In this document: positions 1 through 64,000 of the stretch, piece after piece | Position numbering within the stretch: the first letter of the stretch is position 1 | Layout: the number at the start of each line of letters is the position of its first letter | From: a virus | Lineage: Duplodnaviria > Caudoviricetes | IMG/VR virus record: IMGVR_UViG_3300046710_000261 | Location: 1 to 64,000 of that record | Direction: 5' to 3' (one strand) | Length of the DNA stretch: 64,000 nt | Notes under the pieces: model-generated | What the model saw: only the letters and a program-made list of their open reading frames with translations | Databases searched by the model: none | Told to the model about the DNA's origin: nothing | Program-made: the position numbers and the translations under genes

Positions 1-124
1 AAAAACATCCTTATATGTCAATCGGATTATGAAGCAGATTTTGTATTTTGTAAAAATGATGTATTTTTGATGAAACACGGCCAAGGTAGAGATATTGCGG
101 GAAGATGAGAGGGAAGCATAAGGC

Positions 125-343
125 ATGAAAATTTGCGGTGCATATGAAGGAAAAAAATGTAGTGGTTTTATTGACGGATATAAGCTTAAATGTAAATTTG
201 CCGAATACCATCAAACATGTAATCATTCAAACGACAGGCGTCGCTATGACCATGATAACGGAATTGCTTGGCATTGTACAAATGGACATTCAGTAACTTG
301 TATTGATGGATATAAAATCCCCGATGAGATTTTCAAGATATGA
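125..343 (+). CDS. Cys/His-rich microprotein with conserved C-terminal tag (type A)
   Basis: Multiple Cys/His; ends YKIPDEIFKI; ATGA overlap with next gene. Confidence 0.75.
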   Translation: MKICGAYEGKKCSGFIDGYKLKCKFAEYHQTCNHSNDRRRYDHDNGIAWHCTNGHSVTCIDGYKIPDEIFKI

Positions 344-537
344 AAGATTGTATATATATCACTCATAAAAATAAAAAGAAATCTGCTCTTTGGTATTGTC
401 AATATGGAACAAACCGCAGTTTTGATTTTCCAGGAGAAAAATTCTGTGATGATTGGTGTAGATGTTCAGATTATAAACCCGTAAGCGAAGAAGACAATTT
501 CAAATTAGAAATACCAATGAAGGAATTTAAAATATGA
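340..537 (+). CDS. Cys-rich microprotein with C-terminal tag (type B, MKDCI...WYC)
   Basis: MKDCIYI..WYC..GEKFCD.W; ends FKLEIPMKEFKI; paralog of 34025..34237. Confidence 0.8.
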   Translation: MKDCIYITHKNKKKSALWYCQYGTNRSFDFPGEKFCDDWCRCSDYKPVSEEDNFKLEIPMKEFKI

Positions 538-785
538 AAGGCTATCGCATTTTTGAAGAAAAAGATTTGGTTGTTGACGACGGGAAAACTGAAAGACAAA
601 AATGGTTGGACAGTCTCAAACCAGAAATGATTGTTTGGTACTATGATTTTGCCAGCTATCCGTCTAAAGTAAAATTAATCAGTAAATTTGGTCTTGTATC
701 ATGGGAAGTACAATGGGCAGAATCATGGGGAGGATTTGTCGCCTTTAAAGATAACTTATTCAAATGGAAAAAAGATATTCCTTAA
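534..785 (+). CDS. hypothetical protein (N-terminal IFEEKDL motif)
   Basis: ORF coupled by ATGA overlap. Confidence 0.6.
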   Translation: MKGYRIFEEKDLVVDDGKTERQKWLDSLKPEMIVWYYDFASYPSKVKLISKFGLVSWEVQWAESWGGFVAFKDNLFKWKKDIP

Positions 786-799
786 GATAGGAGACTATA

Positions 800-970
800 A
801 TGAAAAAAATATCCATTGTTGAAGAAAAAGATTTGAAAGTTATCTGTAAAACAAAACGGTGCCATAAGGAAATCAATCCCGAAGAATACCCCGGAGTATA
901 TAATAGTGAACCATTTATTTATGACAAAAATTGCGGGTGTTGTGTGGATTGCCCGTTTATAAGAGAATAA
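800..970 (+). CDS. 56-aa Cys-rich microprotein (not in ORF track)
   Basis: AGGAG SD; translated by hand: MKKISIVEEKDLKVICKTKRCH...NCGCCVDCPFIRE. Confidence 0.65.
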   Translation: MKKISIVEEKDLKVICKTKRCHKEINPEEYPGVYNSEPFIYDKNCGCCVDCPFIRE

Positions 971-973
971 TAT

Positions 974-1180
974 ATGAAAGAAAAATTATTCATTTGTGAT
1001 GGGGTGGGAATACATTGTGGTCATTCTTGCACTGCCCAAGAACCACATAAACATGGTACGAGAGATAATTATACATTATGTAATGAACAAAGAGATTGTA
1101 GAAGAGCAGGAAAACTTACAACATGCGTACCATATCATGAATATAAAATCGAATTACCAAAGGAGTTATTTAAAATATGA
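974..1180 (+). CDS. Cys/His-rich microprotein with C-terminal tag (type A)
   Basis: LFICDG..PHKH..CNEQRDC; ends YKIELPKELFKI; paralog of 31247, 30224, 29761. Confidence 0.8.
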   Translation: MKEKLFICDGVGIHCGHSCTAQEPHKHGTRDNYTLCNEQRDCRRAGKLTTCVPYHEYKIELPKELFKI

Positions 1181-1436
1181 AACTCACAACTTTATTTATT
1201 ATCTGGATCGTCGTGCTTTTTATAATTCTGCCAATGCCATTTTCATCAATTAGAAGATGGTATGATAGAAAATATGGCAAAAAGATTGCAACTTGCAAAA
1301 TTTGTAGAAAAGATATGAGCGAAAGTTATACTATATGGCTTAAACTTCATCTTGAAAATATGCACGAACTTGGGCTGAAAGAGATGTTGAAATTTGCTTG
1401 GTGGCCTTGGGCATACTTTTCTTTCAGGAGGGAAAA

Positions 1437-2246
1437 ATGAACATTATAAAACAGTCGTGGGAATTTATGGATGAATATGATGGTGAGAGGATGCTCAAGA
1501 AGATTGAGCGTATGGGCAGAACCGCATATAAATCCGAAAGCAGAATTGCCCCAAAGTCTTTTGAGAAATTCATTATGACACTGGTAAAAAGTGGGCATAC
1601 TTCTGTTTTGGAACATGGGGTTATTTCTATCAAGATTATCACAAGCAGGGCAATCGCAAATCAAATCGTAAGGCATAGGCTTGCTTCTTATACACAGGAA
1701 AGCACCCGATACTGTAATTATTCGAATAAAAAATTCGGGAAGCAGATCACAGTTATTCTGCCAAAATGGTATTATTCTCTTGATCTTGATAAGACCATCA
1801 AAGAACTTGATAGTCTGAAATCCTTGAATATTTCCGATCCTCTTGTAAATCAATTCAGTAGATGGTTATGGGTAATGAGGCAATGTGAATATACTTATTT
1901 TGATCTGATCAAATTGGGTCAAAAGCCAGGTCGAGCACGAGGGGTATTGCCTCTCGATTTGAAAACTGAATTGGCTATGACTGCGAATATAACTGAATGG
2001 AGACATATATTGAGGGCAAGAATAAAAGAAGATGCTGACCCTCAAATACAAGAAATTTGTTTGTCCATTTTAGAAGGATTTGAAAAAACATTTCCCATCA
2101 TATTTAATGATGTTTTGATGGAAAAGGTTGTGTTGGATACAATGTCAAAATGTAAGGCATTGGTGCTTGTAAAAAAAGGAAACGAGAATGGTAGCAACGA
2201 AATCAAGGAAGTGGATAGAACTCAATTGGTTGAGACGAAAGAATAA
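1437..2246 (+). CDS. thyX: flavin-dependent thymidylate synthase
   Basis: GHTSVLEH, SRAIANQIVRHRLASYTQESTRY signature, ARGVLP, WRH; start moved to the ATGA overlap at 1437. Confidence 0.95.
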   Translation: MNIIKQSWEFMDEYDGERMLKKIERMGRTAYKSESRIAPKSFEKFIMTLVKSGHTSVLEHGVISIKIITSRAIANQIVRHRLASYTQESTRYCNYSNKKFGKQITVILPKWYYSLDLDKTIKELDSLKSLNISDPLVNQFSRWLWVMRQCEYTYFDLIKLGQKPGRARGVLPLDLKTELAMTANITEWRHILRARIKEDADPQIQEICLSILEGFEKTFPIIFNDVLMEKVVLDTMSKCKALVLVKKGNENGSNEIKEVDRTQLVETKE

Positions 2247-2622
2247 AGAAATATTTTTGCCAGAAATATTATTTGTTCCTTTGGAAAAAGCATCGGGCTG
2301 TTATATCCACCCATTGAAAATAGAATATCCTATTTGTGGAAGATATATTAATTTGGAAAGAGGAATTATTATTGTCAATCCTGAATGGGATGATAAAGAG
2401 ACTATAAATTCTATTGCTCATGAATGGAGACACCATCAACAATATCTCAATGGAATAACTTTCGAAAACCACACAGGATGGAAGACCACAGAAGATTATA
2501 AAAAGAATATTATAACTTATTTCCATTCAAATAAAGTAGAAATGGATGCTCTTTTGTTTTCACAGAAGATAGCATCATCAGATACTTCAACTGAATGGTT
2601 AGAATGGGTAATGAACGGATAA
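2188..2622 (+). CDS. HExxH zincin-like metalloprotein
   Basis: SIAHEWRHHQQY plus downstream E (VEMDA). Confidence 0.55.
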   Translation: MVATKSRKWIELNWLRRKNKEIFLPEILFVPLEKASGCYIHPLKIEYPICGRYINLERGIIIVNPEWDDKETINSIAHEWRHHQQYLNGITFENHTGWKTTEDYKKNIITYFHSNKVEMDALLFSQKIASSDTSTEWLEWVMNG

Positions 2623-2625
2623 ATC

Positions 2626-3681
2626 ATGACATACAATACTTTTCTATTTCTACTTTTATTTTCTGTTATACCATTTCTGCTTTATAGGCTTTTCAAAAAG
2701 CAGATGGTCTGGTTTGAGCCTTGTATTCTTATTCCACTATGCTTTCTTCTGGTATTCATAGGACAATGGGGGAGCATTACCATAGCAACCCAGGACACAG
2801 AAACCTGGAATGCTCAACTTGTCAATAAAAAAAGTGTGAGAGTTTCTTGTGAGCATTCATACCAATGTAATTGTTATACGGATAAAAACGGAACGCATTG
2901 CTCAACCTGTTATGAACATTTTTATGATGTTGATTGGAATTTATATGATGATATGGGAAACACAATTACCATTGACAGAATAAATAGACAAGGAACAAAA
3001 GAACCGCCGCGCTGGACAAGAGCAAAGCAGGGAGACCCCATTGCTACTCTTCATAATTATACAAATTGGGTAAAGGGGGTAAAGTATTCTGTCTTCAGTG
3101 AAGAACGTGGTGATACATCAAAATATGATGCCGTTGTTCCCAAATATCCCCAAAGGATTTATGACTACCATTATTGTGATAGGGTTCTTCGAGTAGGTAA
3201 AGTAAACATCGAAAATTTTCCAGCATGGAGTATGGATTTAGCATATGCCCTAAGAACAATGGGGCCGAAAAAACAAGCAAATGTAGTTTTGATTTTTACT
3301 GATCTGCCAAAGGATTTTTATTATTCAGTCGTAAAGGCATGGAACCATGGTAAAAAGAACGATGTTGTTATCATCGTGGGCCTGGATACATCAAATGAAA
3401 TAGATTGGGTTCAAGTTTTCTCATGGTCAAAGAAAGATATATTCAATGTCAAATTGCGTGATGCCCTATATGATTTACATACACCAAACAGAGCACAATT
3501 TATTCAAACAATTTCAGAAATAACAATGTCTGATTTTCAAAGACAATCAATGAAAGAATTTGAATATTTGAGAAAGGAAATTCATCTTTCAACTCCGATC
3601 TGCATTTTCTTTTATATATTGCTCATCGGCGCGTGTGTTGGTGATGTGTTGTTGGTAGAAAAATACAATGATAGGTATTGA
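2626..3681 (+). CDS. membrane protein with large periplasmic domain (TPM-like), LemA-associated
   Basis: Two N-terminal and one C-terminal TM segments; Cys-rich insert; GKKNDVVIIVG resembles the TPM strand; near LemA-like gene. Confidence 0.55.
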   Translation: MTYNTFLFLLLFSVIPFLLYRLFKKQMVWFEPCILIPLCFLLVFIGQWGSITIATQDTETWNAQLVNKKSVRVSCEHSYQCNCYTDKNGTHCSTCYEHFYDVDWNLYDDMGNTITIDRINRQGTKEPPRWTRAKQGDPIATLHNYTNWVKGVKYSVFSEERGDTSKYDAVVPKYPQRIYDYHYCDRVLRVGKVNIENFPAWSMDLAYALRTMGPKKQANVVLIFTDLPKDFYYSVVKAWNHGKKNDVVIIVGLDTSNEIDWVQVFSWSKKDIFNVKLRDALYDLHTPNRAQFIQTISEITMSDFQRQSMKEFEYLRKEIHLSTPICIFFYILLIGACVGDVLLVEKYNDRY

Positions 3682-3945
3682 AAAAGAGAGAGGAAAGAAA
3701 ATGAAGGTAGTAACTTTTGAGGAAAAGCTAGGAAGAGTTGAAGTGCTTCAAGAAACAGAAGTAGTTGGTGTTTTTACTGACGATGGAAGTCTAATGATAC
3801 TTACATCAACCACATTCACCTGTTTGGATCTATTGTTAATGAGCAGAGAGGGAGATAGACTTCTCAAATCCAAGATAGTATCTTTAGAAGCTGAATTGAA
3901 AAAACTTCGGGAAAACAATTAAATTCTATTTAAAGGGGAAAGAAA

Positions 3946-4164
3946 ATGTTGAGAAAAATTGAAAGTTTTTATTTGAAGTTCTGTATTGGTCTTGCTATAT
4001 TCATCGTCATTGGGGCCATTTCTTCTTGTGGTCAAGCCTCAAGAATGGAAGCATCATATACAGGATATTCAAGAATGTGTGTGGATGGAGTTCAGTATCT
4101 TCAATTCACTTCGGGCGCAACTGTTGCATATGAAACAGATGGAAGAATCAAAACTTGTAAATAA
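3946..4164 (+). CDS. small lipoprotein
   Basis: Hydrophobic leader with lipobox ISSC; CVDGVQY...C motif. Confidence 0.6.
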   Translation: MLRKIESFYLKFCIGLAIFIVIGAISSCGQASRMEASYTGYSRMCVDGVQYLQFTSGATVAYETDGRIKTCK

Positions 4165-4185
4165 AAAAAAGAGAGGAGAAAGAAA

Positions 4186-4743
4186 ATGAGTAGAAGTTTA
4201 ATCACAATATTGGCAATTTTTGGTGTAGTTCTATTTTTTGTTTTGATCGCGATTACGTCAATGATCAGTATGAACAACACCGCAGTTTCGATGGAAAAAA
4301 CCATCAAGGCGCAGTGGACGGAGAACCAGAACAACTTGAGCAAGTATAGCAACACTATTGCTGAAGCTGCCCAAGTTCCCGCCATGTACCGTGACGACTT
4401 TGTGAAGGTTATCAATGCATCTATGCAGGGGCGTTATGGCGACAAGGGAAGCCAAGCGGTGTTTCAATGGCTGAAGGAACAGAATTTGAATTTTGATGCC
4501 AGTGTATACAAGAAACTTCAGCAGATGATTGAAGCAGGAAGAAAAGATTTTGAGCGTGAGCAGAAAAAACTCATTGACCTGAAAAGACAATATGAGACCA
4601 TGCTTGAGACTTTCCCCCGTGGGTTCATTCTGAAATTCTTGGGATTTCCCAAGGTTGATTTGAACACATTTAATATCGTAACATCGGAATATTCCAATGA
4701 TGCATTCAAATCTGGTGTCGATAAGGGGATAAAACTTCGATAA
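4186..4743 (+). CDS. LemA-like membrane-anchored protein
   Basis: N-terminal TM, helical body, C-terminal YETMLETFPRGFILKFLGFP resembles the LemA FP..GF motif. Confidence 0.75.
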   Translation: MSRSLITILAIFGVVLFFVLIAITSMISMNNTAVSMEKTIKAQWTENQNNLSKYSNTIAEAAQVPAMYRDDFVKVINASMQGRYGDKGSQAVFQWLKEQNLNFDASVYKKLQQMIEAGRKDFEREQKKLIDLKRQYETMLETFPRGFILKFLGFPKVDLNTFNIVTSEYSNDAFKSGVDKGIKLR

Positions 4744-4931
4744 TGGAAAAAATTGCACCTACAGTAATTATTCCTGGTGTGGGTGAAATCACCCCGTCAG
4801 GAAAGCTATGGATTGTGGCCTTTGCTATGGCAGGATGCAAATGGGCAGATGAGATTATGCAGACAGAAGATTTTCGTGTTCAATTGAAAGAAGAATTTAA
4901 GATCAATGAAATAATGGCATCTATAAAGAAA

Positions 4932-5028
4932 TCCTGCTCCTGAGTTCTTTCATGGGAACATATTCATAACCGACACGCATTACATGAATATCCCATTGCC
5001 CTGTAATGCTGATGGGTCAGGGGCAGGA
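4932..5028 (+). ncRNA. candidate structured RNA (three-way junction with loop-loop pairing)
   Basis: 12-bp closing stem 4932-4943/5017-5028 (one G-U valid on + only), long inner hairpin, GCATTA/TAATGC loop complementarity. Confidence 0.5.
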
Positions 5029-5284
5029 AAAATAGAAAGGAAAAACATATGAATTGGAGAAAATTTTGGTTTGAAGGAAATATGGCATGGGGGCTGATTG
5101 AATCTCCTGAAGATTGGAGAAGAATAAAAGTGGCATACTCCGATATCAATTTGAGAACTGCCCGAAGATGTGAAACTCTTTCATATCCATATCCATATTT
5201 TGGGTTTTCAAGTGAATGTAAGGGTAAAGAAACCTTGGGTGAATTTGCTGATAACAATGGAATGAACCTATAAAGGAAGATAAA

Positions 5285-5551
5285 ATGAAAATTGTAAAAT
5301 TCAAAGATGGAAAGTATGGAATAAGACGGGGATGGCATTGGTGGATAGGATATGAATACAAAGATTTGACTTCTGGTTACTGGTGGCATGCTGGTGGTAG
5401 TGAAGTTCAAAAATCTTGTAAATCTCCGGATCTTGATCTTGTTCAGAAAATATTAACGGAAATGACCGATATGGGAACACCAATAGATAAACCAGAGAAG
5501 CCCAAAGAATTATGGAATACAGCAATTTCAGAAGATGTTTTCAAAATATAG
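5285..5551 (+). CDS. hypothetical protein with C-terminal tag (non-Cys body)
   Basis: Ends TAISEDVFKI-TAG. Confidence 0.65.
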   Translation: MKIVKFKDGKYGIRRGWHWWIGYEYKDLTSGYWWHAGGSEVQKSCKSPDLDLVQKILTEMTDMGTPIDKPEKPKELWNTAISEDVFKI

Positions 5552-5560
5552 GAGAACACA

Positions 5561-5902
5561 ATGACTTTAACCGAAAGAATAACACAATTGGAAGAAATAA
5601 AATCCCTTTTGGATAAAACATATCCTGGCCCCGAAGGGGATGATAATCAATTATTGAATGATGTTTTATGGATTGGATATGCACAGGGAGCAATTGCACA
5701 TCAGGATGATATTCTCTCAATAAGTTTTGATATAGATGCCGATCCTTGTTTTGTTGCCGCTATCGTTAAACTATTGGTTCAAAGTAATTATTCTATCGAG
5801 ATCTTCGAGCCATACTACATATCAAATGATGGGGAAACGTATTGGGGTGAACAAATTGATAAACATAAAGAGGCGGATTTGAGAAGCCACTATTGCAATT
5901 AA
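5561..5902 (+). CDS. hypothetical protein
   Basis: AGGAG SD, 113-aa ORF. Confidence 0.6.
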   Translation: MTLTERITQLEEIKSLLDKTYPGPEGDDNQLLNDVLWIGYAQGAIAHQDDILSISFDIDADPCFVAAIVKLLVQSNYSIEIFEPYYISNDGETYWGEQIDKHKEADLRSHYCN

Positions 5903-5904
5903 CG

Positions 5905-5933
5905 TTTACAATCAATTCTGTTTATGGTATAAT
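5905..5933 (+). promoter_or_regulatory. sigma70-type early promoter
   Basis: TTTACA-17-TATAAT with TG extension; near-identical to promoter at 32016-32044. Confidence 0.75.
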
Positions 5934-5953
5934 ATAAATAAGAGAGGAGACTT

Positions 5954-6058
5954 ATGGCCATTATGAAAATCGTGGTGATAACTATTGGTATATACCATTT
6001 GGCAACAAAACGGGCCACTTCGGGTATTGCTTTTATTGCCATTGGTCTTGTACTATAG
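5954..6058 (+). CDS. 34-aa hydrophobic peptide (not in ORF track)
   Basis: GAGGAG SD; MAIMKIVVITIGIYHLATKRATSGIAFIAIGLVL; paralog of next ORF. Confidence 0.7.
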   Translation: MAIMKIVVITIGIYHLATKRATSGIAFIAIGLVL

Positions 6059-6069
6059 GAAGGAAACAT

Positions 6070-6180
6070 ATGGATAAATCAGTTATAAAGGGCATTTTGG
6101 TGATTATTGCCATATGGCATCTTGTTACTTTGAGACTTACTTCGGGCATATCGCTTTTACTTATCGCATATGCATTATAG
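6070..6180 (+). CDS. 36-aa hydrophobic peptide (not in ORF track)
   Basis: GGAAGGA SD; MDKSVIKGILVIIAIWHLVTLRLTSGISLLLIAYAL. Confidence 0.7.
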   Translation: MDKSVIKGILVIIAIWHLVTLRLTSGISLLLIAYAL

Positions 6181-6191
6181 GAGAATAAGAA

Positions 6192-6380
6192 ATGTTTGAT
6201 GATTTGATTTTGAAAAAGGCAGAGGTCAACCCTATAGATCCAGAGAAACCTGTTGGTGAAAGAGAGGTTGACGAGAAAGTAATGAATGGAGCCAGTGGAA
6301 TAGGTGCACCGCGCAATCTTACTCTTGATGAAGAAGAGGAAGAGGAAGAGGAAGATTGCACGAATTGTATAAGCACCTGA
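6192..6380 (+). CDS. acidic microprotein with N-terminal MFDD(L/I) motif
   Basis: AGGAG SD; MFDDLIL; poly-Glu; C-terminal CxxC. Confidence 0.65.
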   Translation: MFDDLILKKAEVNPIDPEKPVGEREVDEKVMNGASGIGAPRNLTLDEEEEEEEEDCTNCIST

Positions 6381-6615
6381 CCAGGGCATCCATCCACTCC
6401 GTAGGAATGGAAAGGATAATTTATGTTTGCCAATATTACAATTCTATTTTCTATGTATCTATTACTTCATGCTATAATCAGAACGGCCGGAGCAGAAAAT
6501 CTTGAATTGTACGAAAGAATACCACTTATCGGTATATGCGGGTGTGTATTTTTTCTTGGAATACTCGGCCTAATAGTGCCAATGAAATCACAAAAAGCAA
6601 GAAAGGAGAATGACA

Positions 6616-6861
6616 ATGTTTGATGATTTGCTATCACCTAATACCGACCCATTTTTGAAGAAAAATCAGCCAGTGCCTATACCAGGAGAAAATCTGGAAG
6701 CCCCAGGGAAATCTCCTGGTGGAATGCCTGGCGTCCCCGCTCCTGCTGCACCATCAACAACAGCATCAGGAAATGGTGGTGGATGGAATACAGGAAACCC
6801 ACAAAAGAATTGGAGTACGGGCCGAAAACCCAAGGATGTTTGGAATACAAGCAATCCTTAA
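6616..6861 (+). CDS. Pro/Gly-rich disordered microprotein with MFDD(L/I) motif
   Basis: AAGGAG SD; MFDDLLSP; three W(N/S)T repeats near C-terminus. Confidence 0.65.
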   Translation: MFDDLLSPNTDPFLKKNQPVPIPGENLEAPGKSPGGMPGVPAPAAPSTTASGNGGGWNTGNPQKNWSTGRKPKDVWNTSNP

Positions 6862-6869
6862 CCAATTTT

Positions 6870-6978
6870 TGCCCCCTACTAGCAATAAGCAGAAATGCTT
6901 AACTGAATATCGGAAAAAAATTATAAGAAGTGAAAAGCCAAAAGTAACTTCGTGGTGAAATTCCACTGCCGAGGGGCA
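6870..6978 (+). ncRNA. candidate structured intergenic RNA with GNRA hairpin and T-loop-like hairpin
   Basis: TGCCCC/GGGGCA, TAAGCA-GAAA-TGCTTA, TCGG/CCGA, GAAGT/ACTTC, GTGG-TGAAATT-CCAC. Confidence 0.5.
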
Positions 6979-7004
6979 TAGACAGAAAAAAATGAAGGCA
7001 AAAT

Positions 7005-7415
7005 ATGACAAAAAAAGATGTGATGAAAATGGTAGCAGGAAAGGAATTAAATATTCTCATTACTGAAAAAGTATTCAAACACAAGCCGTGCAATGACTGG
7101 ACACCTACAGGAGCACCATTTTATGGAATGCAAATGCCTATGCCCTGCTCGAAACATCCCAAAGGATGTTACCCCAAAGGATATCCCACCGAATATAGTG
7201 AAAACATAACAGCCGCTATGGGCCTCTTTGATTATTTGCGAAATACAGGAAAATATTGCTGCCTAGAAATATATTCTGATTATAACTACTGCTGGAAAGT
7301 ATCATTGACAAAAAGTGAATTAAATGAAGAACATAAACCCACAATTGTTGTCGATGGGGAAGAAAATCTTCCGCTTGCCATATGTAAAGCTGCATTGCTA
7401 ACAAAAATTAGATAA
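7005..7415 (+). CDS. phage ABA-sandwich / BC1872-like protein
   Basis: AGKELN.LI.EKVF, YSENITAAM, LPLAICKAAL motifs. Confidence 0.7.
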   Translation: MTKKDVMKMVAGKELNILITEKVFKHKPCNDWTPTGAPFYGMQMPMPCSKHPKGCYPKGYPTEYSENITAAMGLFDYLRNTGKYCCLEIYSDYNYCWKVSLTKSELNEEHKPTIVVDGEENLPLAICKAALLTKIR

Positions 7416-7788
7416 GGGAAATAATATGAAAAAGAGACAAATACTCGCCACACTTAACTTGGTTGAATATTGTGTTATAGTAATGACATATATGTTATAT
7501 TTGCTTGCAAATGATAAAACGGCATTTATAATTCTCATCCTTCCAGGAATATATGAACTTATAAAAACAACGCTATTGTTTAATGAAGATTTGGATATTC
7601 CAATGAAAGAGAAAAAATGGTAATACTTGACGGCAAAGACATAATCATAATAACAAAAGACGATGCCCGTAAAATTGTGAATTATTTCAAAAGACCGCGC
7701 ATGACAAAAGCCCAATTGGAGAAATATGGAAAGGCGGGGATTTTGGATATTATTTTAGATATGGCGGATATTTTAAGAAAAGAGGAAC

Positions 7789-8343
7789 CTATAGAATAAG
7801 GTTTTTAAGTTTTTCCTTTATGAATGAATTATGTTTAGGGTCTATATGCGTCCACCCATCAGAATATGATGGATTTAAACTTCCATCAGGCAAAGCATAA
7901 TAATCGTATATATCTAAAAATTTAATTTTCCTTTTCCAACAACGATTTTTCAGAAAACCATTCATTCTCTTTGTCATATCAACTCTTTGCTCTATTGTTC
8001 CATTATAATATGTTATACTTTCAAATTCCGCTGGTATAGGAAAATTGGTTGGTGGGGTGATTGATGATATTATCAAATTCACCCTATATTTTTGTAATTT
8101 GCTTATATAGTCCTGTGCTAATTGTTTCATTGTATCTTGATGGCTGAATAGATGCATTCGGCAATCTATTTCCCCAAAAATAAAAAGATATTTTATATCT
8201 GGTCGTATTGGGATAATTTTACCTCCAAATACAAAGTCAAGCTGACCGTTCACTACATTGAAGATTGTTTGCTGTTGGCCGATAAAAGAATCTGCTATGC
8301 CTGTAAATGTTCGTATATGAGAATCCCCTATTACTATTAACAT
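7789..8343 (-). CDS. SGNH/GDSL hydrolase-like protein
   Basis: IGDSH, FGEIDCR, DGWTH. Confidence 0.8.
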   Translation of the reverse strand: MLIVIGDSHIRTFTGIADSFIGQQQTIFNVVNGQLDFVFGGKIIPIRPDIKYLFIFGEIDCRMHLFSHQDTMKQLAQDYISKLQKYRVNLIISSITPPTNFPIPAEFESITYYNGTIEQRVDMTKRMNGFLKNRCWKRKIKFLDIYDYYALPDGSLNPSYSDGWTHIDPKHNSFIKEKLKNLIL

Positions 8344-8351
8344 ATCATTTC

Positions 8352-8654
8352 CTATAAAATAAATCTATAAAATGGATAAGAAATGCGAGAACCGTTCAAA
8401 TAATAAGCGCGAACACGATAATGAATAATTGTATCGTGAGCATGTAATAAATCTAACCAATATTCTGCCAATGAAAGGTCTTGATTGTCTGCAATGATTT
8501 TACCAATATAATCCACTCCCATAGTGATGCAAGGAAATGAGGGATCAGTTTTATCCACCGTTTGATCATAAAGTATACATTGTCCTACTTGCAGAATGTT
8601 TCCTGCATTGAATAATATTTTCTTTGAAATATTTCCTATTATATCATCAAACAT
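8352..8654 (-). CDS. hypothetical protein with MFDD(L/I) N-terminus
   Basis: MFDDIIGNI; TAATG overlap. Confidence 0.6.
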   Translation of the reverse strand: MFDDIIGNISKKILFNAGNILQVGQCILYDQTVDKTDPSFPCITMGVDYIGKIIADNQDLSLAEYWLDLLHAHDTIIHYRVRAYYLNGSRISYPFYRFIL

Positions 8655-8860
8655 TAGAACCCCTGCTTTCTCAAATCCTCATCAATTTTATGTCTCATCT
8701 TTTTTATTCTTTCCATTTCATTATTTTCTGCTATATCTTCTATCATTTCTTCAAAGGAAGAGAAATCACCATTTGATTGAAACATCTTAAACATTCTTTG
8801 CAATAGTTCATCTATATCTATATCTTTATTGTCTACACCATAAATTATATCATCAAACAT
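8654..8860 (-). CDS. acidic microprotein with MFDD(L/I) N-terminus
   Basis: MFDDIIYG; GGAG SD. Confidence 0.65.
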   Translation of the reverse strand: MFDDIIYGVDNKDIDIDELLQRMFKMFQSNGDFSSFEEMIEDIAENNEMERIKKMRHKIDEDLRKQGF

Positions 8861-8872
8861 TTTTATTCTCCC

Positions 8873-9073
8873 TTATCTTTCGTATTCGGGTTCTCCAAAG
8901 TCTTCGGCTGCTTTTTTCTTTATTTCTTCTAGTATTTCTTCATCAATCTCTTTTTCTATATCATCAGCAAGAGATTTATATGTCCTTTGCCCCCAAATTA
9001 TAACATCTTCTGGAATTATGATTTCCTTATTCTCCGTTTTTTTCTCTGGTATTAAATCACTGAAGTCTTCCAT
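8873..9073 (-). CDS. microprotein with gp23-like helix
   Basis: LADDIEKEIDEEILEEI resembles the T4-type MCP L..EI..EI[DN]REI helix; AGGAG SD. Confidence 0.55.
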   Translation of the reverse strand: MEDFSDLIPEKKTENKEIIIPEDVIIWGQRTYKSLADDIEKEIDEEILEEIKKKAAEDFGEPEYER

Positions 9074-9215
9074 CACCAAAATCTCCTACTTTTATTTTCC
9101 ATTCATCATCTTTTATTTTTCTAAATTGTTCTTTCAGTTTTTCCACAAAATTCTTTGCTTCCTTCGCTGACATATTTCCAACATCAATCGTGAAGACCCT
9201 TTTCCCTTTTTCCAT
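9057..9215 (-). CDS. 52-aa microprotein resembling a T4 gp20 portal fragment (not in ORF track)
   Basis: MEKGKRVFTIDVGNMSAKEAKNFVEKLKEQFRK...; TAATG overlap with upstream FkbM gene. Confidence 0.7.
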   Translation of the reverse strand: MEKGKRVFTIDVGNMSAKEAKNFVEKLKEQFRKIKDDEWKIKVGDFGDGRLQ

Positions 9216-10114
9216 TATTCCCTCTCTAACATTATACTACGCACTACTTTTGGTGATATACCACCAGCATATTTTTGTGGTATACTTGTTGATGCCCATG
9301 TTATAGCATCTTCTATTTTTATATTTATATACAGCCCCCTATTGGATGAAAAGGTCTTCTCTGGCTTATATCCAGCATCCTTAAACACTTTTGGTTGCTG
9401 GACGGCTGCACTACATACATATTTTATTTTGAAGCCAAGGCCAATCATCTTCCATAATTGTTTTGCCAAACTTCTCTCTTCTGTATAATATTTAGGATGA
9501 ACTTCCATGAGTATCTTGCAGGGGAAACTCAATTCAAATAGTTTCATTCCACCTTCCAAAACATCTACTTCAGCCCCCTCAATATCCATTTTGATAAAAT
9601 TGGGATTAGGAAATCCCCTTTCGCATATAAAATCCCAAAGAGTTTCTACATGGACATTAATCATATCTGTCATTTTATCTGTATTGGTAAAACCATTCAA
9701 ATTAGTGGCACGAGACAGATAAAATGATTGTTGGCCTGTATAACCACCGATTGCTAAATTATATGGATAAATACGAGCTTCAAAATGATTTTCTTTTATT
9801 GCCTTTATCAATAATTGATAATTTCGGGGGTCAGGCTCAATGGATAATATAGTGCCGTGCCCACCTATTGATGATATAATATCAGCCGCCGTCAATGTAT
9901 TATAACCTATATTCGCTCCTAAATCAATAATGACACCATTGATGGGCAATTCCTTTCGGAATATATACATAAATTCAGGTTCTCTTATATCTGCTGTTGC
10001 ATTTTGAGGCCACGATATAAATTCCCTGTGGATACCATCACCCTTTTTCCAAATGGCAAATTTGATGCCTTGGATTTCTTTTATCAGAATATCCTTCTCT
10101 GGTATATTATTCAT
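9215..10114 (-). CDS. FkbM-family methyltransferase
   Basis: IDLGANIGY, IEPDPRN, FIKMDIEGAE. Confidence 0.9.
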   Translation of the reverse strand: MNNIPEKDILIKEIQGIKFAIWKKGDGIHREFISWPQNATADIREPEFMYIFRKELPINGVIIDLGANIGYNTLTAADIISSIGGHGTILSIEPDPRNYQLLIKAIKENHFEARIYPYNLAIGGYTGQQSFYLSRATNLNGFTNTDKMTDMINVHVETLWDFICERGFPNPNFIKMDIEGAEVDVLEGGMKLFELSFPCKILMEVHPKYYTEERSLAKQLWKMIGLGFKIKYVCSAAVQQPKVFKDAGYKPEKTFSSNRGLYINIKIEDAITWASTSIPQKYAGGISPKVVRSIMLERE

Positions 10115-10514
10115 CGTCTAATCCAAAATCTTTAAAATTTAATTCTCTGGTCACGAGCAATAACCAATCTATTTGTTCTGGTTGTAATGTCCTGTCGTCC
10201 ACCATAAAATCATATAAAGGTTTGCCCAATGATAGGCCATGAAATTTACATCCCCATTCATTCAGTTGATCGTATGTTATTTTGAACCAATCCTTTCCTG
10301 TTGTTGATCCTCGCGCTGTATAATAATGAATATAGTGCCCCATATCATAGAGATGATTTACTTTGCTTATCATCTCACTTATAGGAACAGATTCTTCATA
10401 ATCTTTCCCCTCTGGCCTATTGCATATCGTCCCATCAATATCAAAATACAAAGTCATTTGTCTGAATATCTTTTTCTTATTTTTTACTTTCCATTCATTG
10501 TAGTCAGTTATCAT
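10107..10514 (-). CDS. HAD-superfamily capsule-biosynthesis phosphatase
   Basis: FDIDGTI, YTARG, GKP..D..VDD. Confidence 0.85.
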   Translation of the reverse strand: MITDYNEWKVKNKKKIFRQMTLYFDIDGTICNRPEGKDYEESVPISEMISKVNHLYDMGHYIHYYTARGSTTGKDWFKITYDQLNEWGCKFHGLSLGKPLYDFMVDDRTLQPEQIDWLLLVTRELNFKDFGLDDE

Positions 10515-10770
10515 TAATTTATCTCCGATACATCATCGTGTAGCCATAATATTTGATAATCATGAATATCTGGATTATCTGCAAAATCTTCTCGCTCCAT
10601 GACACTAACTAATTCTCCTTCCTTGTCTTGATACTTGTGAACAAGATACCAATGATCTTCATATTTGAGTGCTACACCTTCATTCATTCGTAAAAGCATA
10701 TGGAGTGCTTTTGCAAATAATGAACATCTAATTTCCGCATCGTCTAATATTTTCATTATATTTCTTCCTT

Positions 10771-11073
10771 CTATATATCAATATTATATTTCTTCTTTAC
10801 ATAATCCCTAACATACATATCAGCAATTCCTTCTTCGGTCAGTGGATAATTTATTCGTATATATTCTTCCCTTTTTGGTGGTTTTGGTTTTTCTTTTATT
10901 ACTGGCTTAAAATATCCCCACATCACCCCTAAATTCAAAAGGCTCCTCAAATCTTTTCGTGCGTCATTGACTTCTTGTGCTTTTCTTCCAGCATCGGCTA
11001 ATTTAGGATTTATATCAGGATGAACCTTTTTTATCAAAATTTTATAAATCTCTTCAGGGTCAAGGGTTTTCAT
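10771..11073 (-). CDS. J-domain (DnaJ-like) protein
   Basis: YKILIKKVHPD ... QEVNDA. Confidence 0.65.
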   Translation of the reverse strand: MKTLDPEEIYKILIKKVHPDINPKLADAGRKAQEVNDARKDLRSLLNLGVMWGYFKPVIKEKPKPPKREEYIRINYPLTEEGIADMYVRDYVKKKYNIDI

Positions 11074-11898
11074 TTATCGTCTCAATTTCTTTTTGATGGG
11101 AATTTCACCTGGAAACACAGCCCACAAACCATTACCCATTCCTTCTTCAATACTGCGAATATATTTACCAAGTCTGATTATACCTTCAGGCTCAATACTT
11201 GATGCCTGATCACTACCGTATATTGACCTATCTAAAGTCACATGGAGTTCGATCATCTCTGCTCCCAATGCTCCTGCAACAGCACAAAACATAATACCTG
11301 GATTATGGTTGCTGAATCCAATTTTATATTTTCTATACTCTTCTTTCAATGTCTTGATGAAATTCATATTCATTTCTATTGTTGGGGTTGGATATGTGCT
11401 GGTACAGGCAAGGATATATTCTATTTGATCACCAAGATAGATAACACAATTATCAACCTCTTTCTTGGTTGACATGCCCGTGGATATAATAACAGGTTTT
11501 CCTGTTTGTTTTATTGCTTCAAGCAATTTCATATCTGTAATAAGCGGGGAAGGGATTTTGATAAAAGGTATATCATATTTTGCTAGAAATTCTACTGACC
11601 ACGGCCCCCATACACTGGCGAACCATTGTATCCCATATCCTATACAATAATCATCAATCTCATCATACTCCAATTCACCAAATTCCAAACCCTGTTTTTG
11701 ATCACCGAATGTTTTACCCCACGGTGATTCTCTTGGAGCAACCAATTCACAATCTGAATATGTCTCTTCGATCATTCTCTTCTGAAACTTTACATATTGA
11801 AATCCTGCAAATGAAGCAATGCTGATAAGTTTCTTGGCTATATTCAAATCACCATTATGGTTTATACCTATTTCTGCAACAAGTTTTATGTCGTTCAT
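11074..11898 (-). CDS. neuB: NeuB-family nonulosonic acid synthase (no SAF domain)
   Basis: AEIGINHNG, VKFQKR, STGMS, CTSTYP, GSDQASSIEP. Confidence 0.9.
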   Translation of the reverse strand: MNDIKLVAEIGINHNGDLNIAKKLISIASFAGFQYVKFQKRMIEETYSDCELVAPRESPWGKTFGDQKQGLEFGELEYDEIDDYCIGYGIQWFASVWGPWSVEFLAKYDIPFIKIPSPLITDMKLLEAIKQTGKPVIISTGMSTKKEVDNCVIYLGDQIEYILACTSTYPTPTIEMNMNFIKTLKEEYRKYKIGFSNHNPGIMFCAVAGALGAEMIELHVTLDRSIYGSDQASSIEPEGIIRLGKYIRSIEEGMGNGLWAVFPGEIPIKKKLRR

Positions 11899-13025
11899 TT
11901 CTTCTCCATATACTTCTTTACTATCTTCACAACCTTCTCTCTATCCTTCTCTGATATTTCAGGATATGATGGAAGCATAAAGCATTCCTTGCTTAACAAT
12001 TCTGCTATGTCTGTCTTGGTATTCATGCCGATATATTTTTGAAGATATTTGTGGTGAGTAATAGGATAAAATATAGGTCGGGTCTCCACACCGCCATCAT
12101 TGAAAAATTGTTCCACCTGCTCATAATTCTTATTGCCTGGAACCCTGATTGCAAACATCCAGTTAGAGTTATCGCATTTATCGTCTATTTCCTGACACCT
12201 TATTCTGCCATTGTCAATGTATTCTGCTAATTCAGTAACATAATACTTATACAATTTTATCTTCTTGGTCATAATAACTTTGGCGCATTGTAACTGGCCT
12301 AAAAGCAATCCCGCTTGCACGTTTGTCATTCGATAATTGTACCCCATATAGTCGTGGACATATCTCTTTTTGGCCTGACCTTGATTGTGTAGAATATTAA
12401 TATAAGCATATAATTCATTATCGTCAGTAATAAATGCCCCGCCTTCACCTGCCGTAAGTGTTTTATTTCCAAAGAATGATAATCCAGCACATAATGATTT
12501 TGTTCCTGTGTATTCACCTTCATGCACCCCGAACAATCCTTCACAATTATCTTCCACTATAACCATATTCGGCCTCTTTCTTTTGAGCAGGGGAATGTTT
12601 ACTATGGAACTCACATTATGGACAACCAATAATGCCCAGTGGTCTATGTTCAACTTATAATTGGATATGAACAAATCAAATTCATTATAATCCATCTGCC
12701 ATGTGTTTATGTCTGCATCAAAAGGCAATAGATAATAAAAATCTTTATCATAAAGAAATGGATTATATGCTCCTACATATACATTATTAGGGCAGACGAT
12801 ACCTTTTATATTTGGATGTTTGTATTGCAGGGCTTTTGCTACAAGATGCATTGCGGTAGTTCCACTTGAAGTAAGCAGGACATGTTTATATCCAAACATT
12901 TCTCGCAATCTCTTTTCTGCTATCTCAATATATATTCCTTTGCTGCTTACCCATCCCGAAGATAAAGCATCACGGGCGAATTTCAATGAAAGTGTTGTAA
13001 TAAACGGTTTGTATATTGGCACCAT
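11895..13025 (-). CDS. DegT/DnrJ/EryC1 aminotransferase (perosamine synthase-like)
   Basis: SGWVSSKG, SSGTTA, VEDNCE, SFFGNKTLTAGEGG, GYNYRMTN. Confidence 0.9.
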   Translation of the reverse strand: MVPIYKPFITTLSLKFARDALSSGWVSSKGIYIEIAEKRLREMFGYKHVLLTSSGTTAMHLVAKALQYKHPNIKGIVCPNNVYVGAYNPFLYDKDFYYLLPFDADINTWQMDYNEFDLFISNYKLNIDHWALLVVHNVSSIVNIPLLKRKRPNMVIVEDNCEGLFGVHEGEYTGTKSLCAGLSFFGNKTLTAGEGGAFITDDNELYAYINILHNQGQAKKRYVHDYMGYNYRMTNVQAGLLLGQLQCAKVIMTKKIKLYKYYVTELAEYIDNGRIRCQEIDDKCDNSNWMFAIRVPGNKNYEQVEQFFNDGGVETRPIFYPITHHKYLQKYIGMNTKTDIAELLSKECFMLPSYPEISEKDREKVVKIVKKYMEKK

Positions 13026-13028
13026 ATT

Positions 13029-14897
13029 TCACCTCTTCAATGATCTTAATTTTGCAAGAAAGAATTTTGCAGTTTGGGTCACGAATTGACCATCTTTATC
13101 ATATGTTTCACCATACAAATAAGTTTCAACGTTTCTTAATTTTCCCCCATCACCCTTCAATACAATTGTATTGCCCACGGCCATTGCCAAACAAAAATTC
13201 CCTGCATCACCGATTGCAATGGTTGCCTTGGCTTTTCGCATTATGGAACAATCATTCTTTATCTGTGTGAGGCTGGGTGATTGTATTTTATTTAGGGGAA
13301 GTGTTCTATCATCAAATATCTTTATGTTTTTGCTTAAAATATCATATAGGCATTTATATTTTTCTGTGGGAACGGGCAATCTTTTTTCCCCCATTAAAAT
13401 TATCTTATATTGTGCAGACAGATCATTGATTATTTGAAAAAAGGTTGTTGATATTTTATGAAATTCATCAATAACATTTTTCTGCCTTGCTTTCGTTGTT
13501 ATCACTATATAGTCGCCTTCAGGTACAGGAACATTATCATCACACAAATATTTTTCCAGGTGTGGTGTGGCTGGTGTCAATCCATCATTATCCATGAATG
13601 TCAATACAGTTCTTTGCGGATAGGTCTGATCTTCTGTTATGACATAAGGATCACCTTGATATAGCAGGGTCATATAATCCAACATAAATCTTTTTCTATT
13701 TTCATATTCTGATCCTGCGTTTCCTTTCATCCATTCCAAATTGGGCGATAGATATATTTTATCAAATTCATTCTTGTGAAAATCCAATTGAGCCTTGACA
13801 TATATATGATCACCAATGCCTGTGTTTATTTTTCCTTTGAGAATGCGATTGCCTGTTTTGGATATAGGATCAATATTGATTTGGGGAATTTCAATGCTCT
13901 TTGCTATTTGAACAAATTTGTTTATGTCCTCTGTTACAAGATTGCTATTATCACCAAACATTTTTGTGGTGAAATCCACTTTCTCTCTTGGATAAAAATC
14001 CTTGATCATATTTTTATCCCGTAAAGCAAGAGGGATGCCGACAGCATTTGCTATAACCCAATTACCACCGATGCCCACACAAAATATTCTTTCGGCTCTA
14101 TTCATTATGGTGCAGTCTTCTCTGAATTTTTTTATATTGGGACTTTTGAAACCCAATTTATCATAAGTCAAATCTATAATCCTATCTTTCGGGATGCTGG
14201 AAACAATATCTTTATATATGGAATATATCGCGTTCCCTGGCTGAATTGAATATTCTTTATTCATTTCTATTTCTTTTTCACCCATCAAAACTATCTTGTA
14301 TTTCTCACTTAATTCTTTCCATAGAATTTTTAATGCTTTATTATATTCATCATAAAGTGATTTCCTATATGATCTGACCTTCGTGGTAATAATAACAAAT
14401 TTACCATCTATCTGTATGGGCATTTCTTGATTGCATAGCAATCTGGCGAATACATTTTTGGTTGGTGTTACGGCAGGTAAACCATCATCCAAATCAAGAT
14501 GTGTATAATCTTTTTTTGGATATGATTGATCATCCGTTATAATATAAGGTGGTTCACTAAAAAGTGCTTTCATCAACTCTCTTACAAATTCTTTATATCC
14601 ACTATCATCATTGCGAAATTTCTTTACCAAATCCCAATTGGGTGATATATATATTTTATCAAATCTTCCTTTGACTGCGTCTAATTGGGCCTTGATTATA
14701 AGAATTGATCCTATACCTAAATTTATACAGGCTTGTAGTATTCTGCCATTAATAGCAGGGGGAAAGGGGGGTGGTTCTCTATGCATCTTGGGAACAAGAT
14801 TTAATGGTGGCCTTATTGTTGGTTTTTGTGGTATAGGTGTTGCCTTTTTGGGATTATGTCTAAGATTATATACAGGAGGATTTACAGGTTTTCCCAT
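13029..14897 (-). CDS. internally duplicated GT9-like glycosyltransferase with Pro-rich N-terminus
   Basis: Two repeats beginning RIL...GIG(S/D)...KAQLD...FDKIY.SPN; AKATIAIGDAG. Confidence 0.55.
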   Translation of the reverse strand: MGKPVNPPVYNLRHNPKKATPIPQKPTIRPPLNLVPKMHREPPPFPPAINGRILQACINLGIGSILIIKAQLDAVKGRFDKIYISPNWDLVKKFRNDDSGYKEFVRELMKALFSEPPYIITDDQSYPKKDYTHLDLDDGLPAVTPTKNVFARLLCNQEMPIQIDGKFVIITTKVRSYRKSLYDEYNKALKILWKELSEKYKIVLMGEKEIEMNKEYSIQPGNAIYSIYKDIVSSIPKDRIIDLTYDKLGFKSPNIKKFREDCTIMNRAERIFCVGIGGNWVIANAVGIPLALRDKNMIKDFYPREKVDFTTKMFGDNSNLVTEDINKFVQIAKSIEIPQINIDPISKTGNRILKGKINTGIGDHIYVKAQLDFHKNEFDKIYLSPNLEWMKGNAGSEYENRKRFMLDYMTLLYQGDPYVITEDQTYPQRTVLTFMDNDGLTPATPHLEKYLCDDNVPVPEGDYIVITTKARQKNVIDEFHKISTTFFQIINDLSAQYKIILMGEKRLPVPTEKYKCLYDILSKNIKIFDDRTLPLNKIQSPSLTQIKNDCSIMRKAKATIAIGDAGNFCLAMAVGNTIVLKGDGGKLRNVETYLYGETYDKDGQFVTQTAKFFLAKLRSLKR

Positions 14898-14909
14898 TTC
14901 AACTCCGAT

Positions 14910-15206
14910 TTAATATGTCTTGAATTTTTTCTGCATGAATTTTTGTAGGTCTAAACCTGTAGATGCATCGGTAGCAATCTTAATAACCAATTCATCTATT
15001 TCATCTATAAGCTGGCTTCGCTGATAATTCAACTCGCAGGATTTTTTGAATATATCAAATATAGTTTTTAATCCTTCTTCAGTACCATATTTGCTTTTAA
15101 ATTCATCAAAAGACATTCTTCTGGTCTCATATAGAACTTCTTGGGCATTGAACATCTTTTGATTTACGATTGATAATTTATCTACCAAGGCACCGAGAGT
15201 ATCCAT
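14910..15206 (-). CDS. DUF4254-like helical protein
   Basis: TLGALVDKLSI.N.K ... LN.QRSQLIDEID. Confidence 0.5.
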   Translation of the reverse strand: MDTLGALVDKLSIVNQKMFNAQEVLYETRRMSFDEFKSKYGTEEGLKTIFDIFKKSCELNYQRSQLIDEIDELVIKIATDASTGLDLQKFMQKKFKTY

Positions 15207-15483
15207 TACTTCAGTCCCCTCTTCTTCATCATTTCCATCATTTTCAATTTTTGTAATACAGCTTCGGCAACTGGACCTTCAAGCACCCATCTCTCACCTT
15301 CGCGTTCCTGGAATGCTATCACTTCATATGTCAGCCTTTCTTTGTTCATATAGCAATCACTCTTAGCGGTTAAAAGTTCTGTTCCCCATGCTCTATTGAC
15401 TTTAAGTTTATCATTTTTCTTCACATCTTTAATATGAGCAGGAACCCATTTTTCATTAATCTGTTTTTCCATACTTATGTAAT

Positions 15484-15936
15484 TCATACATCTTTCTCCT
15501 TCAAATATTTTATTGCTTTTTGTAGTATGTTTATATCATCCTTAAACAAACCAATCCCTTTATTACAATTACCGCAAAGCAAGCCTCGATTTCTATTTGT
15601 TAGATGGTCATGATCCACATCCAACATTCTTTTAGAACTATTACCACAAATAGCACACACACCATTTTGGTTTTCAACCATCCTATTATAATCCTCAATA
15701 GTGATACCATATTTACTAAATCTATGCTTCAACTCGCTTGTTTTGTTTTGTTCTGGATGATTTTTTCTATATTTTTCACATCTTTCCCTATGTTTGTTTG
15801 GGAATTTCTTATTCCAATTTTTACAGCTTTCGTTAGTACATTTCTTACACCAGCAAGAATATCCGTCTTTCATATCTTTTCTTTTATAAAACTCATCATA
15901 GGATTTTACTTGCTTACATTTCGGGCATCGTTTCAT
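15484..15936 (-). CDS. endonuclease VII-type HNH homing endonuclease
   Basis: CxxC zinc finger, YGITIEDY..QNGVCAIC, VDHDH..RGLLC..CN. Confidence 0.9.
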   Translation of the reverse strand: MKRCPKCKQVKSYDEFYKRKDMKDGYSCWCKKCTNESCKNWNKKFPNKHRERCEKYRKNHPEQNKTSELKHRFSKYGITIEDYNRMVENQNGVCAICGNSSKRMLDVDHDHLTNRNRGLLCGNCNKGIGLFKDDINILQKAIKYLKEKDV

Positions 15937-16214
15937 TTCTTTTTATCACCACATGATACATCATAGCAATCTAAAGCAGAGTCGGCATCCCTTGTGTACT
16001 TAACTATATCATTCAAATCATTTAAGAGTATATAGATATTTGCTTGATCATTCCATGGTTTTGTATTATCCAATTTCATGATCTCTGGTTTCACAGGTCG
16101 AGGGCACTCCACTTTTGGGCATGGAATAACTACGGGTGGAGGAATTGGCGGTATAGTCGCGCAACTACTTAGACTGAAACAAGTCAAGAATGCTATTATA
16201 TATGTCAATTTCAT
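15933..16214 (-). CDS. o-spanin (Rz1-like lipoprotein)
   Basis: Lipobox LSSC, Pro-rich, overlaps the 3' end of the i-spanin. Confidence 0.7.
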   Translation of the reverse strand: MKLTYIIAFLTCFSLSSCATIPPIPPPVVIPCPKVECPRPVKPEIMKLDNTKPWNDQANIYILLNDLNDIVKYTRDADSALDCYDVSCGDKKK

Positions 16215-16677
16215 TTTTATCTTCCTCCGTTGCTGGTTTTGTTTCTGTTGCTGGTTTATCTGGTGATGGTTTCACCTCTTCGATTTTATCTTTAACTTCT
16301 ATTGATGTTGGTGGTTTAATTACTTCATCATGACTTTGTGGATGAGTTGGTGGTGCTTCACCTGGACAAGTTTTTAGCAAGCCGTCAATTCTCTTTTTCA
16401 TGTTATTATAATCCGTTGTAGACTTCTGGCATTGCTTCACTTGATTGCTCAAACCAGTCACGTTATTTTGACTATTTGCTAATTGTCCTTTTAATCCTGC
16501 AACTTCAGCATTCAATCCCTGTATCTGTGCATTCAACTGGACAACTTGTGCTTTACATGTAGTCAATTCTGCTTTCTTGATTGTAAGATTAATAAACAAA
16601 TAACCTATGATAAGCGCGGCCAGAATTGATACAATAACCACAGGCTTCTTTAAAATTGACAATAAAAAGATGGGCAT
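16165..16677 (-). CDS. i-spanin (Rz-like)
   Basis: N-terminal TM plus long coiled coil. Confidence 0.7.
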   Translation of the reverse strand: MPIFLLSILKKPVVIVSILAALIIGYLFINLTIKKAELTTCKAQVVQLNAQIQGLNAEVAGLKGQLANSQNNVTGLSNQVKQCQKSTTDYNNMKKRIDGLLKTCPGEAPPTHPQSHDEVIKPPTSIEVKDKIEEVKPSPDKPATETKPATEEDKNEIDIYNSILDLFQSK

Positions 16678-16735
16678 AATTTACTCCTATAATTTTATTT
16701 ACTACGTTATAAATTATCGTATAATCAATACTCTA

Positions 16736-17275
16736 CTATTTATTCTTTATTTTTATCCATTCGAATGGATCGTCTAATTTATTATCTAAATTTCTTTCTC
16801 TCTTCACAATCTGTCGAGTATAAATATCGAATTTTATTTTTTCCATCGGTTTAACAATTGTCATCGGTATATATGGAGAATAAACAATACCATTTTGAAT
16901 TTCATCTTCAACCAGTTCTTTCGGGAAGGCTCCACGTTTTAGTAATTCAGTATATTCACATTTTGGTTGATGAATATCATCAATCATGCATGCAATTCGA
17001 TTATTTAAATTTATTTTTTCAATTTTAAGTTCTTCATTTTCTGCTTTCAATTTTCCCATTGCCTCATCCATATTCCAATACATATGATCTGATCCACACA
17101 TTATTGCATTAGCAAACCATCCGATCATAAGACCTTCATCAATATCTTCTTTTCGGTCTTTGAATATTCTTATAAATTCCTGTGCCCATACTCTGGCATC
17201 CATTGTCTGGAGTAATTCCGATGCAGTCATTATTTTATCTGTCTTCATTGCTTTCATTCCCTGTTGGTATTTCAT
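16736..17275 (-). CDS. hypothetical protein with gp23-like GIVYSPYIPM motif
   Basis: ORF; motif resembles the MCP G.[YF]Y.PY[VI]P[LM] strand; true start may be downstream. Confidence 0.55.
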   Translation of the reverse strand: MKYQQGMKAMKTDKIMTASELLQTMDARVWAQEFIRIFKDRKEDIDEGLMIGWFANAIMCGSDHMYWNMDEAMGKLKAENEELKIEKINLNNRIACMIDDIHQPKCEYTELLKRGAFPKELVEDEIQNGIVYSPYIPMTIVKPMEKIKFDIYTRQIVKRERNLDNKLDDPFEWIKIKNK

Positions 17276-17991
17276 TCAATATTCGTTCTATCACTTCGCT
17301 TGCTATGCGTTTTTGCCTCCAGTGACCTGCTTCTGCTATTTGTTCTCTCCTTTCAATTTCCTCCGTGCTCATTCCATACCAATTATCACCATATTTACAT
17401 TGCATATCTCGCGCCCATTCTATTATTTGTGATAATGCCATGAGTGCCCCAAACTGATACTCTGCATTTCTTCCGTCACGCATTTTTATCCTTGCATCGT
17501 GGTCATACTCTTTTTTCAATTCCTTTATTTTATCCAATATACATAACATATTATTTTCCTCCGTGGTATTTTCTCTCTCTTATTTTTTTAGGTTTTTGTT
17601 TTTTTGGTTGAGGCTTTGCTTCTACAATATTCTCTTCAACCTCATTCACCTGGATTGTCGGTACTAAATCTACCATCATTTTATTTTTTATTTCTGGCGT
17701 TAACTTGCTTTTAAATTTATCCATACTGTCTAACAGCCCTGCTAATTTGAACATCACTTCTTTAGAGCATGCATTCCAGCCATTTCTCTTTTCATAATCA
17801 CGCTCATCACCAAATCCACGGACAGCAGCAGGATATACATTTAAGCCGTCGGTTACTTCATCAATCACTTTATATACTCTATCATATTCTTTCAGTATAT
17901 CATTATCTGCCAATTCTTTTATACCACAATCCCTGCCCCATTCTGTTGCACAGTTTTCATCTTTTGTTCTAAACCATTTTAATATGCTCAT

Positions 17992-18183
17992 TTATTCCTC
18001 CATTGTAAATACATCTTTGGATATTTCAAATTTATGTTCGGGTTTACATTCATAATGTACGCATGGACGATTATCCACAAACATCCCTTCAAAACAATAA
18101 TGTTCCTGGGGGTGGGCTTTAATACAATACCATAATTGAGTAGCAAAAGTATTTTTTCTTTCTATATGAATACAATCTTTCAT
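17992..18183 (-). CDS. Cys-rich microprotein with C-terminal tag (type B)
   Basis: MKDCIHI..WYC..YCFEG; ends FEISKDVFTMEE. Confidence 0.7.
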   Translation of the reverse strand: MKDCIHIERKNTFATQLWYCIKAHPQEHYCFEGMFVDNRPCVHYECKPEHKFEISKDVFTMEE

Positions 18184-18466
18184 ATCTCAAATCCTATTCC
18201 ACAATTTCAAATACATGCCAAACCAATCTTTCCTGAATTGTTCCTATATACTCCATCGGATTATCTGGTATCGGATTTCCTGTTCCAAACATTGCGATTG
18301 TTCTATCTTCTTTTGGTGCACTCTCATTACATAAGAACCAAAGTGTTGGAGCACCATATTGCATTTGTACTGTAAGGAATTTTGCTCCCACAGGCACTCT
18401 CGCCGTTTGACGATCAAAAATATTTAAAACACATTTCCATATCACCATTTTATTCTCCATCTATTA

Positions 18467-18970
18467 TCAAACTTCACTCCAAATAGTACCAGCCACGACC
18501 TTGGTTGTCATTTTCATTTCTTTCAATGCTGTTGAAACTGATTCCCATCCATAATCATGGCCACACAATAATTTTTTACAAATAGGTTTCCATGCCTGTG
18601 TATCCGCTTTCATCGCTTCGGTTTCATGACAGCCATCAATGAATATCATATCAATGGATTTCTCTCTAAAAAATTTCGATGCTTGTATGCTGTCCATTCT
18701 TATAATACATAAATTAGGAAAATGTCCCACATTCTTCCAGAATTGATTTGATACATCGGTTTCTTTCGATATGGTTTTTGTAAATGAATCACCCGTGAAA
18801 TGATCCACTGCAAATACAGGCCCAGTGCATCCTGACAGTAAAGCATGGGTCGATCTTCCTTTCCAACTTCCAATCTCTAATATAGAGTTCATTGTTTTAG
18901 ATGTTTCATAAAGCCAATCCAATTCTACATCTAACATCCATCCTTTAATATCTGGAATCTTGTATTTCAA
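18467..18970 (-). CDS. class I SAM methyltransferase (Methyltransf_24-like)
   Basis: LEIGSWKGRST, IFIDGCH, CGHDY. Confidence 0.85.
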   Translation of the reverse strand: MKYKIPDIKGWMLDVELDWLYETSKTMNSILEIGSWKGRSTHALLSGCTGPVFAVDHFTGDSFTKTISKETDVSNQFWKNVGHFPNLCIIRMDSIQASKFFREKSIDMIFIDGCHETEAMKADTQAWKPICKKLLCGHDYGWESVSTALKEMKMTTKVVAGTIWSEV

Positions 18971-19566
18971 TTTTATTCTCCATCATATTTTGAGCAATTC
19001 GCCTATTAGGAAAGGATCGTCTGTGGTCTCTTCCTGATCCATATCAAGAAGGCCATACTCTTTCATCCATCCACCATAACAACCATACTTTCCACCATAA
19101 TTTCCCGTATCAGATTTCCTTGGAATGTATTCATGACCATCACACCATCCTGCTAAAATTATTTCACGATTTTCTTTTATAACATGTCCACACCATGATG
19201 TTGCTTCTTTATGACACATGATACAATTTTTTGTCTCAAATTTCATCCTCTCATCGTCATCATTATTATAATCCATTCTATTTCCCCCAAATTTTCTTAT
19301 CCAATTCTATTAATTCTTTTTTGGTTCGTCCACACTTACCACATCCCGATTCGGGCCACTTGTCTTGATCTTCATATCCAATCATATGTTTACATTCATC
19401 ACAATCAATTACTTTTTCTCTCTTCATTTATTCTCCATTTAGCAATAATAAAGAACATATGACCATGAAATAGCCATACCAAGAAGGCCAATAGGCCAGT
19501 GTTCTATATTGGAAATTGAATACAATACTACTGAAATTGGTATCAATTCTAACAAATATAATTTTA

Positions 19567-21831
19567 TCATTCTCCACCTATTTTATGATTTATCTCATAA
19601 CCAGAATTTTTGAGCAATACTTCTTTCTCCGCTTCGATCAAATCATAGTCGTACATCATTCGTATCAATCCAGCAAAATCCAGTTTCGGTTTCCATCCCA
19701 ATACATTCTTTGCTTTTGATGGGTCGCCTAATAGATTATCAACCTCACTTGGCCTGAATAGTTTTGGGTCAATCCGCACATATTTCTGCCAATCCAATCC
19801 AGCATATCCATATGCCAATTCAACCAATTCCTGTATTGTGTGAAATTCACCTGATGCGATAACAAAATCATCGGGTGTATCATGCTGAAGCATAAGCCAC
19901 ATTGCCTCCACATAATCACCCGCATATCCAAAATCACGACGCGATTTCAAATTGCCCAGATATACATCATCCTGCAATCCCATTTTTATTCGGGCAGCAC
20001 TCGAAGTGACTTTCTTGGTAACAAAATTCAATCCACGGCGTGGACTGCTATTATGGACAATACCCAAACCAACACCACACATAAATTTACCACTATTGGT
20101 TTCTATATCATAAAACCATCCATCATGCTTTACCATATCAATTACTTTTTTGACTTCACTTCTATCCTGTTGAAAATGATGTCTGCCCTTGGGTATATAT
20201 CCATTTTTGACTTTACGGATAAATGTTCGCGTGATCCCTGTTTTTCGTGCCGTCTCTCTTTGACTGCACTGTTGATCAAGCATCAATTTCACTTTCGTAT
20301 ATCTTTCAGTTGCTGTTCGGGCATTCTGCCCTGTATTGCTATTGGATAGAAAATTGACAGAGTAATAGTAACTTATACCTGCACCTATATCTATATTTAT
20401 ATTATACTCCTGTTTCATCAGATTGTAAATCAAACACACCAATCCTGCAATCAAAACAGCACTACCTGACTTTACATTCTTAAATTCATATGACAGGCTA
20501 TGTCCTTTTTGTAGTCCTGCTGATTCATAATATCCATGAATAAATGCCAATTTTATTTTGCTGTTACTGTTCAAAATCTTCCATGGTATGCGTTTATATC
20601 CTTCTGTGGTATAGAAATCTTTACGCTGAAACTTTTTCCAGAAATCATCCATAGGGCTGATAGTCAAATACTTTTTCGTCTTCTCTTTTATATGTTTTTC
20701 CTTCACTTCACCCATCTGAAAATAATTGTTATATATGGTAGGGATAATTTGCCTATACTTTTCCAGCATGCGCATATCACTGTTACATAATGTAATAGTT
20801 TCATTCTCATTTATAGAGCCACAAGCAACAATAAATCCACATAACATGGCTTCATTCTCACTTACCCCTAATTCCTTCTCATATAAGACAGGATATTTAC
20901 CCAATAGTAATTTATCACCAACACCCGCGCCCATATCAATATTCATATCTTTACAGCGATTATTTAAATTAGTACGATGCCATATAATTTCCCCAGCCTT
21001 CTTCTCTCTATTATCATCCATATAGCATATATGATCATCACTCACAGAATAGACACTACCACGAGCATTTACAATCTTTACTTTCTTATCCATGTCATAA
21101 TGCATGGAAATCCCTTTTATACGTGACCAGTCATTTCCATCCCATACGGATACATTTCTATCTACAGTGTGATGTTGTGGATTATTATTATTTTGCCTAC
21201 AAGGTGAAATTAATTCCACTATATCTCGTATAGGAAGTATATCTATTATTTCAAGATTATTAATATGAAAAAATAAGGGCATTGAGGGATGAAGGCTATG
21301 GTTGAAAAGTATTCCTGAACTGGCAAATAGGTTAAATGCACGGCGATAATTTCGTGTTGTGTTATATGCAAATAATTTAGCGCATGCGTAGGGGGAGTTA
21401 GGTTCAAAGGGAGTATGCTCTGATTGAGGGGGGGAAATGGTGCCATACATTTCGCTTGATGATGCTTGATAAAAACGAGGGGCAAATTTAACCTTTCTTA
21501 TTGCTTCGAGTATGCGCAATGCGCCTATTCCTGTTATGTCACTTGTGTATTCAGGTGAATCAAATGAAATGCGCACATGAGATTGAGCTGCAAGATTATA
21601 TATTTCATCTGGATGAATGTCACTTATTAATTGTAACAGTCTAGCACTCTCACTCATATCACCAAAATGCAATATTAATTTTTCATTCTGATTTATATTA
21701 TACAGCCTCTCTAAATTAAATGTCGATGCGCGTCTTATCAGCCCATGCACTTCATATCCTTTAGACAATAATAATTCAGCAAGATAAGAACCATCTTGTC
21801 CTGTAATTCCTGTGATAAATACCTTTTTCAT
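19567..21831 (-). CDS. gmd: GDP-mannose 4,6-dehydratase interrupted by an intein
   Basis: ITGITGQDGSYLAE, LAAQSHV, QASSSE, SPYACAK, GILFNH|...|SPRRG.NFVT, RPSEVD.LLGD. Confidence 0.95.
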   Translation of the reverse strand: MKKVFITGITGQDGSYLAELLLSKGYEVHGLIRRASTFNLERLYNINQNEKLILHFGDMSESARLLQLISDIHPDEIYNLAAQSHVRISFDSPEYTSDITGIGALRILEAIRKVKFAPRFYQASSSEMYGTISPPQSEHTPFEPNSPYACAKLFAYNTTRNYRRAFNLFASSGILFNHSLHPSMPLFFHINNLEIIDILPIRDIVELISPCRQNNNNPQHHTVDRNVSVWDGNDWSRIKGISMHYDMDKKVKIVNARGSVYSVSDDHICYMDDNREKKAGEIIWHRTNLNNRCKDMNIDMGAGVGDKLLLGKYPVLYEKELGVSENEAMLCGFIVACGSINENETITLCNSDMRMLEKYRQIIPTIYNNYFQMGEVKEKHIKEKTKKYLTISPMDDFWKKFQRKDFYTTEGYKRIPWKILNSNSKIKLAFIHGYYESAGLQKGHSLSYEFKNVKSGSAVLIAGLVCLIYNLMKQEYNINIDIGAGISYYYSVNFLSNSNTGQNARTATERYTKVKLMLDQQCSQRETARKTGITRTFIRKVKNGYIPKGRHHFQQDRSEVKKVIDMVKHDGWFYDIETNSGKFMCGVGLGIVHNSSPRRGLNFVTKKVTSSAARIKMGLQDDVYLGNLKSRRDFGYAGDYVEAMWLMLQHDTPDDFVIASGEFHTIQELVELAYGYAGLDWQKYVRIDPKLFRPSEVDNLLGDPSKAKNVLGWKPKLDFAGLIRMMYDYDLIEAEKEVLLKNSGYEINHKIGGE
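20050..21297 (-). mobile_element. intein (416 aa) with degenerate LAGLIDADG endonuclease
   Basis: Starts SLHPSMPL, ends FYDIET...IVHN followed by Ser; LCGFIVACG and FIHGYYESAG blocks. Confidence 0.9.
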
Positions 21832-22061
21832 ATTTACATTACCTATTATATGTTTTTTATTTTCATTCAGATTTTCGTTCTATATATCCTGGATAACTGA
21901 TTTCCATATCATCTATAAAATAGGAAACAATATCATTATGATTTATTAAATGACTGTTAGGCGTGACCGTGACGTGATTTAAATCCTCATGTATATCAAT
22001 AATAAATCCTTCCTCAAATATATGTCTGCTTAAATGTATCCACTGATCCACATACCATCCA

Positions 22062-22280
22062 TTAAAATATAATATCTTTGTTTTCCGTTTCAATAGTGTT
22101 ATCGGGTCGAGTATTACCATTTCCGTTCTCCTTCTTTAATAGCATTGCAATATTCAGCATCCTTCTTAATATTTCATTCTTAGATGCACCTGTCTTTTGC
22201 GCCCTTAATTTAATAAACTCATCTTGGGCAGGAGTTATCAGAAACAAACATCTTACCATTTTTTGTTGACCTGTACTCAT
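22062..22280 (-). CDS. ribbon-helix-helix (CopG/Arc-like) DNA-binding protein
   Basis: VRCLFLITPAQDEFIKLRAQKTGASKNEILRRML pattern; AGGAGA SD. Confidence 0.75.
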   Translation of the reverse strand: MSTGQQKMVRCLFLITPAQDEFIKLRAQKTGASKNEILRRMLNIAMLLKKENGNGNTRPDNTIETENKDIIF

Positions 22281-22301
22281 AATCAAAATTTCTCCTATGA
22301 T

Positions 22302-22474
22302 ATACTATTATAGTATAGCACGTGATAGACTATCACCTTATATTACTATTTATAAAAACAATTCAGGAAAATGTCACACAGGGGTCAAAATGGCATTAAT
22401 TATCTTTTGTTGAAATCATTAAGGAATTTAATAATAGGGTAAAATAAAAAGTTCACACAGGGGTAAAATGCATT
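22302..22474. promoter_or_regulatory. palindromes and direct repeats upstream of RHH gene
   Basis: ATACTATtATAGTAT 22302-22316; GTGATAGaCTATCAC 22322-22336; TATAAATA on - at 22347-22354; TCACACAGGGGT(C)AAAATG(G)CATT at 22374 and 22453. Confidence 0.55.
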
Positions 22475-22481
22475 TTTTATA

Positions 22482-22510
22482 TTGACAATTGGTTTCGAGT
22501 ATGGTATAGT
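22482..22510 (+). promoter_or_regulatory. sigma70-type promoter facing the non-coding region
   Basis: TTGACA-17-TATAGT with TG extension. Confidence 0.75.
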
Positions 22511-22516
22511 ATAAGA

Positions 22517-22803
22517 GTAAGATGTAAGAAGGGGAATGAGCAGCGGCGCGTCCTCTGCATCAAAACCCCGAATGTGATGCCTCTGACATGGAAGATCAGA
22601 GGGAAATTTTATAGGGTGAAAATGGTGCATGCCCATAGGACACCCAAAAAATTAACCATATGATAAAGCCTAAGAATGGAGGACATCGTGCTGAAGTAAA
22701 AACAACTTACATTAAATTAGATTATAATAATTGACAGATTAGTTTATGATTAAAATGAAAAGCCCTTCCCTCGAAAGAGAAATTATGGAAGGGCTTTTCG
22801 CTT
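22517..22803 (+). ncRNA. candidate independently transcribed multibranch ncRNA
   Basis: Promoter, at least six nested stems, no substantial ORF, terminal hairpin. Confidence 0.6.
22757..22803. terminator. probable bidirectional intrinsic terminator
   Basis: GAAAAGCCCTTCC/GGAAGGGCTTTTC 13-bp stem with internal CTC-GAAA-GAG; lies between convergent units. Confidence 0.7.
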
Positions 22804-23334
22804 TTATAGATAAAACAATTTCCCACCTTTCACTTCAAACGGTTTTCGCTCTCCAATCTTTATAGCAGGAACCCCGCCCCATATTTCCCAGTTCGGAATA
22901 TCTTTAACTGCAACAGCACCCGCACCTAATACGGCCCCCTTACCTAAATGCACATCAATAAGCAAAACAGAATTTACTCCCATAAAAGAATAATCACCAC
23001 ATACAGATAATGATCTTTTTACATCTCGCAATTCATTGGGTGCTGCAGCACTCATAACACGACTACCCCGCTCCGTACCTGTGACTATTTTAGCACCCTG
23101 ACTCATACCAAAATAATTTCCTAAATGACATGTACCACCACCTAATACAGAACCGAATGATGGAATGTGAACATAGTCACCTATATATAAGCCAAGGCCA
23201 CCTTCTAATCTACAGAAACTATCTATGCGCACATGATCACCCAATGATATCATTTCAGGCTTTAATATTAATGCGTTATCATAGACAACACAATGATCAC
23301 CATGAAACTTAAATCTATTCATATCATATTCCAT
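22804..23334 (-). CDS. hexapeptide-repeat (LbH) sugar acetyltransferase
   Basis: LGDHVRID, IGDYVHI, LGKGAVLGAGAV..KDIP..WGGVPA. Confidence 0.9.
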   Translation of the reverse strand: MEYDMNRFKFHGDHCVVYDNALILKPEMISLGDHVRIDSFCRLEGGLGLYIGDYVHIPSFGSVLGGGTCHLGNYFGMSQGAKIVTGTERGSRVMSAAAPNELRDVKRSLSVCGDYSFMGVNSVLLIDVHLGKGAVLGAGAVAVKDIPNWEIWGGVPAIKIGERKPFEVKGGKLFYL

Positions 23335-23350
23335 TTTGTTATTCTCCTAT

Positions 23351-23542
23351 CTATAATTTAAACTCATTCATATCAATGCTGAAATTCATATACTCTGCAC
23401 ATACTATGTCCATATGTTTAACAGGACATGCGAATGGATAATCCCCCATTCTATTATCAGGGTGTCTATGTGGCTTTGCGCATATGCATGCATCCCTATA
23501 TCCACATTCAATATAATCACCACAGATAAATAATTTATTCAT
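23351..23542 (-). CDS. Cys/His microprotein with tag (type A)
   Basis: LFIC..PHRH; ends FSIDMNEFKL. Confidence 0.7.
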   Translation of the reverse strand: MNKLFICGDYIECGYRDACICAKPHRHPDNRMGDYPFACPVKHMDIVCAEYMNFSIDMNEFKL

Positions 23543-24473
23543 TGCTTACCCCACATTGTAGTATACTATAATTGTATATAATTTATTATCATTGTATGTT
23601 ATGCATAATTATGTATAATTATATGATTCGTTCTTTGTAATGCAATGCTTTATTATTCATCCCGTTTACCCCATATATATAAGGTAGGCAACTCAAACAT
23701 ATACATATATGGGGTAAGGGGAGGGGATATAGGGGTACTGTCCAGCAGCCCGTCTCATAATGGCCTTGTGCTGTATATAAAACCTTGCCGACACCCCTAT
23801 AAGCATGCTTAAATTCCCCCTGTCTCTTATGACCACTATAGTGCACCGATTGACTGGCATAATGCTTTCCACAACACTGCTTTCCACACACTTCTTTTCA
23901 TATACCAAAACTTATGCCCGTTTTCGCATTCTACATATTGGAATTTCTTATCTCCGTATATGTATAAATCTCTTTCTGTGTATAATTCTTTTGCTTTTAC
24001 TCTTATCTTACACTCGTGACAATATAATTTCATTGTACCACCCCTATATTATAAAATTTTTTCCCCCAATTTTTATTTAACCACCAGAACTTTTATGGTT
24101 CTAAGATCTAATTTTTTAATCGCTCTCTTTATTGTCCTGTATTTAAATCTCCCCTTCACCTGACTAGAGGTAAAGGCATCCTTCCAGGCAATTACATAAT
24201 ACCATCCCCGACAATAATCTACATCCAATACAATTTTCATTATGACACCCCTTTTATTCTGTTACCGCCTGTTGTATCACAGTTATCTTCCCTATTCTAT
24301 GGGGTGGATAATACATTCCCGCGATATAGAATCCTTTTGTTCCGATGTTTATGCATTCTTTTTTGGCAATCTCTTCATCATAACAAGTCCATGTCCCCAA
24401 TTCATCTTCATTATTATCATAGATTCTCAATACTAATTTCCATCCTGATTCAAGTTTCATTTTTATGACCCTC

Positions 24474-24677
24474 CTATATCTGGAAAATTTTTTTAGGAAA
24501 TTTTATTTTAAATTCGCTGTATTCTATACATTCTATTTTTTTGCCCAATGTCAAACAAGCGACAAAGGAATTGCCAGTCGCCAAACAACTGCTCGATTTA
24601 CGGTGTGGCTCTACATGGCTACATTCAAGCCGTCTTATTCCCTTACATTCCTTTCTACATGGACAGATATATTTCAT
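24474..24677 (-). CDS. Cys/His microprotein with tag (type A)
   Basis: YIC..CSHVEPH; ends FKIKFPKKIFQI. Confidence 0.75.
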   Translation of the reverse strand: MKYICPCRKECKGIRRLECSHVEPHRKSSSCLATGNSFVACLTLGKKIECIEYSEFKIKFPKKIFQI

Positions 24678-24874
24678 ATCGTAAATACCGTTTCATCAAT
24701 TTTATAATCTATCTGCTCTACACAAGTTGGATGCGATTTATTATCGTCATTGAATATTCCGTATACATAACATTCAGAATTGCATCCCATGGCCTTTTTA
24801 TGAGGAGTTTGATGGCCACATTTAAATTCTTTTATTAAGCGACAGTCCTTTGCTTTACTGCATATATAGTTCAT
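24674..24874 (-). CDS. Cys/His microprotein with tag (type A)
   Basis: YIC..CGHQTPH; ends YKIDETVFTI. Confidence 0.75.
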   Translation of the reverse strand: MNYICSKAKDCRLIKEFKCGHQTPHKKAMGCNSECYVYGIFNDDNKSHPTCVEQIDYKIDETVFTI

Positions 24875-25077
24875 ATTTTAAATACTCTTTCAGGTATCTC
24901 TATCTTGAAAGGTTTGTTATCAATACATCTTACAATTCTTCTGATGGTTCTACAATAAGCATCACAACTTCCAGAGATTAATTCATGTTCTTTATAGTGG
25001 CGGCAAGTCACGGGGCCAAAAGAAGTCTTGTATCTCCCACCACATTTTTTCCCCGCAGGGCAGATATATTTTATCAT
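24871..25077 (-). CDS. Cys/His microprotein with tag (type A)
   Basis: YIC..CRHYKEH; ends FKIEIPERVFKI. Confidence 0.75.
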   Translation of the reverse strand: MIKYICPAGKKCGGRYKTSFGPVTCRHYKEHELISGSCDAYCRTIRRIVRCIDNKPFKIEIPERVFKI

Positions 25078-25123
25078 CTTAATGCCTTCGTATTGTTGTC
25101 TTTTGTTCCTATGGAATAATTAT

Positions 25124-25333
25124 TCATATTTTAAACTCCTCCTCTGGTATTGCGAGATTTAATTCGGGTTCTTTTATGATAACACATCCAGTCCATGTTC
25201 CCATTTCATTACATGTCGCGCTAACAAAATTTCCAGTCGTGCCATAATGTATATGAGGGACCGCTCCATCACAATTTTGTTTTCTACATCTACCACTTTT
25301 GAATGCTTCGCATATATACCTTTTCTTTTTCAT
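25124..25333 (-). CDS. Cys/His microprotein with tag (type A)
   Basis: YIC..PHIH; ends LAIPEEEFKI. Confidence 0.75.
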   Translation of the reverse strand: MKKKRYICEAFKSGRCRKQNCDGAVPHIHYGTTGNFVSATCNEMGTWTGCVIIKEPELNLAIPEEEFKI

Positions 25334-25515
25334 ATTTCGAAAACCTCTTTAGGTATTTCAAATTTTTCTTTATGCTCAACACAGAAGGCATAGTGAGCAG
25401 GGATAGCATGATCACAATATCCTTCGGCGCATAAAATTTCCTTTTCATGCGGAACAGAATGAATGCATTTCTTTTTAAAGGAGCAACCAAAATTTCTACA
25501 CATGTATGCTTTCAT
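25330..25515 (-). CDS. Cys/His microprotein with tag (type A)
   Basis: YMC..CIHSVPH; ends FEIPKEVFEI. Confidence 0.75.
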   Translation of the reverse strand: MKAYMCRNFGCSFKKKCIHSVPHEKEILCAEGYCDHAIPAHYAFCVEHKEKFEIPKEVFEI

Positions 25516-25709
25516 ATTTGAAATTCTTCTTTCGGTATTTCGAGGTTGAATGGTACATAATCTTTACATGTAGTCTTCATCATAAATTTTCTGCAAGTGC
25601 AATGACAACCAGGAACAAAATCATGAGGAAGAAAATGAGGACATTTTCTTAAGTCTTCTACAAACATGCCATTGCAATATTTGGCTTGCGCACAAATCAT
25701 TTCTCTCAT
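25512..25709 (-). CDS. Cys/His microprotein with tag (type A)
   Basis: MIC..CPHFLPH; ends LEIPKEEFQI. Confidence 0.75.
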   Translation of the reverse strand: MREMICAQAKYCNGMFVEDLRKCPHFLPHDFVPGCHCTCRKFMMKTTCKDYVPFNLEIPKEEFQI

Positions 25710-25876
25710 ATTTCAAACTCCTCTTTTGGTATATTCAAATTAAGCATTATCTGGCATCTGATTATGGTTCCGTCACAGGTATGATCTGAACAGTATTTGT
25801 TATGCTCATGGAGTTTGGAATGAAAACAAGAACCATAATATCTACATTCTATTTTGAGGCATAGATATTTGTCCAT
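25706..25876 (-). CDS. 56-aa Cys/His microprotein with tag (type A; not in ORF track)
   Basis: MDKYLCLKIECRYYGSCFHSKLHEH...LNIPKEEFEI, translated by hand. Confidence 0.75.
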   Translation of the reverse strand: MDKYLCLKIECRYYGSCFHSKLHEHNKYCSDHTCDGTIIRCQIMLNLNIPKEEFEI

Positions 25877-26065
25877 TACATTTCTTCCTCCAATGCTTTC
25901 TCCATCGTTTTAAAGGCCAACCGCTTTCTCCATTATTATATCCACACTGGCATTCGGCTATATATCTATGGCAATCAAGACAGTATTCTTCATGGCCCGA
26001 ACAGTATGGGGTTTCACAGGGAAATGAATAATAATAATCTGGATTTATATGTTTATGTTTACATT

Positions 26066-26323
26066 TCATATCTTAAATTCTTCCTTCGGTATCTTGAAAT
26101 TGAATTCTACATATTCAATACATCTGACAATATCATCTCTTGATTTCGGACATTTTCTTTCTCCTATTACACACAAATGCATCATGAAGCCTGGGAGAAC
26201 ATCGTGACTATGAGGCAAAGAAAGTTTGCATATTGAATTTCCATCAAAAGTTCCAAAAGTTCTTTTTCCATCCGTTTTGCAGGTTTTGAGTTGATATGAA
26301 GAGCATATATACATTTTTTCCAT
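26066..26323 (-). CDS. Cys/His microprotein with tag (type A)
   Basis: YIC..PHSH; ends FKIPKEEFKI. Confidence 0.75.
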   Translation of the reverse strand: MEKMYICSSYQLKTCKTDGKRTFGTFDGNSICKLSLPHSHDVLPGFMMHLCVIGERKCPKSRDDIVRCIEYVEFNFKIPKEEFKI

Positions 26324-26607
26324 TATTCTATCCTGAATACATCTTCTGGAATTTTGTTTATATCAACTATTTCTATACAGGTCAACTTCTCTTCTAACTT
26401 AAAGCATTTCAATGTTACGGGCTTTTTTCCATAACAAAAAGTGCAATTATTCGCTAGTATATGAGGCGTACCATTGGAACACGGCGACCCGCGAAATAAA
26501 CCATCACACTTTTTTTCCAACACCGCCTGACATATTCTCTTTGGTGGCTCAACAATAGTGGCCCTCATTATTTCTTTTTTCGGTTTATCTTGGCCAAATT
26601 TTTGCAT
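26323..26607 (-). CDS. Cys/His microprotein with tag (type A)
   Basis: RIC..CDG..PH; ends KIPEDVFRIE. Confidence 0.7.
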   Translation of the reverse strand: MQKFGQDKPKKEIMRATIVEPPKRICQAVLEKKCDGLFRGSPCSNGTPHILANNCTFCYGKKPVTLKCFKLEEKLTCIEIVDINKIPEDVFRIE

Positions 26608-26615
26608 CTTATCTC

Positions 26616-26843
26616 CTATTCTATTTTAAATAATTCTTCTGGCAGTTTGATTTCAAGCGGGTCATATACCATATATATAACACCATTTATTTCATATGAT
26701 TTCCATTTCATAGAAATATCTCCCATCGGCGGAATTTCACATTCTTCTTTCGTTATTAGTTTTGGAAACGGAAAGTCTTTTCTCAAATTTTCAAAAACAT
26801 ATTCAAAAGAATGCTTATCCATCTTCAATATTCCTTTTGTCAT
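26616..26843 (-). CDS. tagged microprotein, non-Cys body
   Basis: Ends EIKLPEELFKIE. Confidence 0.7.
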   Translation of the reverse strand: MTKGILKMDKHSFEYVFENLRKDFPFPKLITKEECEIPPMGDISMKWKSYEINGVIYMVYDPLEIKLPEELFKIE

Positions 26844-27070
26844 AATGCAAACACATCCTTTGGTATATCCAATTTGAAATCAATATATTCCACACAATAT
26901 ACAAAATCACCATCTGTATTGCATTTAAGATGTTCCCTGCAAATAGGACAATAGGGCCAGAGTTCCATTCTATCGGTTGGTAGATGGGGTCTGCTATATG
27001 CGCATTCTTTCCCAAAAGATATTCCATTACATTTGTTATCTCTAAATTTGACGCAGATTTGAAATATCAT
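26840..27070 (-). CDS. Cys/His microprotein with tag (type A)
   Basis: QIC..CNG..RPH; ends LDIPKDVFAL. Confidence 0.7.
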   Translation of the reverse strand: MIFQICVKFRDNKCNGISFGKECAYSRPHLPTDRMELWPYCPICREHLKCNTDGDFVYCVEYIDFKLDIPKDVFAL

Positions 27071-28265
27071 CAGCCTTCTCCATTGTTGAACTTCTCCAAT
27101 TCTTATCCATTACTTCTTCTTCGAGACGCAGATCAAAATACTTTTTTGCTATATCAGGAAATCGTTTTTCTATATCGTCAAGATTTCGCCAGCGGTTTTT
27201 ATTGGTGTCTTTCATTGAAGGTCTTTCGCAAAATTGCCTGAAGGATTTTTTGGCAAAGTTCAAAACTGAATTTATCCATTCATCCATATGAGAATATAGT
27301 TTCCGATATGGTCCCGTCTTTGCATTCTTATATCTCATCAGGAAAGGAAGACATCCGTATTTCATTATGATATGTACTCTCTCAAAAGTATTCTCTATAT
27401 CCTTTTTCCAAAATGCTTCATCATACTTTCCTTCTTCATCAAATCCACAAAGGACAAATAGTTTTGTTTCATGGCGAGGACTGACATACTTTCTCCATAA
27501 TAGCAATTTCTTCTCTATGATTTCTCTTTCCCTTATATCATCAAATGCAAAAATGTAATGGCCCTCATACTTACAACTTGTTATGACCTTTGCTTTCTCG
27601 TCTGTCAGCATTCGAATATCCATTCCCTGTTTGAATTGGAATGATCTGCCCGTTGCAATCAATTCATCGAATACATCTTTCCAGTGAGCATAGCCAAGAA
27701 TGTTATCATCCCAAAGAGAAATTGCCCTCCGCGCAGGAACGAAAAATTCTTTTACATGGGTATGAAATTCAACCTTTCTATACTTTTGGTTTACACAGAA
27801 CGGACATTTACGGAAACATCCCCGCGTCATAAATCCTATTGAGTAGTCAGTATAATAATCCCAACTCCCTCTTCCGACTCTCTTTTCTCCCAGTTTTTTT
27901 CCTATAGGGTTTTTTTGGTTGCCCAGCCAATCATTATATAGATTATAGTCTGGCATATGATGTTCAATTTCATCAGGCAGATTTGGGGCCTTATCAAAGA
28001 AGAAACCCGTTCCGCCATATTCAACATTTGGCCTTTCTATTGGACTTGGTATAAGTACATTGCTTTGGGGGATAACTGTTTCGGTGAATACTTTTGATAT
28101 ATATACCTTATCGTATTTGTCAATTTGAGAATAATTCAAAAGCAGACTGACCCTATCTCCCTGTTCTTTATGGTGGCCTGATAGTTTCATACAAGCAAGG
28201 TTAGGAAAACTGTGACTTATTTTGTTATCCAATAAATCAGCATCTATAATACCTACGTTTTTCAT
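27042..28265 (-). CDS. radical SAM protein (copy 1)
   Basis: TRGCFRKCPFC (CxxxCxxC), WDDNI, QGMDIR; N-terminal FPNLACMKLSG domain. Confidence 0.85.
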   Translation of the reverse strand: MKNVGIIDADLLDNKISHSFPNLACMKLSGHHKEQGDRVSLLLNYSQIDKYDKVYISKVFTETVIPQSNVLIPSPIERPNVEYGGTGFFFDKAPNLPDEIEHHMPDYNLYNDWLGNQKNPIGKKLGEKRVGRGSWDYYTDYSIGFMTRGCFRKCPFCVNQKYRKVEFHTHVKEFFVPARRAISLWDDNILGYAHWKDVFDELIATGRSFQFKQGMDIRMLTDEKAKVITSCKYEGHYIFAFDDIREREIIEKKLLLWRKYVSPRHETKLFVLCGFDEEGKYDEAFWKKDIENTFERVHIIMKYGCLPFLMRYKNAKTGPYRKLYSHMDEWINSVLNFAKKSFRQFCERPSMKDTNKNRWRNLDDIEKRFPDIAKKYFDLRLEEEVMDKNWRSSTMEKADDISNLRQI

Positions 28266-28492
28266 ATTTTGAATACCTCATCTGGTATTTTGAATTTGTT
28301 AATTTCTGGAATAAGAATTATAAATTCATTTATACAAGAACAATGAAATCCCATTTTTGTTTTCTGTTCTCCATGGAGAAGTCTATTCAAAACCTCAAGC
28401 GACTGGTTTCGTCTATATATACAAATATCGTTATGACATATTTCTTTATGATCACAATAATGCATATTTTTATTTTTTATTATAAACATCAT
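28262..28492 (-). CDS. Cys/His microprotein with tag
   Basis: Ends FKIPDEVFKI. Confidence 0.7.
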   Translation of the reverse strand: MMFIIKNKNMHYCDHKEICHNDICIYRRNQSLEVLNRLLHGEQKTKMGFHCSCINEFIILIPEINKFKIPDEVFKI

Positions 28493-28719
28493 AATTCAAA
28501 TACATCCTTTGGTATATTAAATTCCTTATATTCTTGGCATTGTGGTTTTCTACAATTTTCGCGACACTCTGTTATTTCTCCTGGAAAAGCACAAAAATAG
28601 TTTGAGCCACAATCACCAGTATGTTGATGTGGAATGCTGTGTTTACATGGTGTGGTATTACAAATTCCAGGTATTGTCCCATTACATCCATATTTACATA
28701 TGTATAATTGTTCTTTCAT
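28489..28719 (-). CDS. Cys/His microprotein with tag (type A)
   Basis: YIC..CKHSIPHQH; ends FNIPKDVFEL. Confidence 0.75.
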   Translation of the reverse strand: MKEQLYICKYGCNGTIPGICNTTPCKHSIPHQHTGDCGSNYFCAFPGEITECRENCRKPQCQEYKEFNIPKDVFEL

Positions 28720-28949
28720 ATCTCAAACTCTTTCTTTGGTATTTTTAAGTCTATCTCAAATTTTTTAAATTCAACACAATAAACATCAGCATACATTATC
28801 TGACAATGTGTTTTCTGTCCAGAGTGTGGATGATCATGAGCAGAAGCCAATGGACATTTACGAGGATGATCGTAGTTGTATGATTTGCTATCAAATGCTT
28901 TTTCTCCATCACACTCATTATTTTGAAACATATTACATATGCATTTCAT
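28716..28949 (-). CDS. Cys/His microprotein with tag (type A)
   Basis: CIC..CDG..AHDH; ends LKIPKKEFEI. Confidence 0.75.
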   Translation of the reverse strand: MKCICNMFQNNECDGEKAFDSKSYNYDHPRKCPLASAHDHPHSGQKTHCQIMYADVYCVEFKKFEIDLKIPKKEFEI

Positions 28950-28950
28950 A

Positions 28951-29127
28951 TTATTCTACCTTGAATAATTCTTCTGGAATTTCCACCCTTCTCTTATATT
29001 CGGGGCATTTTATATGATGGTATCCATTTCGCAGAAGACCTTCTATACAATATTGTTTTGAGTTCGCGCAATACCATATTTTTTCGCTGACCGAATTTTT
29101 TCTTGCCAAATACCTACAATCTTCCAT
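28951..29127 (-). CDS. 58-aa Cys-rich microprotein with tag (type B; not in ORF track)
   Basis: MEDCRYLARKN..IWYC..YCIEG..CPEYKRRVEIPEELFKVE. Confidence 0.75.
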   Translation of the reverse strand: MEDCRYLARKNSVSEKIWYCANSKQYCIEGLLRNGYHHIKCPEYKRRVEIPEELFKVE

Positions 29128-29128
29128 C

Positions 29129-29764
29129 TTATTCCTCCTCGATTTTTGGTAAAGAAAATGTTTGTAGATTGCTCAAACGAAAACCCTTTTTGCTTACCGT
29201 GTATAATTTGAATTGGGTATCCATATGAGAAGAAATCAATTTATAGAATAGGGTGTATAGATTTTTTTCGAAGGGGATCTTTTTTTGGAAATCAGTTGAT
29301 TGCTTTTGCAAATATTCCCCTTCCCAAAAATCAAGACCAATTATATCTATTTCCATCGCCCTGTCCATGTATAATGCTCTCATTATACCATAGAAGGTAA
29401 TATTATTCATTGTGCTGTAAAGCATTTGAAGTTCGGGAGGAACAAAATGATAATGCAGACCTTCGATATTGTATGATTGTAATTTTTCTATTGATTTGGT
29501 TATTTCATTCTTTCTCACTTTCGGAACAGTGAAACAGACTTCCTTTATTCCGTATTTCAAATATACTTCTTTGGGTAGAATAGACGGCAACATTCTATTT
29601 GCTATATGACTAATTTTTAGGCTTTCGAATATATCAGGGTATAAATTCATTGCGTGGACTACATTAGCATTGACAATGTAAGCATGGCAATCTTTTATTT
29701 CATCTTTTATTGAGCATATATGTCGAATGCTCTCACCGCTTGCTATCACAATTGCTTTTTTCAT
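29129..29764 (-). CDS. GT42/Maf-like (sialyltransferase-fold) protein
   Basis: AIVIASGESI ... EIDIIGLDF motifs. Confidence 0.55.
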   Translation of the reverse strand: MKKAIVIASGESIRHICSIKDEIKDCHAYIVNANVVHAMNLYPDIFESLKISHIANRMLPSILPKEVYLKYGIKEVCFTVPKVRKNEITKSIEKLQSYNIEGLHYHFVPPELQMLYSTMNNITFYGIMRALYMDRAMEIDIIGLDFWEGEYLQKQSTDFQKKIPFEKNLYTLFYKLISSHMDTQFKLYTVSKKGFRLSNLQTFSLPKIEEE

Positions 29765-29988
29765 AGTTTGAATAAATCCTTTGATAATTCGATTTCAAAT
29801 TTTATATATGGTATACATTCTGAATTTACATTTATCCTGGGACACGGAAATCTTCGTTCATTACAGCGGTCCTTCACTGTTCCATGTTTGTGAGGTTCTG
29901 CTCCAGGACAATCAGGAAAATTATGTATTCCATTTCGTGTGCATAGAATATTGTCTTTTTTGTCGCATATGTATAATTTTTCTTTCAT
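29761..29988 (-). CDS. Cys/His microprotein with tag (type A)
   Basis: EPHKHG..CNERR; ends IELSKDLFKL. Confidence 0.75.
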   Translation of the reverse strand: MKEKLYICDKKDNILCTRNGIHNFPDCPGAEPHKHGTVKDRCNERRFPCPRINVNSECIPYIKFEIELSKDLFKL

Positions 29989-30227
29989 ATCTTGAATAAA
30001 TCCTTTGGTAGTTCAAAAGCCAGTTTTGTTTTATAATCTGCGCACATTCTGTTTTCACATGCACCACAACTTAAATCTCCCGACCAACAATAAGTTTCTT
30101 TCCGTTGAGACATGCTTGTTTGTCCTTTTTTTAGAGAACAATACCAGACATGGGAATGACCATCAGAAGTTTTCCCCCCATTGCTTGTCATATACATACA
30201 TTCAACTGTGTTATATTCTTTTTTCAT
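29985..30227 (-). CDS. Cys-rich microprotein with tag (type B)
   Basis: ECMY..WYC; ends FELPKDLFKI. Confidence 0.75.
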   Translation of the reverse strand: MKKEYNTVECMYMTSNGGKTSDGHSHVWYCSLKKGQTSMSQRKETYCWSGDLSCGACENRMCADYKTKLAFELPKDLFKI

Positions 30228-30463
30228 ATCTTGAATAAATCCCTATCCAATTCAATCTTGAATGAATAATACGGTTGGCAAACTGTAAATTTTTTTGCAT
30301 GAGAGCAATCTCTTTCTTCATTGCAATGATGAGGCTCAAGAGGACGACCGCATTTATGTCTATGAGGAACTCGACCACGACAGTCTATATTTTTACAGAT
30401 ATTTGCCCCATCACACAAAAACAATTGGTCGTTTTTCATATTTAGAGATTGATCGTTTTTCAT
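30224..30463 (-). CDS. Cys/His microprotein with tag (type A), duplicated N-terminus
   Basis: MKNDQ twice; CNEERDC; ends IELDRDLFKI. Confidence 0.75.
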   Translation of the reverse strand: MKNDQSLNMKNDQLFLCDGANICKNIDCRGRVPHRHKCGRPLEPHHCNEERDCSHAKKFTVCQPYYSFKIELDRDLFKI

Positions 30464-30669
30464 ATTTCAAATACCTCATCTGGTATTTTGAATTTATGTT
30501 CTTCTTGCTTTTCACCATCTTCAAAATTTTTGCATATATCCGCTTTCAATAGAGCATTTATGCAGGGATTATTATCTTTCATACATTTATGCCATGATAC
30601 CCCTCCCGCCCTGTCTATAAAAAGGTAATATCTGCATTCTCTATATCTTGTGTTTTTACATATAGTCAT
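30460..30669 (-). CDS. Cys-rich microprotein with tag
   Basis: Ends FKIPDEVFEI. Confidence 0.7.
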   Translation of the reverse strand: MTICKNTRYRECRYYLFIDRAGGVSWHKCMKDNNPCINALLKADICKNFEDGEKQEEHKFKIPDEVFEI

Positions 30670-30917
30670 ATTTCGAGTAAATCCCCTGGTATTGTTTTCG
30701 CCTCTTCCCTTGTTATTACCTTGATTTTTATGTTTGCCTTATCATCGGCAAGCAATACACCTATATTTGTAAAACCACAATCCTTTACTACCTTTTTTAT
30801 TGTTTCCATTGCTTTGCTTCTGTTTGATAATGATGAAAAATTCCCCATTATGAAAAGAATATCATTCTCTTTCAAAGATAATTTTTCTATAGTCAATGCT
30901 ATTTTTTCTTTGTCCAT
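30666..30917 (-). CDS. tagged protein, non-Cys body
   Basis: Ends TIPGDLLEI. Confidence 0.6.
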   Translation of the reverse strand: MDKEKIALTIEKLSLKENDILFIMGNFSSLSNRSKAMETIKKVVKDCGFTNIGVLLADDKANIKIKVITREEAKTIPGDLLEI

Positions 30918-31246
30918 GCTTTTGTAATTCCCCTCCTTGACCTTTTCATCTTTTCGAGCAATGCTTTGTGTTTGTATTCATCAATCATGTTATCATTCAG
31001 TATGAATATATAGGTGAGATAATCATATGTTTTCTTTGGTAGGACACCTTTCAATGGATAGATCGCACCGACAAACGATGACCAATATGTTCCCGTTTTC
31101 AGATCATACAACACCCAATAATAATCATCATCGTCTTCTGCCCATCCATCCAATCTGACAACTTTGAAACAATCAAGTACGAGTTGTCCTTTCATCTTTT
31201 TTACTTCTGCTATCAACAATTTTTTGTTTTCGTCCATCAATAACTC

Positions 31247-31474
31247 CTATAGTTCGAATAAATTTTTTGGAAATTCAATTTTCAATTGAAAGTAAGGAAT
31301 GCATTTTGTAAATTTTCCTGCTTTTCTACAATGTCTTTGTTCATTACATCCAGCATCAATATGATTGTGGGGATAATACCCTTTACAATATTCTGGGGGG
31401 TGATGGCCTTCATACCAGCAATGTTCTCCTACCCCATCACAAACAAATAATTCTTCTTCTTTTTTTATTTCCAT
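31247..31474 (-). CDS. Cys/His microprotein with tag (type A)
   Basis: Start moved to MEIKKEEELFVCDGVG by homology to 974..1180; ends IEFPKNLFEL. Confidence 0.75.
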   Translation of the reverse strand: MEIKKEEELFVCDGVGEHCWYEGHHPPEYCKGYYPHNHIDAGCNEQRHCRKAGKFTKCIPYFQLKIEFPKNLFEL

Positions 31475-31791
31475 GCTCTTTCTCCAAAATGATGTCTGGA
31501 GAAGAAACAAATACAATAACCACCCTTTTCTGGTCCTCTTTTCAGAGTACATCCATCCATATATTTTGTATTCCAATAGATACAGTTTGCACAGGGATAG
31601 GGGTTTTCTTCCCGCGTTTCTATCACTTTCAGGTCGCTTATTTTTATTATAGGCACACTATGTTCTTTCTTATAATAACAGCAAAAATTGAATGACCCAT
31701 TGAAACGATATGGACAATTCGATTTGGTATGCAAACAGCGTGGTGTGGCTGGAAAAGAATTATCATAATGTCGGCAATTTTCTATACTCAT
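31465..31791 (-). CDS. Cys-rich protein
   Basis: Two Cys clusters separated by IIKISDLKV. Confidence 0.6.
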   Translation of the reverse strand: MSIENCRHYDNSFPATPRCLHTKSNCPYRFNGSFNFCCYYKKEHSVPIIKISDLKVIETREENPYPCANCIYWNTKYMDGCTLKRGPEKGGYCICFFSRHHFGERAWK

Positions 31792-31994
31792 TCTGCCTCT
31801 TTCAAATCCGCTTCTTCTATTGTAGGAACTGGTTTATAAAAATAACAAAACCGAAAACATTCACTATAAGAAAATGAACAAATTTCGGGCAAAGAAGTTC
31901 TTCTGCATCGTTGATGATCATCCCCACCACGAAAATCACAAAAAAAACACAAATCTTTGTCTCTGCTTTTGTCTCCGCCATAATAGATGAGCAT
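31788..31994 (-). CDS. Cys-rich microprotein
   Basis: First gene after promoter; ends PTIEEADLKEAE. Confidence 0.6.
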   Translation of the reverse strand: MLIYYGGDKSRDKDLCFFCDFRGGDDHQRCRRTSLPEICSFSYSECFRFCYFYKPVPTIEEADLKEAE

Positions 31995-32015
31995 ATAGTT
32001 ATCCCCTATATTATT

Positions 32016-32044
32016 ATTATACCATAATCATAATTGATTGTAAA
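32016..32044 (-). promoter_or_regulatory. sigma70-type promoter driving the microprotein array
   Basis: TTTACA-17-TATAAT with TG extension. Confidence 0.75.
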
Positions 32045-32305
32045 TGTAGGTGGGAAAACAAAAAGGATAATGAAAAGGGGCCACTGGCTACTCTTTTTAT
32101 AAAGAATTGTATTTATCGAGGGGTATGGAGTATTTTTCTATAACTCCATCAGATTTATATGGGATAATCCTGCTTATCAATTTATCTATATGAGACATAG
32201 ATAATTTTTGATAAACATACCATAAAGAAACAATCAGAATGGATATTGTTATTTGGCCGAGAATTATTTTGTAGAAAGTTTCTTGTACTTGTTTCATATT
32301 ATTTA

Positions 32306-32380
32306 TGGAGCATCCAACGGGAATTGAACCCATATCTTATCCTTACCAAAGATAAATTCTGCCGATTGAACTATGGATGC
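32306..32380 (-). tRNA. tRNA-Thr(GGT)
   Basis: Acceptor GCATCCA/TGGATGC, anticodon arm TATCT-TTGGTAA-GGATA, T-arm ATGGG-TTCAATT-CCCGT, encoded CCA. Confidence 0.9.
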
Positions 32381-32830
32381 TTATCTTATTCTTCTTTTGT
32401 TGGCCCTGGATTTCTTTTTTCTACCAAATGAGATATATCTCTCCATATCTCATTGCCCAAAAAACAAAATGCCCAGGGCAAACACCAAATCGGTAAAGTG
32501 ATCATTAAGAAAAGTTTCTTATATAATAACTTCCGCATTCTCTTTCTTACATATTTATTGAATATCTCTTTTTTATATTCATCTGATGTTGGTATACCCA
32601 AAATAGCTGTCATACATTTTCCTTTCTTTGTTGCAACGTTTTGTCTTTGGTTGTTCTGTATATTACCTTCAACACATCGTCTGAATTTTCCCAAGTAAGA
32701 TAATTATAATGACAGGCAGGGCAATCAACGGGTCCTGGCATTTCTTTTTCGAATTCAAATTTACATTTTTGACATTGGTATTTTGATTTTGGTATTTTTT
32801 TTATCAATTTGTATATTCCTATTTATGACC

Positions 32831-33127
32831 TTATTCTATTTTCCATATGCTTTCGGGCAACTTCAGCCCCGTTATACCCTTCAATAAATCTTCAATGGAA
32901 GTTTTTGTTTTGATTATTTCTTCATATTTTTCATCGTTAAGACATAATCGAAATTCCGTGTCTGTAATATTATTGAGGTCTTCTACCAGTATAGGATCAT
33001 TATATCTGTTGCTATTTTTCTGCAATCCTACAAGTGCTATTTTACCAGGATTGACTTGCGAAAGAATATGCCAACCATATCCTTTTATATCAAAACAATC
33101 TCCGCGCTTAATATTTTCCATATTCAT
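32831..33127 (-). CDS. tagged protein, non-Cys body
   Basis: Ends LKLPESIWKIE. Confidence 0.6.
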   Translation of the reverse strand: MNMENIKRGDCFDIKGYGWHILSQVNPGKIALVGLQKNSNRYNDPILVEDLNNITDTEFRLCLNDEKYEEIIKTKTSIEDLLKGITGLKLPESIWKIE

Positions 33128-33132
33128 TACTC

Positions 33133-33846
33133 CTATATCTTCACAAAATACCTTTCCATGGAATTAATATCGGCGAGGCCATACCAATTTGTATTAGAGT
33201 AGTGGCCTTGATAATACTTATGGAAGTGACCAAAAAACCACAGGTCGGGTCTGTATTTCTTCAAGACTTCAGATAACATATATCTACTTGGGTCTGGTAA
33301 ATGATTATCTCTTGTTACTGTGCTAAATTCCATAGGTGCCGTATGAGTTATCATAATATCAATTTTTACATCGGGTAAATTTTCTATGTCTTCATTGGTT
33401 ATTATTTCTTCGGGAAACCAACTTACCCCCTCAATTCTGTATTGCTTATCAATAGATTTTGCTCCACCGATGAACATTACATTTCTACCATCAGGCAAAG
33501 TTAAAACCGATCCTCTCTTCATCCAATAAATATTTTGCATATGCTCTTTGATACCTGCCTCAAAAAGTGTCGGTAAATCTTCGTGGTTGCCCTCACACCA
33601 ATAGATTTTTATGTTCTGGTTGTTTATACCATACTGATCCCATAATCTTTTCCCTCCGCTGGCCCCTGTTCTTATCTGACCTTGAAGTTTAGGCCAGAAA
33701 CCAAAATCGCCCACTTGGAGAACAATATCATATTCGTCTTTCTCATAAAAGACTTCATGCTCTTCTCTATAAGTATGAAGTTTACGGAGAAAGTAATTTA
33801 ATACTGAAAAGTATCCGTGCACATCGCCGAGTATATAGATAGTCAT
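33133..33846 (-). CDS. calcineurin-like metallophosphoesterase
   Basis: GDVHG, GDFG, GNHE, ITHTAP, GHFH. Confidence 0.9.
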   Translation of the reverse strand: MTIYILGDVHGYFSVLNYFLRKLHTYREEHEVFYEKDEYDIVLQVGDFGFWPKLQGQIRTGASGGKRLWDQYGINNQNIKIYWCEGNHEDLPTLFEAGIKEHMQNIYWMKRGSVLTLPDGRNVMFIGGAKSIDKQYRIEGVSWFPEEIITNEDIENLPDVKIDIMITHTAPMEFSTVTRDNHLPDPSRYMLSEVLKKYRPDLWFFGHFHKYYQGHYSNTNWYGLADINSMERYFVKI

Positions 33847-34028
33847 TCTATTCTAAGTATCTCCTTTGGTAAAAAAATAAATTCATTTGTATAAAAAGGA
33901 CACGATCTTCCTTCAAAACAATAACGTTCTCCAGGAAAATCAGAACTGATATTTCCTTGATCATTCTTACAATACCAAACCCTGTTATCCCTTGTGCCTT
34001 TAAATTTTATATAGATACAATCATTCAT
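33843..34028 (-). CDS. Cys-rich microprotein with tag (type B)
   Basis: MNDCIYI..WYC..FPGERYCFEG; ends IFLPKEILRIE. Confidence 0.75.
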   Translation of the reverse strand: MNDCIYIKFKGTRDNRVWYCKNDQGNISSDFPGERYCFEGRSCPFYTNEFIFLPKEILRIE

Positions 34029-34237
34029 TCTATTATAAGCATTTCCTTTGGAATTATAGTTTCTGATTCTGATTTATAAAACGGGCATCTTCTTGAGTCT
34101 CTATCCCAACTATCACAAAACTTTTCTCCCTTCTTTTCGCGGCTGCTCTGAACCCCTCCTATTTTACAATACCAAATATTTGGTTCTATAACGTTCTTAA
34201 ATTTTATATGAATACAATCTTTCATTTCTTTCTCCAT
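34025..34237 (-). CDS. Cys-rich microprotein with tag (type B)
   Basis: MKDCIHI..WYC..GEKFCDSW; ends IIPKEMLIIE. Confidence 0.75.
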   Translation of the reverse strand: MEKEMKDCIHIKFKNVIEPNIWYCKIGGVQSSREKKGEKFCDSWDRDSRRCPFYKSESETIIPKEMLIIE

Positions 34238-35274
34238 ACTCCAGGGTAAAGATAGTAATGATATATCAGCCCGATGATAAGACCAAGTAGTATTCCAGCA
34301 TATAAGATTTCCTTGATGCTAAATCCTTTTGTTGGTATAAAGCAACCCATAATCGTGCCGAAAATAATACCGATAATAAAAAGAATAAGACGATGCTTAT
34401 TGTTTTTCATTTTTCCTCTTTTCAATTGTTATAAAGATAACAGCAATAGTTATTGAAGAAACAATGATTATGGTCCACCATGGCTTAGACATGAATGCGA
34501 CACCATAATATACTTCTATTATATAATCAATAATCGCCCCCAAACAGCCAATGAATAAAAATTGCTTCCAGGATATCATAGCAATTCCTCAATTCGGTCT
34601 TCGTATTCTCTCAAGTTGACAATGAAATCTTCTCCATCTGTTAAGTTAAGGGGTGTTATCACCCATTCCATTTTTGCGCACAAGTCAAGGATTATTCCCA
34701 TAACTTTCCAGGGAAGGTCTTCATCACGCTCATCGTTTGCATAACAAACCCCGCCATCCGAAAAGTTATTTATCGCATTGAATAGTTCTTTCTTGTGTTC
34801 ATCAAATTCAATTTCATCTGTCTCATCATATGTTTCGATCACGATCTCTTTTATTTCGTCTTCGAAATCCTCTGCCGAAAAATCTTGTGGTAATAAAACT
34901 ATATATCCTTTTGTCATTTTGATCTCCTTCTTACATATAAGTTATTGGGCCATTGAAGGGGTCGCCAATCATGAAGTGAGCAACAGTAGAAAATAAATAT
35001 CTCTTTCCTATTTCCATTGTATTCTTATGATATTCTTCAAAAGACAGCGGTTCCTCTGTGGTCCATTCCCATTTATGGTTTCCTTCAATTTTTTTGCAAT
35101 ATTGCTGGTAATAATCTTTTATCATTTCTTCGGATGGAGGCTGCCCATCGTCAAACGTGATATATTTTTCGGGATGTTTCTGTAAATTTTTTGTTGCTTT
35201 TTTCATCCCTTGCAATATTTTCCTGTCAAATGAATATTGTTCTTTGTCGAATAGCCATCTAAAAGGGTTGAACA

Positions 35275-36054
35275 TTATTTGCTCCTTCTTCTTGTTTTCT
35301 TTCCTGGTGAAATGGTCTTGAAACTCATATCATCAAATCCCTTTTCATACATCATTGATTTATCATCTATCTTTGTTATTGGAGGATTGCCTACTCCAAG
35401 CACCCCGCCGAGAAACATCGAAATTTCCTGATATGTAGTATAGGCATCCATTCTCTTGAAGAAACATATATCTTTCAGAGAAGGGTTGATAATTATTTTT
35501 GCACCATAAAATTTCGCTTTGTGTTCCAAAAGAAAAACAGGGGCATTGATATTTCGAAACAGATCAATATCAATTTTCTTTCCTGTAAAAGAGAAAAGTT
35601 TATCGACATAATATTTTTTGAAATTGCTTCCCCATTCTCCACGTTTCCTCTTATCAGGCTCAAGAAAATTTTTCAATTCTTTTTTGAGAAGGTTGATACT
35701 CAACATGCTGATTATTTCACCTGTATTGTAAACATAAAAATCTTTCGTGGTCGCTGGTGTCCCATAATTATATAGATGAACCTTTATTACTGGATACACC
35801 TTCCCGCAAAATCCCACAAGTAACGTGGTAAATTCAATATCATAATTTCCCTTCATGCTTCGTTGAGCATAACCGAATATAGGAATATCTATAAAGGCCG
35901 TCTTATATTTTTCAATCAATAACTTATTTTCTTTTTCTTCTACCAGTTGTCTATTATAGACAAGGGTTTTATCATATCCAAGTTTTTGAACGGTGTCATA
36001 ATAATCGTGAAATTTACTTATAATTCTCATTTCTTCACTTCCTTTATATCCCAA
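35275..36054 (-). CDS. conserved-looking phage hypothetical protein
   Basis: MRIISKFHDYYD, VGFCGK.YP, YQEISMFLGG, KGFD; probable start near 36030. Confidence 0.6.
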   Translation of the reverse strand: MGYKGSEEMRIISKFHDYYDTVQKLGYDKTLVYNRQLVEEKENKLLIEKYKTAFIDIPIFGYAQRSMKGNYDIEFTTLLVGFCGKVYPVIKVHLYNYGTPATTKDFYVYNTGEIISMLSINLLKKELKNFLEPDKRKRGEWGSNFKKYYVDKLFSFTGKKIDIDLFRNINAPVFLLEHKAKFYGAKIIINPSLKDICFFKRMDAYTTYQEISMFLGGVLGVGNPPITKIDDKSMMYEKGFDDMSFKTISPGKKTRRRSK

Positions 36055-36208
36055 TGGGATGCGGTTCCTTCAATGCTTACCCATCCCATTCCATCAAATA
36101 AATCTCCTGTTACATCCTTCTCATCCAATTCCTTAATGAAACGTCTTAAATCCTTCACGATCCCCTTTCGATCTTTTGCTTTTATCTTTGCTGTGAATAG
36201 TAATGCTT

Positions 36209-36577
36209 TCATTCTGTTTCCTCTGTTATCAGTTTGGTCATAATCCATTTACATTTTTTTGCTCTCTTCAGCATATCCTTTGTGCCTTTGCTCTTTTCTA
36301 TATCATTATGAAATGCCAGGACAACACGAATATCAGTGTTTTCATCAAGCATTTGCTGATTGCGAAGGACACCAGCAGCCTTGCCATATTTTTTCCAGTT
36401 AGCAGGATACGCAAGGGGTTTTTCTGTAAATAATTCTTTGGCAATATCATCAGCCATTAGATCGGCCCCACGACAATTACCATGGACAACAATGGTGTCT
36501 TTGGGAAATTTAGATAGTGCTTCCCGAATAGTTTCCTTTGAAGTCCATTCCCTATCGCCAGTAACAAGAATTTTCAC
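36209..36577 (-). CDS. SLOG / DUF2493 (YspA-like) protein
   Basis: ILVTGDR, VHGNCRGAD, PANWKKYGKAAG..RNQQML, SKGTKDM. Confidence 0.85.
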   Translation of the reverse strand: MKILVTGDREWTSKETIREALSKFPKDTIVVHGNCRGADLMADDIAKELFTEKPLAYPANWKKYGKAAGVLRNQQMLDENTDIRVVLAFHNDIEKSKGTKDMLKRAKKCKWIMTKLITEETE

Positions 36578-38027
36578 TCGTCTTCCTCTTCCTCTTCATT
36601 CTTACCAAAATATTCTTCCAGTTCCTTGTCAATTTCGGTGGTGGGTTTCCAATTCAGAATTTTTCCTGTGTCCAAGTCAATATCCAATTCAACATCATCC
36701 CCCCCGCCGAGGAATTTAGGAACATATCCATCATATTCTCTATTATCCAATGACATAAAAAAACAATCAGAACAATGCGCTTGAATTTTCAATACTCTCA
36801 TTTATTTTCCTTTTCCTGCTCTTCTTTTTTCGTACATCCTTCATCTGGCTTTGGAAGATATGGTGAGCAGCCACATTCAGGGCATTCACCATCATTATCT
36901 GTAGTTCCTTCCCATCCACAATGACATGTAATTGGAAATTTAAGATGTGGAGCCATTTATTTCTTTTCCCTCTCCATCTCTTCCGCTGCCGTGCTATACC
37001 ATTTATCAAAACAGGCCATGCACATCAGCACTTTTATTTTTGTGTTGCCGATGAACCTTATTCTTGACTGTCCCAGCCCTTTGCCTTTTTCATAATTCCC
37101 TGTAACGGGATTTTTTCCCCATTGTCTCTGTTCTTCAATCATCGTTTTTGTAATGTAGATAGCGGGGCCGTCTTTTATGCTTATCCCGCAATGGATACAC
37201 TCATTTTTTGTTATAGTCCAGAAACCCATTTTTATTCCTCCCTTCTTACTTCATCATGGCCAATTTCAAAAACCTTTTCGCAGAAGAAACAAATATAAAA
37301 TGCTGGCATTCGTAACCTACTTGCCCAATGGGTCAATAAATGAACAAGCTTGCTGCAATTTTTACATAATGATTTTTCTGTTTTCTGTATTACATAATTG
37401 GAGTTCATTTATCTGTTGCTCCCTCCCATATAGTTTTGCCATACAGTTTTATTTTCCATATCCATGTTATGGACACAAGACAGGCAATAAAAATCTTTTT
37501 TCTCATCCCAAACAAAAGCGTCCAGAATATCGCCGATGGGAATTGTTTCGCCGCAACCAGAGCATTTATGTTCCTCTTTGCTGTAACAAATTGTGTCGGA
37601 AATCATTTTTTCCTCTTTTCTTTTACCCAATTTTCAAAGTCTTCAATTCTTTCATCATCTTCTTGAAAATATTCCAACACCATATCCAAAAATTCTGTGG
37701 TTTCGGCATCGGCTTCCTTTTTCCAATCATCCTCTCTACCGTAACTCATTTTTTCCCCTTTCTCAATCTCTATATGGGTCAAGTCTTTTTGCAATCCAAA
37801 AAGCATCCTTTGGGTTTGCCTTCAATTTGAGGGTTTCGGATTCGCCGAAACAGCTTATTTTGATTTCACCCAATTTCTCTTCACCAACAGCCACTTGAAA
37901 AAATCCTGCTGAAGTTGGAGCAAATCCCGCATGACCAATTCCTCTCGCCACATCCTTGTGAGAAAGAACGGGGTCAAAGATAACAGCATTGGTTTCGTTG
38001 AACATAACATACTTCATAAACTCCATT

Positions 38028-39281
38028 TTATTCTTCTCCCATTTTATCTTTCATATTATGGATAGGGATTATTCTATCAAGTATCTTCGCAGTAGGTTCA
38101 ATCGCCACTTCAATAATTTTCGCATCCTTATACGCATCAGGACATTCATCCAAAGTTCCTTGTCCTACAGAAGTTGAAAAAATCCCTTGCATATCAGACT
38201 TGAATTTGTTCAAATCCAATTCCCTTTTCGCTCTTGATCTTGAAAAAAGTCTTCCCGCCCCATGAGGCGCAGAAAAATTCCATTCAGGATTTGACTTTCC
38301 TTCACAAATCAAAAGTCCATCCCTCATATTGAAGGGGAGAATAAAAAATTCCCCTCTGTAAGAGCGAACAGAACCTTTTCTGATAATTTTGTCTTGAGGG
38401 TCAATATAATTATGAATGGTCTCAATTATCTGAAATTTTTTCAGGAAACCAGGAAGTAAGTTCAAAATCTCTTTCATGATATATTCTCTATTTACTTTCG
38501 CATATTGTTGCGCAAAATACATATCATCCAAATATCCTTCCACATTTTCCCCTTCAAGATATTCCAATCCCGTAACCTTTTTGTCAATCTGTAAAGATTT
38601 TTTCAAATCGTAAATTCTTTTTCCAATTTCCGATCCGTTTTTCGCGGTTCTTTTGATTTCTTCAACCCCCGCATCCAATAAAACTTTTCTGGATTTTCCA
38701 TCCCTTCCCGCCGCAACTTTCTGCCAGTATTCGCAAACCTTATACCCAAAATTCCGTGATCCAGTATGGATAGTCAACCAAAGGTCTTCATTGAAATCTG
38801 ATCTTCCGATTTCAATGAAGTGGTTCCCCCCTCCCAAACTTCCGATAGAATTTATCGCATAGGTCAAATCAATTCCAATCTTTTTGCAAGTCTGCTCAAA
38901 CCATTCATAGGAATATCCATCTTTCCATACAAAATCCTTCTTCATATGGATTATTCCCCTTTGATGAACATTCATTCCGAAAGGTACTTTTTGTCTGATA
39001 GAATTATCCAATTCAGGAAAATTGATTTCAACCTTTCCGATATTCGCAGACAACATTCCACACCCAATATCGACACCTACGATTGAAGGAATAATTTTCT
39101 CGCTTGATTTCATGGTGAAACCAATACAAGAGCCTTTTCCAGAATGACAATCGGGCATGATTTTTACGGGGTTCGTAAAAGCACAATGGTTTATCATAGA
39201 AATAATTTGAGCAATACATTCAGGCTCTACATGGTCAATCATTATGTCAGCATTCGTGTATTTTCCATTCAAAGTTATCAT
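38028..39281 (-). CDS. rtcB: RtcB RNA ligase (tRNA repair)
   Basis: MPDCHSGKG..IG, VGVDIGCG, SLGGGNHFIE, HTGSR, HNY, SAPHGAGR, DECPDAYK. Confidence 0.95.
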   Translation of the reverse strand: MITLNGKYTNADIMIDHVEPECIAQIISMINHCAFTNPVKIMPDCHSGKGSCIGFTMKSSEKIIPSIVGVDIGCGMLSANIGKVEINFPELDNSIRQKVPFGMNVHQRGIIHMKKDFVWKDGYSYEWFEQTCKKIGIDLTYAINSIGSLGGGNHFIEIGRSDFNEDLWLTIHTGSRNFGYKVCEYWQKVAAGRDGKSRKVLLDAGVEEIKRTAKNGSEIGKRIYDLKKSLQIDKKVTGLEYLEGENVEGYLDDMYFAQQYAKVNREYIMKEILNLLPGFLKKFQIIETIHNYIDPQDKIIRKGSVRSYRGEFFILPFNMRDGLLICEGKSNPEWNFSAPHGAGRLFSRSRAKRELDLNKFKSDMQGIFSTSVGQGTLDECPDAYKDAKIIEVAIEPTAKILDRIIPIHNMKDKMGEE

Positions 39282-39282
39282 T

Positions 39283-39753
39283 TCAATATTCTCCTGATGT
39301 TTTCATTCTATGACAATTCGCACAAAGTAAATCGCATTTTTCTGCTTCTTCCAAAATATCTTTCCATCCATATCTCATAAAAGCCGTCAGTCCCAACCAA
39401 AATTTTCTTTCCCCTCTGATATGATGGAAATCAAAAATAGAGGCATTTTTTCCATCGTATTTTATTTTACATTCGGGATTTGAGCATTGTCCACCTTTCA
39501 ATAAAATCAATTCTACTCTTTTTTTATAACCATGTCGTTTTTTGGCTTTTTGTCTTGCTTCTCTGTTTCTATGGTTCCATTCTCTTTTGTATTGCCCAGG
39601 ATCGGAATATTTTCTGCCATTATGCCCGCTTATGTAGAAATGAGGTCTTCCATATTTGTCTGTTTCCTCAATTTCTTTTCCACAACCACAGGCGCAAAAA
39701 ATCATATTTTCCTTCTTACAAATTTTACTTCGCTCCCAATTTTCCTGCACCAA
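39283..39753 (-). CDS. HNH endonuclease with CxCGCG N-terminal module
   Basis: CACGCG..YISGHN; FDFHH ... KCDLLCANCHR. Confidence 0.8.
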   Translation of the reverse strand: MVQENWERSKICKKENMIFCACGCGKEIEETDKYGRPHFYISGHNGRKYSDPGQYKREWNHRNREARQKAKKRHGYKKRVELILLKGGQCSNPECKIKYDGKNASIFDFHHIRGERKFWLGLTAFMRYGWKDILEEAEKCDLLCANCHRMKTSGEY

Positions 39754-40353
39754 TCTTTTATCGTCCTATAATTGGCATTTGAAAAGAAGCAATCCCGAAA
39801 TTGTGAAAAGGTTCCTTCAAATGTATTCCCATTATCAATTATGATTATTACCCTTTTCATCCAGTTTCCTTTTCTTTCTCAAGATAGTCTTTGTGATAAT
39901 CAATCGCAGGGTCTTCTTTTTCAACGGTAGCACAATTACATTTTTCACACCAAGGATTTTGACATTCCCCACAGCAAGGGCATAATTCATATTCACACAC
40001 ACTACAATATTGCTTTTCGTTTTCCATATTCCCTCACTTTCTTACCACGATACGTTAATGAGATATTCCCCCTCATCAAGAATGCCCATGTTCACTAATT
40101 CGGTTAGAATATGAGAGGCCAGATAACGTCCCTTTCCTGTTAGTTTCCATTCATCAAATTCTTTTCTTCCCCACGTATCAAGAGGCTCTTTTTTGATATT
40201 AAAAGTATGACTTGAATCATTACCACATTCTACATCGGCAACAAATTCATAATCATTTCGGCCAAAATGCTTTTCTACCAATTCTTCAAATTCATAATAA
40301 TCCATTTCAATAAAAACCGTTTTTTTCACCCTATTCCCTCACTTTCTTATTAT

Positions 40354-40424
40354 ATTATACCATAAAAAACATATGCTTGTCAATGTTTATTTTCATTGAC
40401 AAGCATAATGAAATCAAGGGGTTA
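40354..40424 (-). promoter_or_regulatory. early promoter with inverted repeat and IHF-consensus site
   Basis: TTGACA-18-TATAAT; 14-bp IR 40372-40385/40394-40407; AATCAAGGGGTTA matches WATCAANNNNTTR. Confidence 0.75.
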
Positions 40425-41010
40425 TAAGATTTTTTAGGGGTTCCTGGCGATTTTTAACTTTTCCTCCATCATTTCTACCGCCCCATCATACCATTTTTGT
40501 GCTCCAGGATGGGATTTACAGACAAGAGTACCATTAAAATATACCCATTGATCAAATTCGGCTCTTGTCCATACCTTTCCACAAATGAAGCAAGGAATGA
40601 CTTTTTCTTTGGTGGGGTCAAACCTGTTGTCTTCGTTCATTTTTTTACCTTCTTCTCTTCCATCGGTGTTCCTTCGAAAGTAATTCTGCCCTCTTTGATG
40701 CGATAATATGCTGGGCAAGTTTCCCGATTAGAGTGTCTGCTACAATACGCATTGCATCTTACTGACGCGGAGCATCTTTCCTGCTCGATCAAATCCTGTG
40801 GTCGGATTTTCTTCGCTCGGCGTTTCTCTTCTCTTTCTTCTCTTTCTTCAAAGTCCATTTTTTCCTCTCTTTCAATCGTCATTTTCTAAATCACCATATT
40901 TTATTGCTCTGATTATTTTTTTGATTGTTACTGATAAGATTATATATACAGCAACGATCAAAGCAAAAAATATAGTATCTGAATCTGTCCAAATTGGTGT
41001 CATTTTATTC

Positions 41011-42321
41011 CTAAAAATAAAGTCTCGCTCTCAATCCGTAAATATCAATCGGTCCCCGCGCGTGGTTACTGGTGGGGTTGACGATGCGCTGGTAGTCGGG
41101 TGTCAGTTGAAAATATTTTCCCATCTGTATTCGATAATATGTCTCATAAACCATTTCATAAAGAGGGTCAAGTCTTCCATCACCAATCAGCATTCCGATC
41201 CCGCCTTTGTCAAGGTATTCTCTATGAATGTCTGAAATTCCATTGACGGCATAAGCGAAACCAAAATAGTCTTTGGGTCTGTTCCAATGAATACCATTAA
41301 GTTGAAATCCCATACTGAAATGTCTATCAACTTCAGCATATGACCATGTTGAAACCTGGCCTTTCTGCCAACCCAATCGCATGAAGGCACCCGTTTCGCC
41401 CTTATCTGCTAACTGTTGCTCAAAGTTTACTGTTGCTCCATAGGTGCTTCTTCCAGGCTGTTCATTCGCGTGAATACTTGGAATTGTATTGGTAGCAGAG
41501 GCGATATTCATTGCATCCTGATACGTTCCCATCCTTCCCTGATTATGATAGAACAAAACCTTTACGGTTCCTGTTTTATATGGTTTGTAGCCGATCTCAA
41601 GATTGTCTCCCCGCGCTCTGTAAACATCAGTGTCCATATTGTAGCCATTGGCAGTTGTCGGTTCCATAAAACTGCCGAAAACTATTCTCCACTTTTCCAG
41701 AACATAGGCAATAGAAACCCCATAACTATATCCCCTTGTGTCAGAAGCATAATCCCATGCGGGGTTGAAAATAAAAGAGTAATTCAGAAATTGGGTTTTC
41801 GTGTTATTTGCGTATCTATTCCAATCCATATCATCGGTCGCTGCAAATTTTCCGAATTTTATATCAACCCTTTCTTTTGCTTCGCGGCCCGGGAGTTGGC
41901 CAATTCCCCTTTCGACTTTTATTGTTTCATTTGATAGAGGAATTGAATATCGTAAATATAATCTGGCAACATAGGGGTCGTCACTAAGTCCTGCCTGTCC
42001 TGCCCTGATAACATCACCATTGGAATACCCACCCAAACCATATCCGTTGCTTACACCCGCTCCCCGAAACATTTCAACGTCCCAATAAGCCTGTAGGTTC
42101 TTTGTTACTTGACTGCCAAGATAAAGGCCATAGGTGTGAGTTATTTTTTGGTCAGGAACAAAACTCTTCTCTCCCTGATATGGATTTTTGAATGAGGGAA
42201 CAGACTGGTATATTCCCGTTGCCTGTGCACCCAAAAGTTGTGGTGTCCAGTCTGGTTTCTTTTCCTCTCCATAAACGGAGATAGGAAATAATATCAGCAG
42301 AAGAAATAATATTTTAGGCAT
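41011..42321 (-). CDS. OprB-family (carbohydrate/Mn-type) outer-membrane porin
   Basis: Signal peptide MPKILFLLLILFPISVYG, amphipathic strands, AWDYASDTRGYSYG, YETYY..LTPDYQ.I.NP, C-terminal Phe. Confidence 0.85.
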   Translation of the reverse strand: MPKILFLLLILFPISVYGEEKKPDWTPQLLGAQATGIYQSVPSFKNPYQGEKSFVPDQKITHTYGLYLGSQVTKNLQAYWDVEMFRGAGVSNGYGLGGYSNGDVIRAGQAGLSDDPYVARLYLRYSIPLSNETIKVERGIGQLPGREAKERVDIKFGKFAATDDMDWNRYANNTKTQFLNYSFIFNPAWDYASDTRGYSYGVSIAYVLEKWRIVFGSFMEPTTANGYNMDTDVYRARGDNLEIGYKPYKTGTVKVLFYHNQGRMGTYQDAMNIASATNTIPSIHANEQPGRSTYGATVNFEQQLADKGETGAFMRLGWQKGQVSTWSYAEVDRHFSMGFQLNGIHWNRPKDYFGFAYAVNGISDIHREYLDKGGIGMLIGDGRLDPLYEMVYETYYRIQMGKYFQLTPDYQRIVNPTSNHARGPIDIYGLRARLYF

Positions 42322-45001
42322 TGCCTTGTGGTATAACATTTTCCATAAATTCCTTTTCAAAGTTTTCATTGAAACATCTTTGTTTATAAAACAGTTGGAG
42401 CAAATAGTCAAATTGCAATTCTGTAACCATCTTGCCCTGATTTTTGTCAAGCAAAATACCTTGAAGGGTAAGAATAGTCTTCATAGCAATGAGATTATTC
42501 TCTTTGGCAGCAGCCCTCAATGCATCTCCAAGTTTCTTAAACAGGTCTGTTTCTGTTATCGGATTTTCTGCTTTCGGTTTTTCTTTCTTCTCTAAGGATT
42601 TCCGAAAGATTTTGGTAATTTTGGACAACAGCGTTTCTACAATCATCATATCCTATTCTCCATCCTAATTTAAATGCTCTCACAACAACCAAAATTATGA
42701 TCAAAAAATCAATCATATATGTTGTCATGAGAATGTTAAATGCTAAATGCTTTTGAGCATCAGGCAATTGATCTTTCAAAAAGAAATAAATGAGCAACGG
42801 TATTCCAATTATTAGTAATACCGAAATAATTTTCAATATTGTCAATATTGTCTTTATCATTTCCCCGCTTCCCATCTGTCAATGGTTCCTGAAATTCCCA
42901 TCTCGAATTTTTCAATTCCGATATAAGGAATTACACCACCGACATATTCATTGTCAGAAGTGTGGACATATGGCCGATAGAGGGTGACAAAGGTGGCATT
43001 TTTGTTTATTACAGTTGCCACACTATATGCCGCAATTCCAGTAATACGAACAACATCCTTTACTTGTAAATCCTTGACATCAACCTTTAACCACATCGTT
43101 TTTTCTCCCTTCTTATCGAAGATATTTTACAGGGGTAAGAATAAACCCCAATCTGTGTAGAGTGACAATAATCCCGATGGCAAACATGAAAAAACAAATC
43201 ATTTTTATGACAGTATTAAACCATCCCCTTTTGCTCAAAATAATGGTGAGAAATCCAAAGATGAGCACCGAAATCCCGATAAAATAATTTGTCAACGTTT
43301 CCATTTTTACCACCTTATCTGTTTCAGCCTGAAGGCTTTTGTTAGCATATATCTGATTCGATGATTTTCATCATCAACACAACCATGCTCGAAAATTTTG
43401 CCATCGACACCCCACTTTTTTCGGAGATAGATGCCCTCTTCTAATTCCACAATGGCATCAGATTGTAGGGGGCCGAATAGGGGCGCATCTTTTTCCTCTT
43501 TGATGAGAATTTTTTTGATTTGGTTTTTAGTCATTTTATTCCTTTACGATTTTTATCAATCTAAAAAATTCAATCAGTTTATCTATGGCCCTACAATACA
43601 TTCGTCCCTGATATTTCATCAACTTTCCGTTTTTGTAAATACGTTGAAAGTTATATGTCATTCTTTCTTCAAGTTTCACTTTAAGAGGGACTAATCCTTC
43701 CTCAATTTTTGTTACTATGTAATACCCCTTTTTAAATTGGGGGACACCAGGACTTTTCAAAAAATCAGTCGTATTGTATATGATAGAACCTTCTTTTAAT
43801 CTGAACATTTTACTTTCCGAATTTTCTACCCTTTAGGGTGTAATACATTGATCTTGACAGATCGGTAAAATTCCACGTTTTGCAGGTCACTTCATAACCT
43901 TGTTTCCGTAAATCCCGCGCTCTGCGATTGCGAATTTTCATCGCATCGGGGCCATACTTCGTATCGGAATATCCTTCTTCGATGTACTTCATTATTTCCC
44001 TTCTCCCTTCAAAACGTCAAGAGCCTTTGTTCCCGTCAGCCAATTAAATTCTTTGCGCATCCAATAATTTTTGATCAGTTCCATCGCCTCTTTGACTGTC
44101 GGATATGGGTCTCTCTCTTTCGGTAGAGGCCCATATTTGATATTTCGGGCAAGGTTGAGAGCATCCTTGGCGGTGTATTCCATTATTTTATTCTCCGGGC
44201 ATTCCGCTTGATCTCTGCCACATAAACATCACCCATTTCACCATCAGGGCAAATCGGAGTGACTACATCACAAAACCACCGAGCATACTCATTTTTCGCC
44301 TCTGCCTCTGGCGATTGATATTTCTTCAAAACATTCCAAGTCCAAGAATCACCAAAAGACTGCCATACTTCATATGGTTCATTTCTCTTTCGGGTTTTCG
44401 CACATTCGTTTTTCGCCATTTTATTTCCTTTCTTATAAAATCTGTTGTTTCAGATTTTCGGTGAAAAGTGATCTGATAGCATACAATTCACCATCCCCAT
44501 CATGAGAAACATCATTGATCAATGAATGCAATTCAGAAATTTCTCTATTCCAATGATCAATGATAAACTTTAAATCTGGAAGTCTTTTCTCCAGCATATT
44601 CGCGGTTGCTTCGCCCTTCAACCATCCAGCATTATGCTCACGGATGAATTTCATGTCAACTCGCTTTTCGGGGTTTCGGGAAACGTAACCAAGGAATAAA
44701 TCAACCTTGTTGTCATAAGGAATATCTTTTCCCCAAACCGAAAGATGAAGCATTCCATAACGATCTTCGAAATAAACGATATACCCGTCTTTCTCTCCCG
44801 CATTTATCATGATCTTGATAACATCGGTAATTCTCTTTCCTAATTTCTTCCCCTCTTTTTGCTCAAGAATTTCAAACAGGGCAGAAACAATTCGATGATT
44901 TCTCCGTAAACGGATGAGTTCATCCTTGATCTTTTGAGTGACTACCTTGAAATCCAATTTGATTTGATCCATTTTTTTTCCTTCCCTTATTTTCTGATTA
45001 T

Positions 45002-45030
45002 ATTATACCAAAAAATCGGCAAAGTGTCAA
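45002..45030 (-). promoter_or_regulatory. sigma70-type early promoter
   Basis: TTGACA-17-TATAAT with TG extension. Confidence 0.8.
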
Positions 45031-45856
45031 GAGAAAAATGCATTACATTTGTTGAGTAAATTCAACGAGTTTGCCAGCAGAAAAGATGTAATTGACAGGA
45101 TCATCGGAGGGAACTACCCTAAATTCCTTTGCTCCAAACCACCGAGAAAGTAAATCATTGCCATAGTCTTTGCCCTCTTGATCTGTTCCAAAACGCAGAG
45201 CATTGGCCACAAATTTCGTTTCCCCTACCGCCAAAATTTCGACTTTGAAAGACATTTTTTTCTCCTTTTTTTGTTCGGGTTCATAACCACAATTTAAGCA
45301 TCGGCCACCAAAAGTCATATGTCTTGCTTCGCAGGGTGTTATATGGGATTTCTTCACTTGTTTGTCCATATGCTGTTTATGCGTCATTTTTTTTCTCCTA
45401 TGCGGTCAAAATGTCCGATTAAATGTCCGTATAATCGAAAACAACAACCCATTTTCGATTTTTTGTGGTAAACATGAGAGGCACAAGAATGATAACACCA
45501 TCTTTTCGCTTTTTGAAATCAACGGCGTTCCTAACATCGGAGAAATATTTCCAGGCAAGGCGATTTTTGGGAATTTTCTTTCCCTTGTCTCCTGTCATTC
45601 TGGAAAGGGAAAGTTCGAATCTGGTCATTTTTTTCATGTTAATTAGCAAGAATAATGGAAAGGGTTTTTTGCGCCTTTGAGATCTTTTTTTCTACCGGCA
45701 CCATGATGGTTTTTCCTGTCCAAAACTTAAATCCACCACAAGAGCAATGTAAACCCGGGGCATGATCAACATTTCTACAAGTGAAACAAAGGTAAGTCTT
45801 ATACTCTCTCATTTTTTCCATCGTTTTTTCCTTTCCTTTCCTCATTTTCTGATTAT

Positions 45857-45917
45857 ATTATAACATTTTCTTATAAGATTGTCAAGAAAAATGTTTTTCA
45901 ATGAAATCAGGGGGTTA
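45857..45917 (-). promoter_or_regulatory. early promoter with IHF-like site
   Basis: TTGACA-17-TATAAT; AATCAGGGGGTTA upstream. Confidence 0.8.
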
Positions 45918-46248
45918 TGGGGGGTTTCGATGGTCGTTTTTCCTTCATCATACCAATTTATCGTATAATTTCCCGTAAATGTCTATGAGAAGACTATCCC
46001 ATGCACAATAATAATGCATTGGAAGGACTTTTTTCAGGGCTGGAATATATTCACACCGATTTCCATCTTTTTCTTTGATGGTTTTATTACAAATACCGCA
46101 AATTATCTTCCCCTTGTCAATACATTTACTGGAAAGAATGAAATGTTGCGTTTTTCGGCATCGAGAAAAGCCTTTTTTTGCCTCTTGAATACTATCCGCA
46201 ACGTGATAAGCGCATGCACCATTTTCCCAGGGCTTTCTAAACATTATT

Positions 46249-46737
46249 TTATCCTTTCAGTCTCATGAAAACTTCATCCAAGGGCAGAGGGCAATTTTTA
46301 ATCCATTTAATATCAGATTTTACAATCCATTTCGATAAATCAATTCCTTCAATATCAATCCCTTCAAAAATATTTAGTCTCAGGCTCTTATTTTGCGTTT
46401 CCATCTTCAAATTCAGCTTTTTGAAAGTCTCAACATCTTTTTGTTCATGAAGGGTAAGACAAATCCCATTAATATCATTCAAAACACTCAAAAAATCGGC
46501 TGTATTATCTGTTTTTGCTGTATATAAATAAATTTTAGTGTTTGTCTGGTTTCTAATCTGCCTGACGGTCTGTTTGACAAATTCGGGTCTCAATAAAGGC
46601 TCCCCTCCAGTCAACATAATTTCCGTATATCCAGAAAAATTGTCTGTCTCTGGTAATTCCTTGAGGTTCCAATCTTTATTACAACACCCCACACAATTCC
46701 TATTACAATTTTCAAATAAAAGAAGACGAAGTTTCAT
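46249..46737 (-). CDS. small radical SAM protein
   Basis: CNRNCVGCCN, LTGGEPLL. Confidence 0.8.
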   Translation of the reverse strand: MKLRLLLFENCNRNCVGCCNKDWNLKELPETDNFSGYTEIMLTGGEPLLRPEFVKQTVRQIRNQTNTKIYLYTAKTDNTADFLSVLNDINGICLTLHEQKDVETFKKLNLKMETQNKSLRLNIFEGIDIEGIDLSKWIVKSDIKWIKNCPLPLDEVFMRLKG

Positions 46738-47773
46738 ATTTTTTCGATAAAGTCCTTTCCGTCAAATTCAAATTTGCGGAATGCCTTTGATTGTTCGAAA
46801 AGTTCGGGTTCTACACCGTCAATATCCCAGGTTTTTTGTTTATCCCATCCATATCTTTTTCTTTTATATCCACCCAAAGTTCTAATCAATCTTCTCATTG
46901 CTGGCACTATGTCTTTATGCCACAGCATACCCTGTGTTTTATTTACCTTCATAAATAATGTTGGGATTTTCTCACCAAATAAAATAAAGGTCAATAATTC
47001 AGGTTTTCTCATTTTATTCCTTTCCTTATTTCTGTCTTGGAATTTTGACGGTCAAATTATATTGATAATCGGGTGAACCGTCTTCGGAAATAATGTTTCC
47101 CATTTTTTTTATTCGTGTCAGGGAAAGTCTGGGGTGAATTATAGCAAGATTTTCATTGATACTCTTGAGATTATCTTCCATATTACCAGAATGAGAAACG
47201 TCAATCAGGATATACTCATTTTTCGGCCTGATAGCAATGAAAGTCAGGCCAATGCTCCACATGAAAAGGTCGTTTCCCGCGATTTTTTTTGTCGGTCTCT
47301 GTAAAAGAAAAAGCAGGTCTTTATTGGTTGTCTTTTTCATTTCTTTACCTTTTCCTTTCGATTTTCTTGATTTGATTTTTTTTATCTATAATTTGTTTTT
47401 CTAATTGCCAAATTTGACCTTGGATTTCCATGATCTTTTGGTGTTTAGGCAATCTTGCTAATGCTTTTTGCTTTCTCTCAAAATCTTCCGCATCTGACCA
47501 TGATGCTCTACCTTCTGCTTCGGGTGTAAACATTGTTTTTTCTCTCACTTTCCTTTAAACACCATATTTTTGATAAACTTCTCGCTTCAAATTTTTGGCC
47601 AATGTATATTTTCTGATGTATTCAGAAGGGGTGCCGATGAAAGTATTATGGGGATTGTATTTCAAAGTCATAGAAACCGCAATATATAATTCCCGTAACT
47701 GTTTGATTGCTTCTTTTCTGGCTATCGTTTTCACTATCGTATGAATACTCATTTTTCCTCACTTTCTACAATA

Positions 47774-47834
47774 ATTATAACAATTTTGAAGGGTTTTGTC
47801 AAGAAAAATCTTTCAGAATGAAATCAAGGGGTTT
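47774..47834 (-). promoter_or_regulatory. early promoter with IHF-like site
   Basis: TTGACA-17-TATAAT; AATCAAGGGGTTT upstream. Confidence 0.8.
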
Positions 47835-48537
47835 CAGTAAGGGATAAAAAGGGTAAACGGGGATAAAGTAGGGATTTTTTGTATCCAATGTAGACGGGAA
47901 GATAGCGAATACCAATACCTTCGATAAAAGTCATAAGGTGGGCAGCATTATGAGGGTCAGTTTCTCTTTTTCCCTCAAAATCTTTGTTATGATGGCAATG
48001 GGTTTTTCCGAATTTAACTTGATCTGTCCAAAAATATCGTGAATTGTAAAGGTCAACTCCAAAGAGAATCACTTTTTCGTATTTCATCTGATACCACAAC
48101 TCAAAAAGCATTGTGAATGAAATTCCACCCACACAAGTCAAAATATTTTGATCTTTTTGCTCTGGCATCTTGTAATTTGGAACTGGTATTCTGGCATCAC
48201 CCAATTTTATCATTTTATACATGTAAATATCAAAGGCATCGGGACCAATCAGATCAACAATCTCCTGTGAGTGACAAATGAATTTTACATTTCTGTATTT
48301 GTCGGCTCTCTCTAAATGCCGATGTCTCCATATTACTCTATCACGGTTTTTGACTTCCACATGATAGAAGTTTGGGATGAAAGAATGATAATGGAAATTG
48401 TTTGATGTCCAAACATCAAATTTTTTCATCTTACTCCACTCTTCAGTGGTTATATCATTTATACTTTCACCACAACCAAGGAAAATAGCGGTATCAGACT
48501 TTTTTTCTTTGAATATGTCTTGTAATTTGTATATCAT
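47824..48537 (-). CDS. GT42/Maf-like (sialyltransferase-fold) protein
   Basis: AIFLGCGESI, YEKVILFGVDL..YFW; ATGA-coupled to neuA. Confidence 0.6.
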   Translation of the reverse strand: MIYKLQDIFKEKKSDTAIFLGCGESINDITTEEWSKMKKFDVWTSNNFHYHSFIPNFYHVEVKNRDRVIWRHRHLERADKYRNVKFICHSQEIVDLIGPDAFDIYMYKMIKLGDARIPVPNYKMPEQKDQNILTCVGGISFTMLFELWYQMKYEKVILFGVDLYNSRYFWTDQVKFGKTHCHHNKDFEGKRETDPHNAAHLMTFIEGIGIRYLPVYIGYKKSLLYPRLPFLSLTETP

Positions 48538-49196
48538 TGTAATAATTTTTCGATCATTCGGGCATCTTCGCGTGTATCGACCTGAAAACTCTCCCAATAT
48601 GAAACAATATGATACAACGGCTTCTTTCCTATTCGGCATTTTGACTTCATAAATTGTTTTCTGGTGGTAATGAAGAATGCTCCCGTTTCAATACAATATC
48701 CGCTTGCTCTATTCTGTCTTCGCCCTCTATTTTGAGGGTCATAATTTACCGGTTTGTCTTTATGGAAATCCCATATCAAAATATCGTCTGTTGGCAGAAC
48801 GCTGAAACAACAATCAAATCCAACAGGACGGGTTGTAAATTCATAAATGGCATCATCCAAATCCTTGACATTCAATAGGGGGGAAGTTGCCTGTAAAAGA
48901 ACAATTATGTCATAATATATGATAGAAGAAAAATGCTCCATAACGCTTTCAGTAGTTGAATCATCCTTTGCCAATTGATCAGGTCTGATAATTATATTTG
49001 CTCCTTTATTTCTACAAAAATCATCTATCGCCTGATTATCTGTGCTGACATATGTATTTTCTCTGCCAATATATTTACTATTGAAAGATACATCGAGCAT
49101 ATATTCAATAAGCGGTTTACCATTTATTGGATAGAGATTTTTCTTGGGGATGCCTTTGCTTCCCCCTCGCGCGGGTATGAGAGAAACTATTTTCAT
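48534..49196 (-). CDS. neuA: CMP-nonulosonic acid synthetase
   Basis: IPARGGSKGIPKKN, VSTD, LQATSPL, ETGAFF. Confidence 0.95.
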   Translation of the reverse strand: MKIVSLIPARGGSKGIPKKNLYPINGKPLIEYMLDVSFNSKYIGRENTYVSTDNQAIDDFCRNKGANIIIRPDQLAKDDSTTESVMEHFSSIIYYDIIVLLQATSPLLNVKDLDDAIYEFTTRPVGFDCCFSVLPTDDILIWDFHKDKPVNYDPQNRGRRQNRASGYCIETGAFFITTRKQFMKSKCRIGKKPLYHIVSYWESFQVDTREDARMIEKLLQ

Positions 49197-49292
49197 TTAT
49201 TTTTTCTCCTCAAAAATCTGATAAAATCCAAAATCAACCATTTTATATGATAACTTATTCTTTGCTGTTCTTTCCAAGAGTCATATTTTGTT

Positions 49293-49754
49293 TTACTCAT
49301 TTTCTTCTCTTTTATAAATGATTTCCGAGTTAGATGGTTTGAAATCGTCTATATTTCTTTCTTTTTCTTTACAAATTATATGGAAATTAATTAGGAAATC
49401 CTGAAATAAAGGAAAGGTGTTCCATTCTATATTATAAATTTTTTCGCGGATTTCATAGTTGTTTTTATCAATCACGGACCATATATCTATTTCTGTTCCA
49501 AGTTTCCTTTCCCCTCCAGTCAAGGCTAAAACAAATTTTATTTCAGGTATTTTTTTTACTCTTTCAGAAATGAAATTATATAATTTTGTCTTATCATCAT
49601 TTTCTTCTTCATCCTCGACGGGACCATATGAATCAGCATCATGTTTTGCCAACGCATCAAGATATGCTTCTTCTGATTTACTCAATTTTCGATGTTCTAA
49701 TTTATATAAGATAATGTCTATCCATTGTTTCGGATTCCACCATTTATCTTTCAT
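49293..49754 (-). CDS. possible minimal nucleotidyltransferase-fold protein
   Basis: IPEIKFVLALTGG..TEIDIWSVI pattern; weak. Confidence 0.3.
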   Translation of the reverse strand: MKDKWWNPKQWIDIILYKLEHRKLSKSEEAYLDALAKHDADSYGPVEDEEENDDKTKLYNFISERVKKIPEIKFVLALTGGERKLGTEIDIWSVIDKNNYEIREKIYNIEWNTFPLFQDFLINFHIICKEKERNIDDFKPSNSEIIYKREENE

Positions 49755-50506
49755 TCATCATCCTTCCTGAAATATTCTTTTACCGTTTCAACCAATTCAG
49801 TTATATGCGTTCCGAATATAGGTTCGTATCCCCGTTTTATGTCATTCAATTTTTTTTCGTATTTTTTGAAGCGAATATCTTTTGTTCCCAGTTCGGATTT
49901 ATGCGCACTCCAAATTATCGAAGTGCTATTCTCATGGTGATCCATATATGATCTGTCAAGTTGTAGCCATCTCAATTTTTTTGGTATATATTTCGCATGT
50001 AACTCTGCCAGTTTTGGTTGATCTTTATTAAAGAAGTATTTTCCATCCAGTAGATAAATTTCCCAATCTCGCAAGAAATCTATTGCCAGCGTTGTTGGAT
50101 TTGCTATTATAATACCACCAGCAATCTTTAATGGATTTATTAGTAAACCACCAAGATCATTTTTCATCATTCTATGCTGTAATTCATCGGGTATCGGCTT
50201 TATTAGCATCATGTCTGCATCCAATAAGACATGCAGTTGATATGTATTCATAACAATAGAGTTCAAAAGAAACGATGCTTTATGCGCTATTATCTGCCAG
50301 GACATTTCAGCCCCTTTTATTGGTTCAATTGTGTTTCGTAAGACTGATATTTTATTTGGATAGTTGTAGAATTTTTCCAGTTTATTTACTGGCAAATTTA
50401 TAGCATATGCGTTTATAAAGGCATCATTATGATTGAGAAGAATTGACTCTGATAGCAATTCTGCCCATTTCAAATAAGGTTCATTGAAATATATAGTAAA
50501 TATCAT
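49751..50506 (-). CDS. GT-A fold glycosyltransferase
   Basis: LLDADM, GGII, DQ..L. Confidence 0.7.
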   Translation of the reverse strand: MIFTIYFNEPYLKWAELLSESILLNHNDAFINAYAINLPVNKLEKFYNYPNKISVLRNTIEPIKGAEMSWQIIAHKASFLLNSIVMNTYQLHVLLDADMMLIKPIPDELQHRMMKNDLGGLLINPLKIAGGIIIANPTTLAIDFLRDWEIYLLDGKYFFNKDQPKLAELHAKYIPKKLRWLQLDRSYMDHHENSTSIIWSAHKSELGTKDIRFKKYEKKLNDIKRGYEPIFGTHITELVETVKEYFRKDDE

Positions 50507-51444
50507 GTTATCACTTCCTTGAAAAAATTCAAATACTCATTTGCCATATGTCTTGCTGTCAAAAATTCTGGTAGTTTTACTCTTCGTCTATCCTTATATA
50601 TTATGTCCATTGCTTGCAAAATATTCGTCCGATTTTCTTCTGATAATTTATTATAATCGTCAGTATAATAAGGAGCGGGAGAAATATTATCATAACTTCC
50701 ATCCCCAGAGCAAACAATACATCCTTCTGTCTCTTCTGCCATATCGGTAGCTCCCCCACAAGCATTTGTGGTGATAACAGGAATACCAGCACCAATCGCC
50801 TCAACGACAGTATTTGGGCAAGAATCTTTTTTGGATAGATGCAACGATAAATTTGCTTTCCTGAATATAAGAGCCATTTGATCATAGTACACATACTTAT
50901 AATAACATATTTTGGGGTGGTTGTAAATGGCATTTGTTTCCAGATTTCCCAGGATATGTAAAAAAGCATTGTGTGACTTGAGAAATTCAAGAAACAATTC
51001 TATTATCTCTTTCAGTCTTTTATGTCTTCGCCATATAGAAGAAACCACGATATGGAATGTATTTTTATCGGGTGTATGCTCTCCTGCCCATCCATCATCA
51101 ATTCCGTTGTATATCACTTTTGTTTTAGCATTATGTTTTCTTCCTTCCATATATGAAGGAACCATAATGCTTGAAAATTCTGATTGATAAATTATTCCAT
51201 CGGCTATGGTATGCGCTCTGCTTATTGGGGCATTCCAGGAATTATAATTTGTTTCGGTATTATAATAAATCCCATCCACACGGATAATCTTTGGTAGAGA
51301 AGAATTTCGATGAAACAGAACATATGATAAATGAATATCCGCACTACTTATTTCATTGACAATATCACAATCATTTTGTTTCCAATAAGGCAACATTCTC
51401 CTGGTTACTATGTGGTCGCGACCATTGTCGAGATAAATTTTCAT
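50503..51444 (-). CDS. GT4 glycosyltransferase
   Basis: VIYNGID, HKRL, DSCPNTVVEAIGAGIPVI. Confidence 0.9.
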   Translation of the reverse strand: MKIYLDNGRDHIVTRRMLPYWKQNDCDIVNEISSADIHLSYVLFHRNSSLPKIIRVDGIYYNTETNYNSWNAPISRAHTIADGIIYQSEFSSIMVPSYMEGRKHNAKTKVIYNGIDDGWAGEHTPDKNTFHIVVSSIWRRHKRLKEIIELFLEFLKSHNAFLHILGNLETNAIYNHPKICYYKYVYYDQMALIFRKANLSLHLSKKDSCPNTVVEAIGAGIPVITTNACGGATDMAEETEGCIVCSGDGSYDNISPAPYYTDDYNKLSEENRTNILQAMDIIYKDRRRVKLPEFLTARHMANEYLNFFKEVIT

Positions 51445-52184
51445 CGTTTCAGTCTTCTATATTTGGGTTTGTTATTGAAATATTTGAGTATATCTTCCTG
51501 TTCCCTTCTATGTGTTTTTTCTACTTGTAAAGGGTTTGTATCATTATAGCAATAAAGGACTTTATCTATGTATTGTATTTTGTTCGGGCTTGACATTTCT
51601 AGCATAGGGTAAAGAAGTGCCCTATCATAACTATATTTTGCATATTGGCCATCAGGCCCTTTCAAGTCATTCTTGTCTAAGGCATTCCACAAGAATGCTT
51701 TGAATGTTCGCAAATGGGTGAAAGACCATGTGTGGTTTCTGTAATTTTTGAATAGATAATCATCTTCTGTATATTTCGGTATCCAACTTGACATTGTTCC
51801 ATTTGACATATATAAAAATAATGAACTTGTCATCCAACAGTCTGTCTTTTTATAAACATCATAGACTACATTCAATACATTGTTTGCATAAAGCCAATCA
51901 TCAGCATCAAGCAGAACAATTATATCTTCTTCGCTCTGTATCCATGGGTCTAAATATTTTAGGGCATTGGGTATCCATTTTATATTTTTTTCATTTTGGA
52001 ATACTGCCCGTTGTGGGCCAAGATGTATGGCGGCTTGTATGAATGTATCATCAGTTGAGGCATCATCCACAATTATATGTTGCCAATTCTTGTATGCTTG
52101 AGCATCCACACTTTTTATGTGGGTTGGAATATATTTCTCACAATTATAACCACAAGAGAATATCACAAAATGCAAATCTTCCAT
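51441..52184 (-). CDS. GT2 glycosyltransferase
   Basis: YNCEKYI, VDDASTD, LDADDWL, HLRTFK. Confidence 0.9.
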   Translation of the reverse strand: MEDLHFVIFSCGYNCEKYIPTHIKSVDAQAYKNWQHIIVDDASTDDTFIQAAIHLGPQRAVFQNEKNIKWIPNALKYLDPWIQSEEDIIVLLDADDWLYANNVLNVVYDVYKKTDCWMTSSLFLYMSNGTMSSWIPKYTEDDYLFKNYRNHTWSFTHLRTFKAFLWNALDKNDLKGPDGQYAKYSYDRALLYPMLEMSSPNKIQYIDKVLYCYNDTNPLQVEKTHRREQEDILKYFNNKPKYRRLKR

Positions 52185-52193
52185 ATGTCACCT

Positions 52194-52436
52194 CTAAAAT
52201 ATTCTTTTTGGATATTTTTTCTTTACTTCTCGGTAGCGTTGTGTTTCGCTATATCCTTCTGCCCTCCAGGATACTTTATCTTTTCGCGGGTCATATTTCA
52301 ATACAAAATTGAAGGTGCCTGGAAAACATTTTTCCATTTTCTTATTACATTTAGGACATACAACAACATCATCATCTTTATGAACAATACGTTCAAGCAT
52401 CATATTACATTTTTTACAATTGAAATCAAATAACAT
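52194..52436 (-). CDS. FmdB-like zinc-ribbon protein
   Basis: FDFNCKKC ... CPKC. Confidence 0.75.
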   Translation of the reverse strand: MLFDFNCKKCNMMLERIVHKDDDVVVCPKCNKKMEKCFPGTFNFVLKYDPRKDKVSWRAEGYSETQRYREVKKKYPKRIF

Positions 52437-53274
52437 TTAACGACCTCCCAAAAAATTCTATCATTTTTACTATTGTTTCTGGCTTTGTTTGCTTGTCTGC
52501 TGGATACGCAATACATTTATTATTAAAATTATATATTCCATCTTCTTTATATAAACCAATCGGTCTTCCCCAAGTGAATAGAGGCTTTCTTTGAAGATTG
52601 GCTATTACTGACCAATGACCTGTGGGGCATATGACCATTCGAGCATTATCAATGATTGATATGATGTATTTATACCCATTCTCAAAATAATCCGCGCACC
52701 GCAAGACAACATTTTCTTGATTGAGATATGTTTTCATGTCTCCAACCACGATAAGATCATTCTTATATATATTCGACAATTGCTGATAGATTTCATCTAT
52801 CTTCAATAAATCTTCTTTTATATCGGGAATGAACACAATCTTATTTTTGTAGATTTCTTTTATTTTTATATCTTCCGGCACAACCATTTTTTCAAAGAGT
52901 TTGTTATGGATAGGATAATTATTGTTTGTATTTTTGGTGTAGTTTAGAGAGAAGATTTCGACTTTTCTTTTTCGTGTTTGCTGTATTCTTTCTTTGAACC
53001 GCCTGATCAAAAGACCATAATCTTTGTTATTCAGGCCATCGAAAATATACCCTTCCTGGGACAATTCATTTCTACTAAATTCTCCAAAGATGGGAAATAT
53101 ATTTTCTTTAGGAACCCATTGATATAAGAATGTCCTGTTTGAATGAGTAGAGACATAAACTTCTTTATGTTGTATTACAGATGAAATCCATCTGGCCCAT
53201 GGGCGGAAGGTTATTGTCTCCTGTTCAAAATTTCCTACATACGGTCCCAACAAAAGTGTTGTATCATCTAACAT
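52426..53274 (-). CDS. GT9-like protein
   Basis: GPYVGNF, IIDNARMVICPTGHW..ANLQRKP. Confidence 0.45.
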   Translation of the reverse strand: MLDDTTLLLGPYVGNFEQETITFRPWARWISSVIQHKEVYVSTHSNRTFLYQWVPKENIFPIFGEFSRNELSQEGYIFDGLNNKDYGLLIRRFKERIQQTRKRKVEIFSLNYTKNTNNNYPIHNKLFEKMVVPEDIKIKEIYKNKIVFIPDIKEDLLKIDEIYQQLSNIYKNDLIVVGDMKTYLNQENVVLRCADYFENGYKYIISIIDNARMVICPTGHWSVIANLQRKPLFTWGRPIGLYKEDGIYNFNNKCIAYPADKQTKPETIVKMIEFFGRSLNVI

Positions 53275-53758
53275 TTTTAATTGTCACTAATTATTACATT
53301 GCCTGACCATTCTTCAAAAACAGGCTGAAATGCTTTAAATTGATCAGTGCTTAATTCAATAACTTCAACATTTCTCAATAAATCTTTTAAAATATTGGGG
53401 GAGCAGAAAAGATATTCTTTGTCGAGTACATCCAAATTGTTAAAATTTAGCAATACTTTGTTGTTCTTTCGCATGAAAGAAATCAGCATATCTCCTGGTT
53501 TATTGCAGATATAATACTTTTTTGTTGTGGTTTTCAATAAGTTATTATACACTCTTATATTATCACAAACAACAAATCTGTTTGTTTTGTCCCATGTATT
53601 CATCACATTTGCTATTTTTTCTTGAGTAGGGTTTTGAAAATTTAATTGAATTAAATGAACTCTTGGAATGCTTTTTAATGCTGTATCGTTTATGTTCTCT
53701 TCATTGATAGAAATATAATCTGTACCTTTTTGTGTTATTTTCATTGTATTACCTCACA

Positions 53759-54766
53759 TTAATTCATTTTCAACTTGACCATGGCATCAAACTTTGAGAA
53801 AGAGTTATCGGAAACAAACTCATAGATGTCTTCAATGCCACATTTTGTAACGAGATCGTTTATATCCTTTATCTCTTTGTATTTATGTGGTGGGATGAAA
53901 TATTTCGTCAAGTGTGAGAACTTTCCTGTATTCATGTATTCAAAGGTTGCCTTCCTACCAGGAGCATCATTATCAAGAGCGAGAATAACACCTTTATCTG
54001 TGCTGTCTAATAACTTTTTGATGAACTCGTCCGTTATTTCTACACCCAAACTTGATGTTCCTTGATTGGGTATTCCATCAGCATCCAAAAGGCCCTCTAC
54101 CACAATGATATATTTGTCTCTTTTGAATTTGTCTAAATTGTATATAATCCGACTTTTTTCTGTTGGTGGATTTTTATATTTTCTTTCTGGATTTGACTCT
54201 AGTGACCTTCCCTGAAAATATATCATATCATTGTTATTGAAAATAGGAATAATCACTCTGCCTTTATAGTCTCCATGGTAGGCAATATAAATTCTGAAAT
54301 TGGGAGAAATTTTTCTTTCATTGGCGAATTTTACCAATGCCTTTTTATGCGCCGTTTGAATAATCCCATCGGGTTCATCGGATAGGCCGATACAATCCTT
54401 CAATATGCTGTTATATAAATTGTAGGGAATGTCTTTGTAAAGGTCTGGTTTATATTTGGGTGCGGAGAGTGCTTTTATAATTCGGTCGGGGTCGTATCTG
54501 TCTAATTCTTTTTTGGCATCATTATATGATAGGCCATTCAATTCTGCATACAATTCGACAAATGATCCAGATCGCCCACAGTTCCAACAATGCCATGCTG
54601 GTAAACCATTTTTATAATCAAGATTGAAACGTCTCTTTGATTTTGATTTTTTGCTATCACCACAGAGGACACATCTGGCCTGAAAGTGGGTGCCGCCTTT
54701 AGTTATGAGCACCTTCTGGAAATGCTGAAAAACAAATTCTCTTACCTGATCTAAAGTAATTAACAT
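53759..54766 (-). CDS. DNA primase (T4 gp61-like)
   Basis: RCVLCGDS..HCWNCG zinc finger, IIP..FQGRSL, VEGLLDA, LDND, KDIND. Confidence 0.95.
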   Translation of the reverse strand: MLITLDQVREFVFQHFQKVLITKGGTHFQARCVLCGDSKKSKSKRRFNLDYKNGLPAWHCWNCGRSGSFVELYAELNGLSYNDAKKELDRYDPDRIIKALSAPKYKPDLYKDIPYNLYNSILKDCIGLSDEPDGIIQTAHKKALVKFANERKISPNFRIYIAYHGDYKGRVIIPIFNNNDMIYFQGRSLESNPERKYKNPPTEKSRIIYNLDKFKRDKYIIVVEGLLDADGIPNQGTSSLGVEITDEFIKKLLDSTDKGVILALDNDAPGRKATFEYMNTGKFSHLTKYFIPPHKYKEIKDINDLVTKCGIEDIYEFVSDNSFSKFDAMVKLKMN

Positions 54767-55135
54767 TTTTCATTTTGTTATTCTTTCTCAAAAGAATAAA
54801 ATCCTAAAGTATTTAATGCTGTGAGGTATTCTCGCAACAATTTATTGTCCTTTTCAGCCACAAAATAATTTGTGGCCATATGGATACATGCGGTCGGAAA
54901 AATGACACTATCATAATATACATCGGGAATACGAGGAAAATCCCTTTTCATTGAATTTATCAAATCAGACTTTTTCATTTTTCATTCCTACATTTCCGAA
55001 TGAAATTTACATTCGTGATCTATAGGTGTATACATGCGTATTTCTTTCAGCGTTTTGCCTTCAAATTTTCCCTGTATACACCTAATTATTTGTTTCTTTT
55101 GTTTGCAGTAATAACAATCTACACACAATCGAATA

Positions 55136-55468
55136 TTATTCTTCTTCTGCATATTCCAATTCATCCACTGTTCTAATTCTCAAATATTTCTTGGCATCTT
55201 CCATTATTTTACTTCTCAAAATCGGAGGGAAAAGACTATAGAATTTCTTCGCATCTTCGGGTGATTTGATATTGAACATTTCCATCATTTGAGAAGCAAT
55301 TTGAAAAGGTGCAAATTCGGGGTTCATCTTCCTGATCTCATGATACACCTTTTCAAGACTTCTCTTCAGTGTTTGACTGACAGCTTGCCTGCATACCCCT
55401 AACCTTTTTGCTATATCTTCACCGTCCATTGGTGTGGTGAAAACGATAACCTTTTTTGCTCTTTTCAT
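55136..55468 (-). CDS. HTH DNA-binding protein (sigma region 4-like)
   Basis: MDGEDIAKRLGVCRQAVSQTLKRSLEK. Confidence 0.7.
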   Translation of the reverse strand: MKRAKKVIVFTTPMDGEDIAKRLGVCRQAVSQTLKRSLEKVYHEIRKMNPEFAPFQIASQMMEMFNIKSPEDAKKFYSLFPPILRSKIMEDAKKYLRIRTVDELEYAEEE

Positions 55469-55900
55469 ATGTTTTTCCTTTCTTATGAGAGTTTATCAAG
55501 TTGTTCTTTGAGATATTTTCTTTCTGATCTTGATTCCGAAATTTTACTTCTGATGTATCTTTTTAGTTTAACTTCGGCCTGCTCTTTTGTGGAAGAAATC
55601 CAGTCAGCAGGAACAGTCATCTGTCTTTTCATGAAAATATCATCATATCGCTCTAAAGCAATAACTTCCGCAATTTCAACATGATCATCTATATGTCTTT
55701 CTATTTCAATACAAGGAAAGACCTTAAATCGCATATGGTCGAATGTCCAGTTAAGACTGGGCTGAGAAATGAAATCTTCATATACTTTCTTTGTTTTTTC
55801 TTCCGCTACTTTCTTTCTTTGTTCAAGTATTGTGGTGTTTGCCCAGGGTTTAGACATTTGAAATTCCTTTCATTTCAATAGTTTATCTCCATTATATCTT

Positions 55901-55929
55901 ATTATAGCATATTATGGATTTCATGTCAA
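55901..55929 (-). promoter_or_regulatory. sigma70-type promoter
   Basis: TTGACA-17-TATAAT with TG extension, overlapping the mom stop codon. Confidence 0.75.
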
Positions 55930-56579
55930 GAGATTTCTTTTGGGTATGGCAAAACTTTCCATTTCAAGAATTTTCGGTCTTCTTTATCTGTAAAATAGAC
56001 ATATCTGTTCTTTTTAGAACGATAGACAACCCTCATTTTCTCTTTATCTCGTAACTCTTTTGGAATGCTCCTATGGTCTAAATCTCCAAAAGTGTAATCT
56101 TTGAAAGGAATTGATGTTCCTGTAAATATCCAATTAGTGGCCTGATAAACTTTCCCCGAATGCCCATATTTAGTATCGGCATAACTTACGAGAATTGTTC
56201 CTTTAGGAATTGTCCTTAAAACCCATCCGATAAATCGGCTTTCAGAATTTTTGGGACATTCATCTGCCATCCATAAACGATTTAGTTCAAAAACTTTTTT
56301 TGCTCTTTCTTCTCCCGCCACACCTTTAATCAATGTATGAGATGCTGGTTTACCTATGGTAAGAACGCCCACTAATCTATCTTCTAAAAAGGCACCGAAT
56401 GCCCAACTTGTAGGTGCCTTTCGATGAAGGTAGTGTTCTCTTACCACCATTTCCATTGCTACCTTATAATCTATTTGCTTAAATTTTAGTTGGAGCGGAG
56501 AGGTCGGACATGAACCGCCATCTTTCTTCTGGAAGGAAGACTGTTCTACTTGAACTATCACCGCTGTATTATTTTCCAT
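55926..56579 (-). CDS. mom: Mom-family (GNAT) DNA adenine hypermodification enzyme
   Basis: HYLH, ELNRLW, PKNSESRFI, VSYADT..GH.G.VYQATNW.FTG, KNRY, LPYPK. Confidence 0.85.
   Translation of the reverse strand: MENNTAVIVQVEQSSFQKKDGGSCPTSPLQLKFKQIDYKVAMEMVVREHYLHRKAPTSWAFGAFLEDRLVGVLTIGKPASHTLIKGVAGEERAKKVFELNRLWMADECPKNSESRFIGWVLRTIPKGTILVSYADTKYGHSGKVYQATNWIFTGTSIPFKDYTFGDLDHRSIPKELRDKEKMRVVYRSKKNRYVYFTDKEDRKFLKWKVLPYPKEIS
56491..56564 (-). ncRNA. tRNA-Gly(TCC)-like element inside the mom 5' coding region
   Basis: GCGGTGA/TCTCCGC-T-CCA acceptor, GTTC/GAAC D-arm, TCTTC-CTTCCA-GAAGA anticodon arm, GGCGG-TTCATGT-CCG(A)CC T-arm. Confidence 0.75.
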
Positions 56580-56613
56580 ATATCACAATATTTATGTTTG
56601 GAGGTTAAAAAAG

Positions 56614-57750
56614 TTATTTCCATTCTTGATCTAATAATAAATCTTCTCTTCTCAAATCAAAATATTTCTTTGCTATCTCTGGATACTTTTCTTCCATTTT
56701 TTTAAGAGCATTTATTTCGGGATTTCGCTTCGCCTCTGCCTGAATAATACAATACTGTCTGAAACTTTTTTTCATGTAGTTTGGTACAAAATTACACCAT
56801 GTTTTTATTGTTTGATATACATCTCTATAAGGACCATCACACTCTTTATATCGCATAATATAAGGAAGACATCCATATTCCATGAGGATTTTTATTCTTT
56901 CAAATACATCTGTAATATCTTGTTCCCAAAACTCTTCATCGAATCGGTTATTTCTATCAAATCCACAGAAAACATATAACTTCGTTCTGCGTTTGGGATT
57001 TACATATTTTCTCCACATGCGGAGTTGTTTGATTATTGTTTCTTTGTCTTCAATATTATCAAAAGCAAAAATATAATCACCAAGGTATTTACAAGAAGAT
57101 ATAACTTTGGCCTTTTCCTCTGTCATCATTCTAATATCCATGCCTTGTTTGAATTGAAACGGATAACCTGTTTCAATGAGTTCATCGAAAACCTCGCGCC
57201 ATCTTGAATATCCCAAAATATTATCATCCCATAAAGATATTTTCTTTCTTGAAGGATCAAAAAATTCTTTTACATGGGCATGAAAAAACACTTTATCATA
57301 TTTCTTATTGACACAAAATTCACACTTGCGAAAACATCCTCTGGTTGTAAAGCCAATGGAATAGTCTTTATAATATTCAAGGCGTATTCTTTCTAATCCT
57401 TTTGTTTCCATTATTTTTACCCAATTATCATATAGATGATAGTCGGGTATATGATGTTCAATTTCATCAGGCAGATTTGGTGCGCTGTCAAAGAAAAAAC
57501 CTGTTCCACCATGTATTGTTTTTTTCAAAATACTTTCATCGAGAATGGTTCCAGTAAGAATTGTATCTGTGAATGCTTTTGATATATAAACCAAATCATA
57601 ATTATCAATGGTGTTATAATTTAGGAGCAGTTCTGTATTATCCCCCAATTCTTTATGATAACCAGATAATTTCATACAAGCAAGATTAGGAAAAGAATGG
57701 CCTTTTCTTCTTATAAGATCAGCGTCAATGATACCTATGCTTTTACTCAT
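56614..57750 (-). CDS. radical SAM protein (copy 2)
   Basis: TRGCFRKCEFC; clear paralog of 27042..28265. Confidence 0.85.
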   Translation of the reverse strand: MSKSIGIIDADLIRRKGHSFPNLACMKLSGYHKELGDNTELLLNYNTIDNYDLVYISKAFTDTILTGTILDESILKKTIHGGTGFFFDSAPNLPDEIEHHIPDYHLYDNWVKIMETKGLERIRLEYYKDYSIGFTTRGCFRKCEFCVNKKYDKVFFHAHVKEFFDPSRKKISLWDDNILGYSRWREVFDELIETGYPFQFKQGMDIRMMTEEKAKVISSCKYLGDYIFAFDNIEDKETIIKQLRMWRKYVNPKRRTKLYVFCGFDRNNRFDEEFWEQDITDVFERIKILMEYGCLPYIMRYKECDGPYRDVYQTIKTWCNFVPNYMKKSFRQYCIIQAEAKRNPEINALKKMEEKYPEIAKKYFDLRREDLLLDQEWK

Positions 57751-58676
57751 TTTAAACCATACTTTTTTGAAAGAACAGAATCATTTTTTATGAAACAGAA
57801 AACTTCATCACAAAAATATTCTATATTTTTGGGTATAACTATTTTCGATCTATTGTTTTTGATCCATTTATAATCAATATCAAGTATGCCAAATTTTTTA
57901 CAAAAATTTATTCCTGTAAGGGGTTCTCCAATACCAGTTATGCCCCCCTTACATGCATCCAAGGCTTCTTTATCTGTTTCTGCATCAAAACTGACAAAAT
58001 ATATTCTTGATTCGGTATATCCTTTTTCTTTGCAAATTTCAGAAGATTTTAATAGTTTTTGTCCAACTTCTTTGCCTTTTTCTGTATCAAATTCCGTTCC
58101 TTTCTTAATTTCATAAATATCGGAGGTCATTTTATTATTATCAAATTTTAATAAATCAAGCTCTATGCCCCGCGAAGTTTTATCCCCTTTTATTTTTTTG
58201 AGTATCTTGTAATTAAAATATATTTCTTCATTTTCTTTTACTAATGGTTTTCCCTCTTTCGCGGAATTTTCAAGCCACCCCATTTTCAGGAGTATGCATT
58301 TTACATCAAATACTAAAGCGTCACCTGTCTGTATTTTTGTAAGATGTGTTCTTGACATAAGATTGGCAAGAGATAAAGGAAGAATGTCTATATAAGCACT
58401 TTCTTTTTTGGGTTCATTTTCTGAAATTAATGTCGATATACTTTTTGGTTCTTTTGGCGGTTTTCTTTTTTCCCCTTTCATGGATTTTTTCATTACATCA
58501 CCCCTTGTTTCAGGATCAGGTTCCTGAAAATTTATCTGTTTATTGATTTCTCTTTTTATCTGTTTGCTGATATTTTTTCGGCATTCTTTGCAAAATGTTT
58601 CTTTTCCCTCATCAGGCACTACAAAAAAATATGCCAAACTTTCAGTAAGTGGTTTCTTACAATTATAACAAATCAT
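57747..58676 (-). CDS. PD-(D/E)XK restriction-like nuclease with N-terminal zinc finger
   Basis: CxxC..CxxC; ELDLL...IYEIKKG..FDTEK. Confidence 0.55.
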   Translation of the reverse strand: MICYNCKKPLTESLAYFFVVPDEGKETFCKECRKNISKQIKREINKQINFQEPDPETRGDVMKKSMKGEKRKPPKEPKSISTLISENEPKKESAYIDILPLSLANLMSRTHLTKIQTGDALVFDVKCILLKMGWLENSAKEGKPLVKENEEIYFNYKILKKIKGDKTSRGIELDLLKFDNNKMTSDIYEIKKGTEFDTEKGKEVGQKLLKSSEICKEKGYTESRIYFVSFDAETDKEALDACKGGITGIGEPLTGINFCKKFGILDIDYKWIKNNRSKIVIPKNIEYFCDEVFCFIKNDSVLSKKYGLK

Positions 58677-58718
58677 GAAAAGCCTTTCTTTATAGCATTT
58701 CTTCCATTATCTCATACT

Positions 58719-58747
58719 ATTATATCAAAAAAAGGAAACACTGTCAA
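58719..58747 (-). promoter_or_regulatory. sigma70-type promoter for the nuclease-rSAM-mom cassette
   Basis: TTGACA-17-TATAAT with TG extension. Confidence 0.8.
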
Positions 58748-58768
58748 GAAAAATATTATATAATAATT

Positions 58769-60511
58769 TTACAGGGTTGCGGGGTTTTTAATATCACACA
58801 GTCCCTTACACTCGATATCTTCCGCTGACATGAAATCTTCAGATTTTTCTTTTTTCAAAACTTCAATAGTTTCTTCTTTGCTCAATTTATTATATATTTG
58901 ACCTTCCCGTGATCCTTCAGTATAAACAGTTACGCCCTTGAGGTCACGCAAAAATTCTTGGAGTAAAATATCCAATTGTTGGGGTGTAGTTTTGGCGGGT
59001 AAGTTAATCGTTTTTGAAACGGCTCCGTCCACGTATCGTTGAACTATCGCTTGAACTTCCAAATGTTCTTTCGGAGTTAATTCTGACGCATCCACAAACC
59101 AATCTGGAATGGGTTGTTTGTTGATAAGCAATTCTTTGTATTTTGGGTGAATATAAATTCTTTCTCCAACTCTGTCTTTTCTTCTGTAAGATTTATATGG
59201 CAATGGCTCAATTCCTGATGATACTTCGGGCAATAGGCTTATCGTCCCTGTGGGTGCGATTGATAATCCAGTAACACAACGCACACCTTTATTTTTTATG
59301 TCGATGCGTAACTGGGCAGGAAGTTTTCTAACAAAAGATGCGTTGCCATAAGCAACAGGATCGAATTTTGGGAATGACCCCTTTTCTACTGACAACTCAA
59401 TAAGAGTTTCGTATACGACATCCCGGATAAAACGCATTAATTTTTCTATTTCCAATATGCTGTCTTTTGAGCCATATCTGATTTCTTTAGCAAATAGATA
59501 TTCTGCTAAACCCATTATTCCAACTCCAATCCTGCGAGAATTGTGTGCTTTAATATCTATTTCCTTCAAAGAATATCTGTTTACATCTATTACATCATCC
59601 AAAAATCTAACGGCAAGTTTTATTGTTCCTTCCAGTTTTTTCCAGTTCGTATTTATATTGCCTGTAATGAAATTGGGCAATACCAGTGAGCCTAAATCGC
59701 AGGAGCCATAATTTTCCAGAACGGCCTCACCGCACGGATTTGTGGTCACGACGGGGTCATAATAATACGAGTTGTTCTTAAACAGATTTGTGCTATTCAA
59801 TAATCCTGGTTCTGCGACAGTAACCATATTTTTGATAATCATGTTCCATAGGTCTTTTGCCTTTACATGACCATATTCTTTCTGTTTGAATTTGAATGTC
59901 CATTCACCATTGCTCTCTACTGTCTTCATAAATTGTTCATTGACTAATACTGAAATGTTAAAGTGGGATATTTTCTTGTCTACAAGTTTGGCATTGATGA
60001 AGTTTACTATTTCGGGATGGGATACATCACAACATGCTAATCCAGCGGCTCGTCTCTGGCCTCCGCTTTCTATTGGTTTGGCAACCGCATCAGACATTTC
60101 GATAAAAGAAACCATTCCGCTTGAACTTCCGCCTTTGCCCGATATTGGGTCTCCACACGGGCGCAAGGGTGAGAAATTACATCCAACTCCACCACCTTCA
60201 GACCATAAAACAAGACAGTCTGAAAGAAATCGTCCTATTTCCTCAATGCTGTCTCCAATAGGCAACGCATAACAATTTAGCAGGCTGCCCTTTTGCTTTC
60301 CCGCGTTTCGCAATATTCTTCCAGCAGGAATAAAATCCATGTTATATATCATCTCATGGAATTTTTCGGCATATAACTTCTTATCTTTTTCTACGCTTGC
60401 TATTGCGTCTGCCACCCTGACTGTTGCTGTTTCCCAATTCTCACCATTATTAAAATATCGCGCCATTGCCACTTCTTCCGCATTTGCTGATAATTCTATC
60501 TTCTTCGACAT
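58769..60511 (-). CDS. nrdJ: class II (B12-dependent) ribonucleotide reductase
   Basis: FIPAGRIL, LLNCY, GGGVG, RRAA, TNPCGE, APTGTIS, VSKTIN, C-terminal Cys pair; no small-subunit gene adjacent. Confidence 0.85.
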   Translation of the reverse strand: MSKKIELSANAEEVAMARYFNNGENWETATVRVADAIASVEKDKKLYAEKFHEMIYNMDFIPAGRILRNAGKQKGSLLNCYALPIGDSIEEIGRFLSDCLVLWSEGGGVGCNFSPLRPCGDPISGKGGSSSGMVSFIEMSDAVAKPIESGGQRRAAGLACCDVSHPEIVNFINAKLVDKKISHFNISVLVNEQFMKTVESNGEWTFKFKQKEYGHVKAKDLWNMIIKNMVTVAEPGLLNSTNLFKNNSYYYDPVVTTNPCGEAVLENYGSCDLGSLVLPNFITGNINTNWKKLEGTIKLAVRFLDDVIDVNRYSLKEIDIKAHNSRRIGVGIMGLAEYLFAKEIRYGSKDSILEIEKLMRFIRDVVYETLIELSVEKGSFPKFDPVAYGNASFVRKLPAQLRIDIKNKGVRCVTGLSIAPTGTISLLPEVSSGIEPLPYKSYRRKDRVGERIYIHPKYKELLINKQPIPDWFVDASELTPKEHLEVQAIVQRYVDGAVSKTINLPAKTTPQQLDILLQEFLRDLKGVTVYTEGSREGQIYNKLSKEETIEVLKKEKSEDFMSAEDIECKGLCDIKNPATL

Positions 60512-60580
60512 TTATTCTCCATAAAGTAATAAAGGACAATAAATGTCCTCTATCACAATCAATATTATTATGTTATATAA

Positions 60581-62737
60581 TTATTTTGTTTCTAAAATAG
60601 TTCTAAATTTTGATGGTTCTTTTACTGTAGGTTTCAATATTTCAGCCCAATCATCTTTTTCTTCTTCTTCCAATATTAGTCTATTGAGAAGATTGTTCAA
60701 TTCAATGCTTTCTTTCTTTGCTTTGCCATATATTTTTTCGTCTGCTTCTTTCATTTTATTGGCAAACCTTTTATCAATATGCATCATCAAATCAAAGTTT
60801 ACCGTTCCCGAACCGTGACCGATGATTTCAAGTTTGCTGATAGGAATAACTTCCTTTTTGGTTTTTGTCTGATATCCAATATATGGCAGTCTTTCAGAAT
60901 GTATCAGAACCAATCTTTCGGTTATCTCATTCCAATTCGATGTTCCAAATATTTCTTTGGATGTGTTTTTATCAAAAGATATATCACCGACCACCATTGG
61001 TTCTGACCCATCCAATGCTGATGCTATAGGCAATTCATCGGTTATCTTTTTCATCAACCCTTTTTTAAGTTTTGGGTTCTTAGCCAATTCTTCATAACAT
61101 GGAAGTCTGAAATCTCTTTCATCTTGTGCTATTCCTTCTAAGAATTTCTCAGCATTTTTATCCTTCAATGCTCTGATTGCCAAGATAGCACCCTTCATTA
61201 TTGGTCTGTTTTTTGGATTTGTAATATCATCAAATTCCAGCCCCTCTTTTTCCATATGGGCCTTTACATCTTCGTCTTTTTCCATTGCCTTCTTTACTTC
61301 TTTTTGATGTTTCAGTAGATAATCTCTTACTTTGGCTTTCTTTTTGTTTATAAATTCTGTCTGGTCGAATTTCTTATTCAGTTTTTCGTCCCATTTCTTC
61401 AATTCTCCCAAACCACCAGTTTTCAGTTTGGCATCAGCACTTTTCTTCAAAGATACTTCTTCTAATCTGACACCTTCTTTCGTTTTGATTTTGTAGAATA
61501 CATCTGCTGTGTCTTCAACATTGGAAAGAGGGTTTTGAAGACCTATTGCTTCTAGGTCTTCTGGGAAATCCCACGCGCCCGCTATAATATCTTTATCAGG
61601 ATCAAATCCCTTATTATCATATTTCCATCTTTTATGATTTGCTTCTCTATTCTTGACTGCTGCAATTAACCATGACCTATCAATAAATCCATGGTTGCCT
61701 TCTCCCCTTTCATCAAGTTTTTGTTCTACCCCTCTTTGAAATTCTGCTACTTCAGTATCATTCATACATGTTGCCATCAAAGACATTAATTCACCAGGAA
61801 GAGATGCTTCTGCTCCCTTTGGTGCCCTTCCTGTATCAGGCCCTAAGATATGAGAGAAAGTTACACCACCTTCAGTCTTTGTGTTCATCAGTCTTTCAAA
61901 TATTTGAGCATATCTTTTCGGTATCTTTCCTTTTTCAATACATGCCATTTTAGGAAATACATATGGCTTTCCTGGCATATTCAAGTTTTTCCCGCTGAAG
62001 TTGTTGTTTCGTTCTGTAAATTCTTTATTTGATTCTTTTAGATTTCTTGTATATTCTTTTTCTTTTGCAGTATCAACTTTGACAAGAGTTTTATTTTTGC
62101 CTTTGATTATTCTTTCTTCTGTTTCATATTTTGGTTTTCCAACTGCTGTTTTTACTTTTGAGGGTTTTACATTCCCTTTGGTTTCGGCATTTCCTTTGAT
62201 GGCCCCTGCCTTTTGATCGTTACTGCCGGCTTCTTTATCTGACTTGGATTTTGTGGTTTCTCCACGTTGTTCTTGTTCGGTCCCTTTCCCTGATTTGACA
62301 TTTTTCTCCCCTCCTGGAACTTCTTTTTCCAATGCTTTTTTAACCTTTGATGGTTTTTCTTCTTCAGGTTCCTCTTTTGGCACTTGCCCTGGTTTCAACC
62401 CTTTTTCTTTTTCAATCTGTTTGATTTTTGCTTCTTTTTCATCATTTTCCTTTTTCTTTGCTTCTAATTCACCCTGGCCCTTATCGCCACCACCTACAGC
62501 TTTCTTTACCTTTGATTCCCCTGGTTCTTTTTCCTTTCCTGATAATTCTTTCCCTGCTTCTCCTGCCTTTTTGGTTACTTTTTTATCTGTTCCCTTGTGG
62601 GTTTGAAGATATTCTTTTTGGGCATTGAAACTAAGGTCAGTCCACCATGCAGGATATTTGGGGTCGCTCTTTGACCTTTCTGCTTTCTTGAATGGTGCCT
62701 TTACTTTTTCATTTAGCAAGAAATTTCTTATTTTCAT
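60581..62737 (-). CDS. putative internal head protein with Lys/Glu-rich linker and nuclease-like motif
   Basis: N-terminus MKIRNFLLNE resembles the T4 capsid-targeting sequence; TADVFY...EVSLK. Confidence 0.5.
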   Translation of the reverse strand: MKIRNFLLNEKVKAPFKKAERSKSDPKYPAWWTDLSFNAQKEYLQTHKGTDKKVTKKAGEAGKELSGKEKEPGESKVKKAVGGGDKGQGELEAKKKENDEKEAKIKQIEKEKGLKPGQVPKEEPEEEKPSKVKKALEKEVPGGEKNVKSGKGTEQEQRGETTKSKSDKEAGSNDQKAGAIKGNAETKGNVKPSKVKTAVGKPKYETEERIIKGKNKTLVKVDTAKEKEYTRNLKESNKEFTERNNNFSGKNLNMPGKPYVFPKMACIEKGKIPKRYAQIFERLMNTKTEGGVTFSHILGPDTGRAPKGAEASLPGELMSLMATCMNDTEVAEFQRGVEQKLDERGEGNHGFIDRSWLIAAVKNREANHKRWKYDNKGFDPDKDIIAGAWDFPEDLEAIGLQNPLSNVEDTADVFYKIKTKEGVRLEEVSLKKSADAKLKTGGLGELKKWDEKLNKKFDQTEFINKKKAKVRDYLLKHQKEVKKAMEKDEDVKAHMEKEGLEFDDITNPKNRPIMKGAILAIRALKDKNAEKFLEGIAQDERDFRLPCYEELAKNPKLKKGLMKKITDELPIASALDGSEPMVVGDISFDKNTSKEIFGTSNWNEITERLVLIHSERLPYIGYQTKTKKEVIPISKLEIIGHGSGTVNFDLMMHIDKRFANKMKEADEKIYGKAKKESIELNNLLNRLILEEEEKDDWAEILKPTVKEPSKFRTILETK

Positions 62738-62738
62738 A

Positions 62739-62957
62739 TTAATTCCTTAATAATCTATGAATTATATCATCATATTCTTTTTTAAGATTTAGTATTTTAG
62801 AAAGCACACTTTCAGCATAATCCAATTGTCTTTTATTTTTTGCATCAGTAATAACATCTATTTTCTTATCTATTATATTGATTTCTGCTATAGTAACTTG
62901 ATAACTATTCTTTTCAAATTCTGTATTTTTTTCATTTATGAATATGTTGAATTTCAT
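62739..62957 (-). CDS. putative small internal head protein
   Basis: N-terminus MKFNIFINE resembles the capsid-targeting sequence. Confidence 0.45.
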   Translation of the reverse strand: MKFNIFINEKNTEFEKNSYQVTIAEINIIDKKIDVITDAKNKRQLDYAESVLSKILNLKKEYDDIIHRLLRN

Positions 62958-62965
62958 ATTTTATC

Positions 62966-63853
62966 CTAATATAACATCATCAATTTATTTTCTACTTTAT
63001 CATACTCATCCAAAAAACCTTTGAATTTATTCCTGCTAAAGAATTTATACATATTACTTGGATTGGGTAATTCGTATGTTTCATATTGGTTCAAAATCCT
63101 CTTTCTTATTACTTGAGGGATTTTTCTAAAATCAACTAAAATTTTATTTGCCTTATATCTTTCTACAAGGTTGTTATCTTCAATCCACTTTTCAACACCT
63201 TCCGCCATAACAACTCGAAGCATTTTATCACCAAATGATGGTTTTCTCTTTCCTGCTGGCCAATCTAAAGGTGTTCTTATATTGAATATATCGTCTTTCT
63301 TCTGCCCCATCAAACATAATTTAGCAATAAATTTTTCTGTATTTTCTTCCTTTATATATGTCTCTTCATTAGGGCAAAACAATTTTACATTTGGCAATCC
63401 TGTCAGTTGAAGAAAATCTTCATCATTGGAAATAATGACATAATCATTCTCTGGTTTATCCATACATAATATAGCGATTATATCATCTGCTTCTGCCGAT
63501 TGAATTTTTATTGTTTTGAACGGCAAATTTTCTCGTAACTCATCTGTAAAATTATTCAATTCATCAAAAAATACTTGCCAGTTGACACCTTTTGTTTTAT
63601 CTCTTTGTATTTTCCTGGATTCTTTATATCTTTTCCAGTACACTTTTCTCCAAGAGATAAAATCATCAACCGCCAGAACTACACCAGAGACATTATTCGC
63701 CTTATATAAAGAACGATATACATTATTGATAATCATGTATTTCCATAACTGGAAGTTTGGTTCCGCTTGTTCCAAACTTACTTCTTTTGTGAAAAATACT
63801 CTGTATACAAGATTGTTGAAATCAACCAAAATTACATTTTTTCTATCCAACAC
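62966..63853 (-). CDS. rnh: T4 RNase H-like 5'-3' exonuclease
   Basis: LVDFNNL, SWRK..YKESR, AEADDII, ISNDEDFLQL, N..LVDF..IP. Confidence 0.9.
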   Translation of the reverse strand: MLDRKNVILVDFNNLVYRVFFTKEVSLEQAEPNFQLWKYMIINNVYRSLYKANNVSGVVLAVDDFISWRKVYWKRYKESRKIQRDKTKGVNWQVFFDELNNFTDELRENLPFKTIKIQSAEADDIIAILCMDKPENDYVIISNDEDFLQLTGLPNVKLFCPNEETYIKEENTEKFIAKLCLMGQKKDDIFNIRTPLDWPAGKRKPSFGDKMLRVVMAEGVEKWIEDNNLVERYKANKILVDFRKIPQVIRKRILNQYETYELPNPSNMYKFFSRNKFKGFLDEYDKVENKLMMLY

Positions 63854-64000
63854 AATATCAAACCCCTATTCCTTTGCTTCAAGTCTTTTTTTAAGTTGCT
63901 CTATTTTTTCTTTTTTTGCCTTCACAAGATAATCATCATAGGGCTTCCAATCTCCCTTCCTGCTTTTTTTCATTGTTGCTATATCTTTTTCTAACTCTTT

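Follow-up and report, generated by a model that had tools for sequence, protein, structure and literature searches.

Dozens of otherwise unrelated small proteins of a T4-like phage and its relatives share a C-terminal tag, Φ-P-x-[D/E]-Φ-F-x-Φ. The tag is under selection at the amino-acid level, is modular, recurs throughout a phage clade and is dual-coded with the initiation region of the next gene. We consider it an even call that this octapeptide acts as a short linear motif by which many unrelated small proteins dock to a putative common partner.

Results

The tag and its carriers

The window analyzed here is a stretch of 64,000 nucleotides (64 kb) from a contig of 155,948 bp (~156 kb). All 30 ORFs listed in a preliminary description were present at their coordinates, and all 30 close in the motif, in some cases followed by 1-2 extra acidic residues. 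A C-terminal regular expression run over the contig matched 34 ORFs, of which 31 seem genuine, versus 0-2 matches in each of 20 genome shuffles. The four carriers outside the window lie at contig positions 76404-76706 (minus strand), 118444-118899, 137462-137926 and 139045-139305 (all plus strand). Glu commonly fills the residue preceding the tag Phe in this genome, and trailing residues (1-3, mostly acidic) are tolerated. The tag itself has no match in Pfam, in PHROG or among solved structures. Many proteins of this genome also bear N-terminal MRL..Y..E tags.

After clustering of the 34 carriers with the tag excluded, the bodies comprised 18 type A Cys/His knots, 6 type B proteins and 10 singletons, and at least 10 unrelated body classes were counted. 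Tags in which Ser or Asp replaces Pro, or Leu or Trp replaces Phe, are weak and are indicated below with their genes; a gene is called coupled when the last codons of its tag overlap and form the start of the one that follows.

One type A gene is on the plus strand (974..1180, 68 aa, coupled, structure modelled), and the others are on the minus strand. The coupled ones are found at 24674..24874 (66 aa, Asp for Pro), 24871..25077 (68 aa), 25330..25515 (61 aa), 25512..25709 (65 aa), 25706..25876 (56 aa), 26066..26323 (85 aa), 26323..26607 (94 aa, an extra terminal Glu and TAATG coupling), 26840..27070 (76 aa), 28262..28492 (type A-like, 76 aa, coupled to a radical SAM gene), 28489..28719 (76 aa), 28716..28949 (77 aa), 29761..29988 (75 aa, Ser for Pro) and 30224..30463 (79 aa, Asp for Pro). 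Type A genes at 23351..23542 (63 aa, Asp for Pro), 24474..24677 (67 aa, no SD-like codons in the tag), 25124..25333 (69 aa) and 31247..31552 (101 aa from the first ATG) are not coupled.

Type B proteins are encoded at 340..537 (plus strand, 65 aa, coupled) and, on the minus strand, at 17992..18183 (63 aa, Ser for Pro, a two-Glu tail forming the SD of the next gene), 28951..29127 (58 aa, extra terminal Glu), 33843..34028 (61 aa) and 34025..34237 (70 aa), the last two being coupled, with Leu for Phe and an extra Glu. A Cys-rich body of 80 aa that clusters with type B (29985..30227, minus strand) is likewise coupled. The remaining carriers in the window are a Cys/His-rich singleton (125..343, plus strand, 72 aa) whose stop overlaps the next ATG, a coupled Cys-rich singleton (30460..30669, minus strand, 69 aa) and four non-Cys bodies at 5285..5551 (plus strand, 88 aa, Ser for Pro, not coupled), 26616..26843 (minus strand, 75 aa, not coupled), 30666..30917 (minus strand, 83 aa, Leu for Phe, coupled) and 32831..33127 (minus strand, 98 aa, Trp for Phe, not coupled).

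The tag is an appendage on unrelated bodies

The consensus patterns proposed earlier for types A and B were borne out by alignment. Neither type has a significant Pfam or PHROG profile match. Type A found no match in GenBank phages, a fold search with its model gave nothing significant, a protein atlas yielded nothing of use, a word-based homologue search recovered self and near-self matches only, and 20 further tagged proteins scanned against Pfam and PHROG gave nothing informative. Among the singletons are a NADAR enzyme and a protein resembling ribosomal L7/L12; beta-barrel-like bodies also occur among the carriers.

Body clustering, the NADAR protein and the domain fusions agree that the tag is a modular appendage. 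The NADAR domain stops upstream of the tag, and the NADAR orthologue in the related contig G002 has none. Two-domain type A fusions carry the tag only at the extreme C-terminus and never at the internal domain junction; two homologues are untagged. The tag is placed after linkers, and in structure predictions for two unrelated bodies it forms a coil with a 4-residue terminal helix. The bodies had been described as hypervariable. However, this reflects old paralogue divergence: in comparison with a sister strain, pN/pS is 0.16 for tags and about 0.18 for bodies, values that rest on few events (only 5 in the tags), so the comparison has little power. The flavours of the tag track paralogue subfamilies, and therefore common descent accounts for part of the likeness within types A and B.

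Tagged arrays recur across a phage clade

The motif is characteristic of a deep-branching clade of T4-like phages, all uncultured, that comes from environmental metagenomes. It is present on the related contigs G001-G003, L006 and L008 and on ~80 further metagenomic carriers, which have very diverse bodies and commonly form arrays of 3-6. The tag commonly follows a charged linker in the environmental bodies, and 29 of 79 environmental loci have core genes in common with this phage. Some 14 human-gut matches, one of them in Faecalimonas, were rejected because they arise by chance from an overlapping reading frame within a membrane-protein gene. The polymerase is only ~28-29% identical to cyanophage gp43, so no cultured relative is available for comparison.

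Peptide motif and initiation signal share the same nucleotides

The tag is dual-coded: its nucleotides specify a protein motif and at the same time supply the next gene with its ribosome-binding site and start. On the protein side, information is high at codon positions 1 and 2 and low at position 3 (1.06/1.48/0.57 for Pro, 1.57/1.81/0.87 for Phe and 1.21/1.49/0.28 for the acidic residue), and synonymous codons otherwise vary freely. Pro is indeed written with all four codons (CCA 20, CCT 3, CCC 2, CCG 2), as previously reported. In 79 environmental carriers, five codons drawn from the two Leu families encode the Leu that precedes Phe; TTY never occurs at this position, although the search pattern permitted it. 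The peptide is also retained in 11 of 34 carriers that are not coupled, one of which is followed by a tRNA gene, and GG-containing tag codons are missing from most of these. Together, the codon-position information, the uncoupled carriers and the environmental Leu codons uphold the earlier proposal of selection on the peptide.

The preliminary interpretation was thus supported in part, on peptide-level selection and a modular tag; the metal binding, hub and anti-defence or host-takeover role that it proposed are putative. It underrated the nucleotide layer. At 23 of 34 junctions the stop overlaps the next start and the SD lies within the upstream gene, as in ATGA-overlap translational coupling, and the tag codons build both signals. 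ATA is the final codon in 26 of 34 tags versus 43% genome-wide; AAG, GAG and CCA are enriched in tags, AAG and GAG after Pro, which biases the Lys/Glu codon choice toward the Shine-Dalgarno sequence. Among coupled tags 15 of 23 contain SD-like words, versus 3 of 11 uncoupled ones (p=0.066), and GAG and AAG dominate environmental tags that were selected by ATGA. No stop-codon recoding was found.

These biases are what would be expected if the tag were a mere by-product of gene-junction signals (an SD, an A/T-rich spacer and an overlapping ATGA in a fixed frame), with junctions that may act as recombination joints in cassette shuffling. We regard this as improbable. Coupling leaves the conserved Pro, Phe and Leu and the uncoupled carriers unexplained: a ribosome-binding site has no use for Pro, Phe or the hydrophobic positions, third codon positions otherwise vary freely, and where initiation regions of this phage lie between genes, only GGAG followed by 4-9 nt is seen. 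Moreover, the tag is kept ahead of a tRNA gene and of gaps, extra residues displace it relative to the stop, and the same array contains coupled genes that lack it.

Discussion

Overall, a docking motif is the explanation that we favor, at about even confidence. The tag would end a linker as a single amphipathic helical turn capped by Pro, and contacts are predicted through the acidic residue at -2 and the hydrophobic face formed by positions -5, -1, 0 and +2 (Phe being 0). Appending it would allow many unrelated, probably early, small proteins to bind one putative partner, presumably a conserved phage or host protein.

As for the identity of this partner, our best guess, and a weak one, is a replication or recombination component whose site also reads the tip of a gp32-type SSB. 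The SSB tip and the tag have the skeleton Φ-x-x-E-L-x-x-Φ-COOH in common. Tag-comparable C-termini occur in 4 of ~460 non-tag ORFs in G000, including the SSB, and only in the SSB in G002. The SSB tips lack Pro and Phe, the two best-conserved tag positions, and the resemblance was noted post hoc. An acidic and hydrophobic terminal peptide recruits a partner in the gp32-Dda system (PMC11551737). The C-terminal tails of bacterial SSB (SSB-Ct), T4 gp32 and T7 gp2.5 are recruiting peptides of this acidic/hydrophobic kind, but there the peptide sits on the SSB, whereas here it is found on many non-SSB proteins.

We also considered the phage gp45-like sliding clamp as the putative partner, with the tag as a variant clamp-binding motif, and judge this to be rather unlikely. 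T4 gp43, gp55 and gp33 set the precedent: their C-terminal tails are hydrophobic-acidic, attached through flexible linkers and interchangeable (PMC2988020). The tag resembles these epitopes in being a short hydrophobic-acidic peptide at the C-terminus of unrelated proteins, after a variable, flexible linker; however, three proteins carry them in T4, compared with tens per genome here, mostly microproteins. The phage encodes loaders resembling gp44 and gp62, after which comes a protein of 251 aa that matches PCNA weakly, and a DNA-repair-type NADAR enzyme bears the tag. In contrast, the polymerase and gp55 tails of the clade follow different and more variable patterns (L-[S/D]-x-F-F and I-D-Y-x-Φ-L types), while the tag is constant, commonly has Glu before Phe in this genome and is most similar to the SSB tip. 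The tag therefore does not resemble the phage's own polymerase and late sigma tails; a late sigma factor was not found on this 70%-complete contig. Only [D/E]-Φ-F fits the bacterial beta-clamp motif QL[SD]LF, the tag having Pro and Lys/Glu at positions 1 and 2. Near the SSB, a tagged gene precedes a conserved gene of 205-207 aa, much as T4 gene 33 sits upstream of gene 59. The analogy with gp33 was rejected, given that the 207-aa family is unlike gp59 (hhalign probability 0.06) and that the small proteins are mutually non-homologous.

Other functions of a shared C-terminus were weighed as well. The tag could be a degron or timer through which a host or phage protease or adaptor clears the early microproteins together. 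Its C-terminal position, its hydrophobicity and its many probably early carriers are compatible with this, as is an array that appears to lie downstream of strong sigma-70-type promoters and contains no TATAAATA; a scan for consensus promoters and terminators was not above chance. We nevertheless hold a degron to be as improbable as a junction by-product, since the tag is unlike known ClpX, Lon or Tsp signals, enzymes such as NADAR bear it and trailing residues are tolerated. Slightly less probable again than the sliding clamp is an integral structural or oligomerization element inherited from one ancestral microprotein. Two Cys-rich families account for 24 of 34 carriers, tag flavours follow their subfamilies and the tag has a pLDDT of ~80 in the type A model, but the NADAR enzyme, the L7/L12-like repeat protein and the beta-barrel-like bodies are tagged too, and neither a NADAR orthologue nor the internal junctions between domains carry it. 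The array encloses a radical SAM gene (27042-28265), and a second adjoins a type A trio in L006, which would suit Cys-rich RiPP precursors whose follower peptide is read by the embedded enzyme. This is very improbable: the radical SAM enzymes of G000 and L006 are not orthologous, most tagged arrays have none, and non-Cys bodies and folded enzymes are also tagged. A conserved cognate maturase beside the precursors, as expected for a follower peptide, was not found.

Address peptides common to unrelated cargo are known from the T4 capsid-targeting sequence and from encapsulin cargo loading, and the tag likewise marks unrelated proteins. However, the T4 sequence is N-terminal, ~10 aa long, ends in a protease site at which it is cleaved and is expressed late, whereas the tag is C-terminal and found in early-looking promoter contexts. 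A capsid-targeting sequence was ruled out because the tag is C-terminal and its array lacks TATAAATA.

We further speculate, tentatively and with more doubt than about docking itself, that the tagged proteins form a binder library in which one putative receptor reads the octapeptide and gathers at least 30 interchangeable modules per genome at one site. These modules would include Zn knots, beta-barrels, the NADAR enzyme and the L12-like protein. Candidate receptors would be a replisome component that may also read the SSB tip or the phage's own ubiquitin-like conjugation machinery, and the phage encodes a ThiF/E1-type ubiquitin-like operon. Poxvirus ankyrin/PRANC (F-box-like) proteins combine many variable binder modules with one C-terminal element that docks to a hub. 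A binder library would be a bacteriophage analogue of such viral F-box/PRANC adaptor families; the poxvirus proteins have no sequence relation to the tagged proteins, and nothing ties the tag to the ubiquitin-like operon.

Small early phage genes are mostly unannotated and are studied singly. The tag clearly exemplifies dual coding in nature, with a protein motif and a translation-initiation region on the same nucleotides. If at least a tenth of the genes of a large phage truly share one handle, a single pull-down could show where an entire class of such proteins acts, and the tag would offer a simple sequence rule for finding them in metagenomes.

Results

The preliminary description had listed 30 small ORFs with a common C-terminal tag, and all 30 exist and end in Φ-P-x-[D/E]-Φ-F-x-Φ, some with a trailing Glu. 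On the whole contig, 34 ORFs match the regular expression for this ending, 31 of them convincingly, compared with 0-2 matches in 20 shuffled genomes; four carriers beyond the 30 listed lie outside the window. When the tag was removed, all-against-all BLASTP separated the bodies into 18 of type A (consensus C-x6-C-x4-C-x-H-x2-P-H ... C ... C ... C), six of type B and 10 singletons, and neither Cys-rich type matched a Pfam or PHROG family. Eight singletons contain few or no Cys, and known domains were found in two of these: a NADAR domain (contig 118444-118899, equal to L003:14444-14899 on a piece of the source contig, plus strand; Pfam E=2e-21) and two L7/L12 C-terminal-domain-like repeats in a 154-aa protein (contig 137462-137926, equal to L004:13462-13926 on another piece, plus strand; Pfam E=1.7e-9), which has no L10-binding N-terminal domain and has a tRNA-like sequence immediately after it.

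A type A profile searched against 1.8 billion proteins matched 47 cluster representatives, nearly all of which end in the tag; two-domain type A fusions carry it at the extreme end only, and two homologues lack it. Through the contigs of type A homologues and a degenerate DNA pattern scan, relatives were traced to contigs L006 and L008, to three IMG/VR contigs of 162, 64 and 41 kb (G001, G002 and G003), and to 69 metagenome and 10 genome-bin loci. About 14 of these loci traced back to a single chance match in a gut bacterium and were discarded. The 79 distinct tagged ORFs that remain measure 39-145 aa, frequently form arrays of 3-6, and have Cys-rich bodies in only 21 cases.

The source is a single virus contig of 155,948 bp (the window being its first 64 kb) with a CheckV completeness of 70%, a G+C content of 35% and the standard genetic code, for which no close cultured phage relative was found. 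Its replication genes are of T4 type and comprise a gp43-type DNA polymerase that shares about 28-29% identity with its cyanophage counterparts, clamp-loader subunits resembling gp44 and gp62 with a putative clamp of 251 aa after them, a gp32-type SSB, a DnaB-like helicase and a ribonucleotide reductase. Many proteins (contig 104544-112378, 142419-145083 and others) begin with M-R-L-x-x-[YF]-[IL]-x-E, as do proteins of the related contigs L036 and L072.

Strong TTGACA-N17-TATAAT promoters at 40-59 kb stand upstream of the main array, which is encoded on the minus strand. Six near-consensus TTGACA-N17-(TG)-TATAAT promoters occur in the window at 40354-40383, 45000-45030, 45855-45885, 47774-47802, 55901-55929 and 58719-58747, all on the minus strand; the promoter pattern has 12 matches in all versus 6.2 expected. 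No TATAAATA was found within the main array, which, together with the upstream promoters, would fit early expression. The array also holds an untagged Cys/His-rich 75-aa ORF (25842-26069, minus) and a 211-aa protein that belongs to no known family (29129-29764, minus) with a degenerate tag-like C-terminus, L-P-K-I-E-E-E, whose homologues (~51% identity) adjoin type A genes in contigs L068 and L074. A pair of radical SAM paralogues (58% identity, both phrog_9298) is encoded on the minus strand, one embedded in the tagged array (27042-28265) and one adjoining the ribonucleotide reductase region (56614-57750). In a 754-aa ORF (19567-21831, minus), the N- and C-terminal sequences of a GDP-mannose 4,6-dehydratase-type epimerase are split by a long insert that reads like a candidate intein.

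Discussion

Our data indicate that the tag acts both as a peptide signal and as a nucleotide signal. The nucleotide side shows in the coupled stop-start of 23 of 34 tagged genes (overlapping or abutting, usually ATATGA) and in the AAGGAG-like words often formed by the Lys/Glu codons that follow Pro. The final codon is ATA in 26/34 tags, compared with 43% of Ile codons genome-wide, and AAG and GAG (genomic shares 28% and 17%) are enriched, so that a nucleotide-signal overlay is visible. At conserved tag positions, information is concentrated in the first two codon positions and falls at the third. The earlier claims that Pro uses all four codons and that the tag persists without downstream start overlap both held: Phe likewise uses both its codons, and the peptide is kept in 11/11 uncoupled carriers, one of which precedes a tRNA gene and most of which lack GG-containing words in the tag. 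In the 79-ORF set, the Leu that precedes Phe is encoded by five codons drawn from both Leu families; a Phe codon, though permitted by the pattern, never stands there. SD-like words occur in 15/23 coupled versus 3/11 uncoupled tags, a difference that is only suggestive (p=0.066). In intergenic initiation regions of this phage, only GGAG and a short spacer are seen, with no Pro/Phe pattern.

Common descent of a structural element would explain a shared ending on related bodies. In AlphaFold models, the tag is a coil with a four-residue terminal helix, whether the carrier is of type A (pLDDT 80) or an unrelated beta-rich protein (pLDDT 64), which would speak against its being an integral strand within a single common fold. 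What usually precedes the tag is charged and probably flexible; the NADAR domain stops before the tag, and in G002 the NADAR orthologue stops about ten residues short, missing the tag-bearing extension (~11 residues). Neither common descent nor a junction by-product, a degron or a RiPP follower peptide fits all the data as well as a short linear docking motif, whose anatomy the tag matches; this is our main reading, held with about even confidence.

In T4, C-terminal tails of this kind are classically read by the clamp (PMC2988020), but the clade's polymerase tails (L-[S/D]-x-F-F type) and those of gp55 are unlike the tag and differ among clade genomes, whereas the tag is constant. The polymerase here (contig 121413-124130, plus strand) ends in a beta-clamp-like L-S-L-F-F, and those of clade relatives in I-D-S-I-F-G, L-S-A-F-F-G or L-D-A-F-F. 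Within the phage, the nearest look-alike is the C-terminal tip of the SSB, one of very few non-tag ORFs fitting a relaxed tag pattern; in a post hoc comparison of three clade members, tip and tag have the skeleton Φ-x-x-E-L-x-x-Φ-COOH in common, but the Pro and Phe of the tag are absent from the SSB. The C-terminal region of T4 gp32 is a known recruitment hub (PMC11551737).

Five contigs in a 'Thermoplasmata archaeon' MAG (L046, L049, L050, L052 and L054) encode the tag together with core genes of the clade, for example the polymerase, and are probably mis-binned phage contigs. Since 29 of the 79 loci have core proteins in common with this phage at 35-70% identity, the motif, as judged from these sequences, marks one deep T4-like clade, mostly from environmental metagenomes.

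What the first reader, a model, noticed from the sequence alone, without database searches (positions are those of the whole stretch)
9057..9215. Stand-alone 52-aa microprotein copying the most conserved motif of the T4-type portal protein
Seen in sequence: an ORF missed by the track, MEKGKRVFTIDVGNMSAKEAKNFVEKLKEQFRKIK..., TAATG-coupled to the upstream gene. Established: T4-superfamily gp20 portals contain RR[VI][FW]Y[IV]D[VT]GN[ML]P..KA..Y...[VI]M, in the terminase-facing clip region as I recall. Some bacterial immune receptors (Avs) detect portal proteins. Inference: this is a portal-fragment mimic acting as an immune decoy, a packaging regulator or an inhibitor of competing phages.
Basis: partly seen in the sequence, partly recalled or inferred. 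Interest (0 to 1): 0.8.

Follow-up and report, generated by a model that had tools for sequence, protein, structure and literature searches.

The report
Stand-alone portal clip-tip mini-gene
A T4-like environmental phage carries an intact 52-codon gene that copies only the exposed tip of the portal protein, where the DNA-packaging motor docks; it belongs to a scattered, undescribed family of such mini-genes and probably makes a soluble mimic of that site, though its target is untested.

Summary
Window 9057-9215 (-) is an intact 52-aa ORF with a Shine-Dalgarno site, TAATG coupling to the upstream FkbM methyltransferase and a 17-nt overlap with the next gene. Residues 5-33 match Pfam Portal_T4 above its curated cut-off. 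They align to T4 gp20 residues 279-309: the first clip strand, the G-N-M tip and helix alpha6. That tip contacts terminase gp17, and a gp20 288-311 peptide binds gp17 and blocks packaging in vitro (PMC4493910).

It is not an isolated remnant. A related phage keeps an orthologue whose motif core shows 3 synonymous and 1 non-synonymous change, while the rest of the gene diverges. About 90 other small proteins (34-109 aa) keep the same strand-tip-helix with non-portal flanks: single, tandem, membrane-tailed and "mini-clip" forms. I found none beside the portal in cultured phage records, and no paper describing them.

The contig (about 70% complete) lacks portal, terminase and capsid genes, so the phage's own portal could not be compared. 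Its relatives have T4-type portal and terminase.

Best reading is a clip mimic that competes for a clip partner: terminase first (0.35), a neighbouring portal subunit second (0.25). An immune decoy remains possible. Function is untested. This scan has flagged similar portal-clip mini-genes in four other genomes.

The parts
9057..9215 (-). 52-aa microprotein gene (P0001): a portal clip-tip copy
   Evidence: ORF listing and sequence. Called as a gene on three other contigs of the same phage. Portal_T4 match above the curated cut-off.
9117..9203 (-). Residues 5-33: first clip strand, G-N-M tip and start of helix alpha6, equivalent to T4 gp20 residues about 281-309
   Evidence: Pfam and PHROG matches. 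PDB profile match to gp20 279-309. Alignment to portal clip segments.
9081..9167 (-). Residues 17-45: predicted amphipathic helix (alpha6 equivalent, extended)
   Evidence: AlphaFold2 with a 79-sequence alignment: helix 17-45, pLDDT about 92 for residues 11-30. The 13-sequence run gave helix 17-36.
9060..9095 (-). C-terminal tail (residues 41-52). It has a D-D-E-W-K-I-K-V stretch that aligns loosely with the portal's second clip strand (E-D-Y-W-L-P type). Low model confidence.
   Evidence: MAFFT alignment with portal clips and mini-clip relatives. pLDDT 45-51. The W-x-I-x-[VI] pattern is shared with orthologue P0122.
9219..9226 (-). Shine-Dalgarno-like GAGAGGGA, 3 nt upstream of the ATG, inside the 3' end of the methyltransferase gene
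   Evidence: Read from the sequence. Kept as GAGAGAGA in the related contig L173.
9215..10114 (-). Upstream gene: FkbM-family methyltransferase, stop overlapping the microprotein start (context, not part of the mimic)
   Evidence: PF05050 E=2.7e-18, phrog_8156.
8873..9073 (-). Downstream gene: acidic 66-aa protein whose start overlaps the microprotein's last 17 nt (context)
   Evidence: Its protein is identical in L173 apart from one extra N-terminal residue in the L173 gene call; DNA from its ATG onward is 98.9% identical.

Best explanation
The ORF is a translated accessory gene. Its product is a soluble mimic of one element of the T4-type portal clip domain: the first clip strand, the exposed G-N-M turn and helix alpha6. 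On its own it is an extended strand packed beside one amphipathic helix, so it acts as a ligand rather than as an enzyme or a ring. I propose that it occupies the surface on the large terminase (gp17-type TerL) that normally docks onto the portal clip. That would delay, tune or block motor-portal docking and DNA packaging, either in its own infection or in a co-infecting T4-like phage. Shown: the homology, gene integrity, protein-level conservation of the motif and the existence of a wider family. Taken from the T4 literature: the clip tip contacts gp17, and the corresponding peptide binds gp17 and inhibits packaging. Inferred: that this protein binds TerL, and what the phage gains from it.
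For: The homology is to gp20 279-309, which includes tip residues N291 and M292 (kept as N14 and M15) and R295 (kept as K18). In T4, N291A-M292A and R295A-K296A abolish packaging, M292I is cold-sensitive for packaging initiation, and a 24-residue peptide (gp20 288-311) binds gp17 and inhibits packaging (PMC4493910). The microprotein spans that whole peptide. The gene looks expressed: SD site, TAATG coupling and a tight operon. Against orthologue P0122 in L173, the motif core (codons 7-20) has 3 synonymous and 1 non-synonymous change, while the other 17 of the first 31 codons have 2 synonymous and 8 non-synonymous changes and the tail is unalignable. About 90 small non-portal proteins keep the motif, with F 97%, D 98%, V 95%, G 96% and M/L 92% at the core positions, in varied architectures. 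Relatives of this phage carry gp17-type TerL and T4-type portals, so the presumed partner exists in the lineage. A small protein that binds TerL and blocks packaging has a natural precedent in PLE Gpi.
Against: There is no binding or phenotype data. The contig holds neither TerL nor portal, so co-variation with the phage's own proteins is untested. T4 K296 is E in this protein, and most family members have D where portals have N291, so the gp17-contact surface is not copied exactly. The best-conserved part of the family is the strand, which lies mostly outside the 288-311 peptide and in portals forms the inter-subunit sheet. That fits a portal-directed action at least as well. A broad-spectrum docking inhibitor would also hit the phage's own packaging unless it is timed or titrated. 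The gene is absent from the nearest sizeable relatives (G001, G003/L007), so it is dispensable.
Confidence: 0.35

Rival explanations
1. Portal-directed mimic. The copied strand inserts into the two-stranded clip hairpin of a portal monomer, in place of the strand the neighbouring subunit would donate. This caps monomers, either to chaperone or tether them before ring assembly, or to poison the ring assembly of a competitor. The same clip element could instead compete for the C-terminal arm of the gp13-type neck adaptor.
For: [quoted passage not shown] It is the only main-chain to main-chain inter-subunit contact and a major part of the assembly energy (PMC4493910). The strand residues are the most conserved part of the microprotein family. 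AlphaFold leaves the strand unpaired in the monomer. Some family members carry hydrophobic membrane-type tails (P0005-P0008, P0014, P0065, P0085), and T4 proheads assemble on the inner membrane and the clip only becomes accessible after release (PMC9958956). gp13 docks on the clip.
Against: I could not inspect coordinates to establish which of the three strands is donated in trans. There is no experimental precedent for a clip peptide affecting ring assembly. The window protein has no membrane tail. It keeps the exposed G-N-M tip, which strand complementation alone would not need.
Confidence: 0.25
2. Anti-defence decoy or shield. The mini-clip binds a portal-sensing STAND receptor (Avs4 or Avs11) without allowing activation, or it covers the epitope on portal or terminase monomers that Avs proteins recognise.
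For: Avs4 and Avs11 sense portal, and Avs1-3 sense TerL; Avs2 and Avs4 recognise the monomers. The gene is an accessory gene at a mosaic junction, typical of counter-defence genes: 98.9% identical DNA downstream and about 85% upstream in L173. The family is sporadic among relatives.
Against: Avs sensors are described as wrapping the whole core fold through extended shape-complementary interfaces, not short motifs. A 30-residue strand-helix is therefore a poor decoy and could just as well trigger the sensor. No Avs-clip contact data were found. Nothing in the sequence points to a receptor.
Confidence: 0.15
3. Non-functional by-product. A piece of a portal gene was copied to an ectopic site during recombination or repair, perhaps seeded by intein or homing-endonuclease cleavage next to the motif. 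It remains open by chance.
For: In the portal clade closest to the microprotein, an intein with a LAGLIDADG endonuclease ends at H-N | S/T, five residues before the motif (L097, L102). That makes this site a break-and-repair hot spot. The gene sits at a mosaic junction and is missing from close relatives.
Against: The gene has an intact start, an SD site and translational coupling on both sides. The motif is preserved through synonymous changes in the orthologue. About 90 independent small proteins keep the motif at 92-98% per core position while their flanks vary freely. They also share their own signature that differs from portals: K at 283, D at 291, S/T at 293. That means long evolution under their own constraint. 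A sub-group holds a conserved position in the replication module of T4-like phages. No intein or endonuclease remnant lies next to the ORF.
Confidence: 0.1

Closest known systems
Clip domain of the T4-type portal protein gp20 (Pfam PF07230; PDB 3JA7, 6UZC; residues 279-358)
   Same: It has the same strand, G-N-M turn and alpha6 helix sequence element. The profile match is above the Pfam cut-off, and N291, M292 and a basic residue at 295 are kept.
   Different: Only about 30 of the roughly 520 residues are present. There is no wing, stem, crown or tunnel loop, so it cannot form a portal ring. It is encoded in an accessory-gene operon rather than the head module, and the internal clip loop (T4 about 311-330) is missing.
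Synthetic gp20 288-311 peptide that binds gp17 and inhibits T4 DNA packaging in vitro (cited in PMC4493910)
   Same: The microprotein contains the full equivalent of that 24-residue segment (D11 to about K34), as a free soluble polypeptide.
   Different: It is natural and genome-encoded, it carries the preceding strand and a tail, it has E in place of K296, and its activity is untested.
Unnamed PHROG families phrog_23805 and phrog_12349 (unknown function), plus about 90 metagenomic small proteins found here
   Same: They share the same motif followed by an amphipathic helix in proteins of 34-109 aa with non-portal flanks. P0122 is a positional orthologue, and P0100 shares the Q-F-R-K-I-K helix end.
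   Different: The window protein matches the two PHROGs only weakly (E=0.029 and 0.0044). It keeps N at the tip where most members have D. By sequence it is closer to one portal clade (57% over 30 residues) than to other microproteins (47% or less).
PLE Gpi, a satellite-encoded protein that binds phage ICP1 TerL and blocks packaging (bioRxiv 10.1101/2024.04.22.590561)
   Same: It has the proposed mode of action: a small accessory protein that targets the large terminase.
   Different: No sequence comparison with Gpi was made. Gpi is satellite-encoded and is not described as a portal mimic, whereas this gene is phage-encoded and derived from the portal.
Eukaryotic microProteins (small single-domain paralogues that titrate the partners of their parent protein; from my own knowledge, not checked here)
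   Same: The logic is the same: a short copy of one interaction element of a larger protein, likely acting by competition.
   Different: The biology differs (a virus assembly machine), and there is no evidence yet of dominant-negative action.

Membership tests
T4-type portal protein (Pfam PF07230 Portal_T4) | Profile match above the curated gathering score | tested here: met
   24.3 bits against a cut-off of 22.9, E=1.6e-5, but covering only HMM positions 206-234 of 433.
T4-type portal protein (Pfam PF07230 Portal_T4) | Full portal architecture (wing, stem, clip, crown; about 500 aa or more) able to form the dodecameric ring | tested here: not met
   The protein is 52 aa. All 66 confirmed IMG/VR motif hits are portal-size reading frames, 520-1262 aa where the gene is whole. 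The AlphaFold model is one strand-like segment plus one helix. It is therefore not a portal.
T4-type portal protein (Pfam PF07230 Portal_T4) | Position in the head/packaging module next to terminase, tail tube and prohead genes | tested here: not met
   It lies between a methyltransferase and small acidic ORFs in a NeuB / aminotransferase / HAD operon. No TerL or gp23 is on the contig.
Stand-alone portal-clip microproteins (unnamed; includes phrog_23805 and phrog_12349) | Motif R-[KR]-[VI]-F-[YT]-[VI]-D-V-G-[DN]-M-[SPT] followed by an amphipathic helix, in a protein under about 110 aa with flanks unrelated to portals | tested here: met
   Alignments A2 and A4 and the position table. The window protein has every core residue, with T at the Y/T position.
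Stand-alone portal-clip microproteins (unnamed; includes phrog_23805 and phrog_12349) | Significant match to the PHROG profiles themselves | tested here: inconclusive
   E=0.029 (phrog_23805) and 0.0044 (phrog_12349) for the window protein. Relatives P0002, P0088, P0093 and P0026 reach 1e-6 to 1e-7.
gp17-binding clip peptide (functional class: terminase-docking competitor) | Contains the equivalent of gp20 288-311 with tip residues N291 and M292 | tested here: met
   D11-V-G-N14-M15 aligns to D288-T-G-N291-M292, K18 aligns to R295, and E19 replaces K296.
gp17-binding clip peptide (functional class: terminase-docking competitor) | Binds the large terminase and inhibits packaging | not testable with these tools
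   No complex prediction or assay is available here, and the phage's own TerL is not on the contig.
Avs decoy / anti-defence protein | Interaction with a portal- or terminase-sensing STAND receptor | not tested
   Only literature context was gathered. PADLOC and other defence libraries are not relevant to a phage microprotein.
Intein / homing-endonuclease remnant | Hint/intein or endonuclease domain in or next to the ORF | tested here: not met
   No such Pfam or PHROG hit was found in the ORF or in the five neighbouring genes scanned. Inteins are present only in related full-length portals.

The most novel reading that the evidence does not exclude
T4-like phages in nature carry a widespread, unrecognised family of portal clip mimic microproteins: single, tandem, membrane-anchored and mini-clip forms. 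They act as natural competitive ligands at the portal vertex, blocking or timing terminase docking or portal ring assembly, and are used in phage-phage competition or to hide packaging proteins from pattern-recognition immunity.
Probability: 0.35. Interest if true: 0.85.

Novelty: new variant of a known kind. Interest (0 to 1): 0.66.

Why it matters
Motor-portal docking is the least understood contact of the best-studied viral packaging machine. Until now it has been probed only with mutants and one synthetic peptide. If phages themselves encode that peptide, there is a natural, diversified library of docking-site ligands. Each variant is in principle matched to a terminase or portal lineage. 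They can be tested directly by binding, in vitro packaging and co-expression with Avs sensors. They would also add a new class to the small accessory proteins phages use against each other or against host immunity. The family seems almost confined to uncultured T4-like phages, which may explain why it has not been described.

Tried and rejected
1. Single-sequence phmmer against PDB found no portal; only the five-unit profile did.
2. The word-index search with the single protein found only itself.
3. Neighbour-anchored synteny, using 80 loci around methyltransferase homologues, showed no copy of the ORF. The closest such locus, L007, has an unrelated acidic 101-aa ORF in its place.
4. Three further contigs carrying the exact protein are 100% identical DNA, so they give no substitution data.
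5. The search for the phage's own portal, TerL and capsid on the 156-kb contig found none. Linking the contig to the L097-type portal contigs by shared genes also failed.
6. The IMG/VR pattern scan for the microprotein-type motif gave one hit only: a 97-aa ORF with a longer portal fragment. P0002 has no IMG/VR relatives.
7. tblastn of two family members against 50,697 phage records hit only one place per record, the portal. My own query gave three extra places, one of them a weak motif in Xanthomonas phage XaC1 gene 382.
8. The Foldseek search of the model was empty, as expected for a strand plus a helix. The ESM Atlas gave only sub-threshold hits.
9. Promoter and terminator scans were at background level.
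The context of P0100 and paired microprotein/portal comparisons in complete genomes were therefore not obtained.
11. Literature searches for a described portal-derived microprotein or decoy found nothing.

Full report
**The object.** Window 9057..9215 on the minus strand is a 52-codon ORF with an ATG start and a TGA stop.
- Its ATG shares one base with the TAA of the upstream 299-aa FkbM-family methyltransferase (9215..10114; PF05050 E=2.7e-18).
- GAGAGGGA lies 3 nt before the start.
- The last 17 nt overlap the start of the next gene, an acidic 66-aa protein.
- The ORF sits in a long, tightly packed minus-strand operon that includes NeuB, a DegT-type aminotransferase, the methyltransferase and a HAD-like protein.
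- Gene callers of public collections called this ORF on three other contigs. Those contigs are 100% identical in DNA over up to 9 kb, so they are the same phage sampled again.

**The resemblance to the portal is real.**
- Residues 5-33 match Pfam Portal_T4 at 24.3 bits (cut-off 22.9, E=1.6e-5), on HMM positions 206-234 of 433. They match PHROG 213 (portal) at E=4.3e-5.
- A profile built from five copies of the motif has T4 gp20 as its top hit in the PDB, residues 279-309, E=2e-4.
- In the T4 structure paper (PMC4493910) the clip domain is residues 279-358: three strands plus helix alpha6. It is exposed outside the capsid and is the attachment site of terminase gp17 and later of neck protein gp13.
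- The same paper reports that tip residues N291, M292, R295 and K296 face gp17. N291A-M292A and R295A-K296A abolish packaging. M292I is cold-sensitive for packaging initiation. A 24-residue peptide, 288-311, binds gp17 and inhibits packaging.
- In the alignment the microprotein's D11-V-G-N14-M15-S-A-K18-E19 corresponds to D288-T-G-N291-M292-P-A-R295-K296.
- The ORF therefore encodes the first clip strand, the exposed tip and alpha6, and it covers the whole inhibitory peptide.

**Predicted shape.** AlphaFold2 gives pLDDT about 92 for residues 11-30. With a 79-sequence alignment it predicts an extended N-terminal segment, a helix from 17 to 45 and a disordered end. With 13 sequences it predicts helix 17-36. 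There is no independent globular fold, and Foldseek finds nothing. This is the shape of a ligand, not of an enzyme or a ring.

**The genome.** The window lies in a 155,948-bp IMG/VR virus record, 35% G+C, linear, and about 70% complete by CheckV.
- It has a T4-type replication module: gp43-like polymerase, gp44-like clamp loader, DnaB-type helicase and ribonucleotide reductase.
- It has no Portal_T4 match other than the microprotein, no Terminase_6N match and no gp23 match. The head and packaging genes therefore sit in the unsampled part.
- Relatives do carry them. G004 (NeuB 62% and methyltransferase 45% identical) and G005 have T4-type portals. G001 (polymerase 56% identical), G004 and G005 have gp17-type terminases.
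- The presumed partners therefore exist in the lineage, but the phage's own portal clip could not be compared with the microprotein.

**Conservation in a close relative.** A full HMMER pass and a profile search found P0122 (62 aa) on the 1.4-kb contig L173.
- The four genes after it are the same four genes as in the window. Three are identical in protein apart from one extra start residue in one gene call, and the fourth differs at two residues. The DNA is 98.9% identical over 1,145 nt.
- The 48 nt before the start are only 85% identical. The microprotein gene thus sits on a mosaic junction.
- Within it, codons 7-20 (the strand and tip) carry 3 synonymous and 1 non-synonymous change.
- The other 17 of the first 31 codons carry 2 synonymous and 8 non-synonymous changes. 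The tail has an indel and is unalignable apart from a W-x-I-x-[VI] pattern.
- The numbers are small, but the pattern is the one expected if the motif is what selection keeps.
- The gene is absent from the nearest larger relatives: L007 has an unrelated acidic ORF at the site, and G001 has no match. It is therefore an accessory gene.

**A wider family.** The profile search returned 183 proteins of 20-111 aa at E<=0.01.
- Of the 120 listed, about 30 are plainly pieces of ordinary portal genes, with portal sequence on both sides of the motif. These are likely frameshifts or truncated calls.
- About 90 have the motif in flanks unrelated to portals.
- The forms seen are:
  - 34-55-aa proteins that are little more than the motif and helix;
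  - forms with a hydrophobic, membrane-type tail (P0005-P0008, P0014, P0065, P0085);
  - tandem doubles (P0002, P0004, P0015, P0026, P0119);
  - "mini-clips" that also keep the portal's second and sometimes third clip strand but lack the loop between (P0088, P0093, and the roughly 104-aa group P0072/P0097/P0105/P0112).
- Across 96 non-redundant units the core is R 89%, F 97%, Y 92%, D 98%, V 95%, G 96% and M/L 92%, followed by a conserved amphipathic pattern.
- The family has its own signature relative to 44 portals: K rather than R at position 283, D rather than N at 291, and S/T rather than P at 293.
- The contexts seen are T4-like phages: next to baseplate and gp15-like genes (P0002), beside ribonucleotide reductase (P0007), and repeatedly in the replication module near the clamp loader and PhoH (P0004, P0026, P0088).
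- Two PHROG families of unknown function (23805, 12349) carry the motif.
- In 50,697 phage records, two family queries hit one place per record, the portal. An IMG/VR scan for the exact microprotein-type motif found one locus. The family is therefore real but rare, and almost absent from cultured phages.
- I found no paper describing it.

**Origin.** The window protein is closer to one portal clade than to other microproteins: 57% over 30 residues to L097 and 53% to L099 and L102, against 47% or less to other microproteins.
- It shares that clade's helix ending Q-F-R-K, which only 5 of the 66 portals have.
- P0100 (58 aa) shares Q-F-R-K-I-K and a remnant of the clade's third strand.
- L097 comes from the same metagenome as the contigs holding the closest methyltransferase (L007) and polymerase (L166) relatives. 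The phage's own portal is therefore probably of this type, and the microprotein was probably derived within this lineage.
- In two portals of that clade (L097 and L102), an intein with a LAGLIDADG endonuclease ends at H-N | S/T, five residues before the motif. That site is therefore subject to repeated cleavage and repair, which could seed ectopic copies. This speaks to how such genes arise, not to whether they are kept.

**Mechanism.** Three kinds of partner meet this element in T4: gp17, the neighbouring portal subunit, and gp13.
[quoted passage not shown] For gp13, its C-terminal arms dock on the clip.
- I commit to terminase as the target (0.35), because the exact peptide is known to bind gp17 and block packaging, and the exposed tip is kept.
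- The portal-directed reading (0.25) is nearly as good. The strand is the best-conserved part of the family, it is unpaired in the monomer model, and the membrane-tailed forms fit assembly of T4-type proheads at the membrane.
- An immune decoy or shield (0.15) remains open, but Avs sensors are reported to envelop whole folds rather than short motifs.
- A neutral remnant (0.10) is hard to reconcile with the family-wide conservation and its own signature.

**Standing within this scan.** Earlier notes report similar portal-clip mini-genes in four other genomes. I reached the same closest-known comparison independently, from the T4 paper, before seeing them. They are not independent evidence.

**Verdict.** This is a new variant of a known kind: a competitive mimic or packaging-interference protein. 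Its function is untested.

Noticed in passing
L097:181-3966 and L102:226-3993 (IMG/VR portals closest to the microprotein): These portals are 1256-1262 aa because they carry intein(s) with LAGLIDADG homing endonucleases. One intein ends at H-N | S/T-R-A-P-E, five residues upstream of the clip motif, and the Portal_T4 HMM resumes at position 201. L097 may hold two inteins.
   Followed up: partly
window 9040-9265 compared with L173:1-260: The microprotein gene lies on a mosaic junction. DNA downstream is 98.9% identical between two phages, the 48 nt upstream are 85% identical, and the gene's 3' half is unalignable with a 30-nt-scale indel.
   Followed up: yes
window 8352-8860 (minus strand) and L007:5204-5452: Two neighbouring small proteins start with M-F-D-D-I-I, and the L007 homologue of the 100-aa one starts the same way. 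This is the N-terminal motif another first-stage note (e1-5782025) flagged.
   Followed up: no
window 9215-14897 (minus strand): An accessory sugar-modification cluster: a HAD-like protein (phrog_1238), an FkbM methyltransferase, NeuB (sialic/nonulosonic acid synthase), a DegT-type aminotransferase and a 622-aa protein with an internal repeat, as judged from its matches in L007.
   Followed up: partly
genome 104.5-112.4 kb (L004:544-8378), outside the window: A run of at least six tandem paralogues of 200-340 aa, all matching phrog_12810, phrog_11975 or phrog_15932 (unknown function).
   Followed up: no
L166 (IMG/VR 3300032053_000177): The polymerase match spans 3,639 nt against 2,718 nt in this genome, which suggests an insertion (possibly an intein) in the relative's DNA polymerase.
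   Followed up: no
L180:182-475 (IMG/VR 3300013094_000036): A 97-aa ORF that keeps a longer piece of portal (HMM 154-225: the end of the stem helix plus the clip start) stands alone just upstream of a 178-aa gene I did not annotate.
   Followed up: partly
L170:2228-2824 (Xanthomonas phage XaC1 gene 382): A 198-aa hypothetical protein of a cultured jumbo phage, between an exonuclease and ribonucleotide reductase, has a weak copy of the motif (T-I-D-V-G-E-L-S plus helix). It is the only candidate seen in a cultured phage.
   Followed up: partly
genome as a whole (G000) and relative G001: The 156-kb contig lacks portal, terminase and capsid genes. The 189-kb relative G001 lacks the portal and has its terminase about 10 kb from the contig end. 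Assemblies of this lineage may break near the head module.
   Followed up: partly

Follow-up and report, generated by a model that had tools for sequence, protein, structure and literature searches.

A selectively constrained, structured small RNA candidate with an exchangeable hairpin beside a regulator cassette in a large phage genome

Introduction

Only a few stand-alone structured RNAs are known from large lytic phages, and most of them await characterisation. The locus described here raises the question of whether a 517-nt intergenic gap in a phage genome holds such an RNA, a set of minute coupled genes, a cis-acting sensor, a replication-origin primer, or nothing of dedicated function. 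It lies in the first 64 kb (hereafter, the window) of a 155,948-bp IMG/VR virus record with an estimated completeness of ~70%. An initial annotation, drawn up from the letters of the window, had described a ~290-nt multibranch RNA on the + strand and had offered a novel phage ncRNA or an origin-priming transcript as its identity. The unit has clean boundaries, measurable constraint, and a location in a hotspot of regulator exchange, and a natural allele with a swapped hairpin indicates which part of the RNA is dispensable or specificity-bearing. If its product is an RNA effector, a new family is added to phage riboregulation; if the micro-ORFs within it are real, it provides a compact case of coupled translation yielding phage peptides of <30 residues.

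Results

Genomic setting of the unit

The phage encodes a T4-type RNase H, a DnaB-like helicase, a ribonucleotide reductase, RtcB, a CCA-adding enzyme, and sugar-modification genes, and it looks lytic and T4-like. The - strand holds nearly all genes between ~7.4 kb and 95 kb, and the gap with the candidate small RNA unit is bounded on one side by the stop codon of a gene for a 176-aa hexapeptide acyltransferase (22804-23334, -) and on the other by the start of the gene for a 65-aa ribbon-helix-helix-like protein. The latter gene comes first in an operon that further comprises an 85-aa gene and a gene for a GDP-mannose dehydratase (Gmd) with an apparent intein. The unit is convergent with the acyltransferase operon, which includes a 63-aa gene, and Gmd and the acyltransferase constitute its nucleotide-sugar neighbors. 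The statement that it is the only + strand unit after 7.8 kb was too strong: a free-standing 217-aa ORF at 37177-37830 (+), for which we found no Pfam match, stands amid - strand genes and is likely a second + strand unit within the - strand block.

In the adjacent operon, the gene for the GDP-mannose 4,6-dehydratase (19567-21831, -) is interrupted by an insert of ~416 aa, with Pfam GDP_Man_Dehyd matches in two stretches and an HTH_28 match at residues 514-549; the insert looks like an intein, and a second strain (L091) has the same 754-aa form of the protein. Elsewhere in the window, 41011-42450 (-) encodes a homolog of the OprB family of carbohydrate-selective porins (Pfam E 8e-32), for which a pattern-based search found no close relative in GTDB genomes and gave no host identification.

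Transcription signals

The strong promoter claimed by the initial annotation is present as a near-consensus extended -10 promoter at 22482-22510, with 11/12 consensus matches in addition to the TG (Table 1). The phage has some 30 strong early promoters of the same design (TTGACA, 14 nt, TGn, TATAAT), and almost all are oriented with their genes. In the whole record, the -35 elements of such promoters start, for example, at 47802, 45885, and 92325 (-) and at 127893 and 132824 (+); many have gaaagatttttc upstream and a leader of the form agaaagtgagg...ATG downstream, and a similar promoter sequence is present in the closest related viral record.

At its other end, the unit shares with the convergent acyltransferase operon a two-way terminator whose GC-rich 13-bp stem closes both, with a U-rich tail on the + strand and an A-tract that supplies the U tail on the - strand. 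The terminal hairpin with a GAAA tetraloop that had been noted is this element (22757-22799), the GAAA capping its inner mini-hairpin. The unit is indeed GC-rich relative to its flanks (local GC 0.39-0.47 as against ~0.27) and devoid of any sizeable ORF, as all + strand ORFs before the terminator are of <=29 aa; beyond the folded domain, the sequence turns AT-rich (22700-22756). Purines make up 0.60 of the + strand of the unit, matching gene sense strands (0.573 +/- 0.037). With its own promoter, no ORF of notable length, and a Rho-independent terminator ending in a U tail, the unit displays the architecture of Hfq-type small RNAs. The signals for the independent transcription described earlier are present, and the transcription itself is predicted from them.

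Table 1. Features of the candidate small RNA unit and its upstream cassette, with positions in the window
Feature	Position	Strand	Remarks
Divergent 65-aa ribbon-helix-helix-like regulator gene	22062-22259	-	Sub-threshold RHH_1 and SeqA_N matches
Direct repeat 1, 22 bp, CACACAGGGGT	22368-22389	.	Repeat search; putative site of the adjacent ribbon-helix-helix regulator
Direct repeat 2	22447-22468	.	79 bp from repeat 1; end lies 13 bp upstream of the -35 hexamer
Early sigma-70-type promoter	22482-22510	+	TTGACA, 17-nt spacer with TG, TATAGT; 11/12 consensus matches
Predicted transcript, ~283 nt	22517-22800	+	Both ends inferred from promoter and terminator positions
P1, 5' strand	22521-22528	+	Partner 22706-22713; unchanged between alleles
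P2, GGGG	22531-22534	+	Partner CCCC 22566-22569; flanks the exchanged segment, kept in both alleles
P2 tip, exchangeable GC-rich hairpin	22537-22565	+	29 nt here, unrelated 24 nt in L056
P3 (22576-22584 / 22678-22687), enclosing P4	22576-22687	+	Both alleles 100% identical
P4, long irregular arm	22590-22625 / 22633-22670	+	Apical loop UGCAUGC with palindrome GCAUGC
P1, 3' strand	22706-22713	+	Partner 22521-22528
AU-rich linker with weak A-U hairpin (22720-22732 / 22737-22751)	22714-22756	+	43 nt; both alleles identical
Two-way intrinsic terminator	22757-22807	both	13-bp stem 22757-22769 / 22787-22799, inner CUC-GAAA-GAG mini-hairpin

Predicted fold

The whole unit folds with a free energy of -82.6 kcal/mol (z -5.4 vs shuffles), and its 199-nt core without the terminator with -53.7 kcal/mol (z -3.8; 0/200 shuffles as stable). 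Among 133 random 200-nt windows from the genome (mean z -0.37, sd 1.17) a single one attains z <= -3.8, which places the core in the top ~1% by this measure; yet by a cruder regression of free energy against composition it is 144th of 3116 windows, in the top ~5% only. The core fold is therefore unusual but not unique.

The nested multibranch structure drawn by the initial annotation survives in part. Its closing ATGTAAG/CTTACAT stem corresponds to the P1 helix, with a pair probability of >=0.98, and the GGGTG/CACCC stem around ATGG/CCAT has pair probabilities of 0.85-0.99. The other four stems (CAGC/GCTG, GTCCTC/GAGGAC, GCATCA/TGATGC, and CTCTGA/TCAGAG) have ensemble probabilities of <0.05 in the window allele, and the GGGG/CCCC pairing proposed as a pseudoknot is instead nested, forming a helix whose tip is exchangeable. 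The first three of these stems are also refuted as conserved features by the second allele described below, because it lacks their 5' halves while their 3' partners are unchanged.

A second allele with an exchanged hairpin

One divergent allele of the locus was recovered via a 90%-cluster variant of the acyltransferase, in the contigs L056 and L057 (Logan runs SRR22891766/65); L091 carries the same allele as L056, and three further contigs (L053-L055) carry a locus identical to that of the window. To the right of the unit, the two strains differ at 11 positions in 22815-23602 (1.4%), with a synonymous divergence of 0.034-0.095, and to its left, Gmd has a pS of 0.083, such that the synonymous divergence of the neighboring genes amounts to 3-9%. 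The 85-aa orphan gene (21863-22120, -) stands out from its neighbors (pN 0.005-0.011) with 74% protein identity between the strains, pN 0.17, and pS 0.27. Such divergence would mark either a mosaic block or fast evolution, and the pS together with the low protein identity suggests that the left block derives from a more distant lineage.

Against this background, both promoter hexamers are preserved in L056, with TATAGT becoming the consensus TATAAT, and changes affect 5/17 spacer bases and 1 base just 5' of the -35 hexamer. The 5' end of the unit (22510-22536) is identical at 27/27 positions, though it lies in the block whose 85-aa gene has a pS of 0.27. The 29 nt between GGGG and CCCC (22537-22565) are then swapped for an unrelated, again hairpin-forming segment of 24 nt, and the 249 nt that follow (22566-22814) show 0 changes in this comparison of just two alleles. 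At the synonymous rate of the neighboring genes, 8-12 changes would be expected in a neutral stretch of this length (Poisson probability <=1e-4), and hence the unit appears to be under constraint comparable to that on nonsynonymous sites; a recent recombination tract could account for part of the 249-nt identity.

Both alleles fold into one architecture, comprising P1, P2, P3, P4, the linker hairpin, and the terminator. The exchanged segments both fold into GC-rich hairpins, stabler than ~94-95% of their own shuffles (shuffle fractions 0.06 and 0.05). With respect to covariation, RNAalifold finds 0 compensatory double changes in the aligned pairs of the two alleles available: the exchange of the tip is a hairpin-for-hairpin replacement and not base-pair covariation. 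The tip loop is palindromic in both alleles, reading CGCG in one and AUAU in the second, and the GCAUGC loop of P4 is invariant. An inversion of the tip hairpin between the alleles was considered and found not significant, the alignment score lying at the 95th percentile of shuffles. Complementarities of 6 nt between each variable segment and the conserved body are, by our estimate, to be expected by chance. In L091 (Logan SRR22891767), the contig end falls in the invariant 5' end of the RNA, a few bases before the variable hairpin; it could represent an assembly-graph branch, i.e., further hairpin alleles in the sample.

The upstream regulator cassette

All sequence upstream of the -35 hexamer in the second allele is non-homologous to that of the window. 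This corresponds to a cassette swap (window 22062-22474 vs L056:1080-1588) with the flanking genes unmoved, in which a gene for a 110/122-aa zinc-ribbon and coiled-coil protein replaces the ribbon-helix-helix gene. The repeat CACACAGGGGT has 2 occurrences only within the 64 kb; both 22-bp copies are absent from L056, which has two unrelated 23-bp direct repeats, 56 bp apart. Neither the ribbon-helix-helix protein nor the 85-aa protein has relatives among 5.8 billion proteins beyond the two strains of this phage. Pairing of the tip hairpin with the regulator mRNA of its own allele was rejected (z -0.06 and +0.16).

Searches for families and homologs

At gathering thresholds, the sole Rfam 15 match in the 64 kb is a tRNA at 32309-32380. 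With the cutoff relaxed to E <= 10, the region 22250-22900 gives a best score of 20 bits, as against thresholds of 47-114, and the matches fall only on the terminator hairpin and the AT-rich flanks. ARAGORN found no tmRNA. The judgment that the unit cannot be assigned to tmRNA, RNase P, SRP, or 6S is thus in agreement with the Rfam scan, in which it matches no family; Y RNA, pRNA, c4, wcaG, manA, riboswitch, and ribozyme models of Rfam 15 likewise give no match to it. The unit, which matches no known RNA family, is probably a new phage small RNA.

BLAST searches with the locus recovered no match among 50,697 GenBank phages and only promoter-like 15-25-mers in five related viral records. Neither the covariance model of the structure in the earlier note (R1), run on 19 related viral records, nor that of the corrected one (R2), run on 25 records related through the helicase, recovered anything there or in the phage's own genome. 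Among pattern searches, a 22-mer had 0 matches in IMG/VR; an 18-mer from the invariant 5' end had 2 viral and 28 metagenome matches, all attributable to chance by model search; and a pattern bridging the variable hairpin had 0 matches in JGI metagenomes, GTDB genomes, and IMG/VR. Relatives of the acyltransferase were also considered as a route to homologs: two of them (L002 and L058) are not syntenic, and a third, 59% identical and on a syntenic ENA contig (P0004; ERZ27256607), has a 390-nt gap without a called gene at the same place. No IMG/VR relative of P0004 was found.

Several known types of RNA were considered individually. A retron msr-msd RNA finds no RVT_1 match in the 156-kb record (~70% complete), and a bacterial Y RNA/Ro module finds neither a TROVE (Rsr) protein match nor a Y-RNA model match. 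A CsrA-type sponge is unlikely, with 7 GGA motifs by our own count vs ~6 expected from composition. The longest complementarities of the unit to the phage genome are 13-15 nt, about chance level, 13-mers being expected by chance.

Discussion

A proposed structured RNA acting in trans

The unit is real, selectively maintained, and independently signalled. We put at about an even chance the reading that it is a lineage-specific, early structured small RNA that acts as an RNA in trans, with its output set by the adjacent regulator. The host sigma-70 RNA polymerase would start near 22517 and halt at the two-way terminator (22757-22799), releasing a transcript of ~283 nt. Its first ~190 nt are predicted to form a three-way junction of the 8-bp closing helix P1, P2, and the long irregular P3-P4 arm, in which the GGGG/CCCC helix of P2 would carry a GC-rich cap hairpin of freely exchangeable sequence. 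The 43-nt AU-rich linker, terminator hairpin, and U tail would then make up the kind of 3' module that stable bacterial small RNAs typically have. We propose that such an RNA might act in trans, either as a riboregulator through base pairing or as a scaffold for proteins, and that the divergently encoded DNA-binding protein might set its output via the direct-repeat pair upstream of the -35 element.

A novel phage ncRNA, one of the two identities suggested at the outset, is preferred on account of the conserved promoter and terminator, the stable fold, the purifying selection, the structure-preserving exchange of the hairpin, and the want of an Rfam match; it falls short of proof because the two alleles offer no covariation, the transcript is a predicted one, and three coupled micro-ORFs stand as a rival. 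In a more elaborate version, which we regard as improbable, the P2 hairpin would determine specificity and be swapped in one cassette with the DNA-binding regulator and its operators, so that this large lytic phage would have an 'identity' module of RNA plus repressor. Such a module might serve strain-specific exclusion, self-recognition, or dimerisation via the palindromic loops.

Alternative explanations

The transcript might instead be an early mRNA for coupled frames of 13, 28, and 24 codons, with the fold merely tuning translation or stability, a reading that we deem unlikely but the main rival. The first frame, of 13 codons from 22536 onward (7 codons in the second allele), terminates at a UGAUG, which would pass ribosomes to the 28-codon frame (22577-22663), whose stop in turn overlaps (AUGA) the start of the 24-codon frame (22660-22734). 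The 5' end of the predicted transcript resembles an ordinary early mRNA leader, a point against the RNA reading, in that a purine-rich Shine-Dalgarno stretch is followed by an ATG ~25 nt after the -10 element, as in phage early leaders. In both alleles, the shared TGA is preceded by an in-frame ATG (shuffle fractions 0.13 and 0.09, joint ~0.012), with AAGAGG 5 nt before the ATG in the other allele; in the window allele, however, GGGG stands 1 nt from the ATG, and the starts of the 28- and 24-codon frames lack a preceding Shine-Dalgarno stretch. By codon model, the 24-codon frame scores 0.29, above the 95th percentile of spurious ORFs (0.12), but the 28-codon frame, at 0.03, lies between the real and spurious distributions, and its ATG, buried in P3, has an unpaired probability of 0.02; start-codon accessibility as such is not a discriminating measure. 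The micro-frames have no paralogs in the genome, and the gene callers place no gene here on any contig. An mRNA for microproteins would also leave unexplained the long-range P1 helix, the top-1% fold stability, and the invariance of the AU-rich 22735-22756 downstream of the last frame.

That the locus has no dedicated function, being a stray early promoter that faces a shared terminator across fortuitously stable intergenic sequence or the remnant of a decayed gene, is improbable. We found no homolog outside this phage species, the three frames can be read as a former ~65-codon gene split by two frameshifts, and the regression measure of stability is the less exceptional one; this is to be set against the unchanged 249 nt and 27-nt 5' end, the retention of the promoter hexamers despite spacer changes, and the fold z. 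The convergence of the unit upon the acyltransferase operon, the terminator used by both, and the nucleotide-sugar neighbors would also suit a cis-acting sensor or antisense unit, in which the 5' domain controls read-through of the terminator and thereby antisense transcription into the 63-aa and acyltransferase operon, as an orphan riboswitch-like or collision-type regulator. As read from the sequence, the 5' GAAGGG could compete with the 3' strand of the terminator for CCCUUC, but the terminator is very stable, stands 43 nt beyond P1, and has no evident anti-terminator overlap. A riboswitch or cis leader was in fact rejected, for what lies downstream is the 3' end of the convergent gene rather than a co-oriented gene, and known aptamers, among them the wcaG and manA motifs of sugar-gene clusters, give no match; we see slight probability in a cis-acting sensor. 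Least probable is the second suggested identity, a primer for a replication origin like oriF/oriG of T4, whose transcript would form an R-loop in the downstream AT-rich stretch and for which the upstream direct repeats would serve as iterons. The T4-like replication genes, the AT-rich sequence behind the folded domain, and the paired repeats are compatible with this, but there are only two repeats, and their replacement along with the regulator gene between the alleles is what would be expected of operators; moreover, the whole 249 nt are invariant and not just the promoter-proximal segment. The cumulative GC-skew has its extremes where the strand switches, at 7.8 kb and 92.6 kb, and none at 22.5 kb; this is a weak test, as transcription dominates the skew, and it lends the suggestion no support. 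T4 origins are not known to feature a strong terminator or a conserved folded domain, both of which are present in the unit.

Comparison with known systems

As a putative structured RNA acting in trans, the unit is comparable to stand-alone small RNAs of bacteria and phages in having its own sigma-70 promoter, no long ORF, and a stable 5' structure. The AU-rich linker beside a strong terminator with a U tail resembles the 3' module of Hfq-type small RNAs, and its size is within their range of 100-400 nt; unlike in those RNAs, the 5' end is fully taken up in helices with no free seed, and complementarity to phage targets is not above chance. A small RNA gene beside a ribbon-helix-helix-type repressor gene is likewise found in P22 immI (arc/mnt and sar RNA) and with the P1/P7 c4 antisense RNA (RF01695), and the exchange of an allele-specific RNA segment together with the regulator is reminiscent of the heteroimmune loops of P1/P7. 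In contrast to these immunity RNAs, ours has no c4 Rfam match and is antisense to no gene, its tip hairpin is not complementary to its own regulator mRNA, and the phage looks lytic and T4-like.

The phi29 pRNA (RF00044) is also an early phage RNA built on a three-way junction, and the self-complementary apical loop here (GCAUGC in UGCAUGC) could in principle pair between molecules; with no model match and an unrelated type of phage, the likeness is architectural only. Finally, the wcaG and manA motifs (RF01761, RF01745) are structured RNAs of phage and marine sugar-nucleotide gene clusters, and Gmd and the acyltransferase flank this RNA, but it differs from them in giving no match at E <= 10, in lying on the strand opposite to the sugar genes, and in ending at its own terminator rather than forming a 5' leader.

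Another ~290-nt stretch without a convincing ORF, rich in GGGG/CCCC runs, lies close by at 23543-23835 (-), between a 65-aa zinc-ribbon gene and the 63-aa Cys-rich gene. Its shuffle z is only -0.49, yet it ranks 7th and 11th in a composition-corrected fold scan.

Follow-up and report, generated by a model that had tools for sequence, protein, structure and literature searches.

One of the known systems closest to the locus reported here is the Mom protein of phage Mu (PF25680), which carries out adenine N6-carbamoylmethylation of DNA and is produced late, under a circuit controlled by Dam, C and Com. In Mu Mom, H48 and S114 have been assigned to acetyl-CoA, Y49, D139 and Y149 to iron, and R101 to the substrate (PMC7261163). 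In vitro reconstitution of Mom has never been achieved. A trans-encoded radical SAM partner has been proposed for it, but tests of E. coli strains from which genes of this kind were missing did not identify one (Karambelkar et al., 2020; PMC7261163). Another example of phage DNA hypermodification is given by the 5mYOX/ParB clusters, which act post-replicatively and with ParB-like activators (PMC13229309). A combination of radical SAM and acetyl-CoA-binding GNAT domains, in that order, is found within the single chain of Elp3, which forms cm5U and ncm5U on tRNA, a modification similar to the carbamoylmethyl product of Mom. Two further groups are relevant to the neighbours of mom described below: a type II restriction-modification family linked to PF01555 methylases (PADLOC REase_II PDLC03487, distantly related to PF09520 TdeIII/HinfI), and the class B radical SAM methylases together with MiaB/RimO, in which a Rossmann-like N-terminal domain is followed by a radical SAM barrel.

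In the large phage of lytic type analysed here, a mom gene follows directly on genes for a radical SAM protein and a restriction-enzyme homologue (ORF-A). The analysis covered a window of 64,000 nucleotides, the whole stretch of DNA under study, which belongs to a 156-kb phage record of about 35% G+C that is 94% coding and from which some 30% of the estimated genome is absent. When the region was compared with isolate phages at the nucleotide level, no match was found. The features discussed are as follows.

58719 to 58747, minus strand: promoter P1, predicted early sigma-70/sigma-A type, TTGACA-17-TGATATAAT, match 12/12 with TG extension
57747 to 58676, minus strand: ORF-A, 309 aa, zinc ribbon and PD-(D/E)XK domain
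56614 to 57750, minus strand: radical SAM gene, 378 aa, matching phrog_9298 at 5e-51
56589 to 56596, minus strand: CATAAATA octamer, 9 nt upstream of the mom start codon
55926 to 56579, minus strand: mom, 217 aa, GNAT-fold adenine-N6 DNA modification enzyme by homology
55901 to 55929, minus strand: promoter P2, predicted early type of the same class as P1, TTGACA-17-TGCTATAAT
27042 to 28265, minus strand: second radical SAM copy, 407 aa, 61% identical, with all family-invariant residues kept

P1 lies immediately past the ribonucleotide reductase stop and about 40 nt upstream of the ORF-A start; the ORF-A and radical SAM genes overlap by ATGA, and 34 nt separate the radical SAM stop from the mom start. 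The TGA stop codon of mom sits inside the -35 hexamer of P2, downstream of which an unknown protein (124 aa), an HTH protein (110 aa) and a primase are encoded in that order, as a unit ascribed to this second promoter. Both promoters are perfect matches to TTGACA-17-TGnTATAAT, both are followed by ATAATGGA, and they flank three co-oriented minus-strand genes. Perfect matches number six in the window, where chance would give 0.13, and each of the six is on the gene strand; the 156-kb record has 15, every one co-oriented with the genes. On the strength of these counts, P1 and P2 are real members of their class but generic early promoters of the phage, not specific to the cassette. This promoter type suggests a Firmicutes-like host. 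An earlier reading of the sequence alone had called a consensus promoter ahead of the nuclease gene and a similar one starting at the mom stop, and both calls were borne out, at 58747-58719 (score 12/12) and 55929-55901. The late-promoter-like octamer CATAAATA to which it had also pointed is present at 56596-56589, at a frequency no better than chance: the genome holds 14 copies versus about 21 expected (a hand estimate from base composition), and just 4/14 are intergenic, so that its role as a late promoter was rejected. By contrast, 11 of the 29 copies of TATAAATA are intergenic in this genome that is 94% coding.

The assignment of Mom, already made in the sequence-only reading, is upheld by a match to PF25680 at 1.4e-41 (142.9 bits, where the cut-off is 27.1; positions 2-202 of the 202-position profile), with which the genome search agrees, and by a match to phrog_1384 at 6e-52. 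The protein is 32% identical to Mu Mom in pairwise alignment, and its residues H49, Y50, R101, S114, D135 and Y145 align with Mu H48, Y49, R101, S114, D139 and Y149; all six Mu residues known to matter are thus kept, the iron-binding triad among them, and R101, S114, D135 and Y145 do not vary among 17 homologues. The acetyl-CoA, iron and substrate residues of Mu Mom are therefore shared, whereas the late circuit of Mu is replaced here by a predicted early consensus promoter.

The second gene, which had been noted as an ATGA-coupled radical SAM gene, proved to be one: besides the phrog_9298 match it carries the cluster motif C139-x3-C143-x2-C146 (window 57313-57336), whose three cysteines are invariant in 57 sequences, within a partial TIM barrel that matches many radical SAM structures (Z 7-17). 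Further conserved cysteines lie at 262, 294 and 319. The protein has 5959 homologues, mostly viral and mostly unnamed in the databases searched, and matches no Pfam family at E<=0.1, including Radical_SAM (PF04055), the B12-binding domain and UPF0004. In its AlphaFold2 model (pLDDT 90.6), a Rossmann-like N-terminal domain precedes the radical SAM barrel, and the best fold matches are MgmA (Z 17.6), AprD4 (16.7), MiaB (15.9) and RimO (15.6), with Elp3 (5l7j) at only 7.0, no higher than the generic core. The N-terminal domain aligns with those of MgmA, TsrM, OxsB, CysS and TokK; it has no PF02310 match, and AprD4, which is not known to use cobalamin, scores equally high. In predicted fold the protein is thus nearest to MiaB/RimO and the B12-type radical SAM methylases, with which it shares the general layout. 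An identity as a methylthiotransferase of the MiaB/RimO/MtaB kind was rejected, as the N-terminal Cys triad and TRAM domain of those enzymes are absent; the N-terminal domain has one conserved cysteine (C25), and the C-terminus is helical without a TRAM match. The substrates of MiaB and MtaB are N6-modified adenosines, a parallel to the adenine-N6 partner of the radical SAM protein here, although any nucleic-acid substrate of the latter would be DNA. Searches of the PDB with the sequences of ORF-A and the radical SAM protein, and with their profiles, gave nothing useful.

The company kept by this radical SAM family in other phages was surveyed at IMG/VR loci, in place of the contigs of the closest relatives (P0002-P0004). 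A DNA methylase, mostly of adenine type, is the immediate neighbour in 18 of 42 dereplicated lineages and lies within 3 kb in 23 of 42, as compared with adjacency for 32/349 other genes at the same loci (Fisher p=1.6e-7) and for 8/104 Mom genes (p=2.3e-6). All ten neighbours that were checked are methylases, belonging to several Pfam families and lying on either side of the gene; among them are ParB_N-PF01555 fusions, Eco57I-type and D12/Dam-type enzymes and an EcoRI-methylase-like protein. C5 methylases also occur, and in the isolate Oscillospiraceae phage NatCom_21982 the genes for a methylase, the radical SAM protein and a C5 methylase stand in a row and overlap. Adjacency to ParB_N-methylase fusions or ParB-like genes is a feature shared with the 5mYOX/ParB clusters, where a dioxygenase takes the place of the radical SAM protein; the present record holds no ParB_N domain. 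The preferred immediate neighbour of the family elsewhere is thus a DNA methylase, mostly of adenine-N6 type, and Mom fills that slot here. This link to adenine-type methylases lends indirect weight to a role of the radical SAM protein in adenine DNA modification. No paper was found in the literature that describes this radical SAM family or ties Mom to a radical SAM gene.

The order radical SAM then GNAT, which is also the domain order of Elp3, suggests another way in which the two proteins could be connected, namely as a split Elp3-like enzyme in which the 5'-deoxyadenosyl radical of the radical SAM protein would activate acetyl-CoA in the GNAT pocket of Mom, making it the trans-encoded partner already proposed for Mu Mom (PMC7261163). 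Among 104 other Mom loci there are two, L032 and L054, at which a radical SAM gene of another, SplB-like kind lies immediately upstream of mom and co-oriented with it, where about 0.2 would be expected by chance (P ~0.02). However, the remaining 102/104 have no radical SAM gene nearby, and the relatives of the SplB-like proteins lack Mom. Members of the present family that share over 50% identity with the window protein are found beside a SAM-dependent methylase or alone, never with Mom, and the family usually pairs with methylases, not GNATs. The window Mom also retains its own iron-binding triad, and the radical SAM domain, on a separate protein here, is not Elp3-like (Z 7.0), its fold being nearest to MiaB and the B12-type methylases. 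We accordingly consider a split enzyme of the Elp3 kind unlikely and give it a very small probability.

The second radical SAM copy, at 27 kb, has neither Mom nor a methylase nearby. It overlaps small Cys-rich ORFs at both ends, which belong to an array of at least 16 with a common C-terminal IPKEEFKI-like motif. This raises the alternative that the family acts on peptides or proteins, for example in maturing Cys-rich small proteins, and that its adjacency to Mom is incidental; the best structural match, MgmA, is a methylase of a protein residue, and there are several peptide maturases among the weaker matches. Against this, no comparable Cys-rich family was found at a dozen other radical SAM loci inspected, and the partner that has statistical support across lineages is a DNA methylase. 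We consider a peptide or protein substrate improbable.

The first gene of the trio encodes an N-terminal CxxC...CxxC zinc ribbon and a Lys-rich linker (residues 1 to ~84), followed at residues ~85-295 (window 57792-58424) by a PD-(D/E)XK restriction-endonuclease-like domain. ORF-A matches PDLC03487 over residues 103-289 (E=1.6e-6), and a full HMMER scan yielded 12 homologues (P0122-P0133; best E=4e-8). Across the alignment of these with ORF-A, D174, E189, K191, G193, D197, T198 and K200 are invariant. Residues 85-295 align with the PF01555-linked restriction family with the D...(D/E)XK motif and the GxxFDTxK block kept, and the nearest Atlas clusters are 'Restriction endonuclease' (0.97) and a PF09520 cluster (0.92). 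The PD-(D/E)XK-like nuclease of the sequence-only reading thus finds its homology in a type II restriction endonuclease family. Identity to that family is only 25-30%, and every other member found is cellular, ORF-A being a phage gene. ORF-A has no Pfam or PHROG family match and no tblastn match in isolate phages; a word-based search across 5.8 billion proteins gave no homologue, and close homologues were absent from the protein, radical SAM-locus and Mom-locus searches. Its single-sequence structure model was unusable (pLDDT 37).

In the cellular relatives of ORF-A, a PF01555 DNA methylase, often of the DPPY type with a RAMA domain, lies within 300 bp in 60 of 76 loci, which marks the family as a genuine restriction-modification partner. 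ORF-A is a divergent member of this family that keeps D...ExK, has lost the adjacent adenine/N4 methylase of its cellular relatives and has gained the zinc ribbon and its basic linker. It also has valine (V122) in place of a helix glutamate that is nearly invariant in the family. In the 156-kb record, no match was obtained to six methylase families (PF01555, PF02086, PF00145, PF02384, PF07669 and PF05063) or to ParB_N; of these searches, that for the MT-A70 family matched no control genome and was therefore uninformative. Mom is thus the sole recognisable DNA-base modifier in the record, and no cognate methylase of the kind that a type II restriction-modification system has was recognised among these six families in the 156 kb, with about 30% of the estimated genome unseen, where a methylase could lie. 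Many palindromes are strongly avoided in the genome (ATCGAT 0 versus 37 expected; GANTC 194 versus 568 expected), and self-protection could rest on such avoidance in place of modification.

The sequence-only reading had suggested a possible restriction-hypermodification module, to be refuted if the three genes did not co-occur elsewhere, and such is the outcome at the other loci examined, where neither the trio nor any pair was found. Neither Mom nor an ORF-A homologue lies near the radical SAM gene at ~100 other loci of its family, four other virus records with this family are without any Mom, and 106 other Mom loci have neither this radical SAM gene nor ORF-A, the usual neighbours of Mom being helicases, ParB, methylases and terminases, not restriction enzymes. 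When L032 is compared with L224 and L225, Mom looks recently inserted, though there another radical SAM gene precedes it. On these counts the trio is not a conserved, mobile module, and its assembly took place in this phage lineage; as it is found in this phage alone, a restriction-plus-modification role is plausible, not established. Of the module as first read, then, the gene calls stood, and the lack of a recognisable methylase in the record and the link of the radical SAM family to adenine-type methylases lend it some support, while recurrence of the trio and the late promoter did not hold.

This lack of any recurring pair, together with the apparently recent insertion of Mom in L032, would fit a chance juxtaposition of three independent early-region accessory genes, in which Mom alone protects against host restriction as in Mu, the radical SAM protein has a separate job, and ORF-A, a nuclease with sites that the phage avoids, degrades host DNA, is selfish or is in decay. 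The strong avoidance of palindromes and GANTC, the lost helix glutamate of ORF-A and the generic nature of the flanking promoters point the same way. A single promoter and ATGA coupling, on the other hand, make one expression unit of the three genes, an intact D...ExK homologue adjoins the only DNA modifier in a genome without a recognisable methylase, and the slot usually held by an adenine methylase holds another adenine-N6 modifier. Chance juxtaposition is a serious possibility, which we hold to be somewhat less than probable.

Our tentative preference, to which we give a little under even confidence, is that this large phage carries here an early island for DNA modification and for attack on host DNA, in which Mom, possibly with the radical SAM protein, modifies adenines and the nuclease may cut unmodified DNA. 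P1 would transcribe the three tightly packed genes early and as one unit, and Mom would turn adenines of phage DNA into an N6-carbamoylmethyl-type adduct. The radical SAM protein would modify DNA in partnership with an enzyme that acts on adenine N6, which is Mom here and a methylase elsewhere. Its most plausible target would be that same adenine or one close by, altered through radical chemistry such as C-methylation or another change to the ring or side chain. ORF-A would cut host or competitor DNA without the mark, with Mom replacing the missing cognate methylase. This island is favoured by the operon anatomy, the homology of ORF-A, the methylase-free record, the residues of Mom, and the fold and neighbours of the radical SAM protein; it is weakened by the lack of recurrence, the radical SAM records without Mom, the non-restriction neighbours of Mom, the 27-kb paralogue without a DNA modifier, V122 of ORF-A, site avoidance and the incomplete genome. 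A bolder extension, which we regard as doubtful, is that the phrog_9298-type radical SAM family may be a new class of post-replicative DNA modifier that uses radical chemistry on N6-substituted adenines (m6A or the Mom adduct) to give a hypermodified adenine undescribed in DNA; the orphan nuclease would then be a modification-sensitive weapon, in a restriction-hypermodification system where Mom and the radical SAM protein replace the methylase.

The locus offers a natural radical SAM-Mom pair, which is relevant to the chemistry of Mom and to the trans-acting radical partner proposed for it (PMC7261163). Independently of this phage, a radical SAM family of about 6000 mostly viral members is repeatedly and significantly coupled to adenine DNA methylases, and this coupling makes it a strong candidate for carrying out a new DNA modification in phages that infect anaerobes, in which oxygen-dependent dioxygenase routes are unavailable. 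If the role suggested here for ORF-A is true, an orphan restriction-enzyme homologue beside Mom would represent a new way for a phage to join attack on unmodified DNA with self-protection.

Three consecutive genes on the minus strand, encoding a PD-(D/E)XK restriction-endonuclease-like protein (ORF-A), a radical SAM protein and the adenine-N6 DNA modification enzyme Mom (PF25680), lie between a ribonucleotide reductase gene and a small unit in which a 124-aa unknown protein is followed by a 110-aa HTH protein and then by primase. The record is linear and 155,948 bp long, with the window as its first 64 kb, a G+C content of ~35% and nearly all genes of the window part on the minus strand; its completeness is estimated by CheckV at ~70%, with ~30% of the genome unseen.

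Features of the trio, its flanks and the second radical SAM gene copy
58769..60511: ribonucleotide reductase large-chain gene, one flank of the trio
58747-58719, minus strand: promoter P1, TTGACA-17-TATAAT, 12/12 match, with TG extension
57747..58676, minus strand: ORF-A, 309 aa
56614..57750, minus strand: radical SAM gene, 378 aa
55926..56579, minus strand: mom
55929-55901, minus strand: promoter P2, same class, mom stop codon inside its -35 hexamer
53759..54766: DnaG-type primase gene, end of the small unit on the other flank
27042..28265: radical SAM paralogue, 407 aa

The promoters that the sequence-only reading had placed ahead of the nuclease gene and at the mom stop codon are both present, as is the ATGA overlap joining ORF-A to the radical SAM gene, and mom starts 34 nt past the latter. 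Perfect promoter sites number six in the window (40354, 45002, 45857, 47774, 55901 and 58719) against 0.13 expected, on the coding strand in every case, and the whole record holds 15 perfect TTGACA-17-TGnTATAAT sites, with the common form TTTTCTTGACA...TGnTATAAT, all 15 co-oriented with genes. These are ordinary early promoters of the phage and mark its early transcription units. Most of them have TTTTC upstream and a GAAAGTGAGG-type ribosome site downstream. The extended -10 element, together with ribosome sites of the GAGG type, points to a Firmicutes-like host. The trio showed no strong promoter or terminator inside it, so a single early transcription unit is the simplest reading. The late-promoter-like octamer CATAAATA reported ahead of mom does occur there, yet its 14 genome copies, four of them intergenic, are at chance frequency; TATAAATA is enriched between genes, where 11 of its 29 copies lie although 94% of the genome is coding, and is probably a late promoter.

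The identification of ORF-A as a PD-(D/E)XK-like nuclease is upheld by a match of residues 103-289 to the PADLOC REase_II model PDLC03487 (1.6e-6) and by the signature D174...E189-x-K191-x-G193...D197-T198-x-K200, which is invariant in the alignment with its homologues; searches of Pfam, PHROG and NCBIfam gave no matching family. HMMER, run in full over 1.84 billion representative sequences, returned 12 homologues of ~230 aa (best E-value 4e-8), and a profile search returned 299 relatives, a few of them named 'restriction endonuclease' and one with a weak PF09520 (TdeIII/HinfI) match. An Atlas feature search is in agreement, its clusters including some named 'Restriction endonuclease' (0.97) and one of PF09520 (0.92). 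The cellular relatives are patchily spread over bacteria and archaea, with a PF01555 N6/N4 methylase within 300 bp in 60 of their 76 loci (six more loci are at contig ends); their family is truly one of endonucleases from type II restriction-modification systems. ORF-A differs from that family in having an extra N-terminal CxxC...CxxC zinc ribbon and Lys-rich linker, a Val in place of the helix glutamate, an identity of only 25-30% and no cognate methylase: neither ParB_N nor DNA methylases of PF01555, PF02086, PF00145, PF02384, PF07669 or PF05063 were detected in the 155,948-bp, ~70% complete record, PF05063 being silent in control genomes as well. The ribbon (C3, C6, C29, C32) and linker span residues 1-84 and are absent in all cellular relatives, and internal Met62 or Met66 could give a shorter product without the ribbon. 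ORF-A is a divergent, orphan, phage-borne member of a restriction endonuclease family.

The radical SAM call also stands, with a CX3CX2C motif and a phrog_9298 match (5e-51), and no Pfam model matches the protein. Its family is uncharacterised and mostly viral by Atlas cluster taxa, with 5959 homologues (the top 120 at 52-69% identity), the few named ones being 'hypothetical protein'. A confident model predicted from a 57-sequence alignment (pLDDT 90.6) matches the folds of MgmA (Z 17.6), AprD4 (16.7), MiaB (15.9) and RimO (15.6), two-domain enzymes with a Rossmann-like N-domain, and at a lower level those of TsrM, OxsB, CysS and TokK (Z 10.7 to 12.3), whereas Elp3 reaches only Z 7.0, the same as any radical SAM core. 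The Cys triad and TRAM domain of methylthiotransferases are missing, and further conserved cysteines (262, 294, 319) might hold a second cluster. The paralogue, 61% identical, lies in the middle of 16 or more small ORFs of 56-94 aa arranged in tandem (24871-30669, minus strand), overlapping its neighbours at both ends. These ORFs all share an IPKEEFKI-like C-terminal motif, also found in four ORFs elsewhere in the genome, and nearly all contain 4-9 Cys along with several His; they could represent early proteins of a zinc-finger family or substrates of the paralogue.

Mom (217 aa; Pfam Mom 1.4e-41, phrog_1384 6e-52) was correctly called and adds a member to a known family; by whole-record search it is encoded once in the 156-kb record. 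Its identity to phage Mu Mom is 32%. Karambelkar et al. (PMC7261163) showed that Mu Mom needs six residues for binding acetyl-CoA or iron or for activity; all six are kept in the alignment once the RefSeq Mu numbering is corrected for its 10-residue offset, and four are invariant across 17 homologues. The nearest isolate-phage homologues are from Bacillus, Listeria and Staphylococcus phages. In 62 dereplicated Mom loci the immediate neighbours are DnaB helicases, ParB_N proteins, methylases and terminases, and no recurrent restriction enzyme family adjoins Mom.

The proposal that the three genes form a restriction-hypermodification module is not borne out by their neighbourhoods elsewhere. No Mom or ORF-A homologue was found within 4-6 kb of the radical SAM family in 22 and then 79 IMG/VR loci (sets with some contigs in common, including the closest relative at 67% identity), Mom is absent from four other virus records with this family, one a complete 174-kb provirus, and a window-type radical SAM or ORF-A occurs at 0 of 106 Mom loci. 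The trio is not a module; only this phage has the combination, which is best described as a variant form of phage DNA-modification and anti-restriction islands. No paper was found on the radical SAM family or on any Mom-radical SAM linkage.

The mechanism proposed for this phage has Mom modifying its DNA at adenine N6 early in infection and the radical SAM enzyme taking part in that process, possibly on N6-substituted adenine, with ORF-A cutting unmodified DNA. MiaB and MtaB, which act on i6A and t6A in tRNA, offer a possible parallel. Leads on specificity are the frequent presence, beside ORF-A's cellular relatives, of DPPY methylases carrying a RAMA domain (pointing to adenine), the faint similarity of the ORF-A family to PF09520, and a three-fold depletion of GANTC in the record (194 observed vs 568 expected, z -13.9). 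Palindrome avoidance is itself a rival route to self-protection and is general: many short palindromes besides GANTC are depleted record-wide (observed/expected: ATCGAT 0/37, GAATTC 11/102, CTNAG 72/289, AGGCCT 0/14, GATC 333/554), a pattern suggestive of strong restriction pressure against which modification protects only in part.

The radical SAM family itself has other partners. A DNA methylase immediately adjoins its gene in 18 of 42 lineages, often overlapping its start or stop, and lies within 3 kb in five more (23/42). Among controls, 32 of 349 other genes of the same loci and 8 of 104 Mom genes have a methylase neighbour (Fisher p 1.6e-7 and 2.3e-6). Methylase calls in the large survey were motif-based; all ten motif-called neighbours of the second survey that were checked with Pfam proved to be methylases, and further first-survey neighbours were confirmed separately. 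The ten include ParB_N-PF01555 fusions up- or downstream, Eco57I-type, D12/Dam-type and EcoRI-methylase-like enzymes; the closest relative of the window protein adjoins an Eco57I-type methylase, and C5 methylases are also found. In the isolate Oscillospiraceae phage NatCom_21982, genes for an adenine-type methylase, a radical SAM protein and a C5 methylase overlap serially. Pairs with the ParB_N-PF01555 fusion recur in IMG/VR and isolate loci of numerous phages, NatCom_21982 among them (L003, L229, L246, L266, L303, L306 and others), often with overlapping stop and start codons. In gene clusters for phage DNA hypermodification, a partner role of ParB-like proteins is established (PMC13229309). 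Because methylase families and orientations vary, the link argues for repeated association rather than a single inherited pair, as counted on lineages dereplicated at 85% identity.

In the window, the slot beside the radical SAM gene is held by Mom, another adenine-N6 modifier. The Elp3-like idea of Karambelkar et al. for Mom and a radical SAM enzyme finds a weak, intriguing signal elsewhere: CX3CX2C occurs in 3 of 513 ORFs of at least 180 aa across Mom loci, and two of the three are co-oriented genes directly upstream of Mom (in the stretches L054:3370-6515 and L032:855-3039), against ~0.2 expected by chance (P about 0.02). Neither is related to the window family; they resemble SplB ('DNA repair photolyase') and match phrog_9252 and phrog_13321. 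Their close relatives lack Mom, and L224 and L225 retain the flanking genes with Mom missing. In L054, Mom carries a fused phrog_6364 domain, one without an assigned function. The window family argues against the Elp3-like idea, because its close members pair with methylases instead, and it is this coupling of a radical SAM family with DNA methylases that is the more general and better supported novelty than the trio.

Follow-up and report, generated by a model that had tools for sequence, protein, structure and literature searches.

A tRNA-Gly-like RNA element embedded in the 5' coding region of a phage mom gene, and its relatives at other mom loci

The mom locus and its embedded element

The window analysed here is a stretch of 64,000 nucleotides (positions 1 to 64,000) of the IMG/VR viral record IMGVR_UViG_3300046710_000261, a T4-like phage record of 155,948 bp that is about 70% complete. 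On its minus strand lies a mom open reading frame (ORF), and the 5' coding region of this ORF contains a tRNA-Gly-like element (Table 1). The Pfam family Mom (PF25680) matches residues 31-214 of the ORF (E 1.4e-41), which is also matched by phrog_1384 (E 6.4e-52). Identity to the Mom protein of phage Mu amounts to 32% from residue 30 on, and R101, S114 and D135 of the window protein align with Mu R111, S124 and D149, while K137 replaces R151. Since the PF25680 match begins at residue 31, the element fills exactly the N-terminal extension. In an AlphaFold2 model the pLDDT stays under 50 over residues 1-28 and exceeds 88 from residue 31 onwards; the peptide encoded by the element is thus predicted to be unstructured. 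Furthermore, the annotated Mom coding sequences of cultured phages begin about two amino acids before window residue 30, and the element is therefore an add-on.

The ATG of the window mom gene sits 15 nt 5' of the first nucleotide of the element (G1), and no in-frame ATG, GTG or TTG occurs in the window between the encoded CCA and the LKFKQI strand. The possibility that translation starts beyond the element was rejected, as the window offers no start codon ahead of M42, which itself lacks conservation.

As regards the neighbouring genes, a 378-aa radical SAM protein with a CxxxCxxC motif is encoded directly upstream of mom (56614-57750, minus strand); it matches phrog_9298 (E 5e-51) and has no Pfam match. 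The start of its gene overlaps the stop of an unassigned 309-aa ORF (57747-58676, minus strand). At the locus holding the closest relative (L110, with a 91%-identical Mom homologue) the neighbours are instead ribonucleotide reductase genes, and the radical SAM/mom pairing is therefore not conserved. A perfect match to a sigma-70-type promoter (TTGACA, 17 nt, TATAAT, with TG) at 55901-55929 on the minus strand begins at the mom stop codon and points toward the downstream genes; in L110, an equally perfect match is located about 30 nt upstream of the mom ATG.

Table 1. Coordinates of the mom gene, the tRNA-Gly-like element and its parts in the window
Feature	Position	Strand	Remarks
mom ORF, 217 aa	55926..56579	-	start ATG 56577-56579
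Mom GNAT core, residues 31-214	55938..56489	-	begins directly after CCA
tRNA-Gly-like element, 74 nt	56491..56564	-	codons 6-30 of mom, nt 16-89 of the ORF
Acceptor stem 5' strand, G1 C2 G3 G4 U5 G6 A7	56558..56564	-	pairs with 56495-56501
D arm, 4-bp stem and 5-nt loop AAGUA	56543..56555	-	D stem covaries in the family
Anticodon-like arm, 5-bp stem and 6-nt loop CUUCCA holding UCC	56525..56540	-	
T arm, 5 pairs, bulged A at 56504, 7-nt loop UUCAUGU (no A58)	56502..56519	-	
Acceptor 3' strand, discriminator U73 and encoded CCA (56491-56493)	56491..56501	-	

Within the element 20 of the 21 pairs are intact, the exception being a U-U mismatch at 5:68 in the acceptor stem (six of seven pairs formed), and the bulged A lies in the 3' strand of the T stem. 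Several hallmarks of a canonical tRNA are absent, as there is no 7-nt anticodon loop, no G18G19 and no UUCRA T loop with A58. The identity set of bacterial glycyl-tRNA synthetase (GlyRS), namely G1-C72, C2-G71, U73, C35 and C36, is present in full. Nevertheless, it is uncertain how C35 and C36 are placed in the geometry of a 6-nt loop, and actual charging with glycine is a possibility that can only be inferred.

Taken by itself, the window copy gives marginal evidence. The cloverleaf is the minimum free energy structure (RNAfold, -19.3 kcal/mol), with a z-score of only -1.27 against shuffled folds. The score against the Rfam tRNA model (RF00005) is 17.8 bits, below the gathering threshold of 29, which corresponds to an E-value of roughly 0.02 when rescaled to the tRNA model alone over 64 kb. 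ARAGORN makes no tRNA call at the element, and blastn of the region against cultured phages returned no match. A weak plus-strand match to the Rfam serC leader (E 0.03-0.12) is antisense to the anticodon-like arm and was set aside as chance. Since ARAGORN, Rfam and the shuffled folds are all marginal, they cannot decide the matter alone, and it is the relatives that settle whether the element is real. With the covariance model of the family described below (R1), the window copy scores 79.8 bits.

An earlier note on the window, made without database searches, had parsed the minus strand of this segment into a tRNA-Gly(TCC)-like cloverleaf with a 6-nt anticodon loop, a short D loop, a T-stem bulge and one acceptor mismatch, and this parse held exactly. 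The glycine identity set that it listed (G1-C72, C2-G71, G3-C70, U73, the TCC anticodon and CCA) also held in the window, and its three acceptor pairs and U73 proved near-invariant over 101 copies. Likewise, its claims that the element is read in frame and that no start codon precedes LKFKQI were borne out, while the tRNA-detector check that it proposed gave no ARAGORN call on the window copy.

Relatives of the element at other mom loci

A protein search retrieved about 2000 Mom relatives, of which the 40 closest share a conserved N-terminal motif reaching the start of the Mom core. The DNA of 80 metagenomic loci was compared for 5' copies, and the conserved feature in these mom loci was found to be a nucleotide element of about 76 nt. 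It is present in about 60 homologous metagenomic Mom loci with 45-72% protein identity: in 59 it lies in frame at the mom 5' end, and it is also found in L027 and the truncated L030. At one locus (L099) the element is unfused and lies in the leader, mom there having its own Shine-Dalgarno sequence (SD) and ATG. The 18 soil-clade loci among the 80 are without the element. Most relatives have a good SD and an ATG or GTG 7-13 nt upstream of G1, and in some members a start codon is found inside the D loop; with such starts just upstream and no start codon after the CCA, the element must be translated through. A scan of genome contigs gave eight loci, all from Acidobacteriota and Verrucomicrobiia, of which one has the element; a 5' copy is carried on the chromosome of an Acidobacteriota metagenome-assembled genome.

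The fold is strongly supported by comparison of the copies. In 35 unique 5' copies, 96.4% of the cells are paired, versus 43-51% in controls with slid partners. Double changes are seen in 13 of the 22 pairs, covariation extends to all four stems, and the covariation score is 0.37 versus 0.04-0.09 in the controls. RNAalifold independently yields the same cloverleaf from the 5' copies, bulge included. All five pairs of the anticodon-like arm covary, including the pair that closes the loop, whose sequence is AUUCCA in 29 of the 35 copies. Acceptor pairs 1-3 are invariant, while pairs 4, 5 and 7 covary across the family. The cloverleaf of the window is thus real and far beyond chance, a conclusion that rests on the comparison with relatives. 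ARAGORN calls only eight of 60 homologous 5' copies, five of them with a 2-base anticodon (equivalent to a 6-nt loop), and labels a few relatives tRNA-Gly(tcc).

As a separate observation, base 4 of the D loop and base 2 of the T loop (alignment columns 18 and 55) change together, being A-G in 24 copies and G-U in nine, with one exception. Such a pattern would be expected if the tertiary 18:55 contact were kept, which is possible, but the pattern may rest on one or two events only.

Several lines of evidence bear on whether the nucleotides or the encoded residues are conserved. Pairwise nucleotide identity is 78% inside the element versus 57% in the next 540 nt, and third codon positions are 75% identical inside it versus 39% downstream. 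The third positions of glycine (GGN) and proline (CCN) codons covary synonymously, and T-stem pair 51:63 runs through C-G, A-U and G-C by means of them. Amino acids also change together in ways that keep the acceptor pairs (CGD...TSPL versus RAD...TSAL). The D loop, which has 7 nt in the family, is 2 nt shorter in the clade of the window, which puts the 5' half into a reading frame different from that of most relatives; and in L110 a -1/+1 indel pair converts DGGS into MAVH, altering four residues while the RNA is kept. Judged by this nucleotide-level conservation and covariation, selection acts on the folded RNA and not on the encoded peptide. The peptide motif GGSIPTSPLQL was considered as the primary constraint and rejected, in view of the conservation and covariation at synonymous positions, the clade-dependent frame of the 5' half and the predicted disorder of the peptide.

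The distribution of the element is not confined to mom 5' ends. A covariance model built from the 5' copies was used to search other Mom loci, and in 20 of 26 IMG/VR loci with distant Mom proteins (27-36% identity) a similar RNA was found directly at the mom 3' end; apart from this Gly-like RNA, no other tRNA was called by ARAGORN in these 26 loci (L001-L026). Some of the 3' copies lie on the same strand as mom and overlap its last codons, with the mom stop codon inside the element, whereas others are convergent. The convergent copies have a TAnnTTTG box before them, which we take to be the Bacteroidetes -7 promoter element, and a T-run after them. A copy at the mom 3' end is also present in 57 of 79 IMG/VR loci of the type of Arthrobacter phage Zartrosa. 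In Zartrosa itself, a cultured phage (NC_049468.1), an unannotated 74-nt copy occurs at about 46463-46536 (L114:2098-2171); it shares 21 nt with the end of the annotated Mom coding sequence and is missed by ARAGORN. The phages Martha, Sonny and Shade have Mom genes near-identical to that of Zartrosa.

In this independent 3' set, pairing reaches 98.5% and 19 of 21 pairs have undergone double changes, with acceptor pairs 1-3 invariant and pairs 4-7 freely variable. Across 101 unique copies, G1-C72 is found in 101, C2-G71 in 100, G3-C70 in 100 and U73 in 95; all seven acceptor pairs form in 96 and the T-stem bulged A is kept in 83. CCA is encoded in 73 of the 101, many 3' copies being without it. 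The anticodon-like loops, of 5-7 nt, retain NCC, the first base of which varies (UCC, ACC and others), CC being present in every loop inspected. The commonest T-loop start among the 5'-embedded copies is UGC (25 of 39), whereas the window copy has UUC. In addition, 3' copies of 68-70 nt (L167, L200, L203, L216, L221 and similar loci, at about 1780-1870) were observed in which the D arm is reduced or missing but the acceptor stem is retained, as are the T arm with its bulge and a hairpin whose loop contains CC. Taken together, there is little doubt that the window cloverleaf is one member of a widespread RNA family that resembles tRNA-Gly and is physically linked to mom genes.

The family is nevertheless far from universal among Mom genes. 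The element was found in none of seven Mu-type loci, nor is it present at mom in the cultured phages Mu, Riggi, JeffCo, A511, phiSA_BS1, phiEf11 and vB_EauM-23 (in phiEf11, an unrelated tRNA-Asn lies 1.2 kb upstream of mom). Since many Mom genes, both of cultured phages and of the soil clade, are without the element, it is not required for Mom chemistry.

Within the family the window copy is among the most eroded, its defects being the U5-U68 mismatch, a D loop of only 5 nt and the lack of A58 in the T loop. L110 shares the U5-U68 mismatch and shows further T-loop indels, resulting in an 8-nt T loop. The nearest subclade (the window, L027 and L111) displays compensatory changes in the anticodon-like and T stems. 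The tRNA cluster of the same phage includes canonical tRNA-Gly(GCC) and tRNA-Gly(UCC) genes, with which glycine decoding is already covered; the window element resembles the other Mom-linked copies and differs from both of them. An odd tRNA to which ARAGORN assigns a 2-base anticodon 'tg' (again a 6-nt loop) was also noticed in this cluster (G000:C1:128534-128605; L249:1222-1293) and has no link to mom.

Proposed function and rival explanations

Mom transfers glycine from Gly-tRNAGly to adenine N6, accepting all three E. coli isoacceptors and rejecting Gly-tRNAAla (PMC13219725). The determinants of bacterial GlyRS are G1C72, C2G71, C35, C36 and U73 (PMC10464925), and the positions frozen in the family are exactly those read by this enzyme. 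Of the functions considered, the most likely is that of a private, non-translating glycine carrier for Mom, a reading which is as apt to fail as to hold and in which excision, charging and use by Mom are all inferred. In this scheme, RNase P would cut at G1 and 3' trimming to the encoded CCA would free the element from the mom transcript. Host GlyRS would then charge it via G1-C72, C2-G71, U73 and the CC of the loop, the 6-nt loop and bulged T stem would keep it off the ribosome and EF-Tu, and Mom would take the glycyl group from it to modify adenine in DNA. In the 5'-embedded form, excision would remove the start codon from the ORF, and a given transcript would yield either enzyme or carrier; since the start codon would be severed in this way, an effect in cis on mom expression or mRNA survival would be a likely by-product of the embedded form.

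The arrangement of the copies adds weight to a product acting in trans. Such a product is indicated by the unfused copy of L099 and by the convergent copies, which are equipped with a promoter-like box and a T-run, and since copies abut the 3' end of mom or converge on it, a purely cis-acting 5' operator cannot explain the family, so that release of a glycine donor is favoured. The short loop and the bulged T stem speak against use by the ribosome, as far as can be inferred from structure. Several considerations, however, speak against a carrier. The CCA of the embedded form is internal, and charging needs a cut that destroys the mRNA. The GlyRS of one bacterium requires the whole L shape (PMC10464925), and a loop of 5-6 nt could conceivably misplace C35 and C36. 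Moreover, the defects of the window copy and the T-loop indels of L110 leave room for the possibility that this lineage is decaying. Beyond a conserved structured RNA linked to mom, every step is inference, and no experiment exists.

A bolder reading, which we find slightly harder to believe than to doubt, treats the mom transcript as a two-product RNA in which the same 74-76 nt would serve either as the first codons of Mom or as an excised glycine carrier. Host GlyRS would charge this carrier, EF-Tu and the ribosome would ignore it, and Mom would use it to hypermodify phage DNA. As translation and excision would be mutually exclusive for each molecule, the overlap itself would set the ratio of enzyme to co-substrate.

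The main rival explanation, regulation of mom in cis, is rather unlikely but remains possible. Here the folded element would hinder the 30S subunit at a start codon 7-15 nt upstream; in variants of this explanation, Mom would bind the element in a substrate-mimic autoregulation like that of the thrS operator, or an RNase P cut would part the start codon from the ORF for good and limit a toxic enzyme. In its favour, the SD and ATG lie within the ribosome footprint (7-13 nt 5' of G1 in relatives, 15 nt in the window), the start codon of some members is in the D loop, translation of the mom gene of Mu is known to be tightly controlled by Com, and same-strand 3' copies enclose the mom stop codon. 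However, convergent copies, which possess a promoter-like box and a T-run of their own, are unable to act in sense on mom mRNA, the unfused copy of L099 leaves the SD and ATG of mom free, and the element is found at either end of the gene; furthermore, near-invariance of U73 and of the CC in a distant loop is better explained by synthetase recognition. Less credible still is an uncharged decoy or inhibitor acting in trans in an antitoxin-like manner, in which the freed RNA would bind Mom or GlyRS as a dead-end mimic and restrain Mom until late infection. The tight linkage of the two genes, on either side and either strand, is compatible with this explanation, as are the many 3' copies without encoded CCA and the deformed loops, which could also block charging. 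Against it, the family retains all GlyRS identity elements and 73 of 101 copies encode CCA, neither of which a mere binder would need, and a sequence other than CCA after the discriminator is normal for genes relying on CCA addition.

It is also unlikely, though not to be dismissed, that the window copy is a decaying remnant of an otherwise functional family, its lineage keeping only the open reading frame. The U5-U68 mismatch common to the window and L110, the shortened D loop, the T loops (UUCAUGU in the window versus an 8-nt variant in L110), whose indels are compensated only at the level of the frame, and the failure of both ARAGORN and the Rfam threshold on the window copy all fit decay. 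On the other hand, 20 of 21 pairs are intact, CCA, U73 and the UCC of the loop are kept, and the subclade of the window, L027 and L111 has compensatory changes in the anticodon-like and T stems. Finally, it can be ruled out almost completely that the cloverleaf arose by chance, that it is the relic of an attachment site or that it is an ordinary phage tRNA-Gly used in decoding. Phages do often carry tRNA genes and integrate at tRNA genes, and ARAGORN labels a few relatives tRNA-Gly(tcc); nevertheless, loops of 5-6 nt with a covarying closing pair, the bulged T stem and the forms with a reduced D arm do not suit an ordinary tRNA, and canonical tRNA-Gly genes exist elsewhere in the phage. The attachment-site relic was rejected outright, since both halves of the element covary, whereas a relic of this kind would preserve the 3' part alone, and since the loci are internal to contigs.

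The glycine-carrier reading is therefore retained as the preferred one, and the remaining claims of the earlier note can be judged against it. Its statement that glycyl-tRNA(Gly) is the donor for Mom is verified (PMC13219725). Its inference of a tRNA-Gly mimic in the mRNA of mom itself is supported at the core, the element being conserved, covarying, equipped with the GlyRS set and translated through. Its view that the element is probably not a decoding tRNA also held, given the lack of a normal anticodon loop and the canonical tRNA-Gly genes elsewhere. The check it had proposed, covariation across mom homologues, disclosed the fold, the covariation and retention of glycine identity, along with many Mom genes lacking the element. 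Of the three uses that it had offered (autoregulation, an RNase P off-switch and a dedicated glycine donor), family-wide evidence favours the third, the function remaining an inference.

Known systems and implications

A related structure has been on record for some time. McMurdie et al. (2011; PMC3146451) described a conserved tRNA-Gly-like 'pseudo-tRNA' in the ssrA islands of Dehalococcoides; it is about 76 bp long, is embedded in the first 150 bp of a mom homologue and forms a complete tRNA-Gly-like cloverleaf with the apparent anticodon DCC. The window element is alike in its size (74 nt), its position (nt 16-89 of the mom ORF) and its UCC loop. The settings differ, the pseudo-tRNA belonging to integrative islands of Dehalococcoides and a marine fosmid, and the window to a T4-like phage; moreover, the 3'-abutting and convergent forms of the present family were not described for Dehalococcoides (PMC3146451). 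No function was proposed for the pseudo-tRNA, because the tRNA dependence of Mom was then unknown.

That Mom uses glycine from charged tRNAGly was shown only in 2023-2026, the authors holding that the phage scavenges the host pool. Mu Mom, acting with host Gly-tRNAGly (Silva et al., 2026; PMC13219725), belongs to the same enzyme family PF25680, with R111, S124 and D149 conserved, and its type of co-substrate is what the window element imitates. Unlike the window, Mu has no such RNA at mom and relies on Com for translational control. Mom is described as scavenging host tRNA without mention of a phage-encoded or tRNA-like donor (PMC13219725), nor was either kind of donor mentioned in any of the Mom papers examined.

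A parallel in mode of working is offered by the non-proteogenic tRNAGly(UCC) species NP1-3 of Staphylococcus, which feed FmhB, FemA and FemB and bind EF-Tu and the ribosome poorly; in these, UGC or UGU replaces UUC in the T loop, and the D and T regions are altered (PMC7826273). They are glycine tRNAs reserved for a tRNA-dependent aminoacyl-transferase and have a UCC anticodon, and the window element likewise has UCC. They differ from it in being chromosomal, free-standing, restricted to the staphylococcal lineage, equipped with 7-nt anticodon loops and devoted to cell-wall synthesis (PMC7826273). The UUC in the T loop of the window copy is likewise unlike the UGC/UGU of NP1-3, while UGC is the commonest start among the 5'-embedded copies. 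By analogy, the window element may resemble NP1-3 in its working, with its behaviour towards EF-Tu and the ribosome only inferred, without being a member of the staphylococcal lineage.

tRNA shapes recognised by tRNA-binding enzymes also occur in mRNA and viral RNA, as in the thrS operator and the aminoacylatable 3' ends of the TYMV type. Of these, the thrS operator belongs to the leader and imitates the anticodon arm alone, while the plant-virus structures stand at the 3' end of RNA genomes; to our knowledge, neither doubles as coding sequence for the enzyme using the imitated tRNA. The carrier reading of the mom-linked RNA is unpublished in the literature searched, its function being inferred.

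If the carrier reading is true, it would explain the 'pseudo-tRNA' that has remained unexplained since 2011, and would provide a rare case of an RNA gene overlapping a protein-coding gene on the same strand with the RNA dominating selection. The element would also serve as an annotation marker, since such RNAs are missed by ARAGORN and stand unannotated in GenBank phages such as Zartrosa; the Arthrobacter Marthavirus phages represent a cultured system for direct tests. Furthermore, the staphylococcal Fem system would be joined by a second, independent case in which tRNAGly is partitioned off from translation. If carriers of this kind accompany many Mom genes, a DNA-modification pathway would for the first time have a tRNA-like co-substrate dedicated to it, and, should the bolder two-product reading hold, Mom and its carrier would together form a self-contained, horizontally mobile module for DNA hypermodification.
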